From a phage: a stretch of 64,000 nt of DNA. The stretch lies in the sequence record PV467749.1; one strand, given 5' to 3'. The notes beneath the pieces are model-generated. The model was not told where the DNA came from, made no database searches, and worked only from the letters and a program-made list of their open reading frames with translations. The position numbers and the translations under genes were made by a program. This document shows positions 1 through 64,000 of this stretch, piece after piece; position 1 is the first letter of the stretch, and every line of letters starts with the position of its first letter.

Positions 1-203
1 AACTTTTCTGGATACATTTCGTAATAGAAACGGTTCTTCCAAAATGTTTCACGATTCTTTTTGTTGAATTCAGCTAAATCGAATTTCATCTTACTGTGGA
101 AACGGTCTATACCGTCATGTTCCGCAATGTACTCTAACAGATTATCAATAATCTCAACTTTACCTGAATCATGGTACAACGTAAATGTTTGGTCAAAAAA
201 CAT
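1..203 (-). CDS. hypothetical protein, N-terminal part only (ORF runs off the window start)
   Basis: ATG at 203..201 preceded by AAAGGAG on the minus strand; frame stays open to position 1; N-terminus MFFDQTFTLYHDSGKVEIID. Confidence 0.4.
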   Translation of the reverse strand, partial: MFFDQTFTLYHDSGKVEIIDNLLEYIAEHDGIDRFHSKMKFDLAEFNKKNRETFWKNRFYYEMYPEK

Positions 204-300
204 ATATTTCTCCTTTAAGTTAAACTAACCTAATGGAATGTCATTCTTCCTTTACTACATGTTCTCATGGTTTAATCCTTTTGTCAATATATAGAAAGAA

Positions 301-330
301 AAAATCCCTGCCAAAAGACAGGGATGAAAA
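301..330 (-). terminator. intrinsic terminator-like hairpin
   Basis: inverted repeat TCCCTG/CAGGGA at 305..324; A-run on + strand just before it gives a T-run after the hairpin on the minus strand; ~95 nt downstream of CDS 420..617. Confidence 0.45.
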
Positions 331-419
331 ACTGAAATAACACATGGAGTTCTTTTTAAATTAATAAAAAGTATTATTATTCTTATGAAAGTATTTATCA
401 TGAACTCCAGTTTATTGCT

Positions 420-617
420 TCAAATGCCCCAATAACCTTTTTGTGCTACTATCTCACGGTATTGAGCACGAGTTAGAACACCTTGTTTACGTAGAGCTTG
501 AAGACCTGATAGGGTTTCTGCTTTACGTAGTTCGTAATTGCGTTGTTCTTTAGATTGAATAACTTTAACTTTCTTAACTTTTGCTACTGGTTCTTTTTTC
601 TTAGGTTGCTTTGCCAT
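420..617 (-). CDS. small lysine-rich basic protein (65 aa), function unknown
   Basis: ORF with GGAGAAA RBS upstream of ATG; N-terminus MAKQPKKKEPVAKVKKVKV. Confidence 0.55.
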   Translation of the reverse strand: MAKQPKKKEPVAKVKKVKVIQSKEQRNYELRKAETLSGLQALRKQGVLTRAQYREIVAQKGYWGI

Positions 618-647
618 GAGTATTTCTCCTTTGTTGTTAACAATATT

Positions 648-680
648 ATTATATCATGTATGGGACGAATGTCCCATACA
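648..680 (-). promoter_or_regulatory. sigma70-like promoter candidate (extended -10 TGATATAAT) overlapping a 10-bp-stem hairpin
   Basis: minus-strand TGATATAAT at 656..648 with GGGACA 16 nt upstream; perfect palindrome TGTATGGGAC-GAAT-GTCCCATACA at 657..680 immediately 3' of the phoH stop. Confidence 0.35.
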
Positions 681-683
681 TTA

Positions 684-2123
684 TTACATATTTTCTTCAG
701 CAAATTCTGCCAGTGGTGAACGAACGACACCTTCTAGTTCGATTACACGACAACCGTCCCAGTTCTTGAACTTCTCGGTAACATAAGTTAGACCGCTGTT
801 AACTGGACTAATGAATTTAGAGTCAATCTGGCTCAAGTTGCCCATAATAACCACTTTACAGTTCATTCCTGCACGAGTCAGGATTGTTTTAGCCTGAGCA
901 GGAGTAATGTTCTGGAATTCATCCACTACTAGGATAGTGTTTGTGAAAGAACGCCCACGAACGAAGTTTAGTGCTTTGAACTGGATAACATTACGTTTCA
1001 TGATTTCTTCGATACTGCCTTGTGGGTTAGCATCATCTTTGTGTAGGAATTCCAACGCATCAATGGCAGCTCCACAGAATGGAATCACCTTCTCTGCCTC
1101 AGAACCTGGCAAGAAACCAATGTCTTCGAATTGGGAATCTTGTGTTTTGGAGAAGATGATACGGTCGTATTTTTTCTTCTCTAGTACTAGCTCCAGTGCA
1201 GTAGCAATGGTGATCAATGTTTTACCAGTACCTGCGGAACCCAACAGTACTGTTAGATGAACATCAGGATCTAGAATACTGTTGATTGCTAGTGCTTGCT
1301 GAATATTCTTAGCCTTGATACCCCACACTTTAGCACGTAAAGCGACTGATTGTCCAACGTCTTGGAATACAAGAATATCTTCTGGTGTTAAAGTACCATC
1401 GTCTTCTTCAATTGCCGATTGACCTTCGTACACAAATAGAACATCAGCATTATCATATAGGTAATCACCGATGCAAATATTTTGTGGCATGATATGTTCA
1501 ATCAAGCTTTTTGGAATGTAGTGATACAAACGGCGACCAACTTGTTCAGATTGGATAGACACATCAGTTAGATTGCTATACACATCCCAAAAATCTAGGT
1601 CGAGGTGATGTTGACCAATGTGAATCAAATCACTATCACCAATCACGATATCATGACGGTAATCTTGAACTTCTACTCCGTAGCTTAGAGCCTTGATACG
1701 CATATTGATATCACGGGTAACCAGTACTGAATCAGTTGCTAATGCTACTAAAATGATTTTATCATCTGGTACTGTGCTTTTTAGAAGAGTTTGAACTTTC
1801 TCTTCGTTACCAGCAGTACGAATTAGTGCTTCAGCTTCTTCGCTTGTAATAACAAACAATTTGCTTTCAGGACTCATATTAGTATGAACATCAGCAATAT
1901 TAACACCAGTACTACTAATTTCTTCATGTGATGCATCAGAAAGGATTGCTTCAATGTTACGGATTGCAACACGAGCATCACGGGAAACATCCACATTACG
2001 ACTTTTGATTGAATCCAATTCTTCAAGTACTGTGAACGGTAGAATGATAGCTGCTCCATCAAAAGCAATGGTAGCATTTGGATCAGATAGTAGTACGTTT
2101 GTGTCAATTGTATATTTTTTCAT
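684..2123 (-). CDS. phoH: PhoH-like ATPase with N-terminal PIN domain (PhoH2/YlaK-type)
   Basis: 479 aa; N-terminal PIN-like acidic residues (IDTNVL...LEELD); Walker A LLGSAGTGKT; Walker B-like VVDEFQN. Confidence 0.85.
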   Translation of the reverse strand: MKKYTIDTNVLLSDPNATIAFDGAAIILPFTVLEELDSIKSRNVDVSRDARVAIRNIEAILSDASHEEISSTGVNIADVHTNMSPESKLFVITSEEAEALIRTAGNEEKVQTLLKSTVPDDKIILVALATDSVLVTRDINMRIKALSYGVEVQDYRHDIVIGDSDLIHIGQHHLDLDFWDVYSNLTDVSIQSEQVGRRLYHYIPKSLIEHIMPQNICIGDYLYDNADVLFVYEGQSAIEEDDGTLTPEDILVFQDVGQSVALRAKVWGIKAKNIQQALAINSILDPDVHLTVLLGSAGTGKTLITIATALELVLEKKKYDRIIFSKTQDSQFEDIGFLPGSEAEKVIPFCGAAIDALEFLHKDDANPQGSIEEIMKRNVIQFKALNFVRGRSFTNTILVVDEFQNITPAQAKTILTRAGMNCKVVIMGNLSQIDSKFISPVNSGLTYVTEKFKNWDGCRVIELEGVVRSPLAEFAEENM

Positions 2124-2184
2124 AAAACATCCTTGAGTTATGAGTACATCCTTGTACTCGACTAATGGTTAGTGACTCGGAATA

Positions 2185-2487
2185 TTACATGCTCGGTTCG
2201 TATTCAACATAACATCTTGAACCACGAGCCTTTTCCTCCCAGCATTCCTGGTAAACTAGTTGACCAATTGATACTGGATCTCTTGATAACCCATTACGAA
2301 CTTCACCAGTACTGGTTTTATAAGTAAATGAGCATTTATTTTCATTACATTGACCTAATCCTATTACAGTCGCTGTATTGTAATGAATATTATAACGTTT
2401 AGTGTTCTCATGATATGAACTGAACCATAGAACACCTATACCTAACAGTGTTGTGCAAATAAGACTCTTGATATGTGTTGAAATCAT
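2185..2487 (-). CDS. hypothetical small protein with hydrophobic N-terminus (signal/TM-like)
   Basis: 100 aa ORF; N-terminal hydrophobic stretch LICTTLLGIGVLWF; several Cys. Confidence 0.5.
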   Translation of the reverse strand: MISTHIKSLICTTLLGIGVLWFSSYHENTKRYNIHYNTATVIGLGQCNENKCSFTYKTSTGEVRNGLSRDPVSIGQLVYQECWEEKARGSRCYVEYEPSM

Positions 2488-2804
2488 AGTGCATTAAATC
2501 CATTAGTTAAGTAAGTTTCAATATTAACTTTCCCTACTGGATTACTACTATGTACATAGTATTTAAATGGTTCTTTAATATTATGCTCAAACATATAATC
2601 AATTAGAAATTTGGCAAAAGTGTATCCAGTTTTCTCATCTGTACTCAAGTCACCCAAGTCATGGTCAAATGAGACAAATGCTGGAATTCCATTTTTGATT
2701 ACGTATTCACATGCACTTTCGTAGTCACGACACAATACCATCTCTTGGTCAGGATAATATTTTTGATAATCACGAATATCATCCAAGAACATTGAGTACG
2801 ACAT
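2484..2804 (-). CDS. hypothetical protein, receiver-domain-like (tentative)
   Basis: 106 aa; motifs FLDDIRD, SFDHDLG, VHSSNPVG recalled from memory as a receiver-like phage family; 4-nt overlap with upstream gene. Confidence 0.45.
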   Translation of the reverse strand: MSYSMFLDDIRDYQKYYPDQEMVLCRDYESACEYVIKNGIPAFVSFDHDLGDLSTDEKTGYTFAKFLIDYMFEHNIKEPFKYYVHSSNPVGKVNIETYLTNGFNAL

Positions 2805-2813
2805 TTTAAACTC

Positions 2814-3365
2814 CTATAGATAGCTGATTAGTAAGTTTTCTTTTTGTACAAGATACTCTAATTCTTGTTTCGCAGTTCCGATGAAGTTCTGTGTCATAAG
2901 ATTATTATATCCTGCTTCTCGATTTTGTCCCTTCGAATAACGAGAGATGTGACATAAATTTACACCAGCCACCTCTGCACTAGCATGTTTGCCATATGCA
3001 TAATTATCACGAAGTTTTTTAAGTTCAGCATAAGTCATTTCATAACTATAGCTATGTGAGTGACCCTCTGGAAACAATTCAAGTGATTTTAATGGAGACA
3101 GGCGACTTTTGTCAATGATATAGTTCATTTCTTCTTGAACTTCACGCTGTAACGCATCTTCTAATGACTTATCAGTACTTTCAACTGTTCCACCACATGC
3201 ACCCAACAATCCATCCCAACGCACTTGTAGGAGTACTAAGTTAACCACTGGGATATCATTTAGTTCATAACCAGCGTATGGGGTACATTCTTTTGCATAA
3301 AAGAAACAGAATACAAAATTTGCACGTTTCCCCAGTTGTCCCAGTGGTACTTCAGCTTTACTCAT
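2814..3365 (-). CDS. Nudix-like hydrolase (imperfect Nudix box)
   Basis: 183 aa; GGTVESTDKSLEDALQREVQEE contains the REVxEE core of the Nudix signature, but the G-x5-E-x7 spacing is not canonical. Confidence 0.45.
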   Translation of the reverse strand: MSKAEVPLGQLGKRANFVFCFFYAKECTPYAGYELNDIPVVNLVLLQVRWDGLLGACGGTVESTDKSLEDALQREVQEEMNYIIDKSRLSPLKSLELFPEGHSHSYSYEMTYAELKKLRDNYAYGKHASAEVAGVNLCHISRYSKGQNREAGYNNLMTQNFIGTAKQELEYLVQKENLLISYL

Positions 3366-4114
3366 CGCATTCGTTCCTTAATTATAGTTTCAACCTGTGG
3401 AATTGCTTTCGTCGCAGGTTTGATGACTTTCTCATTAAAAAGAAAATCATTATCATTTTTTCGGATGTTAACATTTACACTATAGCATGGAAGTGCACCA
3501 GCTAGTCTGGACCATACCAGTACTGTATCACTACTTCCAATAACTACAACTGTATCATTTTCTGTGAGACTTTTCAACACTTCATTTCGTTCTTCATAAA
3601 TGGGGAGACGTACCCCATCAACGTAGCGATGATACTCACCAATCATCACTACATTTGGTTTTGCAAAAACATCAGCTTTAGGGATATATGGTTCATAACC
3701 ACAATTAATGACATTGTAATCATCGGTATTAATAGAAAAGTTCTCAATTACTTCACATAAATTGCCGTGTAGTTTGAGTTCGGTTCCACCAATTCTAGTA
3801 TATAGATCATCCATATTAGAAGTCATGTGTAAAAAACAATCACCATACAAATCTTCTAATGATTTAATAAAGTAATGCATTTCATTAGGATGACATTCAC
3901 CTAATTTTACACGCAATGTATTATAAAATGAATGAACTATATGATACTTAGAACTAAGTCGTGCAATGTTACAAACATCATTAATTTTGAAATTGTCCCA
4001 CAACCCATCATCAAAGCGGAATGGTTCCATCCCGCTCTCAACTGAAAGACCTGCCCCTGAAATTATAAGTAATCTTTTGTTCCCAGCATTTTGTATAAAT
4101 TTATCTGATATCAC
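3362..4114 (-). CDS. Sir2-family (sirtuin-like) NAD-dependent protein
   Basis: 250 aa; GAGLSVESGMEPFR matches the sirtuin NAD-binding motif GAG(I/L)S.ESG.P.FR; downstream LKLHGN (candidate catalytic His); no obvious CxxC zinc ribbon. Confidence 0.7.
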   Translation of the reverse strand: MISDKFIQNAGNKRLLIISGAGLSVESGMEPFRFDDGLWDNFKINDVCNIARLSSKYHIVHSFYNTLRVKLGECHPNEMHYFIKSLEDLYGDCFLHMTSNMDDLYTRIGGTELKLHGNLCEVIENFSINTDDYNVINCGYEPYIPKADVFAKPNVVMIGEYHRYVDGVRLPIYEERNEVLKSLTENDTVVVIGSSDTVLVWSRLAGALPCYSVNVNIRKNDNDFLFNEKVIKPATKAIPQVETIIKERMR

Positions 4115-4123
4115 ATTTACTCC

Positions 4124-4315
4124 TTATATAAAAAGTATCAAGTTTAATACTAAAAATACAATGATAGCAATATGATAGACATACATCCACTTATTGTGTC
4201 CATGTTTATTACCATTCCTGAATTCTCGGTATAAACATTTAGTATGATTGTATAACACCACACAAATAAACACAACTATGAAACAAAAAATCCACTCGTA
4301 AACTATGTATGCCAT
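4124..4315 (-). CDS. small hydrophobic membrane protein (63 aa)
   Basis: two hydrophobic segments (WIFCFIVVFICVVLY; IAIIVFLVLNLILFI). Confidence 0.4.
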   Translation of the reverse strand: MAYIVYEWIFCFIVVFICVVLYNHTKCLYREFRNGNKHGHNKWMYVYHIAIIVFLVLNLILFI

Positions 4316-4346
4316 CAGATATACTCTCTCTTTATAATTATTATTC

Positions 4347-4940
4347 TCAGTATTTCAAAATATCAAACTCTGGACTAACACTTGTTACATTATCACTGAC
4401 AATTTTGAAAATAGACTCAACACGTTCATGTAACTGAACATTGGTTTCTTCTTGAACTTCAATATACGCTGACATGGATGCAATTGCATGATAAGTCCCA
4501 CTTCCGACAGCAGTAATTTGTGTTTTAGGTTGCAGTACTGAAAAGTCTTCTTGAACTTCATAAATCGTATGATTATGAAGAATAATGAACTGACCACCAC
4601 CAACGTCTTGTGATGCATCACGAGCACCCCATTCATCTTTAAACATTTGACGAATGATAGGAATAACTTTCAGTACTAGATACTGTGAAAAGGTTTCCCC
4701 TGCAACTTGTTCTGGTAGAGTTAGGTTGTAATTCAACAACTGTCCCATGCGGAACGAGGTAGTATACCCCAACGCCATTACTTCTTTAGTGCGAGTAAGA
4801 CCATCCTCATTGAGTTTAATGAACTCTTTCTCAAACACTTTAGGCTCAGTTTGAACTGCTTTAGTGAAACCATTGCTTCCTAATTTATCACCAGCGATGA
4901 AGGAAGATGTGCCATTTGTGTGAGCGATAATACAAGTCAT
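4347..4940 (-). CDS. HslV-like (Ntn-hydrolase / proteasome beta-type) peptidase
   Basis: likely start at ATG 4940..4938 (AAGGAG RBS; ATGA overlap with upstream stop), giving Met-Thr N-terminus MTCIIAHTNGTSSFIAGD as in HslV (TTIVSVRRNG..IAGD); later GSGTYHAIAS like HslV GSGG; track ORF 4347..5009 starts too early. Confidence 0.65.
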   Translation of the reverse strand: MTCIIAHTNGTSSFIAGDKLGSNGFTKAVQTEPKVFEKEFIKLNEDGLTRTKEVMALGYTTSFRMGQLLNYNLTLPEQVAGETFSQYLVLKVIPIIRQMFKDEWGARDASQDVGGGQFIILHNHTIYEVQEDFSVLQPKTQITAVGSGTYHAIASMSAYIEVQEETNVQLHERVESIFKIVSDNVTSVSPEFDILKY

Positions 4941-5197
4941 GAAATAACTCCTTGTGCAAAAAGTGCCGTATACAACCAGTATATCAGCAACCCTAGTGTA
5001 AGTAAACATGCTCCGTAAGAAATTGATAGAACATAGTAAATTCCTGCTTCTAACTTGGATGCAAATTTGTGTGTACTGGAATCCATAAAACCACGTTTGT
5101 AGTCTTTATAGATGAAACATGTTAAAACTAATGTAATGCAATATACAATAGTTGTTGCATAAAAAACAAGAGATGTTAAGTTTTGTAAATTTGTCAT
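4937..5197 (-). CDS. small membrane protein (86 aa)
   Basis: two predicted TM helices; AGGAG RBS sits inside a 7-bp hairpin (ATACACT/AGTGTAT) at 5212..5228. Confidence 0.5.
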   Translation of the reverse strand: MTNLQNLTSLVFYATTIVYCITLVLTCFIYKDYKRGFMDSSTHKFASKLEAGIYYVLSISYGACLLTLGLLIYWLYTALFAQGVIS

Positions 5198-5289
5198 AGT
5201 TTATACACTCCTAGTGTATGTGAACTTATAACAAAGGATGTACCACTTTATCATCCTCTTATTATAATATTATTATTTTGTATCTAATA

Positions 5290-5898
5290 CTAATGAATGA
5301 TACTACCTAATTCGAGCAACTGATCTGGTGTAAGTCTCACAACTTCATTACCACGAACCTTACTAACCTCCACTAACAATTCTGGAGGAATACCATTCGC
5401 TGCATATAACGCAAATAGAACACCAACCTTAGTTGATAGCTGTTCAGCAAAAATAGTCATTTGGCGAACTGATATGTATGTGTCATCACTATTTCGTGCT
5501 TTACTTTCGATTGACACATTATGTAGACCTAGAATTGAGTCCTTCATCATGTATCTGTTTTCTATATTAGCACTAAAGAATGCGATAGTGCAAGAAGAAT
5601 TACAATATCTTTCAACAATAATTGTTAAATTGTTATCATTGACAAAATTTCCTAGTGCCACTCCCGCATCAAAATCACCACCAGGTGACGTAATGATGAT
5701 AGTGTCAAATGGGTGTGTTTCTCTAAAAACCATCAAACGGTTTACAGTATTTTCAGTTAAAGTTGAAATGAACTGAACTGTCTGTTTAGATTCATCATAT
5801 CTAATGATACTTTTTCTTTCAACACCTGCACTTGCAGGAAAGTTAATTAAGAAAATAATAATAATAGATTGGATGATTTCTTTACATAATCGTACCAC
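5290..5898 (-). CDS. secreted ClpP/SppA-like (S14/S49-type) serine peptidase-like protein
   Basis: 202 aa; hydrophobic signal-like N-terminus; IITSPGGDFDAGVALGNF resembles the ClpP INSPGG region; track start is GTG at 5898. Confidence 0.45.
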   Translation of the reverse strand: MVRLCKEIIQSIIIIFLINFPASAGVERKSIIRYDESKQTVQFISTLTENTVNRLMVFRETHPFDTIIITSPGGDFDAGVALGNFVNDNNLTIIVERYCNSSCTIAFFSANIENRYMMKDSILGLHNVSIESKARNSDDTYISVRQMTIFAEQLSTKVGVLFALYAANGIPPELLVEVSKVRGNEVVRLTPDQLLELGSIIH

Positions 5899-6033
5899 TG
5901 GTTAACCCTCTTAGTTGATTGTTGATTACATAAATAATATTATAGGAAGATTTAACTTAAGTCAAATTGTTTTTTATATCACTTCACAAATTCCCTCACA
6001 GAATCACCCCGCCTTTTTACCTTCTTTTGAATG

Positions 6034-6061
6034 ATTATATCACACTAATGTATAATGTCTA
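6034..6061 (-). promoter_or_regulatory. sigma70-like early promoter candidate (TAGACA-N16-TGATATAAT)
   Basis: minus strand TAGACA (6061..6056), 16-nt spacer including TGA, TATAAT (6039..6034); in the 250-bp noncoding region upstream of CDS 5290..5898; a second weaker TTGACT-N15-TATAAT lies at 5939..5965. Confidence 0.45.
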
Positions 6062-6149
6062 TGCTTTTGTCAACAAATAACGTGGTAGTACTGAACTCGT
6101 TGTTGGTTCTAAGAGTTTTCCTGAAATTCAAATTATCGTGTACTAACAA

Positions 6150-6180
6150 AAGAAAAAGGAGCCTTATGGCTCCTTTTTTT
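6150..6180 (-). terminator. strong bidirectional intrinsic terminator
   Basis: AAAAAGGAGCC-TTAT-GGCTCCTTTTT perfect stem flanked by A-run and T-run; immediately 3' of CDS 6179..6445. Confidence 0.75.
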
Positions 6181-6445
6181 ATTCTACAGTATTAAGCTTC
6201 TGACAAATCATGTCAGCTTCAACACGGTCTTTATAATAAATGGTAAAACCAAATTTACCAGTTACTTTATACTCTTTACAAGTTAAACAATTTACAATGT
6301 AGTACTTGTTGTTTTGTGCTGAAAATCGTACTTCATGATTACGCATCACTGGTGGAGTAGTATTATCATTTAATACCATCATCACTAAGAGTACAAGAAT
6401 CACAACTGCAAATGGAATACCTAAAATCAAGAAAGTCAAAGTCAC
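6179..6445 (-). CDS. hypothetical protein with N-terminal TM helix (88 aa)
   Basis: N-terminus MTLTFLILGIPFAVVILVLLVMMVL hydrophobic. Confidence 0.5.
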   Translation of the reverse strand: MTLTFLILGIPFAVVILVLLVMMVLNDNTTPPVMRNHEVRFSAQNNKYYIVNCLTCKEYKVTGKFGFTIYYKDRVEADMICQKLNTVE

Positions 6446-6918
6446 AACCCCTTATCATAAATGCAATTTACAATAATCCCAGCATCTTCCAGTACTTTAA
6501 TAGCTTCTGGTGGAGTGCGAGGATAACTTTTGTGATAAATCACGCGAGCAATACCACTTCCCGCGATCAACTTAGAACAAGTATAGCATGGTTGCAGCGT
6601 TGTGTAAAGTGTTGCTCCCTGACGTTCGGTAGGTGAACTGTATAACAATGCATTCATTTCAGCATGGATTTCATGGATATTACTCCATTCATGGTGTTCA
6701 TGCTTTGCGTCATCGCTAACCCAGTCTTGGAAACGTCCACCATTAACTAAGTGCTCATTAGCGTCACAGCAGTTAGGTTGTTTAGATGGAGTGCCATTAT
6801 AACCAGTACTCAATACTCGGTTATTTTTAACAATAACACAACCAACTTTCTGTGAAATGCATTTACTCTCTTCAGCCACGACTTCGGCTATCTTCAACCA
6901 CGTCAAGTGTTTCATCAT
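6442..6918 (-). CDS. cd: dCMP deaminase (cytidine/deoxycytidylate deaminase family)
   Basis: 158 aa; zinc-ligand motifs HAEMNAL and PCYTCSKLI (H-A-E ... P-C-x-x-C). Confidence 0.85.
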   Translation of the reverse strand: MMKHLTWLKIAEVVAEESKCISQKVGCVIVKNNRVLSTGYNGTPSKQPNCCDANEHLVNGGRFQDWVSDDAKHEHHEWSNIHEIHAEMNALLYSSPTERQGATLYTTLQPCYTCSKLIAGSGIARVIYHKSYPRTPPEAIKVLEDAGIIVNCIYDKGL

Positions 6919-7399
6919 ATACTCCTAGGGATTGTAATTTGGTTTTACAGTTCGAATGTATTTTAAGAACACGAAGGTAGTTTAGCACATCTGATTCTTC
7001 AATGTCAAATGGTTTCGCTGCATAAACGTCCCATGCTCCCATTAATTCTGTACAGAACTTGATATCACCCGAACCCAGCAACTTGTCACGGAATTGTTTA
7101 AACTCGATTTCTTCATCGGATAATGAAAAACCCAAATCCATAAAGCACATACCACCAGCACTGAAGCATGACCCAGATGATGTACCAATTAAAATATCAT
7201 CCATCCCATATAAACCGTAAAAAATATTGGAGTACCAAGTACTAAGTTTACTTCGGTGATGATATTTAAGAACATTCTTCTTGATATTTACATCTAATGA
7301 ATTAGCTGATGATATCACTTTTTTGGTTAAAATAATAGTTTTGTTCAAATTACTCAACCATACTTTAGTATCAGTTGGGCTAAGAGCAGTGTATTTCAT
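6872..7399 (-). CDS. hypothetical protein
   Basis: 175 aa ORF; 3' end overlaps the cd start by 47 nt. Confidence 0.55.
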   Translation of the reverse strand: MKYTALSPTDTKVWLSNLNKTIILTKKVISSANSLDVNIKKNVLKYHHRSKLSTWYSNIFYGLYGMDDILIGTSSGSCFSAGGMCFMDLGFSLSDEEIEFKQFRDKLLGSGDIKFCTELMGAWDVYAAKPFDIEESDVLNYLRVLKIHSNCKTKLQSLGVYDETLDVVEDSRSRG

Positions 7400-7400
7400 G

Positions 7401-7925
7401 TTAATCCTCTAAATTCCATTCATCAACCATAGTTGAGCATAATTCCATGTGTCGGAAATATTTCTCATTAAGTGAATATGGACTCTTATAAAATTGTCGT
7501 ACATCAGTGAATATATCATAGTTTCTATATATAAATGACATATTTTTATTCATGAATTCTATAATCTTCCATAACTTTTCTGTATCGTTTCGTATAGTTT
7601 CTGCACTCAATCCCGTCAATTTCATTAGACGCTTGATTTTGAAGCCTGACTCTATTGACGTATTATTATGCTTAGTTAAGTAACTATAGCCGATAGAACT
7701 CTGTATTAGTTCGATACTATCAGTACTGGTTATTGTTCCTAGAAATGATCTTAAATTTCTATTCAACCAATACCATTTTTTGTTCTTGTTATAGTAAGAA
7801 TACCATTTTTTAACTATATCTATTGCCTCTGAATTTAATCTCTCGGCAAATTCATCAATTAAAAACATGTGATTGAAAAATAAATCACTTTGATCTTCAG
7901 ATAATTTATATTGCTGCATATCCAC
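7401..7925 (-). CDS. hypothetical protein
   Basis: 174 aa; track start is GTG at 7925, in-frame ATG at 7919. Confidence 0.55.
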   Translation of the reverse strand: MDMQQYKLSEDQSDLFFNHMFLIDEFAERLNSEAIDIVKKWYSYYNKNKKWYWLNRNLRSFLGTITSTDSIELIQSSIGYSYLTKHNNTSIESGFKIKRLMKLTGLSAETIRNDTEKLWKIIEFMNKNMSFIYRNYDIFTDVRQFYKSPYSLNEKYFRHMELCSTMVDEWNLED

Positions 7926-8002
7926 CTACCCTATTAACAATTACACCTTGGGTATTTACCTCGTATGGATCAATTTTTGATCAATAATTTTTGATATGCA
8001 GC

Positions 8003-8031
8003 AAATAAAATGGGAATCATGAAAGATTCCC
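8003..8031 (-). terminator. intrinsic terminator-like hairpin
   Basis: GGGAATC-ATGAAA-GATTCCC 7-bp stem at 8012..8031 followed on the minus strand by ATTTTATTT; 3' of CDS 8039..8485. Confidence 0.5.
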
Positions 8032-8038
8032 TAAGTAA

Positions 8039-8485
8039 TTATTTCTGGAATGGAGTGTACTGGTACTGCTCACAATCAGATACAGTTAGTACACCTTCAT
8101 CATAACCGTACTGGAGAATAAGATCAAATGCTTTATCAACCATAGCTACAACGTCTTTGTAACGAACGATGGTATGTGCCTGTTTCTCAACTGCTTTCAT
8201 AATACCCATCAACATCCAGCGACCTTCATCAGTGTGAAGTTTAGCAAAACGAGGACGTTTAGTTGCTGCCATAATGTCAGTCCATTCTGCTTTAAACACT
8301 GATGGACGTTTAGGAATATCATACAGAGTTGTTGGGAATGTTACGTTGTTTTTCTTCATAGCTTCAGCTTGTGCAGCACGATAACCTTGACGGAATAGTG
8401 GGTGCTGTGATTTTAGCTGTTCATTGTTAAAAACTACTTTGTTTTTAAACGCGTCATAACCTTCTTTGTGTTGTGCATTAGACAT
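8039..8485 (-). CDS. hypothetical protein
   Basis: 148 aa ORF, no recognisable motif. Confidence 0.55.
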   Translation of the reverse strand: MSNAQHKEGYDAFKNKVVFNNEQLKSQHPLFRQGYRAAQAEAMKKNNVTFPTTLYDIPKRPSVFKAEWTDIMAATKRPRFAKLHTDEGRWMLMGIMKAVEKQAHTIVRYKDVVAMVDKAFDLILQYGYDEGVLTVSDCEQYQYTPFQK

Positions 8486-8486
8486 A

Positions 8487-8816
8487 TTATTCTTTCCCCT
8501 CGTCAGTACTGATGAATTTTTTATCTGAGAATGTGCCGTGTTCTTGACGCATAGCTTCTGCGTGTTGAACTGCGTTAATTGGATTAATGTTCTTTTTAAT
8601 AAGAACTTCTTGCATTAATTCGAGAACAATAGAAAAACCATTGAGTACTCGCTCTGCCTCGTCAACACCTTTCAATTCAATAGCCACTGCACTAATCTGA
8701 TCTAATGCGGTATTAATAAACTCTGAATCATCTAACACATCATTGACTTCAGTATTATTACGTACAAGAACTTTCATATAATCTCCAGAAATAAGATGCC
8801 CCAAATGAGGCATCAA
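8487..8816 (-). CDS. hypothetical protein
   Basis: 109 aa ORF. Confidence 0.5.
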   Translation of the reverse strand: MMPHLGHLISGDYMKVLVRNNTEVNDVLDDSEFINTALDQISAVAIELKGVDEAERVLNGFSIVLELMQEVLIKKNINPINAVQHAEAMRQEHGTFSDKKFISTDEGKE

Positions 8817-8828
8817 ATGAAATTCAAA

Positions 8829-9524
8829 TTAGACCCACTCTTCCACGCCACCGCGACGTTTGACGAGATACTTACCTTCTTCGTTGCGTGGACCAAGGAT
8901 GATACCATCAATGAAACCATGTTCACCGTATTCGAGTGCTTCTTCAGCGTTCAACCACAGGTCACGATCCGCATCTTTCAGTAGTTGTTCGTGTGATACA
9001 CCAACTGCTTCAGCGATTTCTTTAGTCAGTAGTGTGTTCAATGCATCAGAGTGTTTCAAGGAAATCTTCTGATCAGTAATCAGACCCTGAGTACCGGAAC
9101 TTACTTGGTGACACATGAAGTAAGAACGCTTACCACCTAGACGGAAACCTTTAGTACCAACTACTGATTGTGTATAGCAACCCATTGATGCTGCATAACC
9201 CATTACTACTGTACGGATAGGAGATACACAAGACTTAGCAATGTCAGCGATACCCAAACCTGCGTGTACTGAACCACCAGGAGAACTAATGTAGAAGGTA
9301 ATTGGTTCAGAACCCTGAGAATCCAACCACACCAATTGTTGCTTGATGATATGTGCCATTTGGTCATTGAAGTCAGTATCAAGGAAAATGATACGGTCTT
9401 GCATCATACGAGATGCTAGATCATAAGTACGTTCTGCACCATTAACTTTTTCAACTACATAAGGAATAGAAATGTTGCGAACTTCACCACCAGCATAACC
9501 ACCAAAATTGAATTGTTCAACCAT
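8829..9524 (-). CDS. clpP: ATP-dependent Clp protease proteolytic subunit ClpP
   Basis: 231 aa; SSPGGSVHAGLGI, GYAASMG (catalytic Ser region) and MCHQ (His) motifs; RBS AGAGGAAA; ATG 9524..9522. Confidence 0.85.
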   Translation of the reverse strand: MVEQFNFGGYAGGEVRNISIPYVVEKVNGAERTYDLASRMMQDRIIFLDTDFNDQMAHIIKQQLVWLDSQGSEPITFYISSPGGSVHAGLGIADIAKSCVSPIRTVVMGYAASMGCYTQSVVGTKGFRLGGKRSYFMCHQVSSGTQGLITDQKISLKHSDALNTLLTKEIAEAVGVSHEQLLKDADRDLWLNAEEALEYGEHGFIDGIILGPRNEEGKYLVKRRGGVEEWV

Positions 9525-9558
9525 TGTTATTTTCCTCTATTGTTTCATTGATGTGAGT

Positions 9559-9586
9559 ATTATATCACAGTGTTCGTATTTGTCTA
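9559..9586 (-). promoter_or_regulatory. sigma70-like early promoter candidate upstream of clpP (TAGACA-N16-TGATATAAT)
   Basis: minus strand TAGACA 9586..9581, 16-nt spacer, extended -10 TGATATAAT 9567..9559; -35 overlaps the stop of the upstream gene. Confidence 0.5.
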
Positions 9587-9967
9587 CAAGTTTCTTAAAA
9601 AATCTAGTAAACCGCAAATTGTATGTTTATTAAACATATCGTGGTCAATCTTTAACAACTTAACCATAGCATTATCATACACCGTAGAGTCGGTAATGTC
9701 AAACAAAGAATTTGTGTAATAACGTTCATTTTCTACATAAATGTATAATTCATTTGATTTGTCAAGATCTTCATAGAAGTTAGCATCAAAGTACTCTGCA
9801 TTTCCATCAATCCAAACCTCAACTGAATCATCATCTAAGCAGTAGTTTCTTGCTTCTTTTGAATATATTTCCAGCTTTCTGGCTGCACTGGAGTAATGTT
9901 TATAACCATTAATTACGTACTTTATTTCATCATTGTACTCAATTACATACACAACGATATTTTCCAT
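9584..9967 (-). CDS. hypothetical protein
   Basis: 127 aa Y/D/E-rich ORF. Confidence 0.55.
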   Translation of the reverse strand: MENIVVYVIEYNDEIKYVINGYKHYSSAARKLEIYSKEARNYCLDDDSVEVWIDGNAEYFDANFYEDLDKSNELYIYVENERYYTNSLFDITDSTVYDNAMVKLLKIDHDMFNKHTICGLLDFLRNL

Positions 9968-10362
9968 CAGTACACCCCTATTGACGCAAGAGCATGAAGA
10001 AATTCATATCGTATACCAACTGGGATGTCATCAAAATCAATCTCAATCATTCTTAGTGAATTTGAAAATTGTTCGTATTTAAAGAACGTATTAATTGATA
10101 AAGTACTGAATGGTAACACATCACCACGACTATCATCATGTACAAGAACATACACCTTTCCCACAAATGAATCTAAATCGTCTGCTTGTCTTACATCACT
10201 GATGAAGTTATACCTATCTTTCATCACAGTGCCAGTACCATCAGGATTGTAGTATTGGGTTTTATCACAAGAGTATAGTATACGCATACCCCATCGTCGA
10301 TACAAATGACAGCTACCCAATATAACAAGCATTTTGTCTTTTATATGCAATGTATATATCAT
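9967..10362 (-). CDS. hypothetical protein
   Basis: 131 aa ORF. Confidence 0.55.
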   Translation of the reverse strand: MIYTLHIKDKMLVILGSCHLYRRWGMRILYSCDKTQYYNPDGTGTVMKDRYNFISDVRQADDLDSFVGKVYVLVHDDSRGDVLPFSTLSINTFFKYEQFSNSLRMIEIDFDDIPVGIRYEFLHALASIGVY

Positions 10363-10371
10363 AGTAATTCC

Positions 10372-11163
10372 TTAGATTTCAAATACAAATTTAGGATCGT
10401 AATCGAAGTTCTCACATGCACCACTGTAAGATTCATAACCTCTTGGATTACAAATGATACGAGTTTTCCCAATGTTGTAGTCAAAGCTACTATGAACGTG
10501 ACCATGAATCCAAACATCAGCACCCAAATCTTCGATGTACTGGTCCATATCAGAACAATAACATCCATTCAGTGAGTCATTCTTGTATCTCGGAGATACA
10601 CTCTGATAACTTGGTGCATGATGTGTTACCACCACAACCTTGAAATCATTATCATTCATTAGACGAACTGTGTTAACTGAATTTTTGATAAATTGTTTAT
10701 CCTGATGATGCATGAACTCAACATCATCAGGTTTGAGCTTACGTTTCCACGGTTCTGATGTTGTTCCATGACGAATGTGTTTATAATCATTCATCTTTTG
10801 TTGAGCATCAAACTTAACCAGTGCGTTGCCTTTATCAAAGTCAGTCCACAGTGTACTACCAACCAGCAGTACACCATCCAGCCATACAAATTTGTTTTGC
10901 AAAAAGATGAAATTTGGAATCTCATCTTGCATATCGGACAGTACTTTATTAGTCTTGTGAATGTTTGAACCGTAGTACTCATGATTACCAGGAACCAGTA
11001 CTACATTCTTGAACTGCTTGCACAGGGATTCGATACCAGTACGATAACGACTGCGTTTAGCTTCATCAAAGTCCCCTGCAATAATCAGTACTGTATCACT
11101 GTAATCACCACTATGGAGGTAATCAGTGCCACCGTGTACGTCTGACGTTACAACAAATTTCAT
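10372..11163 (-). CDS. calcineurin-like metallophosphoesterase
   Basis: 263 aa; SDVHGG, AGDFDE, VPGNHEY, VTHHAP, IHGHVH metal-binding motifs. Confidence 0.8.
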   Translation of the reverse strand: MKFVVTSDVHGGTDYLHSGDYSDTVLIIAGDFDEAKRSRYRTGIESLCKQFKNVVLVPGNHEYYGSNIHKTNKVLSDMQDEIPNFIFLQNKFVWLDGVLLVGSTLWTDFDKGNALVKFDAQQKMNDYKHIRHGTTSEPWKRKLKPDDVEFMHHQDKQFIKNSVNTVRLMNDNDFKVVVVTHHAPSYQSVSPRYKNDSLNGCYCSDMDQYIEDLGADVWIHGHVHSSFDYNIGKTRIICNPRGYESYSGACENFDYDPKFVFEI

Positions 11164-11182
11164 AATTACCTCCTATAAATGA

Positions 11183-12601
11183 TTAACCAAGTGATTCAAG
11201 AATACTGTTAGAGAACACCTCAACAGCACTATCACGAATTTCTAAGATACGAGTATAGTCGTCACAAGTGTTTTTGTCAAATCTAAATTCAATAAACACA
11301 GGTAAAAATAGTGATGGTTCGCCAGTACGCTGATCATACACTATATCATTGCACTCCACGGTTACTACTTGACCAATGAGTTCTTGCATTCTTTCCCAAA
11401 TGGTTTTAAACGTCCATTCTGCGTCTTTCTCTTTAATTCCAGTACCTACATTAACTTTCAATGTACCACAAGCACTTTCCAGTTGTAAAGAACCAAGGCT
11501 ACCTTTACGCTTACCTTCACCTTCATTGAAACCAACAATACGCAAGTCCAATTGCATTTTAAGTTTCATTTTCAATTGCTTAGGAGAAGTGTGAGATTTC
11601 CAGATACCATCTTCACATTTCAGTACTGAACCCTCTTCACCTTCGTTCATTAGTTCACTATTGTACTCAAATGCTTCTTTGATGTTTAGAACTTTACGGA
11701 ATCCAACCATACGAACAAAATCACTACCGAGTTCGTTAATTGCATCTACTAAGATCTCGCGGCGTTCTTTGCGTTTTACATTCCATACACCTTCACAAAA
11801 TGCATCATATGGAACAACATCCCAGAGAACGAATACAGTACGCATTGCTTCATTCTGACTGATGCTATCTTTACCAGCTTTCTGGATAATACCGTTACCA
11901 GTAGTGCGTGGGAGAATGGTTTCTCCATCATTGTCCAGTACTACACCTTCACCCATAAAGACTACACCACTACTAAAACGTTCATCTTTACTTTGGATGA
12001 TGTGAGCAAGACCTGCCATTTCACCATCACGACAACCCAGGAAGTCGTATAGTTTACCATTACGGGATGTAGAAGTTAATGAACCATTAATGACAACGTG
12101 GTTCAAGTACTGACCATCCATTTTAACTTCTGATATAGCATAACCATAATCTTTGAAGTTAATGTTCTTTGCAGTCTTTTTGTCAATCAACGAACAACGC
12201 ATGTATGGTTCGTCTTTGATAAAACCTTTCCCGAACACATCATTGCAGTTCTTTTCTTGGATACCACAATCAAGGTTCTTCGTGAGCATTTTACGAAGAA
12301 CTTCCTGGTCATCTTCTGATACAGAACCCAGCACTGAAGCAATGAAGTCACGCCCAGCATTTCCGGTCACACCACGTTTGTAAATGCATTCTAGCTTATC
12401 AATTGCTTCGTCTAATGTCATATGTTGGTATACATCATCAGCTTGTGGTAGCTTTTTATACCCACTTACAATTGAAGGGTCTAGTGTATATTTCAGTACT
12501 TTTTGTAATGTTTGGTTATCTTTGTTTTGTTCAAGGATAGCTTTTTTACCCAGAGTACTGCTAGTATTTTTAATGCTTTCAAGAATTGCTAAAATGCTCA
12601 T
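11183..12601 (-). CDS. ATP-dependent DNA ligase (T4 gp30-like)
   Basis: 472 aa; N-terminus ILAILESIKNTSSTLGKKAILEQNKDN resembles T4 ligase N-terminus as recalled; nucleotidyltransferase motif I EVKMDGQ; motif IV-like EGSVLK; motif V-like LKMKLKMQLD. Confidence 0.8.
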   Translation of the reverse strand: MSILAILESIKNTSSTLGKKAILEQNKDNQTLQKVLKYTLDPSIVSGYKKLPQADDVYQHMTLDEAIDKLECIYKRGVTGNAGRDFIASVLGSVSEDDQEVLRKMLTKNLDCGIQEKNCNDVFGKGFIKDEPYMRCSLIDKKTAKNINFKDYGYAISEVKMDGQYLNHVVINGSLTSTSRNGKLYDFLGCRDGEMAGLAHIIQSKDERFSSGVVFMGEGVVLDNDGETILPRTTGNGIIQKAGKDSISQNEAMRTVFVLWDVVPYDAFCEGVWNVKRKERREILVDAINELGSDFVRMVGFRKVLNIKEAFEYNSELMNEGEEGSVLKCEDGIWKSHTSPKQLKMKLKMQLDLRIVGFNEGEGKRKGSLGSLQLESACGTLKVNVGTGIKEKDAEWTFKTIWERMQELIGQVVTVECNDIVYDQRTGEPSLFLPVFIEFRFDKNTCDDYTRILEIRDSAVEVFSNSILESLG

Positions 12602-12612
12602 TGTATATTCCC

Positions 12613-13815
12613 TTATAGATAATACTTTCCAATGTAAAGTTTATTACTTAGTGATAGCTGGACGTGACAAGGTTTTTCTTGGTAGTAACGAGTTGATGAT
12701 GTTTTATTTTCAGTCGGTGGGAAGAAAGGAGAACGGTATCCGTTCCATGTACCAAATGATACATGTTCGTTTAAATCCACATCCATTGTCATAATACCAT
12801 TAGCATCAATTTCAACTGGATACGCACTGTATCGTTCAAATACATCAGTGTATTGAAGAATATAATCACCATTACGACCATAATAACTTCTGGTTGTATT
12901 GTTCTTTACACCAAAGAACACACGATATGCTTGGTCACCAACTTTAGACATGAACGGTACGTTCTCGTTGAATCGTCCATTACTCATTATATCATCAGGA
13001 TTGATTTCTTCGTACTTTACTTTCAAATCTTGTGCTTTAAACGACTTATCACTTATCAGTACTGGAATATTGCTTTCACATAATGGGTTACTGCGATTTC
13101 GTTGGATATTTTGCCAAAATGCATTAGCTTTAACAATTTCATCTTGAACTGTAGTTTTTACATTCAGTGCAGCACTTGGTTCTAACGCATAAGTTTCAAG
13201 ACGAGCATTAAGAGCATATGTCCCACGAGTAGTATTATATACTAAGTGATACTTGGAACTCTTATCAGAAAATGAAAACTCTTTAGTTTTCTTGATACAA
13301 ATAGCATTTACTTTACCACAATAATAGTAATCTTCTTTATTGTGTCTAAAACCATCACCCACTTTCAATTTAGAAACAACTTCTTTTTGATGTTCTTTCT
13401 TATTCTCCTTCTCAACCAATTTAGCAAAGGTTTTAGTTTTACCGTTAATTAGTTCTAAACTATTATTAAAGAACATAGGTTCAACAAATACACCCTTAAC
13501 AATATCATTGTTGATGATAAGGTCGTTCATGTTTTTAGCACTCACCAAGAACTCGAAACCTTCAGGGTGACGTATGGTGAAGTATGTTTCGCGAGCATGA
13601 ACAGTGAGCTTATGTACCACAGAAAACCCAATTGTAGGCACATTATCAATCCATAGTGAAGGTAGATTGTTTTTCTTAGCCCAGTACTCGGCCTTTTCTT
13701 TTTTAGTCTCAAACGCTTTTGTGTGTGATTTTGTAGCATCTATAATGTAACCAGTAACTTGGTTATGATTTACATATGAACGAGCCACAAATAACTTCTC
13801 TGGAAAATCCATCAA
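12613..13815 (-). CDS. hypothetical protein (400 aa)
   Basis: long ORF, no motif recognised. Confidence 0.6.
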   Translation of the reverse strand: MMDFPEKLFVARSYVNHNQVTGYIIDATKSHTKAFETKKEKAEYWAKKNNLPSLWIDNVPTIGFSVVHKLTVHARETYFTIRHPEGFEFLVSAKNMNDLIINNDIVKGVFVEPMFFNNSLELINGKTKTFAKLVEKENKKEHQKEVVSKLKVGDGFRHNKEDYYYCGKVNAICIKKTKEFSFSDKSSKYHLVYNTTRGTYALNARLETYALEPSAALNVKTTVQDEIVKANAFWQNIQRNRSNPLCESNIPVLISDKSFKAQDLKVKYEEINPDDIMSNGRFNENVPFMSKVGDQAYRVFFGVKNNTTRSYYGRNGDYILQYTDVFERYSAYPVEIDANGIMTMDVDLNEHVSFGTWNGYRSPFFPPTENKTSSTRYYQEKPCHVQLSLSNKLYIGKYYL

Positions 13816-14231
13816 ACAGTCCTCATTGTGCTAATTGCTTTTAATGTGTTAAACAATGCACCATATTTTACTTGCATTAGTTGATCCCCAGTAGGAAGAT
13901 TCATACGCATAACAGACATGTCTTCAACCATTTCAGATGTACATAGTACTGCTACACATGTAGTTGCATCATTTAATCCGGCTTCATTGAATTTAGCGAA
14001 TGGCACTTTTCCCTGCTTACAAAGGTCATCATAATAAGAATTTAACTTATCATGACCACCAGCATTTAGTACTACAATAGTTTCGTGGTCATAATACCAT
14101 TCATCAATAATAGTACTGAAAGCAGTACCTTCATATTCTTTAATTAGTTTTATGCCAGCATGAAATGCTTGAATGCCAGCTTGGACACCTTGACAGTACA
14201 TGTTTGTTAAACAATATAATTTCATTTCCAT
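13812..14231 (-). CDS. hypothetical protein
   Basis: 139 aa ORF; 4-nt overlap with downstream gene. Confidence 0.55.
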   Translation of the reverse strand: MEMKLYCLTNMYCQGVQAGIQAFHAGIKLIKEYEGTAFSTIIDEWYYDHETIVVLNAGGHDKLNSYYDDLCKQGKVPFAKFNEAGLNDATTCVAVLCTSEMVEDMSVMRMNLPTGDQLMQVKYGALFNTLKAISTMRTV

Positions 14232-14449
14232 ACCTCTTGTTTTTCTACAAACCCTTTACCATCACAATGTGGACAAGCATAATAACTGCGATAGTCTTCA
14301 GATGGAACTTGTTGTGTACCATTACATGTAGGGCACACTTTACGTGTACCAGAAATAATACGTTCATGGTGTTCAGCTTGTTTTGCTGAATCAAAAATAC
14401 GACCATCTTCGGTTTGGTATTTTTCTACCATAACTTGAATTACTTTCAT
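14222..14449 (-). CDS. small zinc-ribbon protein
   Basis: 75 aa; CPTCNG ... CPHCDG pair of CxxC motifs. Confidence 0.5.
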   Translation of the reverse strand: MKVIQVMVEKYQTEDGRIFDSAKQAEHHERIISGTRKVCPTCNGTQQVPSEDYRSYYACPHCDGKGFVEKQEVWK

Positions 14450-14459
14450 TTCTATTTCC

Positions 14460-14765
14460 TTATAAAAATGTTAAATATTCAGTACTTAATTGTAATAATT
14501 TACCATCATATTCAATTTCAACATATACATCTTGGTCATAAACAGCAACTACACGACTAATAACTCCACTCTTCACCACATTCTTTTTGTAGTTGAATTC
14601 AACTGAGCAACCAATAAGTTTCTTTGATAGAATCTCACGTATTTGATTAGCATGGTCTTTTAGGATAGAATTAATAGATTTTTTCACAACATATCTATCA
14701 TTTAAGTATTTTTTAACTACATCATGCATATTATTACCTTTTGAAGCGGTTAAATGAGTACTCAT
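14460..14765 (-). CDS. hypothetical protein (loosely related to 17548, 19809, 18136 products)
   Basis: 101 aa; shared pattern ..LIG(K/C)xV..Y..G(V/I)I..V..Y..E by eye. Confidence 0.5.
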   Translation of the reverse strand: MSTHLTASKGNNMHDVVKKYLNDRYVVKKSINSILKDHANQIREILSKKLIGCSVEFNYKKNVVKSGVISRVVAVYDQDVYVEIEYDGKLLQLSTEYLTFL

Positions 14766-15492
14766 CTTTTTCTTTACGTAAGTATCTCATCCCTCCACTT
14801 TGGGGAGTTGCAAGAGTCAAATCACCAGTTAAGAACTGACTATCAATCCAGATACGATTACCATAAATGAGTGGGTCGGATACTGCGGTATGACCACTAA
14901 AGACGCAATGGATACCATCAAGTCTAGGGACGTAATATGTGTTATTTTTCTTGCAGTAGTCGAATGTATCACGGTCCCACAAGCACTTCTCAATTATATC
15001 AGCACTAAGTGATTTTGTCCCACTAACGAAACGTTCCCATGTTGTATATTCCAATGGAACACCAGCATGAACTAGTCCAATCTTCAATCCTCGGTGATTG
15101 ATTTGGATAATCATAGGGAGATCCTTTAAGTACTGACGGAAGAACTGTATACCTGTCTCACCAACTTCATCAATGAACTTATCTCCACCATTTTGTACCC
15201 AACAGTGATGCCAGTCACGGTGAGTTTCAGAATCAACACACATGATCTCGTGGTTCCCAGCAATCATAAAACGGTTTTCACCGAAAAGGAATTCAAACAG
15301 TAGTTTGGAATTCTGGTCACCACGGTCAATAACATCACCTACACAAAAAACATAGTCATTATTGGTGATACCAAATTCTTTCTTGGTAGCATCCCACAGT
15401 TTTCCGTTGCCGTGTAAATCACCAACGATATATAAATCTTTATCATCCGGTACTGTAACTTCCAAAAAATGTTTCATTATTGTTCCAACCAT
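14734..15492 (-). CDS. PPP-family Ser/Thr protein phosphatase (lambda-phosphatase/ApaH-like)
   Basis: 252 aa; GDLHG, GDVIDRG, GNHE signature motifs. Confidence 0.8.
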   Translation of the reverse strand: MVGTIMKHFLEVTVPDDKDLYIVGDLHGNGKLWDATKKEFGITNNDYVFCVGDVIDRGDQNSKLLFEFLFGENRFMIAGNHEIMCVDSETHRDWHHCWVQNGGDKFIDEVGETGIQFFRQYLKDLPMIIQINHRGLKIGLVHAGVPLEYTTWERFVSGTKSLSADIIEKCLWDRDTFDYCKKNNTYYVPRLDGIHCVFSGHTAVSDPLIYGNRIWIDSQFLTGDLTLATPQSGGMRYLRKEKDEYSFNRFKR

Positions 15493-15731
15493 ATAATGTT
15501 AGTGTGTTTTGTAACTTGTGTTCCTGCAAAAGAACCATCTTTAAGATACGTATTAACTTTGAAACGCCATTCACCACCGCTAATATACATATCAGCGATA
15601 ATGTACTTCCCATAACCCCTTGAGTTTATCAAACGTACTTCTTGTCCAATATACTTCGGCTTCAAATCATTAATAAAATCATCAGCCAAAGACATAAGAT
15701 ATCGCAAATGTGAATAGTCGGTGTTGAACAT
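15477..15731 (-). CDS. hypothetical protein
   Basis: probable start ATG 15731..15729 (TAATG overlap with upstream stop; GAGAAAG RBS-like); track ORF 15477..15806 starts earlier. Confidence 0.5.
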   Translation of the reverse strand: MFNTDYSHLRYLMSLADDFINDLKPKYIGQEVRLINSRGYGKYIIADMYISGGEWRFKVNTYLKDGSFAGTQVTKHTNIIWLEQ

Positions 15732-15946
15732 TATTTCTTTCTCTTGAAGTGGGATATAATATCTTTTGTTATTGAGATAAAAAGATACACCATAGTTACA
15801 GGCCAAATTATAGCCATCAGTGCTGCTGATTGTAGACTCATTGCAGTTATGATTTCATCTTTGAAACATTTCCAATTCAGTACTAGAAAGTTACATATAA
15901 ATGAGCAAAACGCAACAAATCCATATATTGCAAAAAAGGTAGTCAT
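15731..15946 (-). CDS. small membrane protein (71 aa)
   Basis: two hydrophobic helices (FFAIYGFVAFCSFICNFLVL; ALMAIIWPVTMVYLFISI). Confidence 0.45.
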   Translation of the reverse strand: MTTFFAIYGFVAFCSFICNFLVLNWKCFKDEIITAMSLQSAALMAIIWPVTMVYLFISITKDIISHFKRKK

Positions 15947-15948
15947 TA

Positions 15949-16281
15949 TTATTCCTCATCAACTTGAATAAGATATTCTAAACTTATTTCATCACCAAAG
16001 GCAGCGGCATCAATTGCATCGTGATTGATGTATTCTACTTGTGCAATTAAACGTATACCGTATTTCATAATTTCAATAATTCTCATTCTTGTATTGGGAT
16101 TTATGTACTGGTAGTATGATTCATACTCTGGATCATCGTCCATTTCCGCATATCGGTTGATGTACTCGTCAGTAAATTTTACTATCTTACCGACGAGTTC
16201 TGTTTCTGCACTTTTATAGAAATCATCTTTCATTTGATGCAACGCAATCAAGTACTGATTATATTGTGCAAGATGTTTCAT
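15949..16281 (-). CDS. hypothetical acidic protein
   Basis: 110 aa ORF. Confidence 0.5.
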   Translation of the reverse strand: MKHLAQYNQYLIALHQMKDDFYKSAETELVGKIVKFTDEYINRYAEMDDDPEYESYYQYINPNTRMRIIEIMKYGIRLIAQVEYINHDAIDAAAFGDEISLEYLIQVDEE

Positions 16282-16283
16282 TG

Positions 16284-16880
16284 TTAATCACAGCTACCGG
16301 AACTAGAACTTGAGCTTGAATCACAACTAGAGCTATCATATGAACCAGTATCAGCAGAAGAGATATATGGTGTCACGACTGCTGCTGCGGTAGTTGCTGC
16401 AATAATATGGGAAGTATGGTCGTGTGTACCTTGTTGTGGTTCATCTTGGACTTTGTTTTTATTCTTCCCTTTAGTATAGCGAGCTTTCTTTGTAGTTTTG
16501 GTGTTCTTTGGTGCTTTAGTACTTTTCGGTGCTGCTTTAGGCTTTACTTCATTAACTACAGGAACAACAGTAACATTAACTTTAGGGTCAGATTCATCAA
16601 GTGCATTGTGAACATTCACTTGCATTTGAACTTCAACTTTAAGTTCTTCTTGTTCTTCAGGAATAACTTTTTCAGGTTCTGGTGTAACCTGATCACGTTT
16701 ATCATTAATCATGAAGTTGATATTACGTTCACCTAGCACTAATAAAGTAACGATGGTGAGTACTGGGGTTAGTACTAGACTAAGTAGTACATAGCCGATA
16801 ACACTACGATTGTAATTGTATGCAAGCATACCTGCAATAACTACACCAAGTACACTAATAACTGCTGCGATTGTTAACAT
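16284..16880 (-). CDS. membrane protein with Lys-rich and Ser-rich low-complexity tail
   Basis: 198 aa; N-terminal TM segments; KAAPKSTKAPKNTKTTKKARYTKGKNKNK then SSSCDSSSSSSSGSCD C-terminus. Confidence 0.55.
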   Translation of the reverse strand: MLTIAAVISVLGVVIAGMLAYNYNRSVIGYVLLSLVLTPVLTIVTLLVLGERNINFMINDKRDQVTPEPEKVIPEEQEELKVEVQMQVNVHNALDESDPKVNVTVVPVVNEVKPKAAPKSTKAPKNTKTTKKARYTKGKNKNKVQDEPQQGTHDHTSHIIAATTAAAVVTPYISSADTGSYDSSSCDSSSSSSSGSCD

Positions 16881-17184
16881 ATTCTACTCCTTTGTATATA
16901 AATTTACCAATATCTTCGATGTATAAACAGATTCCATCTCGTTCATTTAACACAAGCCAATCACCAAAACCACAACTGATGTTGCATATATTAAATTCTT
17001 CAATACCATCCGGTGAATACGCAATGAATGGACATATTTCATCTGATATACCATTTACATAGTTATTACATATTAAATCAAATGTATGTGAACTATAAGA
17101 ATTATCAGTACTGAAAATGTGCATTAATGAACTAGATAGAATTACTATTGTTTTTTCCCACATTTTTAAAAAATCGTTATTCAC
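16855..17184 (-). CDS. hypothetical Cys-containing protein
   Basis: 109 aa; track start is GTG 17184 with GGAG 9 nt upstream. Confidence 0.5.
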   Translation of the reverse strand: MNNDFLKMWEKTIVILSSSLMHIFSTDNSYSSHTFDLICNNYVNGISDEICPFIAYSPDGIEEFNICNISCGFGDWLVLNERDGICLYIEDIGKFIYKGVEYVNNRSSY

Positions 17185-17215
17185 AACAACTACTCCATGT
17201 CAGTGTTGTAATGAA

Positions 17216-17243
17216 ATTATATCACCGAATCAAGATATGTCTC
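17216..17243 (-). promoter_or_regulatory. sigma70-like promoter candidate (GAGACA-N16-TGATATAAT)
   Basis: minus-strand TGATATAAT 17224..17216 with GAGACA 16 nt upstream, in the gap between CDS 17242..17547 and 16855..17184. Confidence 0.4.
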
Positions 17244-17547
17244 ATGAGATTCGCATTTCATCCAGATATAAACTACATGCTTCGAAATTGTTGTCAGCAC
17301 TTAAACCTAAATCAACCATCAGACCACAATGCGTTCCACAGAATTTCTTTATGTATAGTTTCTTATTGTTTGTACCTAAGTCGTATACATATTCATTTTC
17401 GAAAATAGTTTTTAAATCATTACAAATACTTTTTACTATCTTCATTACATCATTATGATACTCATATGGTATTCCATCTAGTTCATCAATGATAATAGCA
17501 AAACCATTGTCATAGTACTTTAGTTTATTGAATGTTTGTATATCCAT
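17242..17547 (-). CDS. hypothetical protein
   Basis: 101 aa ORF. Confidence 0.5.
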   Translation of the reverse strand: MDIQTFNKLKYYDNGFAIIIDELDGIPYEYHNDVMKIVKSICNDLKTIFENEYVYDLGTNNKKLYIKKFCGTHCGLMVDLGLSADNNFEACSLYLDEMRIS

Positions 17548-17844
17548 TTAATATATAATCTCACTTACTTCTATGGTGTAGACACCATCATCAGTCATTA
17601 ATCTAACTGCAACTTTAATATTACTAGACATTCGTGTAACTATCAATCCAATAATTATACCATTCTTTAAAGTACCATTATGGTATCTAACTTTTACTTC
17701 AGTTTTATTATCAATTAAGTATCTTCTAATTATGTGTATTTCCGTTCTAAACAGTTCTAAATAAACTTCACTATACTCCTTATCAGAACCATCAGCACAG
17801 CTATACAATAAATGTACCTGTTCTAACAAAAGTTTTAAATTCAT
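17548..17844 (-). CDS. hypothetical protein
   Basis: 98 aa ORF. Confidence 0.5.
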   Translation of the reverse strand: MNLKLLLEQVHLLYSCADGSDKEYSEVYLELFRTEIHIIRRYLIDNKTEVKVRYHNGTLKNGIIIGLIVTRMSSNIKVAVRLMTDDGVYTIEVSEIIY

Positions 17845-18143
17845 AAGAACCTCACAGATTTAATATTACTTGTTACATGTTTAAACACAGTGTTATTGAA
17901 TACATAACAAATAGTATTAAGAGATTTATAAAAATTAACATCAGTTATTACTGCTTTGGAACCATTGATTAAGCACTGTGATGACGGTAATTTATTTTCT
18001 AATATATTCTTTTCATCTGAACAAAGTGTTCCAATACAATCATAATATAAAGGCTCACCAACTTTATCAGTACTAAGAAAATCGAAAGCAAGATCATCTA
18101 TTAGTTTTATGTAATTGAATAAATTTTGATAGTACTCATTCAT
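17841..18143 (-). CDS. hypothetical protein
   Basis: probable start ATG 18143..18141 (AGAGGA RBS); track ORF 17841..18200 starts earlier. Confidence 0.5.
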   Translation of the reverse strand: MNEYYQNLFNYIKLIDDLAFDFLSTDKVGEPLYYDCIGTLCSDEKNILENKLPSSQCLINGSKAVITDVNFYKSLNTICYVFNNTVFKHVTSNIKSVRFL

Positions 18144-18390
18144 TGTCAATCCTCTTGAATTTAGCATTATTCGAATAAGTATATGAATGTCCAAAATCAT
18201 TTACACCATGCACATTCAATACACCGTCGATGAAATAGATTCGGTCAATGGTGAGTTCACGTTTATAATCCGAATCATCATACCAGCACAGAACACGAAT
18301 ACCTTTATACTTTGTAGTTAGCTCTTTTTCTAATGTAACTAAGTACTCAATATAACTTTTGAATAGCTCTAAGTCCTGCTCAAACATCAC
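18136..18390 (-). CDS. hypothetical protein
   Basis: 84 aa ORF; 4-nt overlap with upstream gene. Confidence 0.5.
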   Translation of the reverse strand: MMFEQDLELFKSYIEYLVTLEKELTTKYKGIRVLCWYDDSDYKRELTIDRIYFIDGVLNVHGVNDFGHSYTYSNNAKFKRIDNE

Positions 18391-18647
18391 TGTTCCTCGT
18401 ATAATTCTATGTCATCGACACCAACTTGGCGAATTGCATTGCTTCTTTTGAATGTATCTTTTTCAAATAAACACACAGTTAAACGTATTTCACACTTCAA
18501 TGCACTGTAATAAATCATATCAATAACACCATATGTTTCATACATTTCTACGTATACATTTCGTCCTAAGTACTTTTCTTCTAAATCAGTAATTAGACTA
18601 TTGATAAGATTACCTATCTGTGATATATCTGTGTGAAATTTATCCAT
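18387..18647 (-). CDS. hypothetical protein
   Basis: 86 aa; GAGAGGA RBS upstream of ATG. Confidence 0.5.
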   Translation of the reverse strand: MDKFHTDISQIGNLINSLITDLEEKYLGRNVYVEMYETYGVIDMIYYSALKCEIRLTVCLFEKDTFKRSNAIRQVGVDDIELYEEQ

Positions 18648-18805
18648 TACAATAATCCTCTCACATAAAACATTGATGAAAATAGATAATCTTCAGTACT
18701 AGAATTTAGTAGTTTATCAAAACTATAATTTTTATGCTTATTTTCATACAAAGACATTCTATAGTATCGTTCTATATTTTCTAAGTAGTCTTTTCGTAAT
18801 AACAT
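18647..18805 (-). CDS. candidate unannotated small ORF (52 aa, Tyr/Leu-rich)
   Basis: ATG 18805..18803 to TAA 18649..18647; stop overlaps the ATG of CDS 18387..18647 (TAATG); below the 60-aa track threshold; weak RBS. Confidence 0.3.
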   Translation of the reverse strand: MLLRKDYLENIERYYRMSLYENKHKNYSFDKLLNSSTEDYLFSSMFYVRGLL

Positions 18806-18833
18806 CTGCGTTGTTACATTCACTATAATGTAC

Positions 18834-18869
18834 CTTAAAAGAAAAAGGGACCAATATATGATCCCTTTT
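18834..18869 (-). terminator. intrinsic terminator 3' of pnk
   Basis: AAAGGGA-(11 nt)-TCCCTTT stem with A-run on + strand (T-run on minus) directly after the CDS 18873..19805 stop. Confidence 0.6.
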
Positions 18870-18872
18870 GTA

Positions 18873-19805
18873 TTAGAAATTTCCTTCAGCCACTTGGAAA
18901 ACTTTCAACCCAAGTAACTTACGCCACATGAATACAACTTGATTGCGGTCATCATAAACCTTTTTAACATCGTAATGATCAACCACATTTTTCATGTACA
19001 GGTCGAATTTTACAACATCATCAGGACGTTTATCATCAATGTCTCGCATAAACAATGCATCATAAGGAACACCCCAATTCTTAAGCCACTGTTCGGTATC
19101 AGCACGACACCCTTCAGTACGCCCACTCATGACGATAATCTTGCGTTTATGAAAAACTGCTTCTGCGATAATAGACAAAATAACTTCGTCGTCTGGTGTA
19201 TCCTGGAGTACAGTACTTTCATCGAACGGGTTACGTCCCCATTTATGAGCAAGAGTACCGTCGATATCAACGATAATAGCAGCTTCTCGTGAATTACCAT
19301 AGTAACCAATGTGTAATGCCTTACTATAATAGTACGTATCTGCCATAGTGTCAATGATATTATCTTGTACTGAACGCTCACGCTGGAGGTTATATTTCTT
19401 ACAAAGTTTTACGAACTCTTTAATCTTAAAGAATTCATGAACATCTGCACCACGGTCTTCATTAGGTACAAAATCATCATAGAAGTTCTTTTCTTTGTAA
19501 TCATAACCATTATCTATAGCCCATACTTTCCATAGATTACGGAAATGTTGTTTAAGGTTCGTATCGGATATGATGATGTTCCAACCATTCTCTGCTGCTG
19601 AATTTGCTGCACTGAACTGTAAATTAGTTACGTACTGCTCATTAGCATCGTTGAATTTGTAAGCATCATGTGACCCAGCCATAGATTCACGAATATCATC
19701 ACGGTTGATGTTGATAGTCTTGGATTTGGCTTTTTTAATCTCTTGCACTGCCCATGTAGTTTTACCACACCCAGGCAATCCAACTGTTAGTGTGATAGTT
19801 GGCAT
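18873..19805 (-). CDS. pseT: polynucleotide 5'-kinase/3'-phosphatase (T4 PseT-like)
   Basis: 310 aa; N-terminal kinase P-loop GLPGCGKT; C-terminal HAD phosphatase motif IVDIDGTL; N-terminus resembles T4 Pnk as recalled. Confidence 0.85.
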   Translation of the reverse strand: MPTITLTVGLPGCGKTTWAVQEIKKAKSKTININRDDIRESMAGSHDAYKFNDANEQYVTNLQFSAANSAAENGWNIIISDTNLKQHFRNLWKVWAIDNGYDYKEKNFYDDFVPNEDRGADVHEFFKIKEFVKLCKKYNLQRERSVQDNIIDTMADTYYYSKALHIGYYGNSREAAIIVDIDGTLAHKWGRNPFDESTVLQDTPDDEVILSIIAEAVFHKRKIIVMSGRTEGCRADTEQWLKNWGVPYDALFMRDIDDKRPDDVVKFDLYMKNVVDHYDVKKVYDDRNQVVFMWRKLLGLKVFQVAEGNF

Positions 19806-19808
19806 CCT

Positions 19809-20138
19809 TTAATCCTCTAAAAATTTAACATGCTCTATATTATGATAGGTGAGCCATTCCTGTGGTGTTCCCTTGCGTATTAAAACACCAATATACGCAA
19901 TACCATTAATTAGACCATTACTATCAGTATTCACATCAACTTTCACAATCTCGGAATCGTACCAGTGTTTGAATGTGTAATCCCAACATCTGACTTTCTT
20001 TCCAATAAGATTGCTCTTGTATTTGTCAATCATTTCATCGACGATAGTTTGTACTGAATTTTTAATTTCAGCTTCTACTGACTTTATATGTAGTAAATTA
20101 CTTTGTGCATTGTTTATCATTGTATTTCCCAATCCCAA
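19809..20138 (-). CDS. hypothetical protein
   Basis: 109 aa; start may be internal Met (20120). Confidence 0.5.
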   Translation of the reverse strand: MGLGNTMINNAQSNLLHIKSVEAEIKNSVQTIVDEMIDKYKSNLIGKKVRCWDYTFKHWYDSEIVKVDVNTDSNGLINGIAYIGVLIRKGTPQEWLTYHNIEHVKFLED

Positions 20139-20334
20139 ATCGCTTGGAGATTTTCACAAGTACAGATTCATCACAACGAATACTAGCAGTATCATTGGAT
20201 GAACTGTACTTTAATGGGGTCCACTGTAATTGAGATTCTTCTAGGAACTTGATACATCTGAAATAATCTTTCAAGGAAAGAAATTTAACTACTGACATAT
20301 CCTGAACAATACTATGCTGAACTTCAACTTTCAT
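20098..20334 (-). CDS. hypothetical small protein
   Basis: 78 aa ORF filling the gap between neighbours; overlaps downstream gene by 23-41 nt. Confidence 0.4.
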   Translation of the reverse strand: MKVEVQHSIVQDMSVVKFLSLKDYFRCIKFLEESQLQWTPLKYSSSNDTASIRCDESVLVKISKRFGIGKYNDKQCTK

Positions 20335-20343
20335 ATGAACTCC

Positions 20344-20601
20344 TTATAGTGGGTCGAATTTATTTTCACGTTTCGATGTATAGCGAGTTACATCATGTAT
20401 TCTCGGCTTAACACCTTTTGGTTTCCTTTTCTTCTTGTATTCAGTACTACTACACCCGAAAGTATTCTCGATTCGTTTCTTACTAATCTTCACACCTTTC
20501 TTAGAGCGTTTGTGCTGTAATTCATCGATTTCTTCTTGTATTTTCCTGAATTCTGTCGGAGAAAGGGAACCGTCATTTTTATACTTAGGTTTAGCCATCA
20601 C
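20344..20601 (-). CDS. small basic protein (85 aa), possible nucleic-acid binding
   Basis: K/R-rich (KPKYKN, KRSKKGVKISKKR, KKKRKPKGVKPR). Confidence 0.5.
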   Translation of the reverse strand: MMAKPKYKNDGSLSPTEFRKIQEEIDELQHKRSKKGVKISKKRIENTFGCSSTEYKKKRKPKGVKPRIHDVTRYTSKRENKFDPL

Positions 20602-20627
20602 TTCTCCTTGTGCTAGGCTAGATAGTA

Positions 20628-21770
20628 CTAAAAATCCTTTAGTACAATTTTCATGTACTTAATAAGAGTCTCTTTGTAATCGACTTTCTTATTGTTGTAC
20701 ATTGCAAAGGCCAAGCCCTGACGATTCAGTTCATTAGTTAAACACTCCTGAACCTTCTTAGCGAATTCCTTTCGCTCCAAGTGCTTGTGTTCCTTGACGA
20801 AGCTTTCAACTTCATCTTGTAAAGCATTATAGCACGAAAAGACTAGTTGTTCCATTCTTAATATCTTTTGGGTAGCATATTCGTCAGTACTGAACAACTG
20901 TTTTAAATCATCACTCGAACCATTTAATACAGCTTCATATAAATGGGAATCGATTATAATACTGTCTTTCGTTAAATGCAAAGAACAATACCAGTCGGTT
21001 TTGATTTTGCACATTGTACCATTATTTAGGATGCACACAAAACCTTCAATGTCAAGCATTTTCTTAACTTCTTCAACACTTTCTTTGAATGTAGCACGAA
21101 CAGGGAAAGTGTAATGAATATCTTTACCTGTCATGTTAGTACTGTACTGTGCAAGGCATGGAAACTTGTTACGTAATGCAGAACCACATAATAGTTCACC
21201 ACTCTTGCGATGGCGAACGTTTAGTACAAATATTTGTTCAACCTGGTATGGTAATACAATACGGTACTCTGGACTTGTATACTCCAGATTAACAGTATAG
21301 CCCAAACGGTCTGCTTCGTCAATGTATTGATACAAATTTTGGTTCTCATTGAGAAGACGAGTACTGTTAATCGCATGGTCTGAATACAATGCAGTATGTG
21401 ATTTACAACGAATTACACCATCATTATCACGGTAAGTACTGATTACTGAACCATCCAACTTAGGCATCACTACTGCAATGTCATCGAATGTGGTATCAGC
21501 AGGGAACATTGTAGCAGGATTTTCGTAAGCATTGAAGAACTTTTTCATAGTACGAGCAGCACAACGAATCATATCACCGTCTTCATCAATTTCCCACATA
21601 GAACCACGGGTTTCTAATGCATTGGGTTGCATGAAATCGGTATATGATGCTAGACGATAACTGAATACACGATACGTTCCACCAGCAGGACTTTTATGAT
21701 CCACATAAAAGAAAGCCTCACGGGTATTACATAAGTGCATTAAATCTTCATATATTTGTAAAAGGGTCAT
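20628..21770 (-). CDS. rnlA: RNA ligase 1 (T4 RnlA-like)
   Basis: 380 aa; covalent nucleotidyltransferase lysine motif PKLDGS; N-terminal region FFYVDHKSPAGGTYRVFSYRLASY resembles T4 Rnl1 as recalled. Confidence 0.8.
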   Translation of the reverse strand: MTLLQIYEDLMHLCNTREAFFYVDHKSPAGGTYRVFSYRLASYTDFMQPNALETRGSMWEIDEDGDMIRCAARTMKKFFNAYENPATMFPADTTFDDIAVVMPKLDGSVISTYRDNDGVIRCKSHTALYSDHAINSTRLLNENQNLYQYIDEADRLGYTVNLEYTSPEYRIVLPYQVEQIFVLNVRHRKSGELLCGSALRNKFPCLAQYSTNMTGKDIHYTFPVRATFKESVEEVKKMLDIEGFVCILNNGTMCKIKTDWYCSLHLTKDSIIIDSHLYEAVLNGSSDDLKQLFSTDEYATQKILRMEQLVFSCYNALQDEVESFVKEHKHLERKEFAKKVQECLTNELNRQGLAFAMYNNKKVDYKETLIKYMKIVLKDF

Positions 21771-22060
21771 TTTATTACCTCTATATCTACATCTGTGCCA
21801 TAGTAGGAAACGTAACCATTATCCGACTTACATTGAATTGATAACTCAGATTCATAGTATGTTACTTTGATCACTGTTAGTACTTTTTCTTCAATTTCTC
21901 CCGTTAAATAATCCATTTCACGAACACGAACATTGGTTCCTTTTGGGAGTTCTTGTGCAATTTTATTAACAAGTTCAAAAGCAGCTTCTTCAAGTGTGTG
22001 CAACAATTGCAATCTATCTTGGATATTCATATTATTTCCACCAAGTTGTATCTCGACCAC
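21767..22060 (-). CDS. hypothetical protein
   Basis: 97 aa ORF. Confidence 0.5.
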   Translation of the reverse strand: MVEIQLGGNNMNIQDRLQLLHTLEEAAFELVNKIAQELPKGTNVRVREMDYLTGEIEEKVLTVIKVTYYESELSIQCKSDNGYVSYYGTDVDIEVIK

Positions 22061-22721
22061 CAGACAAAGATTCGTTGTACTGATGCCTGAAATTAGTATT
22101 TGGATTATTTGTCATTGTACTAATAAAATCAAATTTAACATTCTCTTGAATGTAATTAATAACATTATCTTTAAATTTAATAGTACTGAAATCTAAATCC
22201 AAATGTTCATACAATACAGGATGACAAAACTCATGTGTACGCAATGATGGCATGGTATCCTTAATGTATTGCACAGTGTTAATCATTGCATTGTACTCAG
22301 GCATAGCACGCATCATCATTAGCTGAAAGTGTTCTTCCTCTGACATTGACTCATCCAAATCAATAACTACTTCATCATTTTTAGAGTCATATACTTTAAT
22401 GGAACTCTTTGTTGGATCAAGCATAGCCCACTCTGGATACAGGCATGTTTTCCAAAAAGGATTATTGCACTGAAACATACTAATGAGATTTTGATTTTTA
22501 TCAAAAATAGCAAATCCAAGATCCGAACTTGGCTGTACTTCACATACACAAATATCATAAGGGGAGTCTTCAGTACTGAATGATCCAACTACATTTGATA
22601 TATGTGAATATGGAGTTTCTCTTGATTTTAATTCAAAGGCTCTCTCCATACGATTAACCTGCGGTTGTAATGTAATTACACCCCTCAGTACATATAAAAT
22701 TCTATCTAAATCTTTAATCAA
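22032..22721 (-). CDS. hypothetical protein carrying the family-A-like core (SEEEHFQLMMM) and an HEFCH motif
   Basis: 229 aa; SMSEEEHFQLMMMRAM resembles the array core motif; HEFCH fits HExxH but no further zincin evidence. Confidence 0.55.
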   Translation of the reverse strand: MIKDLDRILYVLRGVITLQPQVNRMERAFELKSRETPYSHISNVVGSFSTEDSPYDICVCEVQPSSDLGFAIFDKNQNLISMFQCNNPFWKTCLYPEWAMLDPTKSSIKVYDSKNDEVVIDLDESMSEEEHFQLMMMRAMPEYNAMINTVQYIKDTMPSLRTHEFCHPVLYEHLDLDFSTIKFKDNVINYIQENVKFDFISTMTNNPNTNFRHQYNESLSGGRDTTWWK

Positions 22722-23296
22722 AATTCTATCCTCGTATCGGTTAATTTCGTTCCGTCCATGTACTTAACAGTTATTTCAATGCGACGTTCAGTACTCAATT
22801 TTTGAAGATCATTGTAGTACAATTTAAATTCTTCAAAGAACTCAAGTGGGGGAATATCGTATAAAGTACCAATCTGGAAGTGCTCAGGTAATCCAAATTC
22901 CAATATATCAATCTTAGGCATAAGTCCATCTGCTGCTGCACCTTCTGGAGTACTGCTGTCTGCTATATAAAACATAGAATTACCATGACGCTGGATAACG
23001 AATATGCAATCATCTTCACTTACATAAATCATATTTCCAAGGTATGGATCGTTATCACACAAATTATCATGGACGAGTTGTTGAACTTGAAGTAAATCTT
23101 TTATAATTCCCTGACCACTATCGTCAACTAGAATATGTAAACCAGAACAATCTTTGCTCAACCAGCGGTATCTTGCATCACATCCTGATTCCATAAATGG
23201 ATATTTTGAAAAATCCATATCAGTACCATTATAAAACCAATCGTACCACTCATTACGCATAGTAATCAGCTTAGTACATAATTCTAATACATTCAT
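22718..23296 (-). CDS. hypothetical protein with family-A-like core (PEHFQIGTLYD)
   Basis: 192 aa. Confidence 0.55.
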   Translation of the reverse strand: MNVLELCTKLITMRNEWYDWFYNGTDMDFSKYPFMESGCDARYRWLSKDCSGLHILVDDSGQGIIKDLLQVQQLVHDNLCDNDPYLGNMIYVSEDDCIFVIQRHGNSMFYIADSSTPEGAAADGLMPKIDILEFGLPEHFQIGTLYDIPPLEFFEEFKLYYNDLQKLSTERRIEITVKYMDGTKLTDTRIEF

Positions 23297-23303
23297 TTTA
23301 GTT

Positions 23304-23603
23304 TTATCCTCTTAGTTTAATAGTACTGGCTGGATAATCTACCATAGTACTATCTGGTAATCCTATACAGTAATAAGGAAAATATCCCATCATATTAATA
23401 CCAATTAACATTCCTGTTTTATATGAAGTATTAATTTCATAGTGGTCGTCTATATCAACCGCCAGTCCATATAAGGATATGTTACAATCCTTGATGTATC
23501 GTTCAAAGATTTTATACATTGATGGGTATACAGTTCCATTGGATTCTCTCACTACATCAGCCAACAACTTTATAGTACTGTTAATTAAATCTATACTAAT
23601 CAT
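23304..23603 (-). CDS. hypothetical protein
   Basis: 99 aa ORF. Confidence 0.5.
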   Translation of the reverse strand: MISIDLINSTIKLLADVVRESNGTVYPSMYKIFERYIKDCNISLYGLAVDIDDHYEINTSYKTGMLIGINMMGYFPYYCIGLPDSTMVDYPASTIKLRG

Positions 23604-23647
23604 CTTTGTACCTGCGAAAAAAGACCAGCAAACGCTGGCCTTAAAAT

Positions 23648-23929
23648 TTAAATTATTTCATATAGACAATATACACCATCAACGCCATCACAAGGAAAAT
23701 CAACATAGAAATTCACACTAACAGTATCATAATCAATTTCAGTGATGTGTCCGGTTTTACCTACACTCTTTACAAATAGTTCAGAACCAAGATATACAAA
23801 CTCAAACTCATCTGCATACTCTTTTATAATATCAGCGAAATCACAACCATATCTGGGATCAGTATTAATAATCTCAAGATATAATGTAATGTATTGTTCG
23901 TATGACCATGTGTGTAGGTAAAAATCCAT
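23648..23929 (-). CDS. hypothetical protein
   Basis: 93 aa ORF. Confidence 0.5.
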   Translation of the reverse strand: MDFYLHTWSYEQYITLYLEIINTDPRYGCDFADIIKEYADEFEFVYLGSELFVKSVGKTGHITEIDYDTVSVNFYVDFPCDGVDGVYCLYEII

Positions 23930-23938
23930 AACAGTTCC

Positions 23939-24667
23939 TTAGAAATATACCATACCCATCAATTCTGAATCTTCAGGACGAGTATAACTTTGTTTTTTAA
24001 CTTTAAAGTAGAAGGATTCATTATCTTCTAAATTATAACGTTTCTTTAAGCAACGGGTGTATGTTTGGCAATTAGGTGAAACCCATTCATAAACATGAAC
24101 ACCATTTTCATCATAACCATTAATACTACAACGGTTTCCTTCGTGTTTCTTGAAGTTTTTACTCTTCTCAGTGAATTCTTTTACCGATGTAGAGGCTGGT
24201 TTTTTATATTCAAATGGAACTTCTGTTATACGAAAATAGAAATATTGTTCGTCTTCATCATATCCAACGAGCACTGTGTTAGTTTCACGTACATTGTAAT
24301 GATTCTTACTTTTCAATTCATTTTCGTATATATCTTTTAATACCTCATCGAATACAATATCACTTGCTGCATTTGGGTCTGAAACCCCACTAATACGGCG
24401 TTCAATAATAAAATCGGTGAATTTGCGGTCTTCTGAAATATCTTCATTCATATAAAGACCTACGAACTTATCCTTGTATGTCTTTACGCTATATTGTTTG
24501 CTTTGAACTTCACTATAAACATCAGCTAACATGTTAGCTTGTCCACATTGTATACCACTAGATGAATATGCAGCAGCATGTTCAGCCATAACAGATGTTA
24601 ACATTTGGAAATTTGCAATATTGAGTTGATTCGCCATTTCTGTTGCAAATTTTATATTATCTATCAT
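23939..24667 (-). CDS. hypothetical protein
   Basis: 242 aa ORF. Confidence 0.55.
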   Translation of the reverse strand: MIDNIKFATEMANQLNIANFQMLTSVMAEHAAAYSSSGIQCGQANMLADVYSEVQSKQYSVKTYKDKFVGLYMNEDISEDRKFTDFIIERRISGVSDPNAASDIVFDEVLKDIYENELKSKNHYNVRETNTVLVGYDEDEQYFYFRITEVPFEYKKPASTSVKEFTEKSKNFKKHEGNRCSINGYDENGVHVYEWVSPNCQTYTRCLKKRYNLEDNESFYFKVKKQSYTRPEDSELMGMVYF

Positions 24668-24692
24668 TTCACATTCCTTGTGTTTATGATTT

Positions 24693-25625
24693 TCATATTT
24701 TTAATTTATTTTCGAGTAAACATTTACATATATAATCAATAACAAGATTTATATCTTGTAAATCAAATGTTTCAGTATACCCATCGCCAAAATAATCCTT
24801 TGGCAATTTACTACTATTTTTAAGCAGATTTAAAATATTATATTCTACACTTTTAATAACTTCGGTATTACCAGTAAAATAATATAATTCCTCTACTATA
24901 AAATTAGTTTTTGACCTAATACTAATTAGTCTCGATTTATCAATCTTTGTAGAAATACCAACTTTATATTTTATTAAAATATTTTGTTCATATATTCCTA
25001 AAATATATAATTTACTTTCTTCTGGGATTGGTCTGATACAATTGCAGTTAAGAGTTCCACATTTAACTCTACTATAATTAATATATTTGTCAAAATTACA
25101 CGCTGTACAATAAAATCTAACCTTATATTGTGTGCCACGATATGTAGATTTATCCATATATATTGTATTTGAGTAATCTTTTATTTTATTCATAATAGTA
25201 TTATATGCTTCGTCGATATTTAACGGCATACAATATAATGAATGACATTTACAATATGAACCTCTAGACTTAACATCATGTACAGTCATATATCTTTCAA
25301 AGGCACAATCATCACAATAAAATCTAGATTTGTTTTTTGTAGTTGTGAATGTGGAAATATCTAATTTTAATTTTGAATTAATTTCACCCAATTTATTATA
25401 TAAAGTTTTAAATGTGGGACAATGACAAAATATCCCATTTTTGTACACATTCCTAACTATGATATTTTTACAAAACCCACATTCATCACAGAAAAAAGTT
25501 GATTTGTTTGATATGGTTGTGTATGTTGTTCTATCCATTTTTACCGATGAACCAATTGAACTCAATTTTTCATCAACCAGTCTGAATACTTCAGAATCTG
25601 GCTTTTTACTTGGCACTTTACACAC
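24693..25625 (-). CDS. T5orf172-domain (GIY-YIG-like) protein with three tandem Cys-rich zinc-finger-like modules
   Basis: 310 aa; three repeats of K-x-x-F-x-C-x-x-C-x-F...C-x-C; C-terminal LYILGIYEQNILIKYKVGISTKIDKSRL matches the T5orf172 'Y..G....KIG.T....R' pattern as recalled; track start is GTG. Confidence 0.6.
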   Translation of the reverse strand: MCKVPSKKPDSEVFRLVDEKLSSIGSSVKMDRTTYTTISNKSTFFCDECGFCKNIIVRNVYKNGIFCHCPTFKTLYNKLGEINSKLKLDISTFTTTKNKSRFYCDDCAFERYMTVHDVKSRGSYCKCHSLYCMPLNIDEAYNTIMNKIKDYSNTIYMDKSTYRGTQYKVRFYCTACNFDKYINYSRVKCGTLNCNCIRPIPEESKLYILGIYEQNILIKYKVGISTKIDKSRLISIRSKTNFIVEELYYFTGNTEVIKSVEYNILNLLKNSSKLPKDYFGDGYTETFDLQDINLVIDYICKCLLENKLKI

Positions 25626-25656
25626 TCCTTGTGTTAGTTATTGTTCCTCATCCAAT

Positions 25657-25684
25657 ATTATATCACTACTTGAGCTATTGTCCC
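25657..25684 (-). promoter_or_regulatory. sigma70-like promoter candidate (GGGACA-N16-TGATATAAT)
   Basis: minus-strand TGATATAAT 25665..25657 with GGGACA 16 nt upstream, in the gap upstream of CDS 24693..25625. Confidence 0.4.
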
Positions 25685-25977
25685 GCTTTGTAACAATAAA
25701 GATTCTCAAATTTAAAGTTCTCTATATCACATTCCTCACGAACTCGGTTCTTGTTCCAGAACAGAATACGAATCCTTTCATAATCACGATAAACACTAAT
25801 AATACTTTTGTGTTTAGATTTGTAGTACTGCTGTATAACCTGAAGAGTTATATCCCTCAACTTGGACTTAATTGGGTAAGACATATCATTACTAGTTGTT
25901 ATGGTATAAACCATCTTCATCGTTTCAGCAACAAGTACTTCATTCGATTTATTTGCCATTAAAATCCTTACAAACAC
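25675..25977 (-). CDS. hypothetical protein
   Basis: 100 aa ORF. Confidence 0.5.
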   Translation of the reverse strand: MFVRILMANKSNEVLVAETMKMVYTITTSNDMSYPIKSKLRDITLQVIQQYYKSKHKSIISVYRDYERIRILFWNKNRVREECDIENFKFENLYCYKAGQ

Positions 25978-26118
25978 TATGTAAAGTAAATCCTAAACCT
26001 ACACCTACGAATGGGAATAGTAAATTAATGTACCAGACATTCATTGTCGAAAGGAAACAAATCCCACTTACTGTCAGTACTGCTAGTGAGAAAAGACTCC
26101 AGATAAAAAATAATGCTC

Positions 26119-26409
26119 TCATAAAAATGTTACCTCGTTAGATGAGTAGTTACGATATATTTGTGAATTATGTTCCACACCATGAATTGTTATATGCCCG
26201 TTGTAGAAAAAAGTAATATCTACAACTTTGAGTTCTTTACGTTTTTTAGTACTGAAATATCTACCAACTAACGCAGCATATATATAATCCCTGTACTCTT
26301 GAGTAATGAATTTATACATATTATGATTTGCACTGCACTTTTCATCATAAGTATTAGTATATTCTTTCATCAGTAGAGCATATGTTTTTTGTATTAATAT
26401 GATATTCAT
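26119..26409 (-). CDS. hypothetical protein, possible outlying member of tandem family C
   Basis: 96 aa; N-terminus MNIILIQKTYALL similar to the MNxxDIQFTYK motif. Confidence 0.5.
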   Translation of the reverse strand: MNIILIQKTYALLMKEYTNTYDEKCSANHNMYKFITQEYRDYIYAALVGRYFSTKKRKELKVVDITFFYNGHITIHGVEHNSQIYRNYSSNEVTFL

Positions 26410-26669
26410 CTGTAGTTTAATATTGAAATGGGAAGACTATATATATGTACGTGAAGTTTATCAACTCGTTCCATATTAACTTTTAAAGTACTTCCATAAC
26501 GACTAATGCTATCTATACGATAAAGCACGTCATTCAGCATCATTACGGTATCGGTGTAATCTTCACTAAGAGATTCAATGTAGATATCTTCAAGTTTCAC
26601 ATCCATGCGTGGTATATCTAAATCCCTCAATAAACGCAGTGTTTGCACGATCAGTTCAGCTTTAGTCAT
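26406..26669 (-). CDS. hypothetical protein
   Basis: probable start ATG 26669..26667; track ORF 26406..26792 starts earlier and would overlap 26662..26862 by 131 nt. Confidence 0.45.
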   Translation of the reverse strand: MTKAELIVQTLRLLRDLDIPRMDVKLEDIYIESLSEDYTDTVMMLNDVLYRIDSISRYGSTLKVNMERVDKLHVHIYSLPISILNYR

Positions 26670-26862
26670 GAATACGCTCACATGCCAGACAATAAATGCA
26701 CTCAATGTCAGGTCGCCATGATTTATCAAAATCTTTGTGCTGTTCTTCAGTGTATTCCGAATCATCATTGATGGGAAAGAAATCACCAGCACCAGAGGCC
26801 CAGTCTGAATCTAAACGGAAACGAGCTAATTGAGTACTGTTGCAATATGGACATTTATTCAA
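26662..26862 (-). CDS. small zinc-ribbon protein (66 aa), TTG start
   Basis: CPYC ... CIYCLAC motifs; only in-frame start is TTG overlapping the upstream stop, so uncertain. Confidence 0.35.
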   Translation of the reverse strand: MNKCPYCNSTQLARFRLDSDWASGAGDFFPINDDSEYTEEQHKDFDKSWRPDIECIYCLACERIHD

Positions 26863-27139
26863 AATTTATTCCTTCTAACTGATATACGTTTAATGAAAAT
26901 GACCCACTATTATTATCGCATCTGAAACACAGTGTTAAAGAACCATTAAAACTAACAACATCAGTACATATACATTTTTCACCATTGGATATGATAGATT
27001 TTCCTATATATAAATCTCTTACTATAGTACGGTAATGTTGCCATAAAAAATAATACACACTTTCATAGTACTCATCTTTTACATATGACAAGTATAAGAA
27101 TTTATAAAATACTTGTATTTCCTTTAAGTTGTTTTTCAT
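26855..27139 (-). CDS. tandem family C member (94 aa)
   Basis: N-terminus MKNNLKEIQVFYKFLY. Confidence 0.55.
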   Translation of the reverse strand: MKNNLKEIQVFYKFLYLSYVKDEYYESVYYFLWQHYRTIVRDLYIGKSIISNGEKCICTDVVSFNGSLTLCFRCDNNSGSFSLNVYQLEGINFE

Positions 27140-27413
27140 TCTCCAACTCCAGTAAATTTACACCAATCCAATCAACATCACTATCAGTACTTAATTCCAA
27201 TCGTAGCTTACCGCTATGACTAACAATATCTCGGAATTTGTATATTTTATTATCACGAACTATACACAAATCATGGTAATATTCATGTAATTCATCCAAA
27301 AACTTTATCCATACCGAACGATAGATTTCACCGTAGAGATATTCTCCAGCATCAACCGTAGCGTATTGGATATACAAAAATTTGTATGTGAATTGTATAT
27401 CATTAAGATTCAT
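27102..27413 (-). CDS. tandem family C member (103 aa)
   Basis: N-terminus MNLNDIQFTYKFLY. Confidence 0.55.
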   Translation of the reverse strand: MNLNDIQFTYKFLYIQYATVDAGEYLYGEIYRSVWIKFLDELHEYYHDLCIVRDNKIYKFRDIVSHSGKLRLELSTDSDVDWIGVNLLELENEKQLKGNTSIL

Positions 27414-27423
27414 ATGTCAATCC

Positions 27424-27735
27424 TTATAGGTCTGTCAACTTCAAAACTTTGATCTCCATAAATTCCCTATCAGTTTTTTCAAGAAATTCAACATGGATAA
27501 TACCTTGATAAGATTTGACACCTGAGTATTCGAATATATCATCGCCATCAGTGTAAGTACTGTAATTCTTTTTTATATATTCAGCAATAGAATCTAAGTA
27601 ATCATAGTAATTATTAATAAATGGTGATTCTTTTGATTCGACATGTTCACCAATCTTCCCACTAAAAAGATACATGTCATACAAACCATATATATTTTTA
27701 TATGTGAATTGAACATCATTCAAATTTAATTTCAA
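27424..27735 (-). CDS. tandem family C member (103 aa)
   Basis: N-terminus MKLNLNDVQFTYKNIY. Confidence 0.55.
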   Translation of the reverse strand: MKLNLNDVQFTYKNIYGLYDMYLFSGKIGEHVESKESPFINNYYDYLDSIAEYIKKNYSTYTDGDDIFEYSGVKSYQGIIHVEFLEKTDREFMEIKVLKLTDL

Positions 27736-27992
27736 GGGAATATCTCCAGAGGAACACTCGTAAATCCAAAATCAGTGTAGAACTGTACCTCTACTTTACC
27801 ATCGAGCTTAATGATTATATCTGAAAATTCTGCATGATCGTTGTTGATAATTACAGTACTGAATTTTTCTTTAATCCTCTCACGCACAATATTAATCATT
27901 TCAATACATGTATCTTCTAAAAATATACTATTATTTTTATTTGCTAGGTCACGAATGCACTTGAATGTTAATTGGAAATCTTTATAATTCAT
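27732..27992 (-). CDS. tandem family C member (86 aa)
   Basis: N-terminus MNYKDFQLTFKCI. Confidence 0.55.
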   Translation of the reverse strand: MNYKDFQLTFKCIRDLANKNNSIFLEDTCIEMINIVRERIKEKFSTVIINNDHAEFSDIIIKLDGKVEVQFYTDFGFTSVPLEIFP

Positions 27993-28258
27993 ATATTCAC
28001 CAAATCAACAGAGAATAAGTCGTTATCAAATTTATATGAAAGTACTAATCTACCACCAAAACTATCGACTCTAAGTATCTTTCGTTTTTTTCCATTAATG
28101 AAAATTTCAGTATTAACAAAATACTCACGTAATTCTTCTAGGTAATTTGACCATAATTTATGAGTAAACGCATTTTTATTAATTGTATTAGTACTTCTAT
28201 TATTGTGGTGTAATTTAAATAATTCCATATAAGTGAATTGTATATGTTTGTAATTCAT
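27989..28258 (-). CDS. tandem family C member (89 aa)
   Basis: N-terminus MNYKHIQFTYMELF. Confidence 0.55.
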   Translation of the reverse strand: MNYKHIQFTYMELFKLHHNNRSTNTINKNAFTHKLWSNYLEELREYFVNTEIFINGKKRKILRVDSFGGRLVLSYKFDNDLFSVDLVNI

Positions 28259-28270
28259 ATTTCCCCTTAC

Positions 28271-28297
28271 AAAAAAAGCCCGAACTTATGTCGGGCT
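28271..28297 (-). terminator. strong intrinsic terminator
   Basis: AGCCCGA-ACTTATG-TCGGGCT stem preceded on + strand by A7 (T-run after hairpin on minus strand); 3' of CDS 28305..28964. Confidence 0.7.
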
Positions 28298-28304
28298 ATA
28301 TGTA

Positions 28305-28964
28305 TTATTCATCGTCATCATCGTCGTCGAGATCTAGGTAAATGTCACCATCACCATCATCGAAGTACTCAACCACTACACCAGGAATGTTCAGTGCTGT
28401 AAACATCGCATCATATTTTTCATCAGATGGGATAAGAACAAACTCATCAATGCTTTGAATTTCAGGCATACGATCTTCAGGAATACCCATTTGCAACAAG
28501 GATTGGATGATTTTTTCCTTGTATTCTTGGAACTTCTCTTCTGATTCGAAATCCATAATAAGTTGTGCTACATAACCATCTTCGTTACCAAATGCGATTG
28601 ACATTTGTGCATCAGTACCGACATATGACCATGTACGCTTGCCAGTATTTTTCTCAATGAAGTTCTGAATTTCAAGAACGATTTCATGACGAGAACTATT
28701 GGCAATGTTGTTAAGGTTAGCAACACCAGCAATAATTTCTGAACTATCATTGGATTCTTCGAATGTACCATAGTCACCTAATACATATTGAACACCATCA
28801 CAATGTAATGCATATGCATAATCCAAATCAGCAAGTGAATCACACTTACCACGGATTGGGCGTAGGGAAAGCCCTAGGCGAAGATAACGAAAGTATGTAT
28901 TAGTATTTGTATTTGTCAACGTAATGCTCCTTAACAATATAAAAGTAGTTGCTGTTGTTGTCAA
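28305..28964 (-). CDS. acidic protein with poly-Asp C-terminal tail
   Basis: 219 aa track ORF; C-terminus DGDGDIYLDLDDDDDDE; contains SEEKFQEY (family-A-like); N-terminal 20 aa of the track ORF are low-complexity and overlap the upstream gene, so the start is probably downstream. Confidence 0.55.
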   Translation of the reverse strand: MTTTATTFILLRSITLTNTNTNTYFRYLRLGLSLRPIRGKCDSLADLDYAYALHCDGVQYVLGDYGTFEESNDSSEIIAGVANLNNIANSSRHEIVLEIQNFIEKNTGKRTWSYVGTDAQMSIAFGNEDGYVAQLIMDFESEEKFQEYKEKIIQSLLQMGIPEDRMPEIQSIDEFVLIPSDEKYDAMFTALNIPGVVVEYFDDGDGDIYLDLDDDDDDE

Positions 28965-29208
28965 AAAAGATGACTAATCCTTTGTAGACATTTACACCAA
29001 TCTTGATTTGGCATATTTTATTCGATTTACAAGCCTCAGTCAATAACATTTTGTGCTCTTTACTGAAAGTGTGGAAGAGTGGTTTTACATGCCACATCTC
29101 CACACCATCGAGTACTGGAAAATGTTCACTGAATTTGATCATTGATTCTTGTAAAAAATAACCTGTTAGATTCGAATCATCAGACATGTAAGTTCGCCAG
29201 GAAGTCAA
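28900..29208 (-). CDS. hypothetical protein
   Basis: 102 aa; start may be internal Met. Confidence 0.5.
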   Translation of the reverse strand: MTSWRTYMSDDSNLTGYFLQESMIKFSEHFPVLDGVEMWHVKPLFHTFSKEHKMLLTEACKSNKICQIKIGVNVYKGLVIFFDNNSNYFYIVKEHYVDKYKY

Positions 29209-29473
29209 TTACTTCGTCATGTGTTAACTTATCACTACGCTCTAGAACATTGATGATGAATGGTGTTTGACTATATAATTCAGCCAGAAAAGCAACTTCA
29301 TCAGATGTATAAGAATATCCCATAGGAACAACTTGTGCAGTCCAGTTTCCTAAAGTTTTGTTTGCAATGATTGCAACCACCGTATTACCTTTGAATTCAA
29401 CATGGATTGAACGGAAACCCGAATCCTCATTCTGATCCCAAAGTACTGGGTTAGTTTTGAACAGTACTGACAT
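29180..29473 (-). CDS. hypothetical protein
   Basis: 97 aa ORF. Confidence 0.5.
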   Translation of the reverse strand: MSVLFKTNPVLWDQNEDSGFRSIHVEFKGNTVVAIIANKTLGNWTAQVVPMGYSYTSDEVAFLAELYSQTPFIINVLERSDKLTHDEVIDFLANLHV

Positions 29474-29475
29474 AG

Positions 29476-30009
29476 TTATTTCCTCATGTATTTTATTACA
29501 TCTTCAAATAGTTTAGTTTTCAGTGCATCATCATTACCAGGTAGAAAAGTACTGAAGCTATTAAAATCTTCATTCTTGGCAAACTCACGCATCTGTGTGG
29601 AACTGTAGCGACTTACATTTCGGTCAATTCCAGCTTGAACTGCCTTGATTGAACAAAAATTATATAACTTCCCATTGTACGTGTCAAGTGTTTTTTGGAA
29701 TGGTTCAAGTCTGTCTGAACCACATATGAAAAGAACATCTAAGTACTTTCCATCCAGTTCTCTCATTATATCAAACAGATTATCTTCTGTATAGATATTT
29801 TCTTGTACAGATGGGTAAAATCCTTCTGTATAGTACATTTTCAGTTCAGGAGGTAATGGGTTTTTGACGGCATCAGTACTGGTACTAAGGAATATTTTCA
29901 AATCAGCATTGTACTGTTCTTGTAGTGCTTGAGCTTTTTCAAACACTAAACCATGACCTCGATGTATTGGGTTACATCTCATGAATGATAGTATACATGT
30001 TTCTTTCAT
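29476..30009 (-). CDS. HxGH-motif nucleotidyltransferase, NadD/NMNAT-like (NMN or NaMN adenylyltransferase candidate)
   Basis: 177 aa; N-terminal SFMRCNPIHRGHG resembles the (T/H)xGH motif of NadD (FDPIHYGH) and related cytidylyltransferase-fold enzymes. Confidence 0.55.
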   Translation of the reverse strand: MKETCILSFMRCNPIHRGHGLVFEKAQALQEQYNADLKIFLSTSTDAVKNPLPPELKMYYTEGFYPSVQENIYTEDNLFDIMRELDGKYLDVLFICGSDRLEPFQKTLDTYNGKLYNFCSIKAVQAGIDRNVSRYSSTQMREFAKNEDFNSFSTFLPGNDDALKTKLFEDVIKYMRK

Positions 30010-30530
30010 ATGTTCTTCATCACCTGACCAATAGATTTAAGATAGTTGATTTTAGCTGGAGTCAAATACTTATCCAGTACTATTAAACAACTAGGGAATG
30101 GTGCACTGTCCGTCTTTTTATCTGGTTCTTCAGGGATACCGAACTTTAAGCGACCTTTTATAAAACAAATACAGTCGCATTCTTTTGATGCATAGTTCTG
30201 AAACGCAACCGTATCGGTACGTGAAGGTACAAGTATCAGTACTGTAGCACCTTTGTTGTATGCATCAACTGCCTTAGATAACCACGTTTTCAAATCACTG
30301 TACGGTGGGTTGAGCCACACGATATTGTTTCCCCAGTCCTGTTCAAGTGAATTGTCTTCTGGTGTAAAGAACTTATCACACAATGCAGTTTCTTTAACAC
30401 AAGCTGCATCTAGTGTAAATTCCCAGAGTTCATCCAAATCTTCAAAGAAATCCTTTGGAGTAGTCCAGTTATCTTTTCCAGTACTGAAATGTACTGATTG
30501 TTTTTTCTTCGAAGCATCCTTCTTCGACAT
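30006..30530 (-). CDS. DNA N6-adenine methyltransferase (phage Dam-like)
   Basis: 174 aa; catalytic motif IV VWLNPPYS (NPPY); 4-nt overlap with the downstream nucleotidyltransferase gene. Confidence 0.75.
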   Translation of the reverse strand: MSKKDASKKKQSVHFSTGKDNWTTPKDFFEDLDELWEFTLDAACVKETALCDKFFTPEDNSLEQDWGNNIVWLNPPYSDLKTWLSKAVDAYNKGATVLILVPSRTDTVAFQNYASKECDCICFIKGRLKFGIPEEPDKKTDSAPFPSCLIVLDKYLTPAKINYLKSIGQVMKNI

Positions 30531-30546
30531 ACATAATTTCCTTTGA

Positions 30547-31092
30547 TTATAGACAGTTAAGTACTATGTCATCAAAAGTACTACTGTCAATGTTGTATTC
30601 ATATAAAAATTTAAAATGTGATCCATAACGCATCATCAGATTAAACTCTTCTTCAGTATTAAATTTGTAATCATGAAGAGTTTCAAGGGTACATGTTAAA
30701 CCTAAAAACTCAATAATTTCTGATGTTACATCATTTCCTGAATTGAAGTATTTAACCCAAACACATTTTCCTTGTGGGTTGAATTTTCTATATTCTCCTT
30801 CTAGTTCTCCATTGACGATATGTGCTTTCGCACTGATTAGATTATTACTATAACGCTCTTCGTAGTAGTTCCCATAACGAGCTTTAAGAATTGTAGGCTT
30901 CTTGGTTGGGAATAACTTAATGGAAGTTAATTCAAAACCGCACTGCAACTCTTTGATGTACGAAATACATCCCTTTTCTTTAATCACAACAAAACCAGTA
31001 AAATTCTCTTGGTCTTGGTTCTGATTGTCTGAATCAACAAATTCTAGTGTTTTATAAGTGACGCTTTTAGATTTTTTAATAAATGACATCAT
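30547..31092 (-). CDS. hypothetical protein with MORN/YwqK-like G-x-x-x-G-x-Y repeats
   Basis: probable start at tandem ATG ATG 31092..31087 with AGGAATA upstream; track ORF starts at GTG 31143; GELEGEYRKFNPQGKCVWVKYFNSG repeat-like segment; TEEEFNLMMRY resembles family-A core. Confidence 0.5.
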   Translation of the reverse strand: MMSFIKKSKSVTYKTLEFVDSDNQNQDQENFTGFVVIKEKGCISYIKELQCGFELTSIKLFPTKKPTILKARYGNYYEERYSNNLISAKAHIVNGELEGEYRKFNPQGKCVWVKYFNSGNDVTSEIIEFLGLTCTLETLHDYKFNTEEEFNLMMRYGSHFKFLYEYNIDSSTFDDIVLNCL

Positions 31093-31711
31093 TATTCCTA
31101 TGGAAACATCAATGACTGTACATGGCGTTGACTTCATCAACACCAGTCGAATTATACACGCTTCGCATGTCTAATTCGACGAAAGTACTATGATTTGTTT
31201 TAATTAATATTGACGGGGTTTGCTTGAGCATATTTCATCCCCCCGCAGGGGAAAGAACAAAAAAAGTTTGACGCTGGTGGCCTTCACATAGTTCATATCA
31301 CGAATTCTCTTACGAGGCGAAAGCGGGTTGCTCTGTTTCTCTCTATCGCGGTTCTTGTAGCAACGGTCGTCGGTCTTAAACATCCCGACACATAATACAA
31401 ATACCATATGACCAGTACTTGTATTTGATTTCACGAATTTTGGACGCAACTATATTGTATAAATTACGACCGCAAATTTCTCATGAAATCTCCCTTAGAT
31501 AATTGGTAAGGTGCGATCCTTATATGTCTATCGAGGAACTCTCTTTATCCTATTGGAGTTCTTTATACAGCCGCATTGCCGTGAGTGGTTCAAACTATGC
31601 CATCATCTAACGGGTTTCATTTGCTGTTCGTACTGAAAGGACTACTCATCTACCCTCTACTTTTCGAGTGGATTAGGCTTTAATCATTTCCATATGGAAC
31701 CTTTCAGGATT
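31093..31711. other. ORF-free, GC-enriched island (~620 bp): candidate structured ncRNA(s) or regulatory/origin region
   Basis: no ORF of 60 aa or more on either strand apart from an implausible 81-aa frame; visibly higher G+C than flanks; local hairpins (GTCGG..CCGAC; GTTGCT..AGCAAC); TATAAT near 31151; no tRNA T-loop motif found. Confidence 0.3.
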
Positions 31712-31745
31712 AAAAAAAGGCGACAACATATTCTGCTGTCACCTT
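31712..31745 (-). terminator. intrinsic terminator 3' of CDS 31774..32622
   Basis: minus-strand hairpin GGUGACAGCA-GAAUAU-GUUGUCGCC (10 bp with two G-U pairs) followed by U7. Confidence 0.6.
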
Positions 31746-31773
31746 ACATTATATCATAAACTTATGGTATGTC

Positions 31774-32622
31774 TCAGTTGTATTCTGTTTTTTCAGTGAA
31801 ATTAGTTAAGATATCTGCACTTAAGCTTCTCATAACCTCAATCTTACTTGGCATGAACCTGTGCTTGTTTTTTACATACAACTCATCATCTTCAATGAAA
31901 GATGTGAACATGAATACCATATCTTCACGTGGAATTGAGAGAATATTACAGTTTTCATTTTCAGCAACAGGGGAATCATTGTAGTACTTAGAGAATGCAG
32001 TACTTTGACGACCGATTATGATAGAATTTCGGATTAGAAAATTACTACAGTACTGAAAATCTTTGTAGTACTTGTCAAGGATATATGGCATTATCGCTTC
32101 TTTCACTTCTTCATATCCATTTGAACTATCAATTGCAGTACAATAATCTTCTCGGTCTTTATTCCCTCGATGATTATCAAACTCGTACTCAAAGAATAAA
32201 TTTTCATTTAATGAATTATTTGAACCAACTGATCCACTATAGTATGATTTTCTATCATTCATTCGATCATCGGGGCATGATGCATACATAGAAATGTCAT
32301 GTGTTGACGTACCGATATAAATTTTCTTAGTAATGTGATTGTACGCGATGTAATCATAATCTTGTACTCCAGTGAGCATTAACTGGAACATCAATTCATC
32401 AGGAACATCAATCAACGGGTACTCAAACTTCGAATATCTACTACGACAGAAATTCTTTTCAAATGCTCGATATGCGATGAAATCTTTTAGGTTTGTAATA
32501 GATTCATGCTCATGTGTATTACTGGTGCGTACATTGACATTAGTAGACGAGCAATACCCTTCAGATTCTTCTGTGTAGTCATAATAACCCTTACTGTAGT
32601 CAACGATTAGATAAAGTTTCAT
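31774..32622 (-). CDS. hypothetical Tyr/Asn/Asp-rich protein
   Basis: 282 aa ORF. Confidence 0.6.
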   Translation of the reverse strand: MKLYLIVDYSKGYYDYTEESEGYCSSTNVNVRTSNTHEHESITNLKDFIAYRAFEKNFCRSRYSKFEYPLIDVPDELMFQLMLTGVQDYDYIAYNHITKKIYIGTSTHDISMYASCPDDRMNDRKSYYSGSVGSNNSLNENLFFEYEFDNHRGNKDREDYCTAIDSSNGYEEVKEAIMPYILDKYYKDFQYCSNFLIRNSIIIGRQSTAFSKYYNDSPVAENENCNILSIPREDMVFMFTSFIEDDELYVKNKHRFMPSKIEVMRSLSADILTNFTEKTEYN

Positions 32623-32633
32623 ATATCTCCAGA

Positions 32634-32668
32634 CAAAAAAAGGACGAGATATTATATCCCGTCCTTTG
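32634..32668 (-). terminator. bidirectional intrinsic terminator
   Basis: AAAGGACG-(13 nt)-CGTCCTTT stem flanked by A7 and T-rich tract; directly 3' of CDS 32674..32979. Confidence 0.65.
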
Positions 32669-32673
32669 GTTTA

Positions 32674-32979
32674 TTAGTGGCTTGCCCAGCAGTAAACAGG
32701 ACGTAGATTTTCCATTGGGTTTACTTCAGGCTTCAGTACTGTAACACGAACTTCATACGGAGTACCATCTGCATGATGGAACGTTTCGTAATGAATACTC
32801 TCAATGAAGGTTTCATATTCTTCTTGAGAACGAGCACGAACTGATGGGGAATATTTCTTTTTGGTATCTGATTTTAGTGTAACACTTACTAGTTCTGATT
32901 CTTCACCATTTTCAAGTTTATTGAAATCGAACTCTGGTACACCTTCAAACATATCAAATTTCATTCCGTTGTCTTCCAT
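32674..32979 (-). CDS. hypothetical protein
   Basis: 101 aa ORF. Confidence 0.55.
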   Translation of the reverse strand: MEDNGMKFDMFEGVPEFDFNKLENGEESELVSVTLKSDTKKKYSPSVRARSQEEYETFIESIHYETFHHADGTPYEVRVTVLKPEVNPMENLRPVYCWASH

Positions 32980-33030
32980 TTTAAATTCCTTTTTATATAA
33001 TGTTAGTTAGATAGTTTTTAATAAATCAGA

Positions 33031-33417
33031 TTAGATTACGTCATACGGTAGAGTACCGTGACGGAATTTATCAAGTTGTGCAAGAACTTCTTTACGTTCG
33101 ACAATCTCTGGCACATCTTCTTGCAGTTGGTCACATACTTCAACGATGAAATCCCAATCGCTCTCACAACTCACACGTACTGCTTCAATTGTTTTCCAAT
33201 CAGCACTAATTTCACCTTCAGGATTTACATACGAAGGCCATACCTTTCCATAGTCTTGTACTGATTTGTCGTTAAGAACACGAATAGCATTGAAAATCTG
33301 TCCAGTACTGAAGTGTTTAGTATTCTTCATGTCTTCTAAGCAACATAGCTTAGGTTCACCCTGGACTTCAATCAGAAGTACACCACCAATAGCTTTTAGA
33401 ACAGAACTTGTATTCAT
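33031..33417 (-). CDS. hypothetical protein
   Basis: 128 aa ORF. Confidence 0.55.
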   Translation of the reverse strand: MNTSSVLKAIGGVLLIEVQGEPKLCCLEDMKNTKHFSTGQIFNAIRVLNDKSVQDYGKVWPSYVNPEGEISADWKTIEAVRVSCESDWDFIVEVCDQLQEDVPEIVERKEVLAQLDKFRHGTLPYDVI

Positions 33418-33488
33418 CTATATCTCCATTTATCAAAAAAAGATGTGAACATTATATCACAAGGAATTGTCATGTCCACAATATTTTA

Positions 33489-33782
33489 TCAAATAGTCAA
33501 ACTTTCGTGCCAGTTATTGAAATCGTTAATAGCCAGCATAAACATATTCTCATCATTAAATTCTAGAATATGTTCATTGTATAAGTAGCTAATGTACTTA
33601 TTACTACAGTGTTTGCTATTCATAATTAGCATTTCAACTGCACGTTCATACGAACATGGGCTGAGATACAATTTTGTTCCATCAGGATGCTCAATCTCCA
33701 CAGCACCAGGTGGAATAAAACGTTCACCAGTATAAGGGATATACGGCTCTGTTTTGAAAATAAGTTTGAATTTAGTATCCAT
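33489..33782 (-). CDS. hypothetical protein
   Basis: 97 aa ORF. Confidence 0.5.
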   Translation of the reverse strand: MDTKFKLIFKTEPYIPYTGERFIPPGAVEIEHPDGTKLYLSPCSYERAVEMLIMNSKHCSNKYISYLYNEHILEFNDENMFMLAINDFNNWHESLTI

Positions 33783-33798
33783 ACCAAATCCTCCATAA

Positions 33799-34647
33799 TT
33801 ACATTGTTTCTTTTATGTTGCGTAACATAGTATTAACTATGTTCATCTTCCCGCCCAACTTGAAGTAATATTCCAATTTATTAATAATATTACTTTTTAA
33901 TATCTCAAATATTTGATATTCATTTGTTTTGAAACTAAGTTCGAATTGGAAAGTATATAAATTGTTGAATAGATGTACCAACGATGCATCAGGTGATTCC
34001 ATTGTAAATGTGTAGTTGGCACGATAACCAGTACTAATCACTACATCCGATGTTTCACCATTCATTGATATGTCAATATTATACATCATTGGGCGACCAG
34101 TTGCAATATCTTTCATTCGGAAGAATGCAGTACTACGATACACAACACCATCTTCGGTAACCTGTTCTTGTATAGTGATATTTGAAACTTCACTCTCTTT
34201 GAATTTGGATTCGAATGAATGAATACGATTTGATTTTTCATCATCCGTATACATAGTGCATGTATATTTTCCAAAATCATCTCTAGATGTATAAGATTTA
34301 TCACTGGCGGTTTTATAAAACGAAACTCCATTGATGTGTTCTTCTTTGTACATCATAGTGTCATTGGATTTGTAGTATGAACAATTAGGTGTTGAAAGAG
34401 ATTCAAAATTGTTCACATCATGACAGTAAGAAATAGAAGAATCGCTATACAGTACAACATCACGAATTGCAACTTCTTTTGAAGTACCTTTTTTGACAGA
34501 AATTTGAAAGTCATTGCATGGGAAGATTCTATATCCATCGTATGTATCTGATGTACTGATGCCAAATGGTGTTGGGGAATTCAGAAATTCGTTGATATGT
34601 TCAAGTACTGAATACTTTTTGAAATTACGAAAATCTGTGATATCCAT
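33799..34647 (-). CDS. hypothetical protein
   Basis: 282 aa ORF. Confidence 0.6.
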   Translation of the reverse strand: MDITDFRNFKKYSVLEHINEFLNSPTPFGISTSDTYDGYRIFPCNDFQISVKKGTSKEVAIRDVVLYSDSSISYCHDVNNFESLSTPNCSYYKSNDTMMYKEEHINGVSFYKTASDKSYTSRDDFGKYTCTMYTDDEKSNRIHSFESKFKESEVSNITIQEQVTEDGVVYRSTAFFRMKDIATGRPMMYNIDISMNGETSDVVISTGYRANYTFTMESPDASLVHLFNNLYTFQFELSFKTNEYQIFEILKSNIINKLEYYFKLGGKMNIVNTMLRNIKETM

Positions 34648-34672
34648 CGTAATACAATCTCCTAAATTTCGG

Positions 34673-34703
34673 ACAAAAAATTAGTCGAGAATAAATCTCG
34701 ACT
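34673..34703 (-). terminator. intrinsic terminator
   Basis: AGTCGAGA-ATAAAT-CTCGACT 8-bp stem followed on the minus strand by AATTTTTTG. Confidence 0.6.
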
Positions 34704-34812
34704 TGTGTTTTACTTTACCATTCTTCATTGCTTTTTTACGGTCCACATGTGTTTGAGGTTTATTAAACTCATTCATATGCTTTTGTACAAAGTTGTTTAC
34801 ATTTTTAGCCAT
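34681..34812 (-). CDS. candidate unannotated small basic ORF (43 aa)
   Basis: ATG 34812..34810 with GGAG 6 nt upstream; MAKNVNNFVQKHMNEFNKPQTHVDRKKAMKNGKVKHKSRFILD; stop lies inside the terminator hairpin; below track threshold. Confidence 0.35.
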   Translation of the reverse strand: MAKNVNNFVQKHMNEFNKPQTHVDRKKAMKNGKVKHKSRFILD

Positions 34813-34814
34813 AC

Positions 34815-35288
34815 TTACTCCAAATCGGGATCTTTAACTGTTAGGCTTTCAATATCACTTGCGTAAAGAACTACATTAGTTTGTGTCTCTGATACTTTAA
34901 AATCATGATAACTATCTTTCACTTTAAAATTATCCAAAATAAACCCTTTACTACAACACATCATGATTTTATCATCTTTGATAGTGTATGTATTCTTTTT
35001 CTTACGTACTTCAGATTGTGGGGTAATATTATCATTGTTACGAATAACACAATCAATGTACTCGTCATTTGTACTCATAGGCATACCCATGATAAACGAA
35101 TTACTAGTACTGATTGTTAGTATAAAAACATTAGTATTTGGATTGTGAAAGAAGTCGTGCATAGTTTTACTGCATAAAAACAAGCACTGAATTATGTCCT
35201 TTACATTGAACATTATATCATGAACTTTGAATGCGTCCAACTCTAAAATGTCATCTATCTTTCCATTCTCAACAGTTTTAATCTCCAT
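34815..35288 (-). CDS. hypothetical protein
   Basis: 157 aa ORF, no family-A motif. Confidence 0.55.
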   Translation of the reverse strand: MEIKTVENGKIDDILELDAFKVHDIMFNVKDIIQCLFLCSKTMHDFFHNPNTNVFILTISTSNSFIMGMPMSTNDEYIDCVIRNNDNITPQSEVRKKKNTYTIKDDKIMMCCSKGFILDNFKVKDSYHDFKVSETQTNVVLYASDIESLTVKDPDLE

Positions 35289-35330
35289 GATCTATCCTTG
35301 ATCTTCAAAGGCACTCCATGTGCACATATA

Positions 35331-35831
35331 TTAGGTCACAGCTTTGTATTTCTCCATTGCTTCGGTGATATTCAATACTGCTTGCGGTACGTCACTTTTG
35401 TTGTATGCAATGGTTAGTTTTTCCATGTTATTGAGAAGACTTAGAAACAATGGAAGTACTTCTGCATTGTCACTGAAGTTACAATCATTGACAGTACTCA
35501 ATTGAAATAACTCACCCGCATCAACATTGAGTGTGTTGTATTCTTTAACAATGTTTTCTTCAGTATTGAAGATGTAGAATACAGTCCCCATGTGGTGTAA
35601 GTATACACCAGTTTCATTCTGAATATGACATGGGGTGATTACAATTGCTGTGTTATCAATATTATTTACTATTGTCAAACGCAGACTATGTAACCCAAAG
35701 ATTACAGTACAATCCTTTGTACTGTGTTGGATCTGGTCACTAGTAAAGGAAGACCCACTATGATTTTTAGAACCATTTAGTATTTCTTTGATAATTTTAA
35801 ATGAAATCTTCATCGAATTAGTTAAAAGCAT
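35331..35831 (-). CDS. array family A member
   Basis: 166 aa; core AGELFQLSTV. Confidence 0.6.
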   Translation of the reverse strand: MLLTNSMKISFKIIKEILNGSKNHSGSSFTSDQIQHSTKDCTVIFGLHSLRLTIVNNIDNTAIVITPCHIQNETGVYLHHMGTVFYIFNTEENIVKEYNTLNVDAGELFQLSTVNDCNFSDNAEVLPLFLSLLNNMEKLTIAYNKSDVPQAVLNITEAMEKYKAVT

Positions 35832-36231
35832 GAACTTTACCTTTAAGTAGATTAATTAATGTTCGCATAGATTCAGTACTGACAGTACCAAAATCAACAC
35901 CTAAGCACTCGTATTGAAAGAACTCAATAGAATCAATTGAGTCCAAAGGAATCTCAACAACCTGATTCCCTATACCAGACATAGTAACATTGCTTTTATT
36001 AATCGTCAAGAAGTTTTTTGAATAAGTATTAAATTTTAGTGAAATCGCGTCGGGGTGCTTTGTAACAATGCAGTACTGGGAACCATACACATATAGTACT
36101 TTACTTTCACTAAGATCTGTTTTAAAAAAATGAATCCCATTGAAGTATTTCTCATTGGCTCCCATCGCCGCGATTAGTTCATCTGTTGTTGTTAACCTTG
36201 TTTCGTTCTTCGTTAAACTGTTGAAAAGCAT
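35818..36231 (-). CDS. array family A member (divergent core)
   Basis: 137 aa; core SIEFFQYECL; start possibly internal Met 36165. Confidence 0.5.
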   Translation of the reverse strand: MLFNSLTKNETRLTTTDELIAAMGANEKYFNGIHFFKTDLSESKVLYVYGSQYCIVTKHPDAISLKFNTYSKNFLTINKSNVTMSGIGNQVVEIPLDSIDSIEFFQYECLGVDFGTVSTESMRTLINLLKGKVHAFN

Positions 36232-36652
36232 AGAATACTACCTTAACCATTTGTAGTGTTTCAGACATTACTTCTGATGAAAATTCAACATCATTGAATT
36301 TCAGCATAGTGTTCTGTGTAAAGAAAGTTGCTTCTAAGTCTTCTAGATTGAAGGGTTCATCAAACAAATTAGTACTGAACATGTCAGTCTTCTTCTTGTA
36401 TGTGAACAAGAATTTGGAATTATAACGAAGAACTATTTCATCTTTATTGACCAGAATACGTGCAATGTTCTGACGTGCTAATGTGGTAATGTTTAAATTG
36501 AACACGTTCTTGCGTGTTTCTGTGATATCAACAAAATACCCATCTCCCTGATGGATATTACATCGTACATCCAACCCTTTCTGTACTGTATTGAACAGTG
36601 CATCTTGAATAAAATAATTTGCTGTATCGATGTTTCCTAAAATGTCTAACAT
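36179..36652 (-). CDS. array family A member (divergent core)
   Basis: 157 aa; core LEATFFTQNTM. Confidence 0.5.
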   Translation of the reverse strand: MLDILGNIDTANYFIQDALFNTVQKGLDVRCNIHQGDGYFVDITETRKNVFNLNITTLARQNIARILVNKDEIVLRYNSKFLFTYKKKTDMFSTNLFDEPFNLEDLEATFFTQNTMLKFNDVEFSSEVMSETLQMVKVVFYAFQQFNEERNKVNNNR

Positions 36653-37164
36653 AACTTCTCCTTGATTGCTGTCATATTTAGAAGAAATTCTTCAAGCAAT
36701 TCCTCTGTAACATACTCAACATACCAGAATATCACAATATCTTTTGAAAGTCGAGTATTCTTAAAAATATCTACTAACTCTTTGTAGTACTCAAGATCAT
36801 ATACATCTTTTATAATTAGTGAGTACTGAAATAGTGATTCTTCAGTTAACTTAAATTCTGGATATAGTAGATCATTAAATTCCTTTGACCCAATTAGGAC
36901 TTTAATTTCTTTAAAATTATTTGTTATACCACCATTGCTTCCATATAACGCCGCATATTCCATGAATTTGGCTTTGGGGTTCCAGTCCAGAACCGTTTCC
37001 CCTTTATATGATAAACGATAGAACGCAGAGAACTTGGTTATTTCCCACGGTTGCTTAATGCCTAATTCATGTATATCAATCCCACTGTACAAAATATCAG
37101 TGAATATCTCACCAATCTTCAATAATAATTTAGTACGTGCTAGTACTGTCATAGGTTCAATCAT
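36646..37164 (-). CDS. array family A member
   Basis: 172 aa; core EESLFQYSLI. Confidence 0.6.
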   Translation of the reverse strand: MIEPMTVLARTKLLLKIGEIFTDILYSGIDIHELGIKQPWEITKFSAFYRLSYKGETVLDWNPKAKFMEYAALYGSNGGITNNFKEIKVLIGSKEFNDLLYPEFKLTEESLFQYSLIIKDVYDLEYYKELVDIFKNTRLSKDIVIFWYVEYVTEELLEEFLLNMTAIKEKLC

Positions 37165-37577
37165 TATACACCTTCATATTCATCAAGGAAATCTTCGATG
37201 ATCATTTCAGCTTCATCCATGTGCATAGCATCAACTTCAACAATGCGAACCTTAGACGTATCCCAAATCATATAGCTAGGAACTGTATCTGGTTCGTAAT
37301 CGTTTTTGTACTGAACTGCATCATAGCCGTTAATTTCGCAGTACTCAATCACTCCACGCCATTCGTCGTCACTGCCCATATCCGTCCACAGAAGCACGTT
37401 ATCAACATCAACTTCTAAGGTATGTAAGTATACTGTATCAGCGTCAACAACGTTCAGTGGGCTTCTCAGCTTGCGTAATGCAGCTTCTAAAGCACTGTGT
37501 TTACCTCCCATATGAAGGCCACCATACGGGATATAAAAGTTATCAATTTTTACAGTACTCGCATGATACAGTTTCAT
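37164..37577 (-). CDS. hypothetical protein, not family A; two H-x-S/T-like motifs
   Basis: 137 aa; LYHASTV and YLHTLEV; acidic C-terminus; 2H-phosphoesterase-like is only a tentative reading. Confidence 0.5.
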   Translation of the reverse strand: MKLYHASTVKIDNFYIPYGGLHMGGKHSALEAALRKLRSPLNVVDADTVYLHTLEVDVDNVLLWTDMGSDDEWRGVIEYCEINGYDAVQYKNDYEPDTVPSYMIWDTSKVRIVEVDAMHMDEAEMIIEDFLDEYEGV

Positions 37578-37586
37578 TATTCATTC

Positions 37587-38171
37587 CTATTTCAGTACTT
37601 TGACCAGGGCTTTAACCGCTGTTTCAAGTTGTGCAAAGTCGTTGATTGTAAGATAATGAATACCCAATGTACTCATTTCTGAATCTATTTTACTATACAA
37701 ATCGAACATGTCAAGTAGATATTGATATGTATATGACTCCGATGACACACATGATTCTTGAAATAGACGTTCTTCCATATCATTTACTACTTCATCATTT
37801 GCGTCTCGAATCACACCATCTTTGTATGTGTAGTAAATCTCATCCCATTCATCTGATAAGCGGAATAGTAAAGGTTTACCATTAAACATCTCAAGGTCAT
37901 ATGCATTGACTTCACTCAATAACATATCATCAGGATCAGGTGTGAAATCGAATTGAGCGAGTGAAGAACCATCATAATCCTTAAGGAATATACCAATAGC
38001 ATTCAATTTAACTTCGCCATAATTGCCATTCTTGAACTTTACACGAATATTAATATCAATGTTTTGAACAGTATCATCATCTTGGAATTGATAATCAATT
38101 TTATACTTTTCCCAAAGTTTTTTAATATCTTTAAAGTACTTAATTTTACTTTCTATTTCTTTAAAGTTCAT
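37587..38171 (-). CDS. array family A member
   Basis: 194 aa; core EERLFQESCV. Confidence 0.6.
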   Translation of the reverse strand: MNFKEIESKIKYFKDIKKLWEKYKIDYQFQDDDTVQNIDINIRVKFKNGNYGEVKLNAIGIFLKDYDGSSLAQFDFTPDPDDMLLSEVNAYDLEMFNGKPLLFRLSDEWDEIYYTYKDGVIRDANDEVVNDMEERLFQESCVSSESYTYQYLLDMFDLYSKIDSEMSTLGIHYLTINDFAQLETAVKALVKVLK

Positions 38172-38799
38172 CTGGAACCGCCATCTCTTGTATGTTCTTG
38201 CATTTTATCATTGCACAATTAGTATGTAAAATGATAGCGTACTTGTGTAATGATTTAATTTTATAACACTCATTAAGTACTGAAATGATGCCCCATAACT
38301 CTTCTACATCAATAGTGATAGGTTCACTAGTACTAAGTTGCATTAGTGCTGCTTCCACATCATCTTTGTTATTGATTTTGAACTGCATACCACGTTTCAG
38401 TATTTTGGTTTTTGGGTTATACTCTGCCATTACATCACCTTCAGGGTAACCCTCGTGTAATAATAATGTAGTCTCATAATCTCCACAATTGAAATTAATT
38501 TCATCATAGTCAGGAACACAAATCATTCCTTCACCATATTGATTATCTACTGATTCGATTGTTAAAATACGCTGATGTTCATTACTCAGGATAATAGAAT
38601 CATGCCAGTACTGCGTAGTGAATTTACTACGTTTCTTTTGACAGCACATACTTGACATGGGACCATACTTTTTATATAGGGACTTCTTGAATGCTATCGC
38701 ATCAGGAGCCACCTTAATAACTTCTCGAATTAGGTCAATAGCTTCTTGATAACTTTTTCTCATTTGTCGTACCCATATAAAATATGATCTAAAGTGCAT
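38161..38799 (-). CDS. array family A member (variant core)
   Basis: 212 aa track ORF; core EAALMQLSTS; probable start at internal Met 38763 (ATGA overlap). Confidence 0.55.
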   Translation of the reverse strand: MHFRSYFIWVRQMRKSYQEAIDLIREVIKVAPDAIAFKKSLYKKYGPMSSMCCQKKRSKFTTQYWHDSIILSNEHQRILTIESVDNQYGEGMICVPDYDEINFNCGDYETTLLLHEGYPEGDVMAEYNPKTKILKRGMQFKINNKDDVEAALMQLSTSEPITIDVEELWGIISVLNECYKIKSLHKYAIILHTNCAMIKCKNIQEMAVPDEL

Positions 38800-39311
38800 T
38801 GAACTTCTTCATGGAAGAACAGTGGGTAAATTTGTATCAATTTTTCTTTAAGTTCAAGTGAATGACATAATTCTAATGCTTTGATACAATCTTCATATTT
38901 GACTAAATTATGCAATGTACTTAACTGAAAATGTTGTTCTTCAGAGTAAGCTAAATCATATACCAAATTATCATCTAAAAGGTTTGATTTCTTTGAAGGA
39001 TCAAGTACTGTGTTGCTATGACCTACCCAGAAAAAAGCATTGGTGTTCATATTATTACAACCCCAACCTGCCCCCATTTTCTGGTGAATAGCAAAGACAC
39101 AACTATCATAGAGAATAATACCAAGACGCTCTTCGTTGACATAAATCGTAACACCATCGATTGTCATGGTTATTTGGAAACGCATTGAACCTTCACTTCG
39201 TGAACGTGCACAGAAGCCAAGATAACGGTTAATAATTGTATTGATTTTATCTGCCCATCCTTCCACATCTTTGGATGCACATAATTTAAAAAGATCATGA
39301 CTTTGATTCAT
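38760..39311 (-). CDS. array family A member
   Basis: 183 aa; core EEQHFQLSTL. Confidence 0.6.
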   Translation of the reverse strand: MNQSHDLFKLCASKDVEGWADKINTIINRYLGFCARSRSEGSMRFQITMTIDGVTIYVNEERLGIILYDSCVFAIHQKMGAGWGCNNMNTNAFFWVGHSNTVLDPSKKSNLLDDNLVYDLAYSEEQHFQLSTLHNLVKYEDCIKALELCHSLELKEKLIQIYPLFFHEEVQCTLDHILYGYDK

Positions 39312-39322
39312 GTAGTTCTCCG

Positions 39323-39904
39323 TTAATCAAGCATAAGTGGCATCATCGCCCATATCTTTTTCATAATCATATCTTCAGTAAAAACAAACGTTTTAGGTGC
39401 AGTATATGATATTGACAACCCAAATGGAAGTACGATTGCATCATCAATTATATTATGAATATCAAACCATGTTTTTACACAATCATATGGTGGAAGTTCA
39501 TGTATTGTACTTAACTGAAAGTATTGTTCTTCACCAAATGTACTGCAATCAATATCACAAATTTTAGTGAATTGATGATTCCATTTAGATATAATACTGT
39601 TTTTATTATTGAACATATTAGTTCTATGCATGAAACCATTTCTGCTAATATGATTTGATATTGCGTTTTCTTCAATATCATTGCTTATTTTAAAATTCAT
39701 GTCAAAGTTGTAGTGCGAACTCGACGATTCTTTGAATTTTAAATGAAAATAACGATTGTTATTAATTTCCATTTCAATACAAAACACATCTGAATCAAAA
39801 CGATTAAACTTGTAATCGTTGTCTTCAGGTAGAGTTTGTAATTTTTTCATAACACCAAGCATAGGGTGCACTAAGCTTCTAATAAAATCATTAGTTATTT
39901 TCAT
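39323..39904 (-). CDS. array family A member
   Basis: 193 aa; core EEQYFQLSTI. Confidence 0.6.
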   Translation of the reverse strand: MKITNDFIRSLVHPMLGVMKKLQTLPEDNDYKFNRFDSDVFCIEMEINNNRYFHLKFKESSSSHYNFDMNFKISNDIEENAISNHISRNGFMHRTNMFNNKNSIISKWNHQFTKICDIDCSTFGEEQYFQLSTIHELPPYDCVKTWFDIHNIIDDAIVLPFGLSISYTAPKTFVFTEDMIMKKIWAMMPLMLD

Positions 39905-40397
39905 AGTATTCCTTTAGAACTTTAAATGATTCAACAATACTATCTTGTGTGTAATTAGAACTATATACAATTGCATTTGATTTGATTGACCACAGATATG
40001 ACATAAAGGTTATAACACTACTACATGAACTTAATGTATTGTTTTGGAATTCATTTTCTTCAATGTTATCAGTACTGGTATTGATGAATTGGATAGTATC
40101 TTGTTTCTGATTAGACATTGAAACTAAAGTACAATCAGTATAAGGAGTGTACAAAAACGTCTCATTACTAATTGAACTATCATTAGTATATGATGGTTTG
40201 GTAATATAAATCAAACGCATGATATCACGCTCAATACCCGATTTACGACTTTCCACTAAAGAAATCATATCTATATTTTTCATATGATCAACATTGACAT
40301 GGAACTTTTTGTTTAGAATTACATCTTTTGGGGAATTTTTATATGAAGATAAGATCTCATACATCTCAACTAATTCTCGTGCATTTAATAAACTCAT
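39891..40397 (-). CDS. array family A member
   Basis: 168 aa; core EENEFQNNTL. Confidence 0.55.
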   Translation of the reverse strand: MSLLNARELVEMYEILSSYKNSPKDVILNKKFHVNVDHMKNIDMISLVESRKSGIERDIMRLIYITKPSYTNDSSISNETFLYTPYTDCTLVSMSNQKQDTIQFINTSTDNIEENEFQNNTLSSCSSVITFMSYLWSIKSNAIVYSSNYTQDSIVESFKVLKEYYENN

Positions 40398-40822
40398 GTT
40401 TTGTCTCTTAATGAAAGAATATCCTTAGTATAAACTGATACAGAAATGTGATTGTATTTCATCATTAATTTATACACATAAGAAGCTAGTACTAAATCGT
40501 AAATTAATTTAGTATCATACAGTACTCCGTATTGTAAAGCAAGTGAATCAATATCATCTTTACTTTCAATATCCAGAAATGTGCCGAAATATGTAGTACC
40601 GTGGAGATGAAAATTGGAATTAATGCAATCAATGCATTCATTGTCCAACAGAGTAGATGATGATGCCCTCGGTGAATCCCAAATAGTCACTGCGTGTATG
40701 CCCTCAACGAACAAATCTATCCATATTTTGTGTCGTTGTCTTTTTTTTGTTTTATAATTTTCTGGATTTGAAAGTGTAGTTTCAATTATATCCCATATGT
40801 ATAAGCATTCATCTCTTGTCAT
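40394..40822 (-). CDS. array family A member (divergent core)
   Basis: 142 aa; SLALQYGVLYD. Confidence 0.45.
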   Translation of the reverse strand: MTRDECLYIWDIIETTLSNPENYKTKKRQRHKIWIDLFVEGIHAVTIWDSPRASSSTLLDNECIDCINSNFHLHGTTYFGTFLDIESKDDIDSLALQYGVLYDTKLIYDLVLASYVYKLMMKYNHISVSVYTKDILSLRDKT

Positions 40823-41400
40823 TATAGCACCTTATCCATTGCTGCATTTAATGCTTTTAAACGATCAACATTCAAAGTATTGAAGATGTACGTTCCTAAA
40901 ATGTGGAAATCGAACTGGTTCTTTTTGTATGTGTGATAAATTAAACTACAAAAAACAACAGTACTAAGAACCTCTTCCGGTATAACGGTGCTCATCTGAA
41001 ACAGTTCTTCATCAACTGTACTTGATTCTGGATTGATAGCTTTTAACTCATACTCTTTATCACCGAATAGTACTTTAATATTATATAAAACACCAACAGT
41101 ACTAATATGAAATGGGTGGTGTGAAAAACTTCCATCATCATTAATTTGGATATCGGATCTAATCTCGCACTCTTCATTACTTTTACTATTATTTTTTACA
41201 ATACAAATATTCCTGGCACCAGAAATAGTAAGAATACCGTGATCGTAATATTCTTTGGACATACATTTAGATGAAAATGACACATCACGAATGAGGTAAT
41301 GTTTGTTAATTTCTTTGGCACTACCAACAATGTGTAGCATCTTTGTACTGATATCATATAGCTGTTGGTGTCTGGCTGTCATATAACTATAAGCGTTCAT
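40822..41400 (-). CDS. array family A member
   Basis: 192 aa; core DEELFQMSTV. Confidence 0.6.
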   Translation of the reverse strand: MNAYSYMTARHQQLYDISTKMLHIVGSAKEINKHYLIRDVSFSSKCMSKEYYDHGILTISGARNICIVKNNSKSNEECEIRSDIQINDDGSFSHHPFHISTVGVLYNIKVLFGDKEYELKAINPESSTVDEELFQMSTVIPEEVLSTVVFCSLIYHTYKKNQFDFHILGTYIFNTLNVDRLKALNAAMDKVL

Positions 41401-41971
41401 ATGTATCCTTGATGTTTTTGATTGCCGTGTGTAGCTCTTTTAATGTATCGGATTCACAGTTAATGAACTTACTATACATTACCAATTCACCAGTGTCAAT
41501 AGCTTTTGCAGTTTCATAGCAAAGCATCATGTACTCAAACTCCTTGAAGTTGTCAAGTACTGATCTCTGGAAAATGTATGCTTCACGAATGTCTTCACTT
41601 TGATCTAGTTCTGGTGGAATTTCCAAATATGTATCATTCTCTACGTCATCAAAATTAGATTCAACAATTCGATTAATATCTTCGTGTAAAGCATTGACAA
41701 ATATCATGTTTGGAGTAATGGAACCGATTTGCTCACTATGCCTTGATGTGCGGATATACATTGCCATAGTATCCCATGAACCTTTTTTCGTCGTTCCATA
41801 ATCGTAAACTTTATAAGACTCCAGTACTACTGAACCAAAACGATATGGTGATTTGCATTCAACTTTAAGACGATAATTTCCAATAGGCTCATGTTCAGTA
41901 ATGTTGTGCTTTTCAGATAGTTCTGCAATGTCATGCATCAATTTCATAATTTGAATATGTTCAGCTTGCAT
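41387..41971 (-). CDS. array family A member
   Basis: 194 aa; core EAYIFQRSVL. Confidence 0.6.
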   Translation of the reverse strand: MQAEHIQIMKLMHDIAELSEKHNITEHEPIGNYRLKVECKSPYRFGSVVLESYKVYDYGTTKKGSWDTMAMYIRTSRHSEQIGSITPNMIFVNALHEDINRIVESNFDDVENDTYLEIPPELDQSEDIREAYIFQRSVLDNFKEFEYMMLCYETAKAIDTGELVMYSKFINCESDTLKELHTAIKNIKDTYERL

Positions 41972-42534
41972 TATAAGTCCTCTAATTTAACAGGTACATG
42001 TTCATTGATGAACGTCTTAAGAGCCAGTACTAGATCTTCTAATTCTTCTGTACTGAATTTTAATATAGTTTTAAAGATTATCAATTCATTTCTTTCTATA
42101 ATCTTTGGAATTTCATATGCTAACATAAGATTGCGAACAGTACCAGCGTTGTGTATGAGGTTCGCATTGAATAAAAGTACATCGTACTCGTCTTTTTTAA
42201 TTTTATAATTGTACTCTTCAATTACTTCATGTGTGTATGTATTCTTATAAGCAATTTTATTTTTATGAAATTTATAACCAACAGTAACACTATCATCATA
42301 AAATGTAGAACGATAATCTTGTTTTCTATCGCCGGACGAAATGATGTGTAATGCTGTGTATTTGTCCTCAACATCTAACTCAATGTTTGCATAACTGTTA
42401 ACAGTTTCATTCTTTAGGACGTTAATGTTATATTTCTCATTAACTTTAATGTACTGGCGTGAACCATTATCATCAATGAACTTAAAACAATGCTTTACCA
42501 ACAATGTGATTTCTTTAATTAATTCAGTACTCAT
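41971..42534 (-). CDS. array ORF, family A membership uncertain
   Basis: 187 aa; no clear FQ core (NELIIFKTIL). Confidence 0.5.
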   Translation of the reverse strand: MSTELIKEITLLVKHCFKFIDDNGSRQYIKVNEKYNINVLKNETVNSYANIELDVEDKYTALHIISSGDRKQDYRSTFYDDSVTVGYKFHKNKIAYKNTYTHEVIEEYNYKIKKDEYDVLLFNANLIHNAGTVRNLMLAYEIPKIIERNELIIFKTILKFSTEELEDLVLALKTFINEHVPVKLEDL

Positions 42535-42599
42535 ATCTTCTCCTGTACTCTGTTAAAAGCGATTATAACACACCTGAATGCTCATGTAAAGCACTAAAC

Positions 42600-42621
42600 A
42601 CAAAAAGACCCATAAGGGTCT
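42600..42621 (-). terminator. intrinsic terminator inside the array
   Basis: AAGACCC-ATAA-GGGTCTT stem followed on the minus strand by TTTGTGTTT; directly 3' of CDS 42622..43206. Confidence 0.55.
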
Positions 42622-43206
42622 TTATTTTGGTAAAACGCTGTCAATGTACGCTAGAGCCTCATCTCGGAGGTACGTTCCATCTATCGTTATGTAATAGTTC
42701 TTAGGGATATCACTACCAATCTTCTCGTAAATTTTCATACATGATATCACATCTTCATCACAAATGGTACTCAATTGAAACTGTACTTCATCAGTTAAAG
42801 GTACGATATCATGTTTAGATGGGGGGTTGGTATTTTCATTCAAAACAATATCAAACAAATTAGGAGTATTCTTTGACGAAATGTAACGATGTTTACTACG
42901 AATTACCATTCTCGACAGAGAAATACTGGAACTCCATCTTGGGTCCACATCTTCGTATGTTAACGCAATTAACATTTCATAATAATCTTGGAATTTCATT
43001 GATGCATAATATGTTTTGTCCTCACCGTACATTCCAAATGATTTGAATTCAATGTCACCTACATTGTGTGTATCGCTATCACTATTCACGAATTTTAACA
43101 GACTGTTGATTAGTCTGATTAGAATATCATCTTTATTCATTATCAGATAACTCCCTGTGCATGTTGTATAAATCTCTAAAGTCCTGATAGAAATCTTTTT
43201 CTTCAA
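42622..43206 (-). CDS. array family A member
   Basis: 194 aa track ORF; core DEVQFQLSTI; probable start ATG 43140 with AGGGAG RBS. Confidence 0.6.
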   Translation of the reverse strand: MKKKISIRTLEIYTTCTGSYLIMNKDDILIRLINSLLKFVNSDSDTHNVGDIEFKSFGMYGEDKTYYASMKFQDYYEMLIALTYEDVDPRWSSSISLSRMVIRSKHRYISSKNTPNLFDIVLNENTNPPSKHDIVPLTDEVQFQLSTICDEDVISCMKIYEKIGSDIPKNYYITIDGTYLRDEALAYIDSVLPK

Positions 43207-43699
43207 GAATATCTTTTAAACTAGGAATCTCATCCATAATCTCATCGATATCAGTTTCAATAGTAAAACCTGATTTATAATTTTGTAAGAGATAACTAAA
43301 AGCAACAATGTAAAGAATTTCATTTGGTTTATGGATTAACATGTGTTGGAACATAACTGATTCTAAATCAGATTCAGTACTAAGGTCAGCATAACATGTA
43401 TCGTTTATGTCAATTCGTACTTTACTTGAATTTGGATTCCATGTAAAGCAATGTGTTCCAACTGTTCCCAAACATCCTACTCTTGTACTATCATTTGTTC
43501 CCAAAAAGATATCAAAATACGTTTCATCTGTATAATCGTATTTTTGTACTTTACCTTTTTTAAGGCATAAATCATTATCCTTTCGAAAAGTTTTAGATGA
43601 TAGTGTATCAATGATGCACATTAATGTTTTTGCAAATGCAATACAATGACGTAATTCAAGTCTATGGAAATTATAATTAGTAAAATTCAAAAAATTCAT
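43133..43699 (-). CDS. array family A member
   Basis: 188 aa; core ESVMFQHMLI. Confidence 0.55.
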   Translation of the reverse strand: MNFLNFTNYNFHRLELRHCIAFAKTLMCIIDTLSSKTFRKDNDLCLKKGKVQKYDYTDETYFDIFLGTNDSTRVGCLGTVGTHCFTWNPNSSKVRIDINDTCYADLSTESDLESVMFQHMLIHKPNEILYIVAFSYLLQNYKSGFTIETDIDEIMDEIPSLKDILEEKDFYQDFRDLYNMHRELSDNE

Positions 43700-44238
43700 A
43701 ATTGTACCTTCAATATTTTATCAGCAATTGATATAACCTTGTCATTGAATACATTACCAATTTCAATTCTTATATACATCGCAGGTGGAATCTTTCCCTG
43801 AAGTGCATAATATGTTTGTATACCTAAGTACTCATTATTTGATAATGAAAATTTGATTCTCTCCATATCTATGTCTGATTTTGGTAAATCTAAGAATTCA
43901 TGATGGAAGTCAACATTTTCAGTGTATATCTGTTCGACGTAATTTGAATAGTCACTACTAATGTAGATGCTATCATCACGAACAATTACTTTATAATCAG
44001 AAGGTTCAAACTTATCTTTAGGAGAAAAGAAGACATCATCTATCTTCTCTTCTCGTATACCGAATAACAATTTACCATCGTACTTTACATCAAGCATACT
44101 ACCTAGAATAGTAATTACACAATGTTCATCAATGTCATGACGTAATGAACGAGTCTTGTATTTTGGGTTAATGAAAATTTTCATTAATTTTATACAAATG
44201 TCGGCAATGCATTTTACATTATCATTTTCTATGTACAT
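43696..44238 (-). CDS. array ORF, family A membership uncertain
   Basis: 180 aa; weak core MERIKFSLSNN. Confidence 0.5.
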   Translation of the reverse strand: MYIENDNVKCIADICIKLMKIFINPKYKTRSLRHDIDEHCVITILGSMLDVKYDGKLLFGIREEKIDDVFFSPKDKFEPSDYKVIVRDDSIYISSDYSNYVEQIYTENVDFHHEFLDLPKSDIDMERIKFSLSNNEYLGIQTYYALQGKIPPAMYIRIEIGNVFNDKVISIADKILKVQL

Positions 44239-44716
44239 CGTAAATCCTCTTTAATTCTTTTACATTTTTAATGAATACTTTCATTGCAGAAATCTCAAAA
44301 GCTAATGATTTAAATTTGCAGTACTTTTTAAAGTACGACATAATGAATAGCATTTTGAGTTCTTTTTCTGTGTAAATTAAACTATTTTGAAAGTAACTTT
44401 CTTCTGATAAATCATCAAGAAAAGGATATACAACTCCATTTGGAGTCAAGAACATGACACGTTCACTCCAAGATCTAAATGAAATGTAATCAGTCTTACC
44501 ACATTCATATAAGGAGTTTATCATTCCGTCAATCATTAAGGAGAACTCAATACTGTATCCTAATCGTTGACACTTGTATCTCTTATCTTCTTTCTTTGTA
44601 ATTACAAAGTGACGACCCAATGCGTCTTTGTTATCGAAAATGAAATCAACTGTCTCTAAACACTCCTTAGCGAACTTTATAGTTTCTCTGTACTTTCGGT
44701 TCATTAGTCTCTCCAA
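44222..44716 (-). CDS. array family A member
   Basis: 164 aa; core EESYFQNSLI. Confidence 0.6.
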   Translation of the reverse strand: MERLMNRKYRETIKFAKECLETVDFIFDNKDALGRHFVITKKEDKRYKCQRLGYSIEFSLMIDGMINSLYECGKTDYISFRSWSERVMFLTPNGVVYPFLDDLSEESYFQNSLIYTEKELKMLFIMSYFKKYCKFKSLAFEISAMKVFIKNVKELKRIYDVHRK

Positions 44717-45117
44717 ACTTTACCAGGGAAGTGTTTCTCGTAGAACTCATCATCACTTAACATATAATCAGGTGTTTCTACTTCTATGGGTTTGTAGAAT
44801 GTTTCTGGAATGTGTGTAATTTTATTGGGTAGTACTTTATGTTCGCGTAAAACCTTCTGTATAGCTCCTAGACGTTGTAAATCAATACAGCCCGGCAGAA
44901 CTAAGCTGTACTGAAATAGCTCATCAGGGGTCATTATAGATACATCCTTGGCTTGTTTGATTTTATTGTTGGCATTAATGAATATATCAAATCCAAGTAC
45001 TGCATTATAGCTTACATATGTTGTTTTGTTTTTGTCAATAGCTGCACTTAAACTATATCCATATATTCCATGTTGGTCAACAATGCATCGTTGCATAATT
45101 TTAATCATTTCGAACAT
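44704..45117 (-). CDS. array family A member
   Basis: 137 aa; core PDELFQYSLV. Confidence 0.6.
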   Translation of the reverse strand: MFEMIKIMQRCIVDQHGIYGYSLSAAIDKNKTTYVSYNAVLGFDIFINANNKIKQAKDVSIMTPDELFQYSLVLPGCIDLQRLGAIQKVLREHKVLPNKITHIPETFYKPIEVETPDYMLSDDEFYEKHFPGKVWRD

Positions 45118-45463
45118 AATTTACCTCGTATGTGTTATAATTCCACGTTTTAACACTATCCATTTGTATATCCTGAACTTCATGGAAATATTTAAGTACC
45201 TTCTGGTATTCCATTAGTTCGTACACATCTTCAGTATTGACAGTGCTCTCCTGAAACAATTCCTCTTCTGATAAAGTACTATAATCAGGGATTTTTATTT
45301 CAGAATATATCTCATTCATATATGAATCATTTTGGTAAATCTGTAGATAAAACTGATTATATTCAGGGATATAGGTTACGAAATGGTTCTTGATGAATTC
45401 ATATCTTGAAGCAAAGCAATCATTGCCATCCGTCATGTACTGAATTGTTGTTGTATTATGCAT
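45101..45463 (-). CDS. array family A member
   Basis: 120 aa; core EEELFQESTV. Confidence 0.6.
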   Translation of the reverse strand: MHNTTTIQYMTDGNDCFASRYEFIKNHFVTYIPEYNQFYLQIYQNDSYMNEIYSEIKIPDYSTLSEEELFQESTVNTEDVYELMEYQKVLKYFHEVQDIQMDSVKTWNYNTYEVNYVRND

Positions 45464-45938
45464 TCAAATAATCCACGCATTTATGGTATACATCTAAATC
45501 TAAAAAGAATCGTTGTTTGTATTTGTAATGATGAAGTAGTGCACCATAAAGTAATATAGCATTAAGTACTTTTGCATCATGAATACAAGACCCTTGGAAG
45601 TACATTTCTTCTGTCATGAAAACTAACTCATTGTACGGGATAAGCACTGAATCTCTAAATGTATCAATGTTAATCTTCAAATCGGACCCTTGGCAATATG
45701 AAATATATTCACCTCGGTAATGAAAGTCATTATCGTCAAAGTACTCAGCATATACTTGATTGTTCCTATTATTTTTAAAGGCAAGTCTTCCTTTGGTTGA
45801 ACTGAATTGGTCATATTGGAACATTCCACCAAAAGGCATTCCACCGAAAGGTTGGGGACTTCTGAACTCCTTTGCAATGCGATGAATGTTAGATGCAAAT
45901 TCTAAAACACCATCGTAATCATATTCTGTTGTAATCAT
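45456..45938 (-). CDS. array family A member
   Basis: 160 aa; core EEMYFQGSCI. Confidence 0.6.
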   Translation of the reverse strand: MITTEYDYDGVLEFASNIHRIAKEFRSPQPFGGMPFGGMFQYDQFSSTKGRLAFKNNRNNQVYAEYFDDNDFHYRGEYISYCQGSDLKINIDTFRDSVLIPYNELVFMTEEMYFQGSCIHDAKVLNAILLYGALLHHYKYKQRFFLDLDVYHKCVDYLNA

Positions 45939-46414
45939 AGACCATTTTTCTCCATGTACTCAATGATTTCATCTACGAAGTTTAAATCCATATAGAATCT
46001 ATCATTTGCGTCATTGAGTTCATCTTTAAGTACTGTAAAAATTGTAGAACTAAACACGATTCTCTCATTGTACAAAGTACTGTACTGGAAGAATTCTTCT
46101 TCTGATCTAACATTAAATGTGTCATATTCATCATCATCATTAGATCTAGGATGATAGTACTTAAAACTATCAGATGTATGGAAACAATATGAGATAAAAT
46201 CCCCTGATGGTGCATCGTCAAGTACACGAATACCACAGAAATTCTCATCTGTAGTATGCAACAAATTGCTATTCATTGACAAATAATTTTTGTACGCATA
46301 AAGTGTGCATCGTGGGAGAATTATATTCTCTTTAACTGTTACAAGGAACTTATGAAGTTTAATGATATTTTGTGCGATTTTTTGTGCATTGCTAAATGAT
46401 AGGTCTTTGGACAT
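45935..46414 (-). CDS. array family A member
   Basis: 159 aa; core EEEFFQYSTL; AAAGGG RBS. Confidence 0.6.
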   Translation of the reverse strand: MSKDLSFSNAQKIAQNIIKLHKFLVTVKENIILPRCTLYAYKNYLSMNSNLLHTTDENFCGIRVLDDAPSGDFISYCFHTSDSFKYYHPRSNDDDEYDTFNVRSEEEFFQYSTLYNERIVFSSTIFTVLKDELNDANDRFYMDLNFVDEIIEYMEKNGL

Positions 46415-46447
46415 TGTGATATAACCCTTTACAATTAATATAAAGAG

Positions 46448-46477
46448 ATTATATCACAAAGATTTGGAGGGTGTCAA
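46448..46477 (-). promoter_or_regulatory. near-consensus sigma70-like promoter inside the array (TTGACA-N18-TGATATAAT)
   Basis: minus strand TTGACA 46477..46472, 18-nt spacer, TGATATAAT ending 46448; -35 overlaps the stop of CDS 46474..47064. Confidence 0.5.
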
Positions 46478-47064
46478 GAGTTCTCACGAAGTTCTACCAT
46501 TTCTTTCCATACTAAATGGTAATCTTCTAAGTCCAGATAGAAGTCTTCATTTAAGTGCTCATATAAGTACTTGTACATGAATAGTACACCTAAATTGTAT
46601 TCAGTAGTAAGCAATGATTGTTGGAAGTAGTTTTCTTCATTTAGTTCTATATCCATGAACTCAAATCTACCTAGACCTTTTAATGTACGTATCTCAACAT
46701 GTGAAGTATCTGTTTTACTGAAGCACATGAATCCACCTCTAAATTCGGGATCATATTCACATTCATACTGTCCACTGTTATTATAGAAATCTCTATTACC
46801 ATCCTTATCTTTTGGCTTAACAACTGATACGTGAAGGTCGTCATCTTTGTACATTGTACGTTCTGGCGTTTTCACACATTTTAACTTATTTTCTTTAATG
46901 TACTTGATAATATCAATTATATCTTGTGCAGTACTGATTGCTGCCTCGAACGTATCCAACTTAAGATGATTGTATAGAGTTCCCTCGTTCTTTATTTTAT
47001 CTAACATACTAACCTCATAGTTCATACATCTTTGATTTGAATTGCATTGGTCCACCAACTTCAC
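46474..47064 (-). CDS. array family A member
   Basis: 196 aa track ORF; core EENYFQQSLL; probable start at internal Met near 47007 (GAGG RBS). Confidence 0.6.
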   Translation of the reverse strand: MKLVDQCNSNQRCMNYEVSMLDKIKNEGTLYNHLKLDTFEAAISTAQDIIDIIKYIKENKLKCVKTPERTMYKDDDLHVSVVKPKDKDGNRDFYNNSGQYECEYDPEFRGGFMCFSKTDTSHVEIRTLKGLGRFEFMDIELNEENYFQQSLLTTEYNLGVLFMYKYLYEHLNEDFYLDLEDYHLVWKEMVELRENS

Positions 47065-47353
47065 ATGGATAATTTTCCATAATACGATTCAAAAGTATCT
47101 GGTACTGTTGTAGTACTTCAATTTCCAAATGTATACTACTATCCAGTACTAATGACTCCTGAAACAATTCACCTGTATCTAAACCTGAAAAATCATTTAT
47201 AGTTAGCATTGGCTTATCATTTGTACGCAATGTAAATGATTCCTCATTTCGGATTAATGTACAGAATTCATTATGTTTTCTGTTATAATTCATTTTAACT
47301 AATAATAACTTAGTGTGAGTTGCGTACATTATTTTTACTAATTCAGTCTTCAT
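47015..47353 (-). CDS. array family A member
   Basis: 112 aa; core TGELFQESLV. Confidence 0.6.
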   Translation of the reverse strand: MKTELVKIMYATHTKLLLVKMNYNRKHNEFCTLIRNEESFTLRTNDKPMLTINDFSGLDTGELFQESLVLDSSIHLEIEVLQQYQILLNRIMENYPCEVGGPMQFKSKMYEL

Positions 47354-47702
47354 AACGGAATAAAATTCTCCTGTACTGCTCCGGCTTAGTACTCAATCTC
47401 TTCACCGGATAATTGTCGAAGATCCTTTTCATTTCTTTCTGGATTAAACAAAGAAAATCAAAATCACAATAGTATTTTTTATCCCATACTAAACTTTCTT
47501 GAAATAACTCATCTTCTTGCATTAGCGTAGTATCAATCGTATCTTCACGTGTATTTGAGTACGCTTCATGACATTGAAATCCATCTTCTGACAATTCTAA
47601 TGTATATGCCGCCATTTCAAACATATCATCATTTGTCTTTAACGAAAGTAAACAACAAACGTATTTTTTCGTTGTGTAGTACGTAATACTAATGGTATTC
47701 AT
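47343..47702 (-). CDS. array family A member
   Basis: 119 aa; core EDELFQESLV. Confidence 0.6.
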   Translation of the reverse strand: MNTISITYYTTKKYVCCLLSLKTNDDMFEMAAYTLELSEDGFQCHEAYSNTREDTIDTTLMQEDELFQESLVWDKKYYCDFDFLCLIQKEMKRIFDNYPVKRLSTKPEQYRRILFRYED

Positions 47703-47707
47703 GGCAT

Positions 47708-48310
47708 TTAAACCTCAGTATAAAGCTTACAATAGCTTTCATCGAAATCAAAAATACTTCTCAAGAACTGACAAAGGTCAGTAAAAATATTTACATTTGC
47801 TATATACACATTATCAAATTCTGTTCTTTCGAAGAATGTATGCATAGAATTTGTAATATATCTCATTGCAGATTCACGCTGCATTGTTATATCATTTGTG
47901 AACATCGCATCTTCATCAGTACTGACTAATTCAATATCAAATGATTGCATATATGGGATACTCTTCCCTAGTGCAAAGCTATCACCGTATGATGCTTCAA
48001 CTGCACCTTTAGAATACACCAATTGATATAAGTCCGAAATAGGGTTATAAAAAGTACGACATATTGATGAACATAATTTATTATCTATCCAAAAGAAAAC
48101 CCTATTTGTATTACCGTCAAATGCTATACGCAATCCATCACCATCTAACGATATATCACCATCGAGATTAAAAGAGAACTGAACTAATGCTTTTTCTAAG
48201 TCCATTCTTTTGTGATAAATGATTTCTTGCATATAGATAATATCATTTACTAATTTCTTAAAATACAAATGAACCTCAGTACTACAACATTTATTTGCAT
48301 TTAATAACAT
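47708..48310 (-). CDS. array ORF, divergent family A-like
   Basis: 200 aa; DEDAMFTNDIT in place of the core. Confidence 0.5.
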   Translation of the reverse strand: MLLNANKCCSTEVHLYFKKLVNDIIYMQEIIYHKRMDLEKALVQFSFNLDGDISLDGDGLRIAFDGNTNRVFFWIDNKLCSSICRTFYNPISDLYQLVYSKGAVEASYGDSFALGKSIPYMQSFDIELVSTDEDAMFTNDITMQRESAMRYITNSMHTFFERTEFDNVYIANVNIFTDLCQFLRSIFDFDESYCKLYTEV

Positions 48311-48897
48311 AGTAGTTCCTTATACATTGCGTGTATTCTTTCAATATCTCTGTAATAACTCATATCTTCACGAGTATCATTAAAAATAGTAACACTGAAT
48401 ATATTAATACTAATTGAACTATTATCAATGTACTCTTTTAATTTATTATAAAGATATATACATTTAGTAGATGTATCATCCCACATAAGACTATTTTGAA
48501 AGATGTTTTCTTCTGTATTAGGATATAAGTACTGGTCAATATTGTACTCCAATGAACTATCACAGTTTTTATATACAGAAATAGATGGAAAATTTTTATT
48601 GTACATAATACTAATAACATTATCATTGTATGTAGAAATTAAACTGGTACTGGATGCTACACTTTCATCATAATTCAGTACTGAAATTCTTGCATTATCT
48701 GTGCAGTACAGATGTTTCATTCCACCTCTCATAGCCATAGTAAGAAATTTATCAGTGAACCATATTCCTTTTGTTTTCAGTATAGTTTCATGCATAAGAT
48801 AAGTTTCAATGAAGATTTTTACACGCTCAAATGCTAAGTCAAGTTCATTGTACATAACGGATATCCTTCTGTAAAGAATCAATATATTCTTTAACAA
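48301..48897 (-). CDS. array family A member
   Basis: 198 aa; core EENIFQNSLM. Confidence 0.6.
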   Translation of the reverse strand: MLKNILILYRRISVMYNELDLAFERVKIFIETYLMHETILKTKGIWFTDKFLTMAMRGGMKHLYCTDNARISVLNYDESVASSTSLISTYNDNVISIMYNKNFPSISVYKNCDSSLEYNIDQYLYPNTEENIFQNSLMWDDTSTKCIYLYNKLKEYIDNSSISINIFSVTIFNDTREDMSYYRDIERIHAMYKELLCY

Positions 48898-49036
48898 CTT
48901 GTTCCTGATACTGTGTGCCCAAATACATCAGTACTTTTAACTCTTTGAATTCAGTACTATATGAGTCGGTTTGCATCATTTTAGAAGAATATATATTGAA
49001 TAGTTTGGCAATATCATCTTGGTCTATTATTTTCAT
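48845..49036 (-). CDS. family B small protein
   Basis: 63 aa; LMYLGTQYQEQVVKEYIDSL. Confidence 0.5.
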   Translation of the reverse strand: MKIIDQDDIAKLFNIYSSKMMQTDSYSTEFKELKVLMYLGTQYQEQVVKEYIDSLQKDIRYVQ

Positions 49037-49241
49037 ATATTCTCTTCTGGATTAGTTCCTGTAAGTGCTGAATATAACCCTTCATTGCAACATCCTGTTT
49101 GTTAGAGCCAACGAAGAACAATAGCTTAAAGTCATGGTAATCCATTTTTGGTTTAGTAGTGAACCATATGTCCCACACTGCCCTCACAGTTCTCATGTAT
49201 TCAATTCGATTAAATGTTTTTGAATACTTCATCGAAATCAA
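49014..49241 (-). CDS. family B small protein
   Basis: 75 aa; LFFVGSNKQDVAMKGYIQHL. Confidence 0.5.
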   Translation of the reverse strand: MISMKYSKTFNRIEYMRTVRAVWDIWFTTKPKMDYHDFKLLFFVGSNKQDVAMKGYIQHLQELIQKRIYENNRPR

Positions 49242-49743
49242 CCTTTAATAAATTGATATTTAAATTACTGTTAAATGCCATCTGCAATTCCATATAGAAC
49301 TGAATAATAGCATAGTCAGGATCAGTACAAGATAGTTGAAAGCACTGTTCTTCAAATGAATTGTAATTGTACTTAGGAATATTAATAGTACGATATAACT
49401 CTGGATAACCCCATATCATAGTGTACACGTCAATTTCAGTACACTTTTTCTTAAAAGTCATCTGTCGAATAGTTTCAGATCTGGATTCAAGGTATACAAC
49501 ATTCTTATGAACGGCTGAACCAATTGAAAGCAATGATGTATCAATGACGTGTTTCTCACGTATCTCACACTTCTGGAATGCACCATTCCCTTGTAGAAGT
49601 TTATGGAAATCGTACTTCTCACTAATAACTGTACTAGGATCAATTAATCCAGTACTGCATTTTTTCAGTACTGGTACGATAGTGCGAATTTTTTTTGATA
49701 AATCTTGTAATGCATCATAATCATTAATGTTAATTTTTCTCAA
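49210..49743 (-). CDS. array family A member
   Basis: 177 aa; core EEQCFQLSCT. Confidence 0.6.
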   Translation of the reverse strand: MRKININDYDALQDLSKKIRTIVPVLKKCSTGLIDPSTVISEKYDFHKLLQGNGAFQKCEIREKHVIDTSLLSIGSAVHKNVVYLESRSETIRQMTFKKKCTEIDVYTMIWGYPELYRTINIPKYNYNSFEEQCFQLSCTDPDYAIIQFYMELQMAFNSNLNINLLKVDFDEVFKNI

Positions 49744-50185
49744 AGGATGCCTCTTCTATAGTAACGAAATCAACTAACCTATCCAGATTTTCAGTGTCAA
49801 GATAAAATACATCCAGTACTGACTTCTGATATAGTACACTAAATGTACATAGATTGTCAAGTGTTCCTTCATTATAAACAGTACTTCCCTGGAAGTACCC
49901 TTCTTCTGTACTCAGAGATAAAATATCAGAAATTTTAAAAGATTCTTCATTCTCATGACGCTCTATCGTAACTTCATCATATTTTCTGTTCAATGAAATA
50001 TAATCGTATGCTAACTCAATTAGACTATAATTATCCGCATTAGTATCAAATAAAGAATCAATTGTAATCTTCGTGCCATTAGAAACTTCTCTTCGTTCAT
50101 CATCTACGTATTCAGGATTTTCTTTGAAGAACTTAACAACTTTTAGAATATCATTTGCTTTCTTGATTGCACTTTCGTAACTCAT
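49730..50185 (-). CDS. array family A member
   Basis: 151 aa; core EEGYFQGSTV. Confidence 0.6.
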   Translation of the reverse strand: MSYESAIKKANDILKVVKFFKENPEYVDDERREVSNGTKITIDSLFDTNADNYSLIELAYDYISLNRKYDEVTIERHENEESFKISDILSLSTEEGYFQGSTVYNEGTLDNLCTFSVLYQKSVLDVFYLDTENLDRLVDFVTIEEASFEKN

Positions 50186-50624
50186 TTTTTCTGGACTCCA
50201 TATATATTACCTGATTTAGTTCATATACATAATCTAAATCAATGAATATAGAATTATTAAAGTTCTCTTGCAGGAATGCATTAAAAACTACTAAAGCTCT
50301 TAACGCCCCATTTGGGTATATAGTACTGTACTGGAAGTAAGCATCTTCTGAATTTAAAAATAGTACTTCTTCTTCTGTGAATTCAAAATATTTTCCACCT
50401 TCCTCTATATAATAGAAAGTTCCAGAATCCCATACGAAGTACTTGAATTCCAAATCATAATCATGGGACTCGTACTTATATTCATTACCTAATCCTAGAA
50501 TATCTGTACCAACACTTATAGTACTAATATATGCCCCTTTATAGTCTAAGTACTTTACATTATTTTGAAAGAACTTTACTATATTAACTAATTCCTCAGC
50601 GTGCTTAAGATCACTTTCGTACAT
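50151..50624 (-). CDS. array family A member
   Basis: 157 aa; core EDAYFQYSTI. Confidence 0.6.
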   Translation of the reverse strand: MYESDLKHAEELVNIVKFFQNNVKYLDYKGAYISTISVGTDILGLGNEYKYESHDYDLEFKYFVWDSGTFYYIEEGGKYFEFTEEEVLFLNSEDAYFQYSTIYPNGALRALVVFNAFLQENFNNSIFIDLDYVYELNQVIYMESRKNELRKCNQESK

Positions 50625-50938
50625 TATATTTCAATCTCTATATATTTTTGGGTAATTAAGTAATCCCAGTAGTACTTCACATGTTTTTGTATCTCAAGTA
50701 AAGCATAAAAATTAATTCTCTTATCCCATACAAGTGATTCCTGAAAAATAAATGATTCATGATCATCTCTGTAATCACATTCAAGGAAGTCAGGAAGATA
50801 ATCACAATCGTGAAGATATTCAATCATTAAAGATTCATTACATCTTCTAACGGCAAGGTGCTGGAAATTATCATGATCGAAGAAATACATTAAACTAATT
50901 GTACCTGGAATGTACTGAATACTGTATAATAATTTCAT
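50624..50938 (-). CDS. array family A member
   Basis: 104 aa; core ESFIFQESLV. Confidence 0.6.
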   Translation of the reverse strand: MKLLYSIQYIPGTISLMYFFDHDNFQHLAVRRCNESLMIEYLHDCDYLPDFLECDYRDDHESFIFQESLVWDKRINFYALLEIQKHVKYYWDYLITQKYIEIEI

Positions 50939-51378
50939 CGTTTACCCTTATGTTCGGCACGTACATATTCATAATCCAAATAAAACCTTGTACTATCAAT
51001 ACTTTTAAAGTACCACATAATAACTAAAGTATCTAGTACTTCATCATCATACAAAGTACTATTCTGAAAGTAATACTCTTCACTATCCCACGGACCTTTC
51101 AGTACTTCAAAGTTCAATTTTAAAGGTCTGCTGCGATTATAAAAACGGATTTCACCACCATAAGCATAACTGATAAATTCTGCATCTGGATTGTATTGTG
51201 AAAAATCTGCGGGACTTTTGGAATTCAGCCCAAGAATAACTGTAGTTGTGGTAAAATCACTATCCTTGTAGTAGTTACCATTCTCGGCTTTGTATACTTC
51301 TTCGAACTTCCCAGCCTTAATATCTTCAATATATGCCTGTAGTTCTTTTGCTTTATCAAGAGCACTTTGTAATGACAT
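50935..51378 (-). CDS. array family A member (four-gene sub-block 1/4)
   Basis: 147 aa; MSLQSALDKAKEL; core EEYYFQNSTL; WYFK..FYLDYEYV tail. Confidence 0.65.
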   Translation of the reverse strand: MSLQSALDKAKELQAYIEDIKAGKFEEVYKAENGNYYKDSDFTTTTVILGLNSKSPADFSQYNPDAEFISYAYGGEIRFYNRSRPLKLNFEVLKGPWDSEEYYFQNSTLYDDEVLDTLVIMWYFKSIDSTRFYLDYEYVRAEHKGKR

Positions 51379-51844
51379 TATCTTCCCCTACAGTATTCTC
51401 TACGTATTCATAATCGAAATAGAAACTATCAGAACCAATACTTTTAAAGTACCACATAATTACAATAACATCTAATTCTTCTTCATTGTACACAGTACTG
51501 TTCTGGAAGTAATATTCTTCACTATCCCACGGACCTTCTAGTACTGAATACGGAATGATTGTGTCATAATCATCGTAATCAGGGCTGTAAATTATAATAT
51601 CTTCATCTCTACAATAACTAATGTACTGATTGTACATATGATATTCACAGTCATCAGTATCACCCGTATCAGTGTGTAGTACTAACGTTTCTGCATGTAT
51701 CTCTGACTCATCATAATCGTCGCGGTCTTTTACAAAAAATTCAGTATCAGATGTTTTATACACACCAGGCACTGAACCTTCTTGTACCATAATCATGTAC
51801 TCATGAATCTTCTTTGCTTCTTTCAATGCACTTTCTAATGACAT
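51356..51844 (-). CDS. array family A member (sub-block 2/4)
   Basis: 162 aa; MSLESALKEAKKI; core EEYYFQNSTV. Confidence 0.65.
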   Translation of the reverse strand: MSLESALKEAKKIHEYMIMVQEGSVPGVYKTSDTEFFVKDRDDYDESEIHAETLVLHTDTGDTDDCEYHMYNQYISYCRDEDIIIYSPDYDDYDTIIPYSVLEGPWDSEEYYFQNSTVYNEEELDVIVIMWYFKSIGSDSFYFDYEYVENTVGEDNVITKCS

Positions 51845-51846
51845 TA

Positions 51847-52287
51847 CTAATCCCCTGTACTTAAATATTCACATGCTCCCCAGTCAAGGAAGAAGGGTTC
51901 AAAATTCAATTCCTTAAAGTACCACAAAACAACCAAGGAATCAAGCATTTCTTGGTTAAAAATAAGACTCTGTTGGAAGTAATACTCTTCAGTACCCCAC
52001 GGTCCATCAAGTACCCCGAAGTCAACAGGTGTATTTGATGTGTCAAAAGTAATCTTAGTACCTGGAATATATACAAAAAAACTAGTATATTGACTACATG
52101 AAGAGTACTGTATAGTATTGTCTTTATCATGGCCCATAAGTAAAATATCATCAGAGTATGTCTTTATACCTGATAGATAATACTCATTACCAAATGCACT
52201 TACTTTATCACCATAGAAACCACTTTTTATGTTATCGTGGAAGTGATGTATTTTGTGTGCCAGTTTAAGTGCACTTGCTAAACTCAT
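51847..52287 (-). CDS. array family A member (sub-block 3/4)
   Basis: 146 aa; MSLASALKLAHKI; core EEYYFQQSLI. Confidence 0.65.
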   Translation of the reverse strand: MSLASALKLAHKIHHFHDNIKSGFYGDKVSAFGNEYYLSGIKTYSDDILLMGHDKDNTIQYSSCSQYTSFFVYIPGTKITFDTSNTPVDFGVLDGPWGTEEYYFQQSLIFNQEMLDSLVVLWYFKELNFEPFFLDWGACEYLSTGD

Positions 52288-52754
52288 ATATCCTCTTTAA
52301 TAACTCGTAGTAGATCCAAGTCCAGATAGAAGCTAGGACAATCGGTATTATTAAAGTACCACAGAATGACAAGCTTGTCAAGCACATATTCCTCGTAGAT
52401 AGTATTCTGCTGGAAGTAGAACTCTTCACTTCCCCAGTCATTATCCAGTACTGAATACGGAAGATGTTTCTCTGCTGCACCAGTTTTAATGTCAGTATCT
52501 TGTATTAAAATATCAGCATCACGACAGAAGTACATGTAATTATCTTCCAGATTAACAACACACCCATTGAGTGTTGTTTCAGAAGAATCTAAGTTTTCTT
52601 CATACATGTGAATGTACTCACTACTGTCATCGTATATCATTCGACAATAAGCTTTACCTTCCTTGAATAGATACCCATTGAGACGATTGAGTACTATTTC
52701 CTTTTTACATAAATCAATTAACTTAGCAATTTCTAATGCTCTTGCAAAACTCAT
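52284..52754 (-). CDS. array family A member (sub-block 4/4)
   Basis: 156 aa; MSFARALEIAKLI; core EEFYFQQNTI. Confidence 0.65.
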   Translation of the reverse strand: MSFARALEIAKLIDLCKKEIVLNRLNGYLFKEGKAYCRMIYDDSSEYIHMYEENLDSSETTLNGCVVNLEDNYMYFCRDADILIQDTDIKTGAAEKHLPYSVLDNDWGSEEFYFQQNTIYEEYVLDKLVILWYFNNTDCPSFYLDLDLLRVIKEDI

Positions 52755-52755
52755 A

Positions 52756-52941
52756 TCAACTCCTGTGTTGTGTCTTGATATAATCTCGGTAAACCATGTG
52801 AATATTAGCTATATACAATTCACTAATATCATATGTACCGAAGTACATGTCATTCCTAATGCTGTTGTTATGTCTAATATCAATTACGAATCGTCGAAGT
52901 ATTGTATTCATGAATGATTCCATTTGTTCTTTTTTATTCAT
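52756..52941 (-). CDS. small hypothetical protein (61 aa)
   Basis: short ORF filling a gap between array members; weak family-B-like FGTYDISELY. Confidence 0.4.
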   Translation of the reverse strand: MNKKEQMESFMNTILRRFVIDIRHNNSIRNDMYFGTYDISELYIANIHMVYRDYIKTQHRS

Positions 52942-53282
52942 AGCTTAAAACGATACCTATCTTTGGAATCAGTCTCTATACAGATTCTTCTATATTCTTT
53001 CATCTTCTGTTGGAGTTCAATAACTTCCTCTAGTGTACACAAGTACTTCTTGTCAAATATTAATGACTCTTGAAATATTTCAGCCTCACCCTGTACAGTT
53101 GTATAGTCTTTCATATTTTCTACAACTGTTCCTTTGGACTGATAATCAATTAAGCTAAAGTAAGAACCATTAAATTTAATGTACTGATCCATTTTGTGTT
53201 CATAATCACCTTTGTTAAGATTGCAATACACTTCCAGTGAAGTACTAATCTTAGGTATAAACATAGAAAAATCATATGTCAT
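52938..53282 (-). CDS. array family A member (three-gene sub-block)
   Basis: 114 aa; core EAEIFQESLIFDKKYL. Confidence 0.6.
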   Translation of the reverse strand: MTYDFSMFIPKISTSLEVYCNLNKGDYEHKMDQYIKFNGSYFSLIDYQSKGTVVENMKDYTTVQGEAEIFQESLIFDKKYLCTLEEVIELQQKMKEYRRICIETDSKDRYRFKL

Positions 53283-53638
53283 TATGTAATTCCTATATTG
53301 AATTTGTATTCTTGATTAATACTTACATTGGATGTATTCAAAGCAGCATACTCTTTCATTTCATTTTGTATTGTAATAACTTCTTCAAATGTACACAAGT
53401 ACTTCTTATCAAATACTAATGCAGCTTGGAATAGTTCAGCGGCATCCATTACTGTATAATCCGGCATATCTTGATGTGGATACTGTAATGAATCGTAATC
53501 AATAAATGTAAATTTACCCTGAGTGTAATGAATATACTCATTTGCACTGTGCATTAAATCACCTTTGTTTAAATTACAAAAGTACTGAAAACTGTTCTTA
53601 AAAGAATGTACTGATATTACAAAATCAAATTCCATCAC
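53282..53638 (-). CDS. array family A member (three-gene sub-block)
   Basis: 118 aa; core AAELFQAALVFDKKYL. Confidence 0.6.
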   Translation of the reverse strand: MMEFDFVISVHSFKNSFQYFCNLNKGDLMHSANEYIHYTQGKFTFIDYDSLQYPHQDMPDYTVMDAAELFQAALVFDKKYLCTFEEVITIQNEMKEYAALNTSNVSINQEYKFNIGIT

Positions 53639-54048
53639 TCTTCCCCTAGATTGAAATGATTACTAAAATTAGTTTCACCAGTTTTACACCATTTATCTAT
53701 ACATTCCCTGTGAATGCATTTAATTCTACGCTGGATTTCAACAATCTCTTCTAATGTACAGATGTACTTCTTGTCAAATACTAATGACTCCTGAAATAGT
53801 GCAGCATCATCCATTAAGGTATAGTCCAGCATATCGGTTGCTTTACAACTAAATCCAGTACCAAGATCCATTAAATAAAATTGTGAATTCCAGAACTTTA
53901 TAACCTTGCCCCTTGTGTAGTTTAAATCACCTTTGTACAAATTACAACACGTAATCAACTCACCCGTGTACATCCATGTCCCTATACAAAATTCATTATA
54001 TTTTATTTCCATAATAATCTCTACTGTAATTAATAAGGTAAACTCCAA
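53635..54048 (-). CDS. array family A member (three-gene sub-block)
   Basis: 137 aa; core DAALFQESLVFDKKYI. Confidence 0.6.
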   Translation of the reverse strand: MEFTLLITVEIIMEIKYNEFCIGTWMYTGELITCCNLYKGDLNYTRGKVIKFWNSQFYLMDLGTGFSCKATDMLDYTLMDDAALFQESLVFDKKYICTLEEIVEIQRRIKCIHRECIDKWCKTGETNFSNHFNLGEE

Positions 54049-54210
54049 TATAAGGAGAACGTTTGCGGGGGCGGGGTATTTTTTGTTTCAGGAAACATGA
54101 ACTGTACTCTGTGAACACATTTTAAAACTTTATATTAAACATATACCTTAACATGTTTTTCAGCGAAAATTTTTTTGACCCCCCCAGCGGCCTGTGAAAA
54201 CGAAACGTCT

Positions 54211-54426
54211 CTATTTATTCAGCCTAGAAATCTTGATTTCTTCAATCCTTTTCATTGCACAAAGCCTTCGACTCGTCTTCTCGTATATATTCAATACTCG
54301 TTGTACTGCATTATCTGCATCTGCAATCTGAACCAAATATGTATCCTTCAAAATCGAATCCATCATGTATTCAAAACCTTTCACACTATAGCAATATACC
54401 ACTTCCGGCTCTTCAAACGTAATCAT
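54211..54426 (-). CDS. small hypothetical protein (71 aa), unrelated to family A
   Basis: ORF in the island that interrupts the array. Confidence 0.45.
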   Translation of the reverse strand: MITFEEPEVVYCYSVKGFEYMMDSILKDTYLVQIADADNAVQRVLNIYEKTSRRLCAMKRIEEIKISRLNK

Positions 54427-54616
54427 AATTCCAATCCCCTATCCCATCTAACCTTCTAAGATATCTTGCGTAAATTATTTCGAAATATCTGTGCAACGAA
54501 ATTACGGATTGCTCATAATCATCATTCCTGTACATTGTGCATGTAAGAAAATCATTTAAACCGTAATCTAAACTGCACTTGAACTTCTCCTTTGCAACAT
54601 CTCTAAAATTATCCAT
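54413..54616 (-). CDS. small hypothetical protein (67 aa), unrelated to family A
   Basis: ORF in the island; ATG 54616..54614. Confidence 0.45.
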   Translation of the reverse strand: MDNFRDVAKEKFKCSLDYGLNDFLTCTMYRNDDYEQSVISLHRYFEIIYARYLRRLDGIGDWNYDYV

Positions 54617-54771
54617 AATATGTCCTCTGCACAGCGTAGGTGTACTGTGAACTCAGCACCGTTAATAGGTAATCTATGTTGTAAGCACGATTTCCTCGTT
54701 GACTAGCACGGCTAGAATAAAGAATATTATCCACATATGTATCGAACTGTTCTTCAAATAACTCTTTCATC
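54609..54771 (-). CDS. candidate unannotated small ORF (~53 aa), approximate coordinates
   Basis: MKELFEEQFDTYVDNILYSS...; start preceded by a tandem 10-mer (AAAGGGTGCT x2 on the minus strand) supplying an AGGG RBS; stop overlaps the next ATG; coordinates +/-2. Confidence 0.3.
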
Positions 54772-54779
54772 AGCACCCT

Positions 54780-55406
54780 TTAGCACCCTTTAACAACTTT
54801 TGAAATGTAATCTTCTAATGCACCAATGTTCTTTGTATTCGTTCGAACTAAAAGATAACTTAAATCCTCGAACTCCTGAACATAATGCTTAACAGCGTAC
54901 ATGCATCGTAATTCAAAATCTGTATGAACCGTTTTGTACTGAAATAACATCTCTTCTGAAGCCTCTAAAAGCTCTGTGGCTTGTTCTGTACTGAACTTAA
55001 AGGGATTCTGTACTCCTGAACTAAAACACTTTTGTTCGTTCGTCTGGACACCCTGTGATAGATATAATCCTGTGCTACCATCTTGTGTTGATATCGAATT
55101 GAAACCATTACTTGCAACCATTAAATCTGAACTCAATACAAATAATAATTTATCTTCCTTATGAATTAATAAATCTGACTTCAGGGATTTTATTCCTGTA
55201 CTGGTTATATCACCTATACTAAGATTGTCACTGAACTTCTCAGCGTTGTTCGCAATGCTCTGGACAAGATTTTTTAATCTCTTAATGGCACTTCTGTCTT
55301 TTTCTAATGTATCTAATAAACTCATTGAACTCATTGTACTTTCCTTACATATTTGTACCGAACAAAACGGAACTTTGAATGCCATTAATCGACACTTCAT
55401 GTACAT
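54780..55406 (-). CDS. array family A member
   Basis: 208 aa; core EEMLFQYKTV. Confidence 0.6.
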   Translation of the reverse strand: MYMKCRLMAFKVPFCSVQICKESTMSSMSLLDTLEKDRSAIKRLKNLVQSIANNAEKFSDNLSIGDITSTGIKSLKSDLLIHKEDKLLFVLSSDLMVASNGFNSISTQDGSTGLYLSQGVQTNEQKCFSSGVQNPFKFSTEQATELLEASEEMLFQYKTVHTDFELRCMYAVKHYVQEFEDLSYLLVRTNTKNIGALEDYISKVVKGC

Positions 55407-55689
55407 ATATATTTTGTCTGAATACCTGAAGCAATTGAACTAAACTCTGTTGCATAATAATATGCATCGCTAAATTATCAAAGGCCGTTTCGTATTGGAA
55501 TCGTGCAGCTTCATCTTCTATGAAATTCGGAACTTGGACTGGATTTTCAAAATTTGTCCTTGTACTGAACTGTACATCATTGTCCTGTACCTTAATACCA
55601 TATGAATTATCATTGTTATCAACTACATCAAATTCAATTAAACTACCATCTTTACTGACGTTTACTATATAAACTGAAAATCTACTCAT
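55345..55689 (-). CDS. array family A member
   Basis: 114 aa; core EAARFQYETA. Confidence 0.55.
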   Translation of the reverse strand: MSRFSVYIVNVSKDGSLIEFDVVDNNDNSYGIKVQDNDVQFSTRTNFENPVQVPNFIEDEAARFQYETAFDNLAMHIIMQQSLVQLLQVFRQNIYVHEVSINGIQSSVLFGTNM

Positions 55690-56324
55690 AATCCTATTTC
55701 CTTTAAATCTTCCAAAAATGTTTCATAATCACTTAAGGAAAAAAAGATATCCGTATCGATGTTCGCATCTAATACATTATACAAATTCTGCATCTGTAAC
55801 ACATCAGGAGCATCAATCAATGATTGCTGGAAATATGCAGCTTCATCTTCTAAAATATCCCTGAATGATCTCTCTCGTACTCTGTGGTGTACTGAATTGA
55901 ATATTGATTTCTCATCCTTAAGCATTGGTAGGTATCGAATGTACATGTGTTCTCTTAGCTCTGGACTGATGGAACCCCTGAACTGTAACACGTATTCGAA
56001 GCACATAACAACATCCTGAAGGTAATTGGCACTGTAATTATTGCTGTAAACAATCTTATGACTTCTGAACTCATCATCATTTCTGAACCAATTGTCACCT
56101 ACTCTGGTGTACTTATGACTAAGCAATCCACCCTCTAACGCTTTGATGATCTTCAAAATGTTGTGTGCAAATGCATATGATGTATTGTACTTGGCCTGAT
56201 ACATGTGTGCCTCAACCTTATCTTGTGTTAAAATATTCACTGAAATGATTATAACACAAAAGCACCACGATGTTAAGCACTCTGTTGTCAAAATCATCTT
56301 GTGATGTAGGATGCAAGGACGCAT
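55686..56324 (-). CDS. array family A member
   Basis: 212 aa track ORF; core EAAYFQQSLI; probable start at internal Met near 56204 (GAGG RBS). Confidence 0.6.
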   Translation of the reverse strand: MRPCILHHKMILTTECLTSWCFCVIIISVNILTQDKVEAHMYQAKYNTSYAFAHNILKIIKALEGGLLSHKYTRVGDNWFRNDDEFRSHKIVYSNNYSANYLQDVVMCFEYVLQFRGSISPELREHMYIRYLPMLKDEKSIFNSVHHRVRERSFRDILEDEAAYFQQSLIDAPDVLQMQNLYNVLDANIDTDIFFSLSDYETFLEDLKEIGL

Positions 56325-56412
56325 TGATGTTAAAATTCACTATATCATTGTGGAATTGGTATGTGAACAAATCAAACTTCGTATGCCTTTGTTTGATATC
56401 ATAGGCGGTCAT
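56218..56412 (-). CDS. small hypothetical protein (64 aa)
   Basis: ATG start; stop overlaps the RBS of the downstream family A gene; becomes non-overlapping if the 55686 gene starts at the internal Met. Confidence 0.4.
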   Translation of the reverse strand: MTAYDIKQRHTKFDLFTYQFHNDIVNFNINASLHPTSQDDFDNRVLNIVVLLCYNHFSEYFNTR

Positions 56413-56413
56413 A

Positions 56414-57022
56414 TTATATATTCAACCCTTTAACAATGGAAATAAATTCTTTGTATACATTTTCAGGTAAAGCTCTACTACCATAAAGAACACTAAATTC
56501 AGGTAACATATCCGAAATCTCTTTCGCTAAATTTATTTCATCCCTGAACATTTGCACAGGCATGATATCCTGTACCAATGATAACTGAAAGAAAAATGAT
56601 TCAATATCTTCATGCACCTCTGAATTTAAATAAATCTCTTCTGGAAACTGGGCTGTACTGTAATAATAAAATACGTCAATTCTTTTTTCATTATTTTGTA
56701 CAAGAGGTAAATTTCTTTCGTCTCTCTTATTAATATTTGTTTTCCATGACTCAATGTTATTCGGAACCCAAAACTCATAAGGTGTCTTCTCTCCTGAAAT
56801 ATTATCCAGCTTCAATCCATAATATTCACTTTCGCCGTACTTTTGCTTCAAAACAATACCTGTACTACTAATGTTTACAATGTACGTATCAACAATCCCT
56901 TCTGTGGTAAAAGGAATATTTAACTCTGAACCTTCAGGGTACTTAGCATTGAATGCATCTAATGCTTTACTTAGCACTGGAATTGCACTTGTACTGTACT
57001 TCATTAATTGGTCTATGTTCAT
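56414..57022 (-). CDS. array family A member
   Basis: 202 aa; core ESFFFQLSLV. Confidence 0.6.
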   Translation of the reverse strand: MNIDQLMKYSTSAIPVLSKALDAFNAKYPEGSELNIPFTTEGIVDTYIVNISSTGIVLKQKYGESEYYGLKLDNISGEKTPYEFWVPNNIESWKTNINKRDERNLPLVQNNEKRIDVFYYYSTAQFPEEIYLNSEVHEDIESFFFQLSLVQDIMPVQMFRDEINLAKEISDMLPEFSVLYGSRALPENVYKEFISIVKGLNI

Positions 57023-57603
57023 TTTAATTCCCCTGTAATCATACTGATATTTGAACGATACATATCGTACACTGTACTTTCTTTCTTGTGCACAATGAAA
57101 TCATAAAGATCAACAAATGCAGGAATAATAATCTTGAATGATTTATTTGGGTACGTCCCAAAATCAACTGTACTCAATTTTGCAACGAGCATAACAACAA
57201 AGATTTCTTCTGGACTATGCAATGTACTGTACTGAAAATATTCCTCAGCACTCATGGCACTTATTGCATTTATATCTTGTGTTTGTAATGTAATATTAAG
57301 ATATTCAAAAATAGAATAAAACTCTGATTTTGTTTGTATTTTGTATTTGTCAATTGGGGTATCTCTCATGAACCATAAACGGTCCTGACCATAAAAAGGA
57401 ATGATTGAATTTGGGGAACCCAAAAAAACTTCTTCTCTATCAATATCCTTTAACTCAATTTGCATACCGGATGAATTGGCAATAATTAATTCATTAAAAA
57501 TGTAATGAACCTTGTGTACAATCTCTTGTACTGAATTGAAATCATCTGGTATTTTAAAATTTTCCATAGGTATCTCCTTAAAAATGATTACACATTGTAC
57601 CAT
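57019..57603 (-). CDS. array family A member
   Basis: 194 aa; core AEEYFQYSTL. Confidence 0.6.
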   Translation of the reverse strand: MVQCVIIFKEIPMENFKIPDDFNSVQEIVHKVHYIFNELIIANSSGMQIELKDIDREEVFLGSPNSIIPFYGQDRLWFMRDTPIDKYKIQTKSEFYSIFEYLNITLQTQDINAISAMSAEEYFQYSTLHSPEEIFVVMLVAKLSTVDFGTYPNKSFKIIIPAFVDLYDFIVHKKESTVYDMYRSNISMITGELK

Positions 57604-57640
57604 GCATTTGTACTCGTGTCAAACAAAAAAAGCCCATATC

Positions 57641-58138
57641 TTACGATACAGGCATGTTTATTTGAATTTCATTGTACAAATCATCAATATATAGACATGA
57701 AAACGATAAACTTTCTTTAACTATATTGTTGTGATAAAGCATTTTAAACACTATATAGAAAAATAAATCAATATCATCATGAACTAAATTCTGCTGGAAC
57801 CACCACTCTTCTGTTAAATCTTGTGCATTAAAATCATCAGGAACTTCAATTGACGACATATCAGCATCTTCTTTGTACTCAAACCACATGTCGTCATTTG
57901 GAAAACGTTCATGCTTCTCTGGGTAACAATTGCTGGGATTAAATGCTAAAATATAAAATACCGTCGCAGAATGTTCTTTATTAAAAAATGAATTATTCCA
58001 CACCTGATACCTTTCACCAACATCAAGCTCTTTTGATACTGATGTTATTGCACATAATGTACGATATATTGTTTCTATTTTGTGAACAAATTTAAAGGCT
58101 GCATCTAAACTAAACTCTAAATCAGACATGCGGTGCAT
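57641..58138 (-). CDS. array family A member
   Basis: 165 aa; core EEWWFQQNLV. Confidence 0.6.
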   Translation of the reverse strand: MHRMSDLEFSLDAAFKFVHKIETIYRTLCAITSVSKELDVGERYQVWNNSFFNKEHSATVFYILAFNPSNCYPEKHERFPNDDMWFEYKEDADMSSIEVPDDFNAQDLTEEWWFQQNLVHDDIDLFFYIVFKMLYHNNIVKESLSFSCLYIDDLYNEIQINMPVS

Positions 58139-58458
58139 AAAATTACCTCAACTAAAATAAGAACGGTATTGAATTCGAGGCAACCTTTGATACCTTGATT
58201 GTACATGTACTTTGCTACTACATATTTCTGTACTAAATTATAATTATTAAATTCCTCAAAATTGTAATTTAGAATGAAATTTGTACTCAAAAATAACTTA
58301 TGCATCTCTAATGCACTCTGATAATATTTGTACAACTCACTGATATCAATACTTTGTAAATCACTTTGTTCATATGTATGATAAGGAATGGCGTCAATAT
58401 CAATATTATTAAACCATTCTCTTAACTTATTAATATCAAATGTATTATTCAGCTTCAT
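58117..58458 (-). CDS. array ORF, divergent family A-like
   Basis: 113 aa; ISELYKYYQSAL. Confidence 0.45.
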   Translation of the reverse strand: MKLNNTFDINKLREWFNNIDIDAIPYHTYEQSDLQSIDISELYKYYQSALEMHKLFLSTNFILNYNFEEFNNYNLVQKYVVAKYMYNQGIKGCLEFNTVLILVEVILCTACLI

Positions 58459-59023
58459 AACTCAATACCTCCATTAAGCACTCATAAACACCATCAATCG
58501 CATAAGCACAAAAACTGAAATTAATTTTGTTATTCTTGTGTAATGGACTATCGTGTACTGTACTCAACATAACACTATAAAACAAAGAACGTTCATGTGT
58601 AAATAATGATTCCTGAAAAAATGCTTCCTCTGATTTAATTTTATTATATTCAATCGATTGATCATTAGAATAAAATGAATCTTGATTTGAATTGTACCAT
58701 GTGTAATCCAAATCATTCTTTGATATAACTGGTGTTGGATTAAACTGTAAAAGACTAATAACACTACGGGCATTTGGGGTATCAGGTGTATTGAATCGTT
58801 TATCAAAATGACTCGTGCACGCAATATGTGAATCAAAATCAGATGGTTTAAACCCCATGAATGCGTTAATGATTCTTGTATATGGTTTTTTATTATGTGC
58901 TGCTTTCTGTACATTATATAAGGCTGCAACAATACAAGCTAACTTTTGTCCCATAAGGATTGCATTAGCGTAGGTGTACTGAATTTCATTGTACTCATTG
59001 CTTTCATTGTACTTCGAGATCAT
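58445..59023 (-). CDS. array family A member
   Basis: 192 aa; core EEAFFQESLF. Confidence 0.6.
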   Translation of the reverse strand: MISKYNESNEYNEIQYTYANAILMGQKLACIVAALYNVQKAAHNKKPYTRIINAFMGFKPSDFDSHIACTSHFDKRFNTPDTPNARSVISLLQFNPTPVISKNDLDYTWYNSNQDSFYSNDQSIEYNKIKSEEAFFQESLFTHERSLFYSVMLSTVHDSPLHKNNKINFSFCAYAIDGVYECLMEVLSYEAE

Positions 59024-59345
59024 GGAACAGCCTCACTTTGCCTAACTCGTCATTGGATATAAATTCGTTAACAGCTTTCTGTATATTCCTTAATAATAGC
59101 ACATCAAATCCTTTTGTGTCAAGCACACATTGCATTTGGAAGAATTCTTCTTCTGATAATGTATTAAAATCCACAAAATTGTCTAATATTACGTCATTAT
59201 CCAAATGTGCCATGTGCCATGTATTTCTTTCGGAGCGTTTAATAAAATTCCATCCATCTGGATAATCGGGTTCTAATTCTACATATATCCCCGATACTGT
59301 ATAAAGCATTTTATATATCATAACTATTGTACTCATTGCTTTCAC
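59004..59345 (-). CDS. array family A member (near-duplicate pair)
   Basis: 113 aa; DFNTLSEEEFFQMQCVLD. Confidence 0.65.
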   Translation of the reverse strand: MKAMSTIVMIYKMLYTVSGIYVELEPDYPDGWNFIKRSERNTWHMAHLDNDVILDNFVDFNTLSEEEFFQMQCVLDTKGFDVLLLRNIQKAVNEFISNDELGKVRLFHDLEVQ

Positions 59346-59653
59346 TGTACGTCGATGTCATAATACGCTCCTACCTCATAATCTTTCTTGCTTTGGAATT
59401 CATTAACGACTTTCTGTATATTTCTTAATGTTACCATGTCATGTCCGTACATGTCAACCACCAATTGCATTTGGAAAAATTCTTCTTCAGATAATGTATT
59501 AAAATCTATAAAATAATCCGTAACAACATGTTCGTCTAAATTTGCCATGTACCATTGATTGGTATCGACCTCTTTAACCAAATTCCATGCATCTGGATCG
59601 GATTCTAATTCTACATATATTAATGTTAATGTATACAGCATTTTATACTTCAT
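59342..59653 (-). CDS. array family A member (near-duplicate pair)
   Basis: 103 aa; DFNTLSEEEFFQMQLVVD. Confidence 0.65.
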   Translation of the reverse strand: MKYKMLYTLTLIYVELESDPDAWNLVKEVDTNQWYMANLDEHVVTDYFIDFNTLSEEEFFQMQLVVDMYGHDMVTLRNIQKVVNEFQSKKDYEVGAYYDIDVQ

Positions 59654-60203
59654 AACTATATCCTTGCATTAAAAGAACATAAGCAATATCAACTAATTCT
59701 AAACGAATGAAAAATTTTAAATTATCTTTCAATAGATTCAAATGCATTATACTAAACAACATAAGATACTTCATTTGATTTGTATTGTATATTAGGGATG
59801 TCTGAAATACTTCTGCTTCATTGTAAGGATCAATAAATTTTATACCTTCTTCACTGTAATCCGTTTTGGAATTCTGATATATAAAATAATCATCACCAGC
59901 ATTGTACCACAAATAACCTTCAAAACTAGAATCAAATTCTGAATTTTCATTTCGCATTAAAGGTGATACTGAAATTGGATTTGAACCAACTGTTGCACAA
60001 ACCTCAATGTAAGCATCTTCACTTCCCTTAACTTCCTCTTTGATTTTATCATTGTACTGTCCTGCAAAACCAGCTTTTACTTCCAAATATAAACTACTCC
60101 CAACTTTATTAATTCTTAAAAGGGAACTCTGTACTGTATTCGCATTGTTCAGCACTAACGATATTGTGCAAATCTTATGTACCAATAACTCAATATCATT
60201 CAT
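59643..60203 (-). CDS. array family A member
   Basis: 186 aa; core EAEVFQTSLI. Confidence 0.6.
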   Translation of the reverse strand: MNDIELLVHKICTISLVLNNANTVQSSLLRINKVGSSLYLEVKAGFAGQYNDKIKEEVKGSEDAYIEVCATVGSNPISVSPLMRNENSEFDSSFEGYLWYNAGDDYFIYQNSKTDYSEEGIKFIDPYNEAEVFQTSLIYNTNQMKYLMLFSIMHLNLLKDNLKFFIRLELVDIAYVLLMQGYSYEV

Positions 60204-60214
60204 ATTGGTATTCC

Positions 60215-60397
60215 TTAATTTGGTGGATTTGGATGTAATAAACGATCTTGATAATTTAAATGCTCTTGTAATATTGCACTAAGATAATAACTAAAATCAT
60301 TAATTCCACCCTTTAAATGTATATTGTAATACATCTTAATGCTTGTAATCAATGAATTATTTAAATCATCAAATGTTCTTGCTTCATATGATTTCAT
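60215..60397 (-). CDS. small hypothetical protein (60 aa)
   Basis: short ORF between array members. Confidence 0.35.
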   Translation of the reverse strand: MKSYEARTFDDLNNSLITSIKMYYNIHLKGGINDFSYYLSAILQEHLNYQDRLLHPNPPN

Positions 60398-60536
60398 TAA
60401 AATTCTTCCCTCAAATAACGCTTAATGGCACAATCTAAATAAAAATCATAATACATCATATCTCTATTCTTAACCCATACACAATAATCTGCATTAATAT
60501 TTCTTAATAATATATTCATATTATAATCTTCACACC

Positions 60537-60947
60537 CTAATCGTGCCATTTAATAGGATACTCCGTTCCATTTATTGTATAAGATATAATCCATCCGTAA
60601 TGAATAGGATGATTTTTGTCTGAAACAGGAATAAAATATAAAGATGTACTAGGATTATAACTGAATAAATCGTTGTTACCAATTGTAAAATGTGATAACT
60701 CAATCTTCCTTGTACCTGTACTTGGACGAAGAACATTCTTAACACCGAAGACTGTACCTTGATATTTCTCGGAAAATTCAAACAATGCATCTGCAATTAA
60801 ATCACGAAACTCCGCATGTATGGTTTCAAAAAAATCTATATTACACGATGTTTTAATATCCTTGAACTCCTTATATAAAGAGCTTCTTGTATTCAAAAGA
60901 AATATTACTTTTTTAAGATCCTGAACTATTTCTGGATTCATATTCAT
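60537..60947 (-). CDS. hypothetical protein, not family A
   Basis: 136 aa; no FQ core. Confidence 0.5.
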   Translation of the reverse strand: MNMNPEIVQDLKKVIFLLNTRSSLYKEFKDIKTSCNIDFFETIHAEFRDLIADALFEFSEKYQGTVFGVKNVLRPSTGTRKIELSHFTIGNNDLFSYNPSTSLYFIPVSDKNHPIHYGWIISYTINGTEYPIKWHD

Positions 60948-61188
60948 TTATCTCATTCTGTAACTTAAGCATCAAAATTTGCATATTAATTTTTTGTACA
61001 AGATGATTGAGAAATTTCTGTACTGTATCTTCTTGTTCTTTTGTACCAAGATAAAATAACATATTAAATTCAGATAATCTCAGAGCGAAATCTTCCTCTC
61101 CCCCTAGTAAACAAAAATCCCTGTACTTTGAAGCATACAAATAAGCATCTATCTTTTTATAATTCACTGTACTTCCTTTCATATGCAT
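60913..61188 (-). CDS. family B small protein
   Basis: 91 aa; LFYLGTKEQEDTVQKFLNHL. Confidence 0.5.
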   Translation of the reverse strand: MHMKGSTVNYKKIDAYLYASKYRDFCLLGGEEDFALRLSEFNMLFYLGTKEQEDTVQKFLNHLVQKINMQILMLKLQNEINEYESRNSSGS

Positions 61189-61199
61189 TAGGTATCTCC

Positions 61200-61511
61200 T
61201 TATATATTGACATGTTTTGTTATCCCTGCTGTACCTTGTATTAAATTATCATACATATCGAGCATCACTTTTTGAATACTAATTAATACTGGCATCGTGC
61301 AAATATCAATGTCGTATATTAAGCTGTACTGGAATAATTCCTCTTCCTGCATTTGTACTAAATTAGGTAAAAGATAATTGTCTGCCTCTTCATCCTGGTA
61401 CTTGAAATGCATAACACCATCCTTTTTGTACAAAAGAATGTCAATATCACCTAACTCTTCTGCATAACCAAAAATACATATACTCGATGTTTTTGCTATA
61501 TTAAATTTCAT
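61200..61511 (-). CDS. array family A member
   Basis: 103 aa; core EEELFQYSLI. Confidence 0.6.
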   Translation of the reverse strand: MKFNIAKTSSICIFGYAEELGDIDILLYKKDGVMHFKYQDEEADNYLLPNLVQMQEEELFQYSLIYDIDICTMPVLISIQKVMLDMYDNLIQGTAGITKHVNI

Positions 61512-61520
61512 ATTCTTCTC

Positions 61521-61871
61521 TTATATGTAGAATTCACATACGCGTTGAACAAAATTCTTTGGAAGATGACAATGTGCAATCATCTGCTTTTGTACTTCCT
61601 TCATGTCTTCGAATGTAAATCCTAAAGAATCATCATGTACTAACAAGTACTGAAACTCTTCTTCTTCAGAGATAGAACATAAATTCGGTACTGAAATTGT
61701 TTTTGCTTTTCTTGCACCCAATTTCCAATGAAAAGAATTATTGCATTTTCTGTACTCAAATATCTTCAACCCAGAACCTGTATTAAAATCAGCTACTACA
61801 ATGTAACATGAATTCTTACGTACAATACAATTGAACTTACGCATTATCTCCACCTCTCTCCGTCTGTACAA
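61521..61871 (-). CDS. array family A member
   Basis: 116 aa track ORF; core EEEEFQYLLV; probable start at Met10 (61844) behind a GGAGAGAGGTGGAG RBS. Confidence 0.6.
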   Translation of the reverse strand: MYRRREVEIMRKFNCIVRKNSCYIVVADFNTGSGLKIFEYRKCNNSFHWKLGARKAKTISVPNLCSISEEEEFQYLLVHDDSLGFTFEDMKEVQKQMIAHCHLPKNFVQRVCEFYI

Positions 61872-62089
61872 GAGTACTGGTACGTTGTCGTTAGGGTAGG
61901 GACCATGTTTGTAATGGGCATATTATTAACAATAACGGTAACAGGCATAAGAATCGTCTCTTCTCTACTCTGTCCTGTCCTTGTGCAATTCATCTTTTGC
62001 ATTTCATCGGACTCCATGAAATACAATACAAATGGTGCAATCCCAAGAACAATACACAAGACGATAAGGAAATTTAAAAAATTCAACAT
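61844..62089 (-). CDS. small membrane protein (81 aa) embedded in the array
   Basis: ATG 62089..62087 with GGGG RBS; hydrophobic LNFLNFLIVLCIVLGIAPFVLYF; stop TAA overlaps the downstream ATG (TAATG). Confidence 0.45.
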   Translation of the reverse strand: MLNFLNFLIVLCIVLGIAPFVLYFMESDEMQKMNCTRTGQSREETILMPVTVIVNNMPITNMVPTLTTTYQYSCTDGERWR

Positions 62090-62153
62090 AATTTTTACCC
62101 CATGATTAACGTACAGGTACTATATCAGTAATGAAAAGTACTGTCAAGTACTG

Positions 62154-62369
62154 TCATTTGCATTTGGACTTTATTTGACACATCAACCCCCAAATTAAAT
62201 ATCGAACACTATCAGCTTGATAGTTTGTTCCTACTGTGTGTTTTAAGATTAACTCATCTTTCAGTACTGAACATTCTGCATTAGATATAGGAAGAGAATT
62301 AATTCTTTTAATTTCTGGTTGTAAAGTCCTGATAAGATTGGTGTAATCTTTGTATGATAATCTTTTCAT
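62154..62369 (-). CDS. family B small protein (divergent)
   Basis: 71 aa; HTVGTNYQADSVRYLIWGL. Confidence 0.45.
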   Translation of the reverse strand: MKRLSYKDYTNLIRTLQPEIKRINSLPISNAECSVLKDELILKHTVGTNYQADSVRYLIWGLMCQIKSKCK

Positions 62370-62372
62370 TGT

Positions 62373-62714
62373 TCAGTACTCAACGATGTGTTCTTCATAA
62401 CCATTAAACTCCGGTTTAGTTTCTTTCATTAGGACTACCATTTTATGTACTAATGGCATAGGAAATTCTAAATCCCATACTAATGATTCTTGAAAGTATT
62501 CTTCTTCAGATAAAGTACTTAAATCTTTAATATCAACGTGCTTGTATATTTTATTTTCGTAATTAAGAAATGATATATATAAATCATTAACATAAGAATC
62601 ATAAGTAATTGTGAATGGCTTACCCTTGTAGTCCATTACATCTTTACATAGACTGCATTTGATATATGTATGTTCTTCTGAACTGTATACATTGAGTTGT
62701 ATATTAGTTTTCAT
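62373..62714 (-). CDS. array family A member (near-duplicate pair)
   Basis: 113 aa; MKTNIQLNVY...DLSTLSEEEYFQESLVWDLEFPMPLVHKMVVL. Confidence 0.65.
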   Translation of the reverse strand: MKTNIQLNVYSSEEHTYIKCSLCKDVMDYKGKPFTITYDSYVNDLYISFLNYENKIYKHVDIKDLSTLSEEEYFQESLVWDLEFPMPLVHKMVVLMKETKPEFNGYEEHIVEY

Positions 62715-62728
62715 AGTTACCTTATATA

Positions 62729-63067
62729 TTAATACTCAATAATGTGATCTTCATAACCATTAGGTACAGGCTTAGTTTCTTTTATTAGTACTATCATCTT
62801 ATGTACTAATGGCATAGGAAACTCCAAATCCCATACTAATGATTCTTGAAAGTATTCCTCTTCAGATAAAGTACTTAAATCTTCAATGTCAATGTGTTCG
62901 TACATGTTATATTTGTAATCAGCAAAAGATATATAAAAACCTCTTGTATTATCATAAGTAAGTGCAAATGGCTTACCTTTGTAGTCCATTACAGAGTTAC
63001 ATGTATGGCATTTGATGTATGTACTTGCAAATGATTTATATACCTTGAGTTTTATATTAGTTTTCAT
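62729..63067 (-). CDS. array family A member (near-duplicate pair)
   Basis: 112 aa; MKTNIKLKVY...DLSTLSEEEYFQESLVWDLEFPMPLVHKMIVL. Confidence 0.65.
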   Translation of the reverse strand: MKTNIKLKVYKSFASTYIKCHTCNSVMDYKGKPFALTYDNTRGFYISFADYKYNMYEHIDIEDLSTLSEEEYFQESLVWDLEFPMPLVHKMIVLIKETKPVPNGYEDHIIEY

Positions 63068-63341
63068 ATTTCTCTTTATTAGCTTGTTTAGATTGTTTGG
63101 TTTTATAGTGAATGAAATCTATTAATGTAATCAAGTACAACGTCAAATAGTACTCTTGTTGATCTGTACCTAATGATACAAAGAACTTGTGCTCATAGAT
63201 TAAAACCTGTTTCTCTTCAAATGGACATTTAATCCTCTGTATAGGCTTAAGTAAATGATAGTACTTATTAAATCTATGATACATTTCTAGTTCTGTCAGT
63301 ACTTTCATATTAAACATGTACTCCATTAGCTGTAGCATCAC
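63057..63341 (-). CDS. family B small protein
   Basis: 94 aa; FFVSLGTDQQEYYLTLYLITL. Confidence 0.45.
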   Translation of the reverse strand: MMLQLMEYMFNMKVLTELEMYHRFNKYYHLLKPIQRIKCPFEEKQVLIYEHKFFVSLGTDQQEYYLTLYLITLIDFIHYKTKQSKQANKEKYEN

Positions 63342-63531
63342 GTAAAGCTCTCAAATACTTCTGTACTGCTTGCTCTTGATGATCTGTACCTAAAAGTATA
63401 TACATCCATAATTCACTGTAATGTACATCTTGTGTATAAGGGTTGTTGTAACTTTTTGATAATATAGCATCAAATTCAGATGCATGAACCCTTGCGAACT
63501 TAAGCATATCTTGTTGTGTTATGATTCTCAT
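63310..63531 (-). CDS. family B small protein
   Basis: 73 aa; MYILLGTDHQEQAVQKYLRAL. Confidence 0.5.
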   Translation of the reverse strand: MRIITQQDMLKFARVHASEFDAILSKSYNNPYTQDVHYSELWMYILLGTDHQEQAVQKYLRALRDATANGVHV

Positions 63532-63743
63532 ATCTTTTCCTGTACTATCTGCATAAGAATCTCTATGTGTGAATTAACAGTTCTCTCTTGATGCTGTGTT
63601 CCTAAGAGTGTCAGTACTATCATCTCTGAACGCAAAAGATTTTTTTCAAGTTCACTTATATCAGTTCTTGAATCAAGTGCCATATATTTGTGATTATTCT
63701 TCCTGAATAGTGCCAAGTACTCTTGATTTGATATTTCCTTCAT
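63528..63743 (-). CDS. family B small protein
   Basis: 71 aa; LTLLGTQHQERTVNSHIEIL. Confidence 0.5.
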   Translation of the reverse strand: MKEISNQEYLALFRKNNHKYMALDSRTDISELEKNLLRSEMIVLTLLGTQHQERTVNSHIEILMQIVQEKI

Positions 63744-63970
63744 AGTTTATTCCTGATGCCATTTAAAAGTGCTCTAATATGCTCCTGTACGAATTTGTAC
63801 TGACTGTCTGTTCCTAGAGTGAGTAGTAATCTTAAATCTGAACTTTTGATATGATATTCTAAATCATTATTTGATTCTTGCATCAGTTTCTTAAAGGATG
63901 AGAAGTTTGCAGCCATTAGTTCAATGTATTCTGCTGTTCCTAGTGGTTTGTGTATTGGCTGTTTGTGCAT
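63740..63970 (-). CDS. family B small protein
   Basis: 76 aa; LLLTLGTDSQYKFVQEHIRAL. Confidence 0.5.
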   Translation of the reverse strand: MHKQPIHKPLGTAEYIELMAANFSSFKKLMQESNNDLEYHIKSSDLRLLLTLGTDSQYKFVQEHIRALLNGIRNKL

Positions 63971-64000
63971 TTTAATTTTATTACCCTTTTGAGTGTATTA

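Follow-up and report, generated by a model that had tools for sequence, protein, structure and literature searches.

Organization and membership of the array

The window, a 64,000-nucleotide stretch of DNA (PV467749.1), is from an E. coli jumbo phage of the Asteriusvirus type and is 98.8% identical to phage WPEC3. It carries a ∼28 kb array in which a single uncharacterised family of small proteins, hereafter the FQ family, occurs in roughly 45 tandem copies (Table 1). An earlier note on this DNA had placed the array on the minus strand at 35.3–63.1 kb, and there it lies: an iterative core HMM recovers 41 significant members (E 3e-7 to 5e-18), all minus-strand and within 35331..63067, and nothing with E <0.06 in the rest of the window. 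A broader profile adds 43133..43699, giving 42 significant minus-strand members in this range, and leaves four ORFs as borderline cases (38161, 39891, 55345, and 41971). The original count of 48 clear and four divergent members is accordingly revised to about 42 clear and about four borderline. The range 35331–63067 holds the array, but two further members lie outside it at 22.0–23.3 kb (22032..22721 and, as a possible member, 22718..23296). The first of these is 13 kb away from the array, immediately upstream of RNA ligase 1; its best match, 48320–48958 of Salmonella phage Munch, likewise adjoins an RNA ligase.

FQ-family proteins are small (about 100–200 aa), mostly acidic (median pI of 4.8), and soluble; one member has a hydrophobic segment, in a doubtful 5′ extension, and none was found in the others. 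They form a long and a short class that align profile to profile with a probability of 93.5% (E 2.3e-7), and the F and Q of the family motif are invariant in both class alignments. These comparisons support the proposal that the array is one paralogous family, hyper-expanded, whose FQ core is positionally homologous across members.

The genes follow one another tail to head, as claimed, with only five gaps >30 nt in 28 kb. Several gaps contain putative transcription signals, including the previously noted promoter at 46448..46477, which is a perfect sigma-70 match, and the terminator noted at 42600..42621, which is present at 42604..42623. Sigma-70 consensus sites matching at ≥11/12 positions are strongly biased by strand: 19 on the coding strand vs 1 on the opposite strand here, and 15:1, 14:2, 34:7, and 8:1 in relatives. 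One such promoter (56248–56276) falls inside the 5′ extension of 55686..56324, and the homologues in BF17 and P0049 are about 172 aa long; the true start of this gene is therefore probably downstream of the promoter.

Table 1. FQ-family members and putative transcription signals in the window; E-values are from the core HMM unless another source is named.
Position	Strand	Feature	Evidence
22032..22721	-	Outlying member, SEEEHFQLMMM	broad profile E 1.5e-4
22718..23296	-	Possible outlying member, PEHFQIGTLYD	motif in translation only
35331..35831	-	Member, long class, distal array end	E 4.3e-10; best cross-genus match Munch 35703-36188, 34% over 134 aa
36646..37164	-	Member	E 1.5e-9
37587..38171	-	Member	E 4.2e-11
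38161..38799	-	Probable divergent member, MQLST replacing FQxS	A1 profile E 1.1e-4, broad profile E 1.8e-3
38760..39311	-	Member	E 8.8e-10
39323..39904	-	Member	E 8.1e-14
39891..40397	-	Borderline member, EENEFQNNT	broad profile E 6e-3
40822..41400	-	Member	E 6.8e-13
41387..41971	-	Member	E 1.9e-10
41971..42534	-	Borderline member, motif lost	BLAST link solely to 41387, E 4.5e-4; profiles not significant
42562..42590	-	Sigma-70-type promoter, in 87-nt gap, past terminator	11/12 + TG
42604..42623	-	Intrinsic-terminator-like hairpin	8 bp stem, T run
42622..43206	-	Member	E 8.8e-14
43133..43699	-	Member, degenerate motif MFQHML	broad profile E 5.6e-16; best match RaK2 22429-23037
44222..44716	-	Member, long class	E 3.6e-14
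44704..45117	-	Member, short class	E 3e-11
45101..45463	-	Member, short class	E 8.7e-13
45456..45938	-	Member, long class	E 1e-14
45935..46414	-	Member, long class	E 2.2e-13
46448..46477	-	Sigma-70-type promoter, in 59-nt gap	12/12 + TG extension
46474..47064	-	Member, long class	E 6.8e-11
47015..47353	-	Member, short class	E 3e-12
47343..47702	-	Member, short class, modelled	E 3.8e-17
48301..48897	-	Member	E 4.1e-13
49210..49743	-	Member	E 3.9e-10
49730..50185	-	Member, long class	E 1.9e-12
50151..50624	-	Member, long class	E 4.4e-13; no reciprocal best hit in BF17
50624..50938	-	Member, short class	E 4.5e-12
50935..51378	-	Member, long class, modelled, first of four-gene tandem block	E 4.9e-18
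51356..51844	-	Member, long class, net charge -30	E 4.3e-17
51847..52287	-	Member, long class	E 9.8e-16
52284..52754	-	Member, long class	E 9.1e-14
52938..53282	-	Member, short class, three-gene block	E 3.7e-16
53282..53638	-	Member, short class	E 2.1e-12
53635..54048	-	Member, short class	E 2.1e-15
54780..55406	-	Member, divergent	E 3.3e-7
55345..55689	-	Borderline member, EAARFQYET	profiles E 0.06-0.1
55686..56324	-	Member	E 2.9e-9
56248..56276	-	Sigma-70-type promoter	11/12 + TG
56414..57022	-	Member	E 1.3e-10
57019..57603	-	Member	E 3.2e-11
57594..57622	-	Sigma-70-type promoter	11/12 + TG
57632..57653	-	Intrinsic-terminator-like hairpin	9 bp stem, T7 run
57641..58138	-	Member	E 3.9e-12
58445..59023	-	Member	E 5.4e-13
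59004..59345	-	Member, short class, tandem pair with 59342	E 4.4e-11
59093..59122	-	Sigma-70-type promoter-like site, within coding region	11/12 + TG
59342..59653	-	Member, short class	E 1.1e-11
59643..60203	-	Member	E 2.5e-12
61200..61511	-	Member, short class	E 2.6e-15
61521..61871	-	Member, short class	E 1.8e-11
62119..62147	-	Sigma-70-type promoter, in 64-nt gap	11/12 + TG
62373..62714	-	Member, short class, closest tandem pair	E 4.2e-13
62729..63067	-	Member, short class, proximal array end	E 7.6e-14

The FQ motif and the predicted fold

The family motif reads [ST]-E-E-x-aromatic-F-Q-x-S-[TL]-[ILV]-[YH], although some members are divergent or degenerate, and lies 40–72 residues from the C-terminus. 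FQx[ST] is observed 35 times vs 2.2 expected (maximum of 8 in 1000 per-protein shuffles), and with an acidic prefix it occurs in 28 ORFs vs 0.05 expected; chance does not account for the motif. Across 140 non-redundant sequences that diverge strongly outside the motif (most share less than about 35% identity with members in the window), the F and Q are invariant and the E, E, and S are 80–86% conserved. Synonymous codons at the motif follow background usage and serine is drawn from both codon boxes, indicating that the motif is selected at the protein level. In line with the earlier note, which recognised no named domain or enzymatic motif, none was found in Pfam, NCBIfam, PADLOC, or PDB, and no known fold was matched. 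Viral structural matches are confined to uncharacterised proteins of 121Q, RaK2, SP27, Serratia BF, and GAP32.

Two independent AF2 models, one of a long-class member (50935..51378; pLDDT 81.6, pTM 0.79) and one of a short-class member (47343..47702; pLDDT 78.5, pTM 0.74), show a common predicted fold core: an antiparallel β-sheet, a short motif-bearing helix, a longer helix, and a final strand. Long-class proteins carry two additional helices, a conserved one at the N-terminus and another at the C-terminus. In the models, the FQ segment is predicted as a packed helix with pLDDT >90. Both variable motif positions (−2 and +2) lie on the same side of this helix, opposite the side that bears every conserved residue. 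We therefore read the motif as a packing and capping core that would keep the fold together, rather than as an exposed docking or cleavage site; its burial is deduced from helical periodicity.

Two other readings give the motif a direct role in recognition. It might serve to dock all paralogs on a common machine of the host or the phage, such as a protease/unfoldase or RNA polymerase, while the variable sheet recruits differing targets. Known viral adaptor families likewise pair a conserved module with a variable region. The conservation of F, Q, E, E, and S exceeds what fold maintenance usually demands, and the phage encodes ClpP and a second ClpP-like protein downstream on the same strand. 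Against such an adaptor library, the conserved residues face away from the variable positions within a predicted packed helix, and known docking motifs do not fit (the beta-clamp pentapeptide is found in 0/42 members); we consider it unlikely. The earlier note had also speculated on a link to Gln-specific proteases of the 3C or TEV type, for which the FQ-family members would be substrates or decoys cut after FQ. E-E-x-Y-F-Q does resemble the TEV site E-x-x-Y-x-Q, and two members read EEMYFQG and EEGYFQG. As a family feature, however, the resemblance does not hold: ExxYxQ fits only 13/42 members, only 2/42 have a small P1′ residue, and the site is within a confidently predicted helix rather than an extended or exposed loop. 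Moreover, no peptidase domains were found in the window apart from those of ClpP type, which are not Gln-specific. Cleavage after FQ thus appears exceedingly improbable.

The invariant glutamine, together with the ∼80% conserved Glu-Glu and Ser, represents polar conservation beyond what a pure packing core would usually require. A ligand, metal, or partner common to the family is possible.

Selection and turnover of the copies

Adjacent copies in the array are 33–71% identical, not near-identical as had been claimed. The closest pair (62373/62729) shares 71% of its protein sequence and 86% of its DNA over 207 nt, followed by the 59004/59342 pair (58%), the three-gene 52938 block (40–43%), and the four-gene 50935 block (33–41%). 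Purifying selection acts on the genes: all 36 ortholog pairs in which dN/dS is measurable give about 0.24 (median 0.24), and the ratio exceeds 1 in no gene among them, which indicates that the genes are real. Pooled values are 0.20 (core) and 0.28 (N-terminal part). The variable region is thus only slightly less constrained than the core, and there is no direct arms-race signature.

Copy number varies between close relatives, consistent with birth-and-death evolution. Phage fEgEco12 (98.5% nt identity) has three extra divergent members and four genes in the 52938 block vs three here, while BF17 lacks five members, and dS between neighbouring genes spans 0.09 to >2. The suggestion of ongoing tandem duplication holds only weakly: the closest paralogs are neighbours in the array, and relatives differ in copy number. 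However, no recent duplicates were found, and for 24/43 members a gene from a different phage genus is closer than any paralog of their own genome. The expansion is therefore in large part ancient.

Such an array could also be largely neutral filler, with tandem duplicates retained because extra DNA is tolerated in a larger capsid (the ratchet model, Hua et al. 2017). Tandem duplication has been put forward as a way for jumbo genomes to grow, with reference to an array in 121Q (PMC5646251), and relatives do gain and lose individual members. The uniformly low dN/dS, the invariance of the motif across genera, and the recognisable counterparts of those 24 members in other genera make this very unlikely.

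Relatives, expression, and proposed role

The FQ family is a clade-specific multigene family of Rak2-like enterobacterial jumbo phages. Syntenic arrays of 22–32 members occur in Salmonella phage Munch (22), RaK2 (31), and a metagenomic contig (27), indicating that the array is old. In this phage the array is upstream of the known counter-defence genes Dam, Rnl1, and PNKP, and RaK2 has the same gene order (array, dam, rnlA, pseT). In fEgEco12 the array lies 27–56 kb from the physical left end, adjoining a 21-kb terminal repeat (PMC13070987). Comparable small-gene regions have been proposed to be early in phage CBB (PMC5259590), and in phage PA5oct their early expression has been measured (PMC7318152).

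Mass spectrometry of the phAPEC6 virion identified 62 proteins, none of them between gp347 and gp549; the single FQ-family member mapped in that phage, gp442c, is inside this range. This result bears on whether FQ-family members could be virion, inner-body, or ejected proteins, comparable to the paralogous inner-body families of phiKZ-like phages. An inner body is present in 121Q and phAPEC6 (PMC5646251, PMC7247149), and other jumbo phages have paralogous families of head proteins (PMC12676376). Given the phAPEC6 proteome and the placement of the genes behind sigma-70 rather than late promoters, we regard a virion role as extremely unlikely. Instead, the coding-strand sigma-70 promoters, the position at the terminal repeat, and the phAPEC6 virion proteome point to early, non-structural, cytoplasmic proteins, with the timing suggested by consensus promoters and by analogy.

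We propose that the family most probably supplies early proteins for host manipulation or counter-defence, a reading to which we give about an even chance. Such a role in host takeover or counter-defence is plausible and accords with the promoters, the position of the array, and the virion proteome. The array, which sits directly inside the left terminal repeat, would be transcribed from the onset of infection in five or six operons, its near-consensus sigma-70 promoters being used by unmodified host RNA polymerase. Each paralog would then bind and neutralise or redirect a different host component, for instance a defence system or a takeover target, with its specificity held in the variable sheet and loops. 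Purifying selection would maintain the repertoire, and duplication, loss, and recombination would reshape it as host range changes.

Membership, motif and predicted fold of the FQ family

A family HMM, seeded with 34 minus-strand ORFs containing FQx[ST] and run to convergence, recovers 41 significant members (E values from 3e-7 to 5e-18). Every one is a minus-strand gene inside 35331..63067, where the earlier note had placed the array; outside it, the best match of the converged HMM among the window ORFs has an E value of 0.06. A broader profile that includes distant homologues adds a member at 43133..43699 (E 5.6e-16) and leaves four ORFs borderline (38161, 39891, 55345 and 41971), and the array holds 42–46 members within 28 kb. 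This profile also picks up an outlier at 22032..22721 (SEEEHFQLMMM, E 1.5e-4), whose neighbour at 22718..23296 reads PEHFQIGTLYD. These two genes lie 13 kb outside the array, immediately upstream of RNA ligase 1; members in Salmonella phage Munch also sit beside its RNA ligase, and the outlier placement is therefore conserved.

The motif is strongly over-represented: FQx[ST] occurs 35 times against 2.2 expected, and in 28 ORFs it carries an acidic prefix against 0.05 expected. BLAST links 14 members into a long class and 13 members of 103–137 aa into a short class, and many further singletons are united by profile only. F and Q are the only invariant columns common to both class alignments, and the two class profiles align with each other over the core (93.5% probability, E 2.3e-7). 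Across 140 non-redundant cores, in which F and Q are fixed by the core selection itself, the consensus reads [TS] (69%), E (82%), E (79%), x, [Y/L/H/F], F, Q, x, S (86%), [T/L] (91%), [I/V/L] (91%), [Y/H] (64%), [D/S/N/T]. Synonymous codons within the motif follow background usage, with Ser drawn from both codon boxes, which rules out a conserved DNA or RNA element and indicates that conservation acts on the protein. Members are acidic, with a median pI of 4.8 and net charges down to -30, and have no membrane segments, ruling out membrane or secreted proteins. At 55686-56324 the longest ORF has a hydrophobic 5′ extension, within which lies an 11/12 promoter with TG (56248-56276); translation probably begins near MYQAKYNT, which would give a protein of ∼172 aa, as in phage BF17.

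AlphaFold2, run with paralog alignments on one member of each class, confidently predicts related arrangements. The long-class model (50935..51378; pLDDT 81.6, pTM 0.79) runs from an N-terminal helix through six strands, a short helix with EEYYFQN, a long helix and a strand to a C-terminal helix, and the short-class model (47343..47702; pLDDT 78.5, pTM 0.74) has five strands followed by the FQ helix, a long helix and one last strand. The FQ segment is helical in the models, with a pLDDT of 92–97. The earlier note had recognised no named domain, and our searches agree. Scans of the 41 class-alignment proteins against Pfam-A, NCBIfam and PADLOC give best E values of 0.003 or worse, with no hit reaching the curated cut-offs; a sequence-profile search of the PDB returns no match for the family; and Foldseek against viral models matches only uncharacterised proteins of 121Q, RaK2, SP27, Serratia phage BF and GAP32. 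Individual orthologues fall into phrog_9317, 12674, 13866, 15629, 34017, 28549, 35776, 34636 and 19795, with E values down to 1e-116. All of these PHROGs are function-unknown, the family is scattered over many of them and cross-hits are weak; it has never been recognised there as a single superfamily. The FQ fold is without a known relative.

Several readings of the motif itself can be set aside. The earlier note had likened the core to Gln-specific protease sites, and there is a local likeness between E-E-x-Y-F-Q and the E-x-x-Y-x-Q of TEV NIa and picornaviral 3C sites. As a family-wide feature this reading is contradicted by the data: only 13 of 42 members fit ExxYxQ, a small P1′ residue (G, S or A) follows in just two of the 42, and the segment is predicted as a packed helix instead of an exposed, extended site. 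No cognate protease was found in the window, where the search gave ClpP-type peptidases only; the phage does encode ClpP, as the earlier note had said, but no HslV-like peptidase was seen among the ORFs scanned in the window. A beta-clamp motif fares no better, with the QL[SD]LF pentapeptide in none of the 42 members and the relaxed hexapeptide (QLxLxL) in two. An ADP-ribosyltransferase-like ‘STS’ reading of FQxST was discarded on logical grounds: roughly half of the members lack Thr, other ART motifs are missing or misordered, and members of 103 aa are too small.

Divergence, selection and distribution of the array

The adjacent copies are more diverged than the near-identity ascribed to them in the earlier note. 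In the closest pair (62373/62729), protein identity is 71% and DNA identity 86% over 207 nt, and the remaining tandem blocks are 33–58% identical. That best DNA repeat rules out recent duplication. The pattern is one of birth-and-death evolution: there are many tandem paralogs with the closest ones adjacent (best BLAST partners are neighbours in the 50935, 52938, 59004 and 62373 blocks), copy number varies among relatives through both old and lineage-specific duplicates, and members are kept by selection rather than decaying into pseudogenes, with every ORF intact.

We examined selection by comparing the window with phage BF17 (∼83% nucleotide identity). For the 36 members with reciprocal best matches, the median dN/dS is 0.24, and these are real genes under selection. 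Every dN/dS is below 0.7 and no gene-wide positive selection is seen in this comparison; pooling gives 0.20 over the core and 0.28 over the N-terminal part. Such purifying selection contradicts the idea that the array is neutral filler. Family proteins are a median 75.5% identical to their BF17 counterparts, versus 86% for flanking genes, and five members have no counterpart in BF17. Between 35331-63067 and the BF17 locus (L003), neighbouring genes vary widely, with dS between 0.09 and more than 2 and protein identities of 40–95%, indicating mosaic recombination and frequent allele replacement within the array. Even fEgEco12, at 98.5% nucleotide identity, has three extra members, each 38–51% identical to its nearest paralog. 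Twenty-four of 43 window members match a gene of another genus best and 19 match a paralog in their own genome best, so the array is ancestral to the clade and still evolving by duplication, loss and exchange.

The earlier note had proposed searching other phages with a family HMM. Such a search of 1.84 billion representative proteins returns 127 clusters at E ≤1e-3, many of them only 22–35% identical to window members with the motif kept. Tandem arrays are found in Salmonella phage Munch (22 members, three of them beside its RNA ligase), in Klebsiella phage RaK2 (31 members, with dam, rnlA and pseT next, ordered as in the window) and in a 28-kb metagenomic contig (27 members in the 15.6 kb examined). 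We took this distribution from HMM runs on fetched loci in place of tblastn, which, queried with the profile consensus, returned Asteriusvirus only and was too insensitive.

Genomic setting and expression signals

The window matches Escherichia phage WPEC3 at 98.8% identity over 8 kb and eight other coliphages of 350–386 kb at 95–99%; several of these, fEgEco12 and CMSTMSU among them, have been placed in Asteriusvirus. All genes beneath the match are labelled ‘hypothetical protein’. Its G+C content is 30–37%, and almost all ORFs are on the minus strand. Downstream of the array, on the same strand, lies a cluster of nucleic-acid repair, modification and accessory genes (see table). Rnl1, PNKP and Dam are classic counter-defence functions. 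At 29476-30009, a 177-aa protein lacks a Pfam match; its orthologue is labelled ‘ribonucleotide reductase A’ in the fEgEco12 record. In the same place, RaK2 and Munch carry a gene described as a cytidylyl- or nucleotidyltransferase, and the label in fEgEco12 is probably an annotation error.

Genes downstream of the FQ array and copies of the second expanded family (window positions, except for locus L001, which has its own coordinates)
Feature	Position	Strand
Downstream cluster, whole	684-30530	minus
Dam methylase (Dam)	30006-30530	minus
RNA ligase 1 (Rnl1)	20628-21770	minus
Polynucleotide kinase-phosphatase (PNKP)	18873-19805	minus
Two metallophosphoesterases	10372-11163, 14734-15492	minus
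DNA ligase	11183-12601	minus
ClpP	8829-9524	minus
Second ClpP-like gene (weak)	5290-5898	minus
dCMP deaminase	6442-6918	minus
Sir2	3362-4114	minus
PIN-PhoH	684-2123	minus
Second family, window	48845-49036, 49014-49241, 60913-61188, 62154-62369, 63057-63970 (runs past window end)	
Second family, locus L001	40323-46512	

The array is not made of FQ genes alone. A second expanded family, whose proteins are ∼60–90 aa long and end in LGT(D/N/Q)xQE..V..(Y/H)I..L, is represented by eight copies in the window, of which four lie scattered among the FQ genes; it lacks a Pfam match. The stretch of fEgEco12 examined has 31 copies, 27 of them as one run directly after the terminal repeat. Two non-family ORFs also lie within the array. 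The 81-aa ORF at 61844-62089, just upstream of a strong promoter, has a strongly hydrophobic N-terminal segment and, judged by its sequence, likely encodes a membrane protein. The 137-aa ORF at 37164-37577 (MKLYHASTVKIDNFYIPYGGLHMGG...) is not related to its neighbours; it is 90% conserved in BF17 with a dN/dS of 0.18, and its product has no Pfam match.

Only five intergenic gaps in the 28-kb array exceed 30 nt. Four of them contain sigma-70 matches of 11/12–12/12 with an extended -10 TG, and terminators precede two. Promoters mark off six putative operons, at 35.3-42.5, 42.6-46.4, 46.5-54.0, 54.8-57.6, 57.6-62.1 and 62.2-63.1 kb. Both signals picked out in the earlier note are present: a 12/12 promoter with TG lies at 46448..46477, and the terminator lies at 42604..42623. 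Over the whole window, sites of at least 11/12 number 19 on the coding strand and one on the other, and all relatives examined (fEgEco12, BF17, Munch and RaK2) have the same strand bias. The whole 64-kb stretch looks host-RNAP driven. By consensus matching, the array has the host-type promoters expected of an early takeover or counter-defence module.

Position points the same way. In fEgEco12, whose ends have been mapped experimentally (PMC13070987), the array occupies the stretch 27–56 kb in from the left end, immediately past the 20,993-bp direct terminal repeat, with its genes reading away from that end; by homology, the array studied here has the same place beside the repeat. RpoD-type promoters are concentrated in the equivalent small-gene region of the related phage CBB, whose authors took the genes as early (PMC5259590), and the small genes of the PA5oct terminal repeat are early by RNA-seq (PMC7318152). 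That the FQ proteins are virion or inner-body proteins is contradicted by the phAPEC6 virion proteome, which has no entry from gp347 to gp549, the range that includes gp442c, the only member mapped in that phage. The FQ proteins are probably early, soluble and non-structural.

Function and relation to known systems

The FQ motif probably acts as the structural centre of the fold. When the helix is plotted as a wheel, E(-4), E(-3), Y(-1), F(0), Q(+1), S(+3) and L/T(+4) fall within about 100 degrees, the variable positions -2 and +2 face the opposite way, and the leading S/T-E-E resembles a helix N-cap. With the motif in this role, specificity would be carried by the variable sheet, and each paralog would most plausibly neutralise or redirect a different host component. 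We hold the chances of this about even. The main rival starts from the same motif, invariant and unusually polar, and has it dock all paralogs onto a common hub, which we consider rather unlikely. In its most explicit form, the [ST]EE-x-aromatic-FQ-x-S helix would be a universal docking module that plugs ∼45 target-recognition domains into one host or phage machine, such as a Clp-type protease/unfoldase; we rate this as quite improbable. If it were true, the array would supply the phage with a library of adaptors through which host proteins are selectively destroyed or rewired, a bacterial-virus counterpart of the poxvirus F-box and BTB adaptor families on a fold without known relatives.

The array has partial counterparts in other viruses. 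The SPO1 host-takeover module, the T5 pre-early genes and the PA5oct early genes likewise consist of small function-unknown genes with strong host-type promoters, located at or beside the terminal repeat and transcribed one way. Those blocks are mixtures of unrelated genes, whereas here ∼45 paralogs share one fold; early timing was measured in the three phages, and for the FQ array we infer it. The poxvirus ankyrin/PRANC and BTB-kelch families and the ASFV MGF360/505 families are multigene families for host range and immune evasion. They too form tandem arrays near genome ends, with birth-and-death copy number and a conserved module joined to a variable region, but they have no sequence or fold relation to the FQ family, act in eukaryotic hosts and, for several, have an established common partner. 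Among jumbo phages, Phage G carries tens of copies of one small domain, a lineage-specific expansion of ∼35 zinc-ribbon proteins (Iyer et al. 2021, PMC7824862); that domain is recognisable and has a plausible DNA-binding role, whereas no relative of the FQ fold is known.

Our literature searches found no description of the FQ family, its motif, fold or distribution, and turned up no RNA-seq or functional study of the array in this clade. Paralog arrays are mentioned in passing for 121Q (PMC5646251), phAPEC6 (PMC7247149), RaK2 (‘nearly 10% of gene products are paralogues’; PMC3622015) and CBB (22 paralogous ORFs; PMC5259590), and in a 2026 review that still cites only the 121Q sentence (PMC13282480). 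The four phage reports concern the same phages and the same genomic region and ascribe its origin to tandem duplication, but leave family, motif, size, structure and distribution undefined; what is said of 121Q may concern the neighbouring ∼70-aa family, with its 31 copies in fEgEco12, instead. We regard the FQ proteins as a new, unnamed family whose array exemplifies a familiar phenomenon, the lineage-specific expansion of one gene family in a giant virus.

About 8% of a 350–385 kb genome is spent on the FQ family, and ∼10% with the neighbouring ∼70-aa family. Since the arrays persist across several genera under purifying selection and with an invariant motif, the family must matter to the phage. 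If its members are diversified inhibitors, each phage would field ∼45 related binders, with more than 120 sequence clusters overall, against bacterial targets or defences, and paralogs built on one scaffold could be compared to reveal how specificity is encoded. The array is also a concrete case of jumbo genome growth by gene-family expansion, previously backed by single sentences in the literature.

What the first reader, a model, noticed from the sequence alone, without database searches (positions are those of the whole stretch)
48845..63970. Second small-protein family ('LGT-x-x-Q-E..V..Y-I/L..L') interleaved with and following the array
Eight ORFs of 63-94 aa (48845..49036, 49014..49241, 60913..61188, 62154..62369, 63057..63341, 63310..63531, 63528..63743, 63740..63970) share a C-terminal helix-like signature such as LLGTDHQEQAVQKYLRAL, LGTQYQEQVVKEYIDSL, LGTKEQEDTVQKFLNHL. 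They sit as pairs or a four-gene run between family A members and continue to the window edge, so the array probably extends beyond 64 kb. The co-distribution suggests a functional partnership with family A (regulator, chaperone or immunity-like partner), which is inference only.
Basis: partly seen in the sequence, partly recalled or inferred. Interest (0 to 1): 0.55.

Follow-up and report, generated by a model that had tools for sequence, protein, structure and literature searches.

The report
Tandem small four-helix protein family
The eight small genes are real members of a roughly 32-copy, head-to-tail family of ~70-residue helical proteins found only in one group of giant E. coli phages; the family sits beside the genome's terminal repeat, and its function is unknown but is most likely early host manipulation.

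Summary
All eight ORFs exist. Each is recognised by a profile built from the other seven (E 2e-4 to 4.5e-14), and all eight match phrog_4148, a family of unknown function.

The window comes from an Asteriusvirus jumbo coliphage (PBECO4/121Q group) and holds only the tail of the array. In close relatives the run continues for about 24 more overlapping genes. It stops about 100 bp from the inner edge of the ~21-22.5 kb direct terminal repeat, behind a conserved sigma70-type promoter. That gives about 32 copies per genome, and 22 in a divergent lineage.

AlphaFold gives a confident four-helix fold (pLDDT 95.8) with no specific relative among solved structures. The 'LGT..QE..V..YI..L' signature is the hydrophobic core plus an inter-helix turn. 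The surfaces are hypervariable between paralogs (pI 4.4-10) but constrained between orthologs (dN/dS 0.4). No member was detected in the phAPEC6 virion proteome.

Best reading, by inference: a co-expressed early set of specialised small binding proteins for host takeover or counter-defence. Partnership with family A is unsupported. The two families share no homology and are not paired 1:1, and their co-occurrence only reflects one phage lineage. I rate it a new member of a known kind, of moderate interest.

The parts
63740..63970 (-). Family B member (76 aa). It is the most upstream copy in the window and the fourth-from-last gene of the long contiguous run.
   Evidence: ORF; HMM E 3.7e-31; leave-one-out E 1.6e-12; phrog_4148; ortholog P0001.
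63528..63743 (-). Family B member (71 aa). It overlaps its upstream neighbour by 4 nt (ATGA).
   Evidence: leave-one-out E 4.5e-14. tblastn finds it in 34 Asteriusvirus records at 76-99% identity.
63310..63531 (-). Family B member (73 aa). This is the copy whose structure was modelled: four helices (6-15, 17-25, 31-46, 52-68) with the G48-T49-x-x-Q52 turn.
63057..63341 (-). Family B member and last gene of the contiguous run. The ORF reads 94 aa from GTG, but the likely start is the ATG at 63317 (86 aa).
   Evidence: leave-one-out E 2.3e-4; 86-aa orthologs P0003 and P0006.
62154..62369 (-). Isolated family B member (71 aa) among family A genes. It is absent at this position in phAPEC6.
   Evidence: leave-one-out E 1.7e-7. 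Orthologs at 81-83% in WPEC3 and fEgEco12, only paralog-level hits in phAPEC6.
60913..61188 (-). Isolated family B member (91 aa) with a C-terminal extension. It overlaps the downstream 136-aa gene 60537..60947.
   Evidence: leave-one-out E 4.2e-10; orthologs P0064 to P0120.
49014..49241 (-). Family B member embedded in the family A array (75 aa from TTG). The likely start is the ATG at 49232. It carries the G-S variant of the motif.
   Evidence: leave-one-out E 2.3e-6; ortholog P0073.
48845..49036 (-). Family B member embedded in the family A array (63 aa, the shortest copy).
   Evidence: phrog_4148, E 1.4e-17; leave-one-out E 2.2e-13.

Best explanation
The eight ORFs are the window's share of a lineage-specific tandem expansion of one small soluble protein (phrog_4148). 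The family has about 32 copies per genome in Asteriusvirus jumbo coliphages and 22 in a divergent sister lineage.

Shown: each copy is about 65-95 aa and is predicted with high confidence to fold into a compact four-helix unit. The shared 'L-G-T-x-x-Q-E..V..YI..L' signature consists of the hydrophobic core plus the turn between helices 3 and 4. It is therefore a fold signature, not a catalytic motif. The other positions differ almost completely between paralogs (median 24% identity, net charge -7 to +10). Those same positions are under purifying selection between orthologs. About 28 copies form an uninterrupted run of overlapping genes. The run begins about 100 bp inside the ~21-22.5 kb direct terminal repeat, behind a conserved sigma70-type promoter and a GGAG ribosome-binding site. 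It runs, on the same strand, into the family A array.

Inferred: the Thr-x-x-Gln spacing suggests helix capping. The run is transcribed by host RNA polymerase early in infection as one translationally coupled polycistronic unit, so the cell receives a cocktail of about 30 related mini-proteins. Each paralog acts as a specialised small binder or inhibitor of a different host target, or possibly a phage target, in host takeover or counter-defence. The proteins are neither virion components nor stoichiometric partners of family A.
For: - Family and extent.
- Lineage restriction: an exhaustive HMM search of 1.84 billion representatives gives only 53 hits. Two profile searches of 5.8 billion proteins give only Asteriusvirus-like contigs. 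tblastn hits 34 phage records, all Escherichia or Salmonella jumbo phages.
- Fold: AlphaFold2 pLDDT 95.8. There is no specific PDB or viral structural relative outside the family.
- Conservation pattern: core positions plus G48/T49/Q52/L63 are conserved and the rest is high-entropy. pI ranges 4.4-10.0.
- Selection: 28 of 30 copies have 1:1 orthologs between WPEC3 and phAPEC6, with pooled dN/dS 0.38. By position class, core dN/dS is 0.20 and surface 0.40-0.42.
- Tandem-duplication signature: adjacent copies are more alike than non-adjacent ones (0.32 vs 0.25, p 4.5e-5).
- Position: WPEC3 has an exact 22,503-bp terminal repeat, and the array ends about 100 bp from it. In fEgEco12, whose termini were mapped experimentally (PMC13070987), the first B gene starts 98 bp after the repeat.
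- Promoter: TTGACT-N16-TATTAT in fEgEco12, with the -35 box and the GGAG RBS conserved in four phages including divergent Turkey5.
- Neighbourhood: the repeat's genes have consensus sigma70 promoters in their gaps and include a DksA/TraR zinc finger.
- Compaction: all genes in the run overlap by 4-40 nt.
- Not virion-associated: none of phAPEC6 gp462-489 is among the 62 virion proteins found by mass spectrometry (PMC7247149).
- Copy number differs between lineages: about 32, 29 and 22.
Against: - There are no expression data. Early timing rests on position and promoter consensus, and the promoter scan is not enriched over shuffled sequence overall.
- No homology or structural similarity to any characterised protein, so 'binder' and 'host target' are inferences from the evolutionary pattern alone.
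- Purifying selection is no different from that on neighbouring genes (0.38 vs 0.37-0.38). There is therefore no arms-race signature at the ortholog level.
- Small proteins are easily missed by virion mass spectrometry.
- Which genome end enters the cell first is unknown.
Confidence: 0.45

Rival explanations
1. Partner of family A: each B protein regulates, chaperones or neutralises family A proteins, as in toxin-immunity or effector-chaperone pairs.
For: A and B lie side by side on the same strand in one uninterrupted block. A few B genes are embedded among A genes. This B-run, mixed zone, A-array order is kept in divergent lineages. Both families occur in exactly the same phage group.
Confidence: 0.12
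2. Nucleic-acid-binding regulators: a family of small helical transcription factors or nucleoid-associated proteins that reprogram host or phage transcription.
For: The proteins are small and helical, with a conserved Gly-Thr turn followed by a helix that starts with Gln, loosely like helix-turn-helix spacing. About half the copies are basic. Phage G's ~35-copy zinc-ribbon expansion was proposed to act this way (PMC7824862). One member gave a weak sub-threshold hit to the Sar regulator family (E 0.02).
Confidence: 0.1
3. Largely dispensable by-products of runaway tandem duplication in a recombination-prone, terminal-repeat-proximal region, with no individual function.
For: The tandem-duplication signature. 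Copy-number differences between lineages. A mosaic of 47-100% ortholog identity along the array. A degenerate copy in WPEC3 lacks the invariant Gln. Rak2-like phages are known to carry about 10% paralogs (PMC3622015).
Against: All copies are intact ORFs. 28 of 30 are kept as 1:1 orthologs. dN/dS is 0.38 overall and 0.4 even on the surface positions that differ between paralogs. The family is retained in lineages that share only 30-50% protein identity.
Confidence: 0.1
4. Virion, scaffold or assembly proteins, for example internal head proteins or chaperones for the unusual hair-like fibres of these phages.
For: Asteriusviruses have complex virions with many uncharacterised parts. Other paralog arrays in the genome (RCC1-like proteins) are virion-associated.
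Against: None of the B genes (or A genes) is among the 62 phAPEC6 virion proteins. The array lies in the terminal-repeat-proximal block with sigma70-type promoters, far from the structural gene region.
Confidence: 0.05

Closest known systems
PHROG phrog_4148 (automatically built phage protein cluster, function unknown)
   Same: All eight window proteins match it over their full length (best member E 2.1e-22). It is the same family.
   Different: The PHROG entry has no annotation. Its copy number, array structure, genome position and fold were not found described in the papers searched.
Terminal-repeat-associated early 'host-takeover' gene sets of phages with long direct terminal repeats (SPO1 host-takeover module, T5 pre-early genes). 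This comparison is from my own knowledge of those systems.
   Same: Small, non-virion, uncharacterised proteins encoded at or next to a long direct terminal repeat, transcribed inward from host-type promoters.
   Different: Those modules are mostly unrelated single-copy genes lying inside the repeat. Here a single family is amplified about 30-fold just outside the repeat. There is no sequence or structural homology, and early timing has not been shown.
Terminal multigene families of large eukaryotic DNA viruses (ASFV MGF families, poxvirus terminal gene families). This is an analogy from my own knowledge.
   Same: Tandem paralog arrays near genome ends, with copy number varying between strains (about 32, 29 and 22). 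A conserved scaffold carries divergent surfaces.
   Different: The viral realm and hosts differ and there is no homology. A role in host range or immune evasion is established there and only inferred here.
Lineage-specific expansion of a zinc ribbon (~35 copies) in Bacillus phage G (Iyer et al. 2021, PMC7824862)
   Same: A small-domain family amplified to about 30 or more copies within one jumbo phage lineage.
   Different: An all-helical, metal-free fold rather than a zinc ribbon, and an unrelated phage group. The Asteriusvirus expansion is not mentioned in that survey.
TPR-like / alpha-solenoid helical hairpins
   Different: Z never reaches 8, identities are 2-14%, the matches are heterogeneous, and no TPR Pfam signal was found. 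Any two antiparallel helical hairpins would score like this.

Membership tests
phrog_4148 | Significant full-length match to the family HMM | tested here: met
   8 of 8 members match. The shortest member scores E 1.4e-17 over residues 1-62, and the best member scores E 2.1e-22.
   Leave-one-out E 2.3e-4 to 4.5e-14, with no non-family ORF at E<100.
Toxin-immunity / effector-chaperone pairing with family A | Consistent one-to-one adjacency of a B gene with an A gene | tested here: not met
   About 28 B genes form a run with no A genes. Only 4 B genes sit among at least 41 A genes, and the pattern is the same in WPEC3, Turkey5 and two metagenomic relatives.
Toxin-immunity / effector-chaperone pairing with family A | Physical interaction between A and B proteins | not testable with these tools
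   No multimer prediction or interaction assay was available.
Helix-turn-helix / ribbon-helix-helix DNA-binding proteins | Fold or profile match to HTH/RHH families and a conserved basic DNA-contact surface | tested here: not met
   [not shown]
Early host-takeover module next to a direct terminal repeat (SPO1/T5-like organisation) | Location in or directly beside a long direct terminal repeat, transcribed inward | tested here: met
   The array starts 98 bp from the end of the experimentally mapped 20,993-bp repeat in fEgEco12, and about 100 bp from the exact 22,503-bp repeat in WPEC3.
Early host-takeover module next to a direct terminal repeat (SPO1/T5-like organisation) | Host-RNA-polymerase (sigma70-type) promoter driving the genes | tested here: inconclusive
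   A promoter-like site conserved in four phages lies about 30 nt upstream of the first B gene: TTGACT-N16-TATTAT in fEgEco12 and WPEC3, with the -35 box and the GGAG RBS conserved in all four. This is a consensus match only, and the scan shows no overall enrichment over shuffles.
Early host-takeover module next to a direct terminal repeat (SPO1/T5-like organisation) | Transcription in the first minutes of infection; effect on host processes | not testable with these tools
   No transcriptome of an Asteriusvirus was found in the literature searches.
Virion / structural proteins | Detection in purified particles | tested here: not met
   phAPEC6 gp462-489 are absent from the 62-protein virion proteome (PMC7247149 Table 1). 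Small proteins can be missed by this method.
Known anti-defence or defence protein families | Profile match to a characterised family | tested here: not met
   PADLOC gave only one weak chance-level hit (E 0.0024 in 1 of 8). No annotated PHROG or Pfam match. A dedicated anti-defence library was not available.

The most novel reading that the evidence does not exclude
The array is a co-expressed 'adaptor library'. The invariant Gly-Thr-x-x-Gln-Glu turn, together with the semi-conserved acidic residues (E8, E40, E53), would form a docking site common to all ~30 paralogs. This site would bind one shared partner, either a host machine such as a protease or RNA polymerase, or a phage protein, possibly of family A. 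The hypervariable but ortholog-constrained faces would each capture a different host protein. The phage would then deliver, from the first DNA to be transcribed, a combinatorial set of inhibitors or adaptors against polymorphic host defences. This would be a bacteriophage counterpart of the terminal multigene families of poxviruses and ASFV.
Probability: 0.15. Interest if true: 0.7.

Novelty: new member of a known kind. Interest (0 to 1): 0.4.

Why it matters
Together with family A (at least 41 copies) and a third ~19-copy family on the other side of the terminal repeat, this family means that roughly 90 genes of these ~350-kb phages belong to three orphan, lineage-specific tandem families around the genome ends.

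If these families are early host-manipulating proteins, they offer a large natural panel of small, confidently foldable binders. That panel could be mined for new inhibitors of E. coli defence or housekeeping systems. It would also be a rare phage example of the terminal multigene family strategy known from large eukaryotic DNA viruses.

If they turn out to be dispensable, they would instead show how jumbo genomes inflate by local duplication.

Tried and rejected
- Pfam, NCBIfam and PADLOC scans of the eight proteins gave only chance-level hits.
- A profile search of PDB sequences gave nothing below E 0.29.
- Foldseek against BFVD returned only the family's own members from 121Q, UB, slurp01 and PBECO4.
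- The afdb50 library was not available.
- A second, broader profile search (A4) found no relatives outside Asteriusvirus-like contigs.
- Homology of B to family A or to the third family C was rejected by hhalign (probability at most 0.4%).
- A conserved two-gene module of the 60913-type B gene with the overlapping 136-aa gene 60537..60947 was rejected. That gene is not found in the divergent lineages.
- A non-coding or repeat-DNA explanation was rejected. dN/dS is below 1, orthologs are 1:1 and the fold is confident.
- Whole-region promoter and terminator scans were not enriched over shuffles. Only positional conservation of individual sites was used.
- Literature searches found no description of these families.
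Full report
**Origin of the window.** DNA of window 60000-64000 matches 36 phage records, all jumbo Escherichia or Salmonella myoviruses of the PBECO4/121Q group (genus Asteriusvirus). The best matches are Escherichia phages WPEC3 and EC.P1, at 96% identity over 100% of the query. The window is AT-rich (31-37% GC), and essentially all long ORFs are on the minus strand.

**The observation.**
- All eight ORFs exist at the stated coordinates with the quoted motifs.
- They align with invariant Gly, Gln and Leu.
- In leave-one-out tests, a profile of seven finds the eighth with E 2.3e-4 to 4.5e-14 among all 445 window ORFs. No unrelated ORF scores even at E<100.
- Independently, all eight match phrog_4148, an unannotated PHROG. 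Pfam, NCBIfam and PADLOC give nothing meaningful.
- An iterated HMM finds no further members in the window.
- Start-codon context suggests shorter true products for two ORFs: an ATG at 63317 and an ATG at 49232.

**True extent.** The window cuts the array.
- In WPEC3 the HMM finds 30 members in the homologous region. They include an uninterrupted run of 28, or 29 counting one degenerate copy that lacks the invariant Gln.
- Adding the pair at window 48845-49241 gives about 32 copies per genome.
- fEgEco12 and phAPEC6 have 29 detectable copies in the fetched regions.
- The more distant Turkey5/JNE01 lineage has 22.
- Every gene in the WPEC3 run overlaps its neighbour by 4-40 nt (coordinates). 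There is no room for intergenic signals, so the arrangement fits a translationally coupled operon.
- A 25-nt DNA repeat at the motif recurs every ~215 nt in the window.

**Genome position.**
- WPEC3 carries an exact 22,503-bp direct terminal repeat: bases 1-22,503 equal 361,629-384,131 at 100% identity.
- The B run occupies 355,122-361,531, so it ends about 100 bp from the repeat.
- In fEgEco12 the termini and the 20,993-bp repeat were established with PhageTerm and restriction digests (PMC13070987). There the first B gene (g057) starts at 21,091, and 28 B genes follow.
- A promoter-like site, TTGACT-N16-TATTAT, and a GGAG ribosome-binding site lie about 30 nt upstream of that first gene. The -35 box and the GGAG site are conserved in fEgEco12, WPEC3, phAPEC6 and even Turkey5.
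- The repeat's own small genes are separated by 60-100-bp gaps. Some gaps hold perfect TTGACA-N16-TATAAT sites. These genes include a DksA/TraR-type zinc-finger protein.
- Transcription therefore runs from the terminal repeat, through the B run and a mixed zone, into the family A array.

**Distribution.**
- An exhaustive HMM search of 1.84 billion representative proteins returns only 53 proteins at E<=1e-3.
- Two word-seeded profile searches of 5.8 billion proteins return only Asteriusvirus proteins. This includes ~350-kb 'E. coli' contigs that are phage genomes sitting in bacterial assemblies.
- The more divergent representatives (30-50% identical to WPEC3 copies) come from uncultured relatives. 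Two such contigs show the same order: B-rich run, mixed zone, A-rich array.

**Structure and conservation.**
- AlphaFold2 on a 57-sequence alignment gives a very confident model (pLDDT 95.8, pTM 0.82). It has four helices (6-15, 17-25, 31-46, 52-68) and a small bridge between residue 2 and Thr49.
- Foldseek against viral models finds only the family itself. A profile search of PDB sequences finds nothing.
- Across one genome's 32 paralogs the conserved positions are hydrophobic core positions (L4, Y9, L13, I23, V36, L43, L47, V56, Y59, I60, L63, I67). The other conserved feature is the turn G48 (91%), T49 (97%), N50, Q52 (100%), E53.
- The Thr-x-x-Gln spacing suggests that the turn caps helix 4 (inference). 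Other positions have more than 3 bits of entropy.
- Median paralog identity is 24%. pI spans 4.4-10.0 and net charge -7.4 to +9.8.

**Evolution.**
- Neighbouring copies are more alike than distant ones (0.32 vs 0.25, p 4.5e-5), as expected from tandem duplication.
- Between WPEC3 and phAPEC6, 28 of 30 copies have reciprocal-best orthologs in largely conserved order. Identity along the array ranges from 47 to 100%.
- Pooled dN/dS is 0.38, the same as for family A (0.37) and other neighbours (0.38).
- Split by position class, core sites give dN/dS 0.20. The surface sites that differ between paralogs give 0.40-0.42.
- So these are real coding genes, and each paralog's individual surface is conserved. 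This points to paralog-specific functions rather than redundant copies.

**Virion association.** In phAPEC6 the B genes are gp462-gp489. None of them, and none of the A genes, is among the 62 virion proteins identified by mass spectrometry (PMC7247149 Table 1). Small proteins can be missed by this method.

**Family A and the partnership idea.**
- A profile built on the 'EE.[YF]FQ.S' core finds 41 A members in the window (35331-63067, plus one at 22032), with invariant Phe-Gln.
- A and B are unrelated by profile-profile comparison.
- A and B occur in the same phage records, but these all belong to one lineage.
- There is no 1:1 pairing. Most B genes sit in their own block and only four are scattered among A genes.
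- The evidence shows a shared, uninterrupted, same-strand gene block, not an interaction. A physical interaction remains untested.

**Interpretation.** Three things are shown. First, the family is a lineage-specific, ~30-fold tandem expansion of a small four-helix protein. Second, it has a conserved fold and paralog-specific, constrained surfaces. Third, it lies at the inner border of the terminal repeat behind a conserved sigma70-type promoter, and it was not detected in virions. From this I infer that the genes are expressed early by host RNA polymerase as a coupled polycistronic set. I also infer that the proteins act as specialised small binders of host (or phage) targets in takeover or counter-defence. 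Rival readings carry lower weight, for the reasons listed under each rival: family A partner, nucleic-acid-binding regulators, dispensable duplicates, and structural proteins.

[quoted passage not shown] A ~35-copy zinc-ribbon expansion was called 'unprecedented' in phage G (PMC7824862). This family is catalogued only as an unannotated PHROG. None of the Asteriusvirus papers I searched describes it. I rate it a new member of a known kind, of moderate interest, mainly as a source of candidate host-modulating mini-proteins.

Noticed in passing
[not shown]
   Followed up: partly
L002 (WPEC3 PV611058.1) 22806-27208, outside the window: A third tandem family ('C') of about 19 proteins of ~60 aa (N-terminal 'M..HKE[FY]Y..L') lies on the other side of the terminal repeat. 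It is interrupted by one family-A-like 219-aa gene and is unrelated to A or B by hhalign.
   Followed up: partly
L008 3380-3410 (fEgEco12), L003 ~17498 (WPEC3), L009, L010: A GC-rich element, GGGCGGGTAACC|TTAGCGACTTCG, in a 33% GC genome sits exactly at the inner boundary of the direct terminal repeat in both fEgEco12 and WPEC3. It is conserved in phAPEC6 and Turkey5. It is a candidate recognition or cleavage site for terminal-repeat formation.
   Followed up: no
window 61844-62089 (-): An 81-aa protein with an N-terminal hydrophobic helix (phrog_8826) is conserved (44-59% identity) at the boundary between the B run and the A array in Turkey5 and in two divergent metagenomic relatives. The best sigma70-like site in the region (TTGACA-17-TATAGT with TG, 62147-62119) lies just upstream of it.
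   Followed up: partly
window 62373-62714 and 62729-63067 (-): Two adjacent family A genes are 79-86% identical at the DNA level, which indicates a recent tandem duplication (repeats D1 and D2). phAPEC6 has fewer genes here and lacks the B gene 62154-62369. This points to ongoing gain and loss.
   Followed up: partly
window 57632-57653 (-) and 57594-57622 (-): A terminator-like hairpin with a T-run is followed immediately by a near-consensus promoter (TTGACA-17-TACAAT with TG). Both sit in one of the rare intergenic gaps of the family A array, suggesting internal transcript boundaries.
   Followed up: no
L002 27311-40000 (WPEC3), outside the window: There is an array of at least 12 RCC1-like ('regulator of chromosome condensation') paralogs on the opposite strand. 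Proteins annotated 'DNA condensation protein' (gp003-gp009, gp549, gp551) are among the phAPEC6 virion proteins detected by mass spectrometry and are probably their counterparts.
   Followed up: no
protein hits P0019, P0026, P0036 and others: Many homologs are labelled 'Escherichia coli' but sit on 343-358-kb contigs, which is the size of complete Asteriusvirus genomes. They are therefore phage genomes inside bacterial assemblies. This agrees with reports of lytic phages persisting in bacterial isolates (papers listed).
   Followed up: no
L004 4832-5083 (metagenomic relative): A ParE-like toxin-domain protein (PF24732, E 1.9e-10) is encoded among the spaced small genes upstream of the B run in a divergent relative.
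   Followed up: no

Follow-up and report, generated by a model that had tools for sequence, protein, structure and literature searches.

The stretch of DNA analysed here (the window) comprises 64,000 nt of phage record PV467749.1 and represents the early-gene region of an Asteriusvirus, a PBECO4/121Q-like jumbo coliphage. A 3-kb neighbourhood of the locus under study was matched by 37 phage records at 78-98% identity, all of them Asteriusvirus jumbo myoviruses of E. coli or Salmonella (PBECO4, 121Q, phAPEC6, fEgEco12 and others). The long ORFs of the 64-kb window all lie on the minus strand, where 136 ORFs were predicted, and strong sigma-70-like promoter sites number 52 on the minus and 5 on the plus strand. 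The extended -10 element TGATATAAT occurs 13 times against 3.4 expected, with 12 of the 13 on the minus strand, and no copy of the T4-type late promoter TATAAATA exists in the window, against 12.2 +/- 3.6 expected occurrences. Phages of this group carry a sigma-factor gene of their own and presumably rely on the host RNA polymerase (PMC11895373, PMC7247149). Taken together, the strong minus-strand sigma-70 sites, the excess of TGATATAAT, the absence of TATAAATA and the presumed use of host polymerase identify the window as a host-polymerase early region. An [FYWLM]FQ motif, placed two-thirds along the protein, was found in 33 of the 136 minus-strand ORFs, spread over approximately 35-63 kb; these FQ-motif proteins constitute what the initial annotation had termed family A.

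The locus is described below in the direction of the minus strand, on which all of its features are read. The upstream FQ-motif gene (phrog_30243, 184 aa, motif LFQYKTV) occupies 54780..55334 and ends in ...KVVKGC, with a TAA stop at 54782-54780. It is followed by ORF A (phrog_29794, 54609..54770, 53 aa from its ATG or 55 aa from a GTG at 54776), ORF B (an orphan gene of 67 aa, 54413..54616, whose ATG overlaps the end of ORF A) and ORF C (an orphan gene of 71 aa, 54211..54426), then by a non-coding spacer of 198 nt (54013..54210) and by the downstream gene (phrog_15629, 125 aa, 53635..54012), which opens a tandem series of three paralogues and directly follows the spacer. The initial annotation had bounded the intervening block by flanking ORFs ending at 54048 and 55406. 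In the annotation of relatives the downstream gene starts at ATG 54012, not at TTG 54048, and the upstream gene at ATG 55334, not at 55406; judged by these starts, both of the earlier ends are mechanical over-extensions. Since relatives annotate shorter flanking genes, the true non-coding gap is 54013-54210 (198 nt). The spacer is one of few sizeable non-coding gaps among the approximately 136 predicted genes of the 64 kb.

Start and stop codons overlap by 8 and 14 nt within the trio formed by ORFs A, B and C. A phmmer search of the three against the full set of 136 minus-strand ORFs in the window returned self-matches only, and none carries the FQ motif present in the 33 array proteins. By these searches the trio has no relationship to the array, in agreement with the earlier description of two or three small unrelated ORFs, of which three were found (53, 67 and 71 aa). 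The two flanking genes fall in different families by phmmer and PHROGs, so the block sits at a sub-array boundary and not inside a uniform array. Each of the three ORFs is present in 33 records at one place per genome, and no match outside Asteriusvirus was obtained among 50,697 phage records. ORF B is the most conserved member, with protein identity of at least 95% in 25 of 33 records; ORFs A and B, at 0.93 pairwise nucleotide identity, are among the best-conserved stretches of the locus, and in both the third codon position is the more variable. ORF A has a dN/dS of 0.15-0.54 and is, by this measure, under purifying selection. ORF C is fast-evolving, with a dN/dS of 0.39-1.4, but its indels mostly come in multiples of 3. 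Sequence searches of Pfam, NCBIfam, PHROGs and PDB returned no function for ORFs A-C.

The features listed in the initial annotation (small ORFs, G/C tracts and a tandem 10-mer) were all recovered, with positions accurate to within 1 nt, and the whole block had been proposed to be an insertion or recombination scar, or else a regulatory module. Compared against relatives, the block is conserved, syntenic and of ordinary composition, and its reading as an insertion was abandoned. At least 80% of it is covered in 30 of the 34 matching Asteriusvirus records, at 84-98% identity and in the same order, and the records lacking an intact block are deletions or replacements. Its GC content is 0.367 compared with 0.334 for the window, which places it at the 85th percentile of same-size windows (range 0.24-0.42); its 3-mer distance reaches the 95th percentile, largely on account of the G/C tracts; and GC3 of the small ORFs (0.35-0.39 versus 0.287 +/- 0.061) lies 1-1.7 sd above the mean. 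Signatures of mobility were looked for as well: the window contains no tRNA, the ORFs have no integrase- or transposase-type function in Pfam, NCBIfam or PHROG, and no direct repeats flank the block. A horizontally acquired island was rejected on the typical composition, the presence of the block at the same site in relatives and the lack of such signatures. On comparative grounds, the block is an ancestral, vertically inherited part of the Asteriusvirus early region and not an inserted island.

Two further origins were considered. A MITE- or IS-like nature of the spacer is not favoured by its occurrence at one place per genome, with no second copy elsewhere in the window or in other phage genera and no duplication at its ends. 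The only candidate inverted repeat at the spacer ends is an imperfect G-rich one (GCTGGGGGGGT versus GCGGGGGCGGGGT) that varies between genomes; a repeat search found no inverted repeat of 8 nt or longer in the spacer, and the only direct repeat within it is a 10-mer at 90% identity, spaced by 83 nt. A genome terminus or packaging site was rejected on position, the block lying 34-38 kb from the record start in most records, and the determined 21-kb terminal repeats of fEgEco12 leave the block interior. The Sharanji record starts approximately 500 nt from the block, and this start was treated as arbitrary.

What remains of the proposed scar is confined to the junction with the upstream gene, where a lineage-specific indel is found in the form of the perfect tandem 10-mer AGCACCCTTT x2 (coding strand AAAGGGTGCT x2), located at 54772..54791 in plus-strand reading. 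Tandem Repeats Finder reports the repeat at 54772-54792 with 2.1 copies and a 100% match. Perfect tandem 10-mers were observed twice in the window (the other at 62136), with 0.17 expected under a first-order Markov model. The final codons of the upstream gene and its TAA stop are contained in copy 1, and the Shine-Dalgarno region of ORF A in copy 2. A single copy is present in Turkey3 and TH47, which read ...GTT AAA GGG TGC TGATG..., with the upstream TGA overlapping the start of ORF A, while AAAGGGTGCT occurs twice in the window phage, fEgEco12, vB_Ec-M-J and WPEC5. In the duplicated form, GGG TGC TAA still ends the upstream protein in ...KGC*, and ORF A keeps its AAGGGTG Shine-Dalgarno context; the second copy recreates a stop right after ...KGC, and both proteins are therefore unchanged. 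CMSTMSU carries three copies of a shifted 10-mer and keeps the KGC* end, in the PBECO4 clade the junction holds a longer spacer that includes a 7-nt tandem repeat (TGTATGA x2), and the 121Q clade has another short tandem variant there. Identity drops to 0.47 at this junction, the lowest of any stretch in the locus. We read the 10-mer as a neutral slippage or duplication event at an indel-prone junction, one that uncoupled the overlapping stop and start (TGATG).

The spacer is organised as an AT-rich conserved core (54078..54178) between two G/C tracts, followed by a leader (54016..54053) just upstream of the downstream gene that contains three segments complementary to the core. On the coding strand the first tract is a poly-G run, G7 (54179..54185, C7 on the plus strand, where it lies inside GACCCCCCCAGCGGCC at 54177-54192), and the second is the C-rich tract ACCCCGCCCCCGC (54065..54077, plus strand GCGGGGGCGGGGT). 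The element was found in 31 of 33 records, in one copy each and in Asteriusvirus only. In IMG/VR it was recovered from 121Q itself only, and a metagenome scan yielded two 121Q-like contigs, both of which are G6.

As a pair, the tracts are unusual for this DNA. Three sites with at least 11 of 12 positions G/C were observed in the 64 kb, two of which are these tracts; 0.47 were expected, three were reached in 2% of first-order Markov resamples, and two such sites within 150 nt were reached in 0 of 150 resamples. A run of seven or more G or C occurred in 24% of resamples and is thus unremarkable alone. Variable repeat copy number, which the initial annotation had suggested checking in reads, is seen in the G tract as a difference between genomes: among 28 genomes the G run takes seven lengths from G4 to G10, sometimes interrupted as GGAG(n), and its length differs among genomes with identical cores. 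The C tract takes ten sequence variants in the same number of genomes. Identity is 0.73-0.74 for both tracts, which are the fastest-changing positions around and yet are kept as tracts across the genus. The A7 run beside the G tract is constant in 26 of 28 genomes, which makes plain homopolymer miscalling unlikely as the main cause of tract variation. The CMSTMSU and TH47 records, which have extreme tract lengths, are flagged UNVERIFIED.

The core between these tracts changes slowly. A 28-nt block within it, TAAGGTATATGTTTAATATAAAGTTTTA (54150-54123), is invariant in 15 aligned genomes, and among spacer-bearing genomes the core has a mean pairwise identity of 0.91, where ORF C reaches 0.81 and the upstream gene 0.80. 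Relative to 121Q the core shows 6 substitutions in 101 nt (0.062 per site), and dS is 0.49-0.50 for ORFs A and C and 0.32 for the downstream gene; in this comparison the approximately 100 nt of core show a 5-8-fold lower rate of change than synonymous sites in the flanks, and overall a 4-8-fold lower rate than most of those sites. These alignments show purifying selection on the spacer core. Compared with PBECO4, core divergence (0.073) is similar to the dS of ORF C (0.079), and some of what looks like constraint could therefore stem from mosaic ancestry. No second occurrence of the core motif was found in the window. That the ATGT repeats of the core might be helically phased was considered and rejected, one copy not being conserved in the 121Q clade.

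Rearranged genomes give a further view of the element. In phage A4 it is kept from the G run to the downstream ATG though both flanking genes differ. In ph0011 the G run and core are replaced, the C tract has become the AT-rich ACAATCAC and two substitutions are present in the leader block that is invariant elsewhere; in this one case the tracts behave as a pair. SD-1_S14 has lost the G run, the core and the terminal part of ORF C to a deletion, and the element is entirely absent from UE-S1. With UE-S1 and ph0011 lacking the element and SD-1_S14 having lost half of it, the element is dispensable for plaque growth. As judged from these genomes, the spacer element is conserved yet non-essential.

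The spacer was compared with known classes of signal. Rfam gave no match at gathering score in the whole window, and only chance-level matches at E up to 10 in 53-56 kb; ARAGORN predicted no tRNA in the window; and no terminator-like site was found in 54000-54300. An intrinsic terminator was rejected, as the G and C tracts lie approximately 100 nt apart, form no compact hairpin and have no U run after them. The early promoter class of this phage (a TTGACA-like -35 and the extended -10 TGATATAAT, spaced by 16-18 nt) is not represented, with 0 of the 52 strong minus-strand sites located in 54030-54210. The promoters predicted in the related phage CBB comprise an RpoD-like class, TGAAAC(G/A)-N17-TATAAT and a late ATAAATA class (PMC5259590). 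For a Rak2-like middle promoter, TGAAACA is present at approximately 54089 but has no -10 at 17 nt, and neither the CBB promoter classes nor a T4-like late promoter fits the spacer. The suggestion of a regulatory module is thus plausible for the 198-nt spacer only, whose core is under purifying selection, and even there no known signal class fits.

The reading we prefer, to which we give a probability of roughly 40%, is that the spacer is a cis-acting mRNA leader for the downstream sub-array that can adopt two competing folds. Since none of the phage's abundant early promoters lies in the spacer, transcripts started at promoters further upstream probably run through it, and its action would be at the mRNA level. 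The block is made up of two units, the translationally coupled trio of ORFs A, B and C and the spacer, which lies ahead of the three phrog_15629 paralogues. In the first predicted fold the G run would pair with the C tract, clamping the AU-rich core into a loop of approximately 100 nt; in the second, the core would pair with the leader and cover the ribosome-binding site of the downstream gene. Because pairing between G run and C tract crosses the core-leader helices, the two folds are mutually exclusive. A change in tract length would then shift the balance between the folds, and with it translation or processing of the downstream sub-array.

Complementarity between leader and core, evaluated with RNAalifold on 15 relatives, is found at 54053-54044/54139-54130, 54040-54034/54150-54144 and 54026-54016/54171-54161, and the last of these leader segments (54026-54016) covers the Shine-Dalgarno region of the downstream gene. 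The predicted core-leader duplex has an energy of -19.9 kcal/mol, compared with -10.1 +/- 2.7 for shuffled sequences, of which 2 in 1000 were as good, and its arms fall in the two longest invariant blocks. Elsewhere in the window, the same duplex geometry gives equally good values at 6.9% of positions, and the downstream-gene locus ranks 7th of 135 gene starts. Pairing of the G and C tracts forms part of the minimum-energy structure in 13 of 15 relatives and is not diagnostic, as any G run pairs with any C tract; depending on the tract variant, this fold and the alternative one differ by 0 to 16.5 kcal/mol. No double changes were found in the 27 proposed pairs, of which 24 are invariant and 3 show one-sided compatible changes, and the folding energy of the whole spacer is no better than that of shuffles on either strand (z = 0.27 and 0.00).

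Constraint on the core with no accompanying signal of RNA structure would be expected of a site acting in DNA, either an undescribed phage-specific (middle) promoter class or a binding or replication site, to which the tracts would be incidental boundaries. The sigma factor encoded by the phage (PMC11895373, PMC7247149) could serve such a promoter, and the G-rich ends form the imperfect inverted repeat GCTGGGGGGGT versus GCGGGGGCGGGGT. We nevertheless regard a DNA-level site as unlikely, given that the core motif is confined to one copy per genome with no recurrence in the window and that the three predicted CBB promoter classes do not fit it (PMC5259590).

The dispensability of the element in UE-S1, ph0011 and SD-1_S14 may instead suggest a functionless spacer, that is, a decaying remnant or recombination junction whose tracts are merely prone to slippage and sequencing error. 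The homology breakpoints of A4 and ph0011 lie at or beside the tracts, and the UNVERIFIED status of some extreme-tract records (CMSTMSU and TH47) points in the same direction. Decay is difficult to reconcile with a core that is slow relative to flanking synonymous sites (versus 121Q) and holds a 28-nt invariant block, or with GC-rich tracts that persist genus-wide in an AT-rich genome next to a stable A7 neighbour, and we hold this explanation to be quite unlikely.

Transcription could also begin within the spacer, from a sigma-70-type promoter whose -35 element is TT(G/C/T)ACA at 54198-54193 and whose -10 element is AAAAAT ending at 54169, with the poly-G run between them. Slippage in the G run would then change the -35/-10 spacing and switch the downstream sub-array in the manner of a bacterial contingency locus. 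A scan does return TTCACA-18-AAAAAT on the correct strand with 9 of 12 matches; the PBECO4 and 121Q clades have TTGACA as the -35 hexamer, and TTNACA is kept in 27 of 28 element-bearing genomes, the one without it being A4, in which the upstream flank differs. In AAAAAT the two positions that matter most in a -10 element are retained, namely A at -11 and T at -7. The implied spacing, 11 nt plus the G run, is a workable 16-18 nt for G5-G7 (15 of 28 genomes) but 14 or 19-21 nt in the others, which would leave the promoter non-functional in half of the isolates. The match is moreover weak, with 63 comparable sites in 10 kb versus 58.8 expected, and has no extended -10 TGATATAAT of the kind that the phage's early promoters typically carry. 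Such a promoter would also leave unexplained both the C tract and the constraint on the approximately 100 nt of core downstream of it, and we judge it decidedly improbable.

A small protein encoded in the spacer, or an N-terminal extension of the downstream gene, can practically be dismissed: an ATG at 54098 opens a 22-codon ORF in the window and such products are annotated in relatives (121Q gp364, G17_00561 and WPEC5_CDS0621, with extended downstream CDSs in several records), but the distance from this ATG to the leader is 0, 1 or 2 modulo 3 by genome, so that the peptide differs or fuses, and in four genomes a stop at codon 4 (MFP*) closes it, leaving no consistent frame. Frame-shifting by the tracts accounts for the disagreement among GenBank annotations, in which spurious small CDSs and variable N-terminal extensions of the downstream gene appear.

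In a bolder version, the G tract and its C-rich partner would make up a contingency locus, in which slippage between G4 and G10 heritably switches the downstream FQ-family sub-array, either through promoter spacer length or through the balance of the GC-clamped and the ribosome-binding-site-covering folds. We consider this a long shot. If true, phage populations would carry mixed expression states of host-takeover or anti-defence genes. More generally, if tract length tunes the downstream array, this would amount to repeat-mediated expression switching in a virulent phage, which to our knowledge is not well documented, and would provide a handle on a large uncharacterised superfamily of early genes. 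Independently of this, a false lead has been cleared, the block being not foreign DNA and the 10-mer a harmless indel, and the point that remains is a constrained non-coding sequence that fits no known signal class and is flanked by the two most mutable sites of the locus. All of the parts are familiar in kind: orphan genes of an early region, an indel at a gene junction, and an intergenic element that is under constraint and carries hypermutable simple repeats.

Several known systems share features with the spacer or its setting. In bacterial simple-sequence contingency loci, poly-G or poly-C tracts lie in the promoter spacer (Neisseria porA and opc, Bordetella fim). The spacer is like these in that a fast-varying homopolymer of G4-10 separates TTNACA from an A/T-rich hexamer ahead of a gene array, and is unlike them in its weak candidate -10, in its location in a lytic jumbo phage and in having a second variable, C-rich tract approximately 100 nt away. 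In the T4 genes e, soc and I-TevI, the ribosome-binding site is sequestered in a hairpin when it is part of a long read-through mRNA. Here too, within a polycistronic early region, the leader and Shine-Dalgarno region of a gene have a predicted pairing partner further upstream, whereas no internal promoter was found from which a transcript without the 5' arm could start, TATAAATA does not occur, and the pairing spans approximately 80 nt and is AU-rich, weak, devoid of covariation and unexceptional against the genomic background. T4-type hyperplastic early regions are characterised by promoter-early stem-loop (PeSL) cassettes and frequent small indels. The present locus resembles them in its dense small early genes, its many sigma-70 promoters on one strand, its variable content and its indel-prone junctions, while the spacer, unlike PeSL cassettes, is without a strong early promoter or a compact stem-loop. 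In T7, the early mRNA carries RNase III processing sites between cistrons. Although the duplex predicted here is long-range and not a local hairpin, the spacer shares with those sites its character as a conserved inter-cistron non-coding element of an early message, in which an extended imperfect duplex is predicted.

Records of relatives (L026, Sharanji gp001; L027, SHEFM2K M2K_0105; L029, E9.1; L024, EC.P1) were compared across 54013-54098, the part of the non-coding spacer adjoining the downstream gene. Where the combined length of the A run and C tract puts the internal ATG (54098) in frame, the downstream gene was annotated as tens of codons longer, extending through the spacer; some other records annotate separate spacer ORFs of 30-46 codons. 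Both the extended gene and the separate ORFs look like annotation artefacts produced by the variable tracts.

A [FYWLM]FQxx.[LIV] motif, positioned about two-thirds along proteins of 100-210 aa, is common to 33 of 136 minus-strand ORFs (about 35000-63100), and pairwise phmmer joins these ORFs in small subsets only (e.g., those at 54012, 53635, 53282 and 47702). The carriers constitute a very large, diverged superfamily of paralogues.

Promoter content was surveyed across 1-64000. The T4-type late promoter TATAAATA had 0 sites on both strands, versus 12.2 ± 3.6 expected; the extended -10 element of early promoters, TGATATAAT, was enriched 4-fold, with nearly all copies on the minus strand; and strong sigma-70-like sites numbered 52 on the minus strand versus 5 on the plus strand. 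The window as a whole thus resembles an early region transcribed by the host polymerase, in which late-promoter sequences are avoided.

One of these early promoters (TGATATAAT, 31748-31756) stands at the start of a stretch of about 630 nt (31144-31773) without a convincing ORF, and is directly followed by a hairpin and T7 (GGTGACAGCAGAATATGTTGTCGCCTTTTTTT). Several hundred bases of raised GC lie beyond, including a local hairpin, CCCCTGCGGGGGG (about 31239-31251), that is the third GC-rich site of the window. Rfam gave no match in 31144-31773, and the stretch could be a non-coding RNA gene.

Regulatory sites of the region also contain short duplications. A second perfect tandem 10-mer, AAGTACTGTC x2.1, occupies 62136-62156 and shares bases with the -35 element of the strong TTGACA-17-TATAGT promoter at 62147. 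Within 57653-57594, a strong promoter (TTGACA-17-TACAAT, plus TG) comes immediately after a compact terminator-like hairpin (GCCTGTATCGTAAGATATGGGC and T7), an arrangement that resembles the cassettes of promoter and stem-loop in the hyperplastic regions of T4-type phages.
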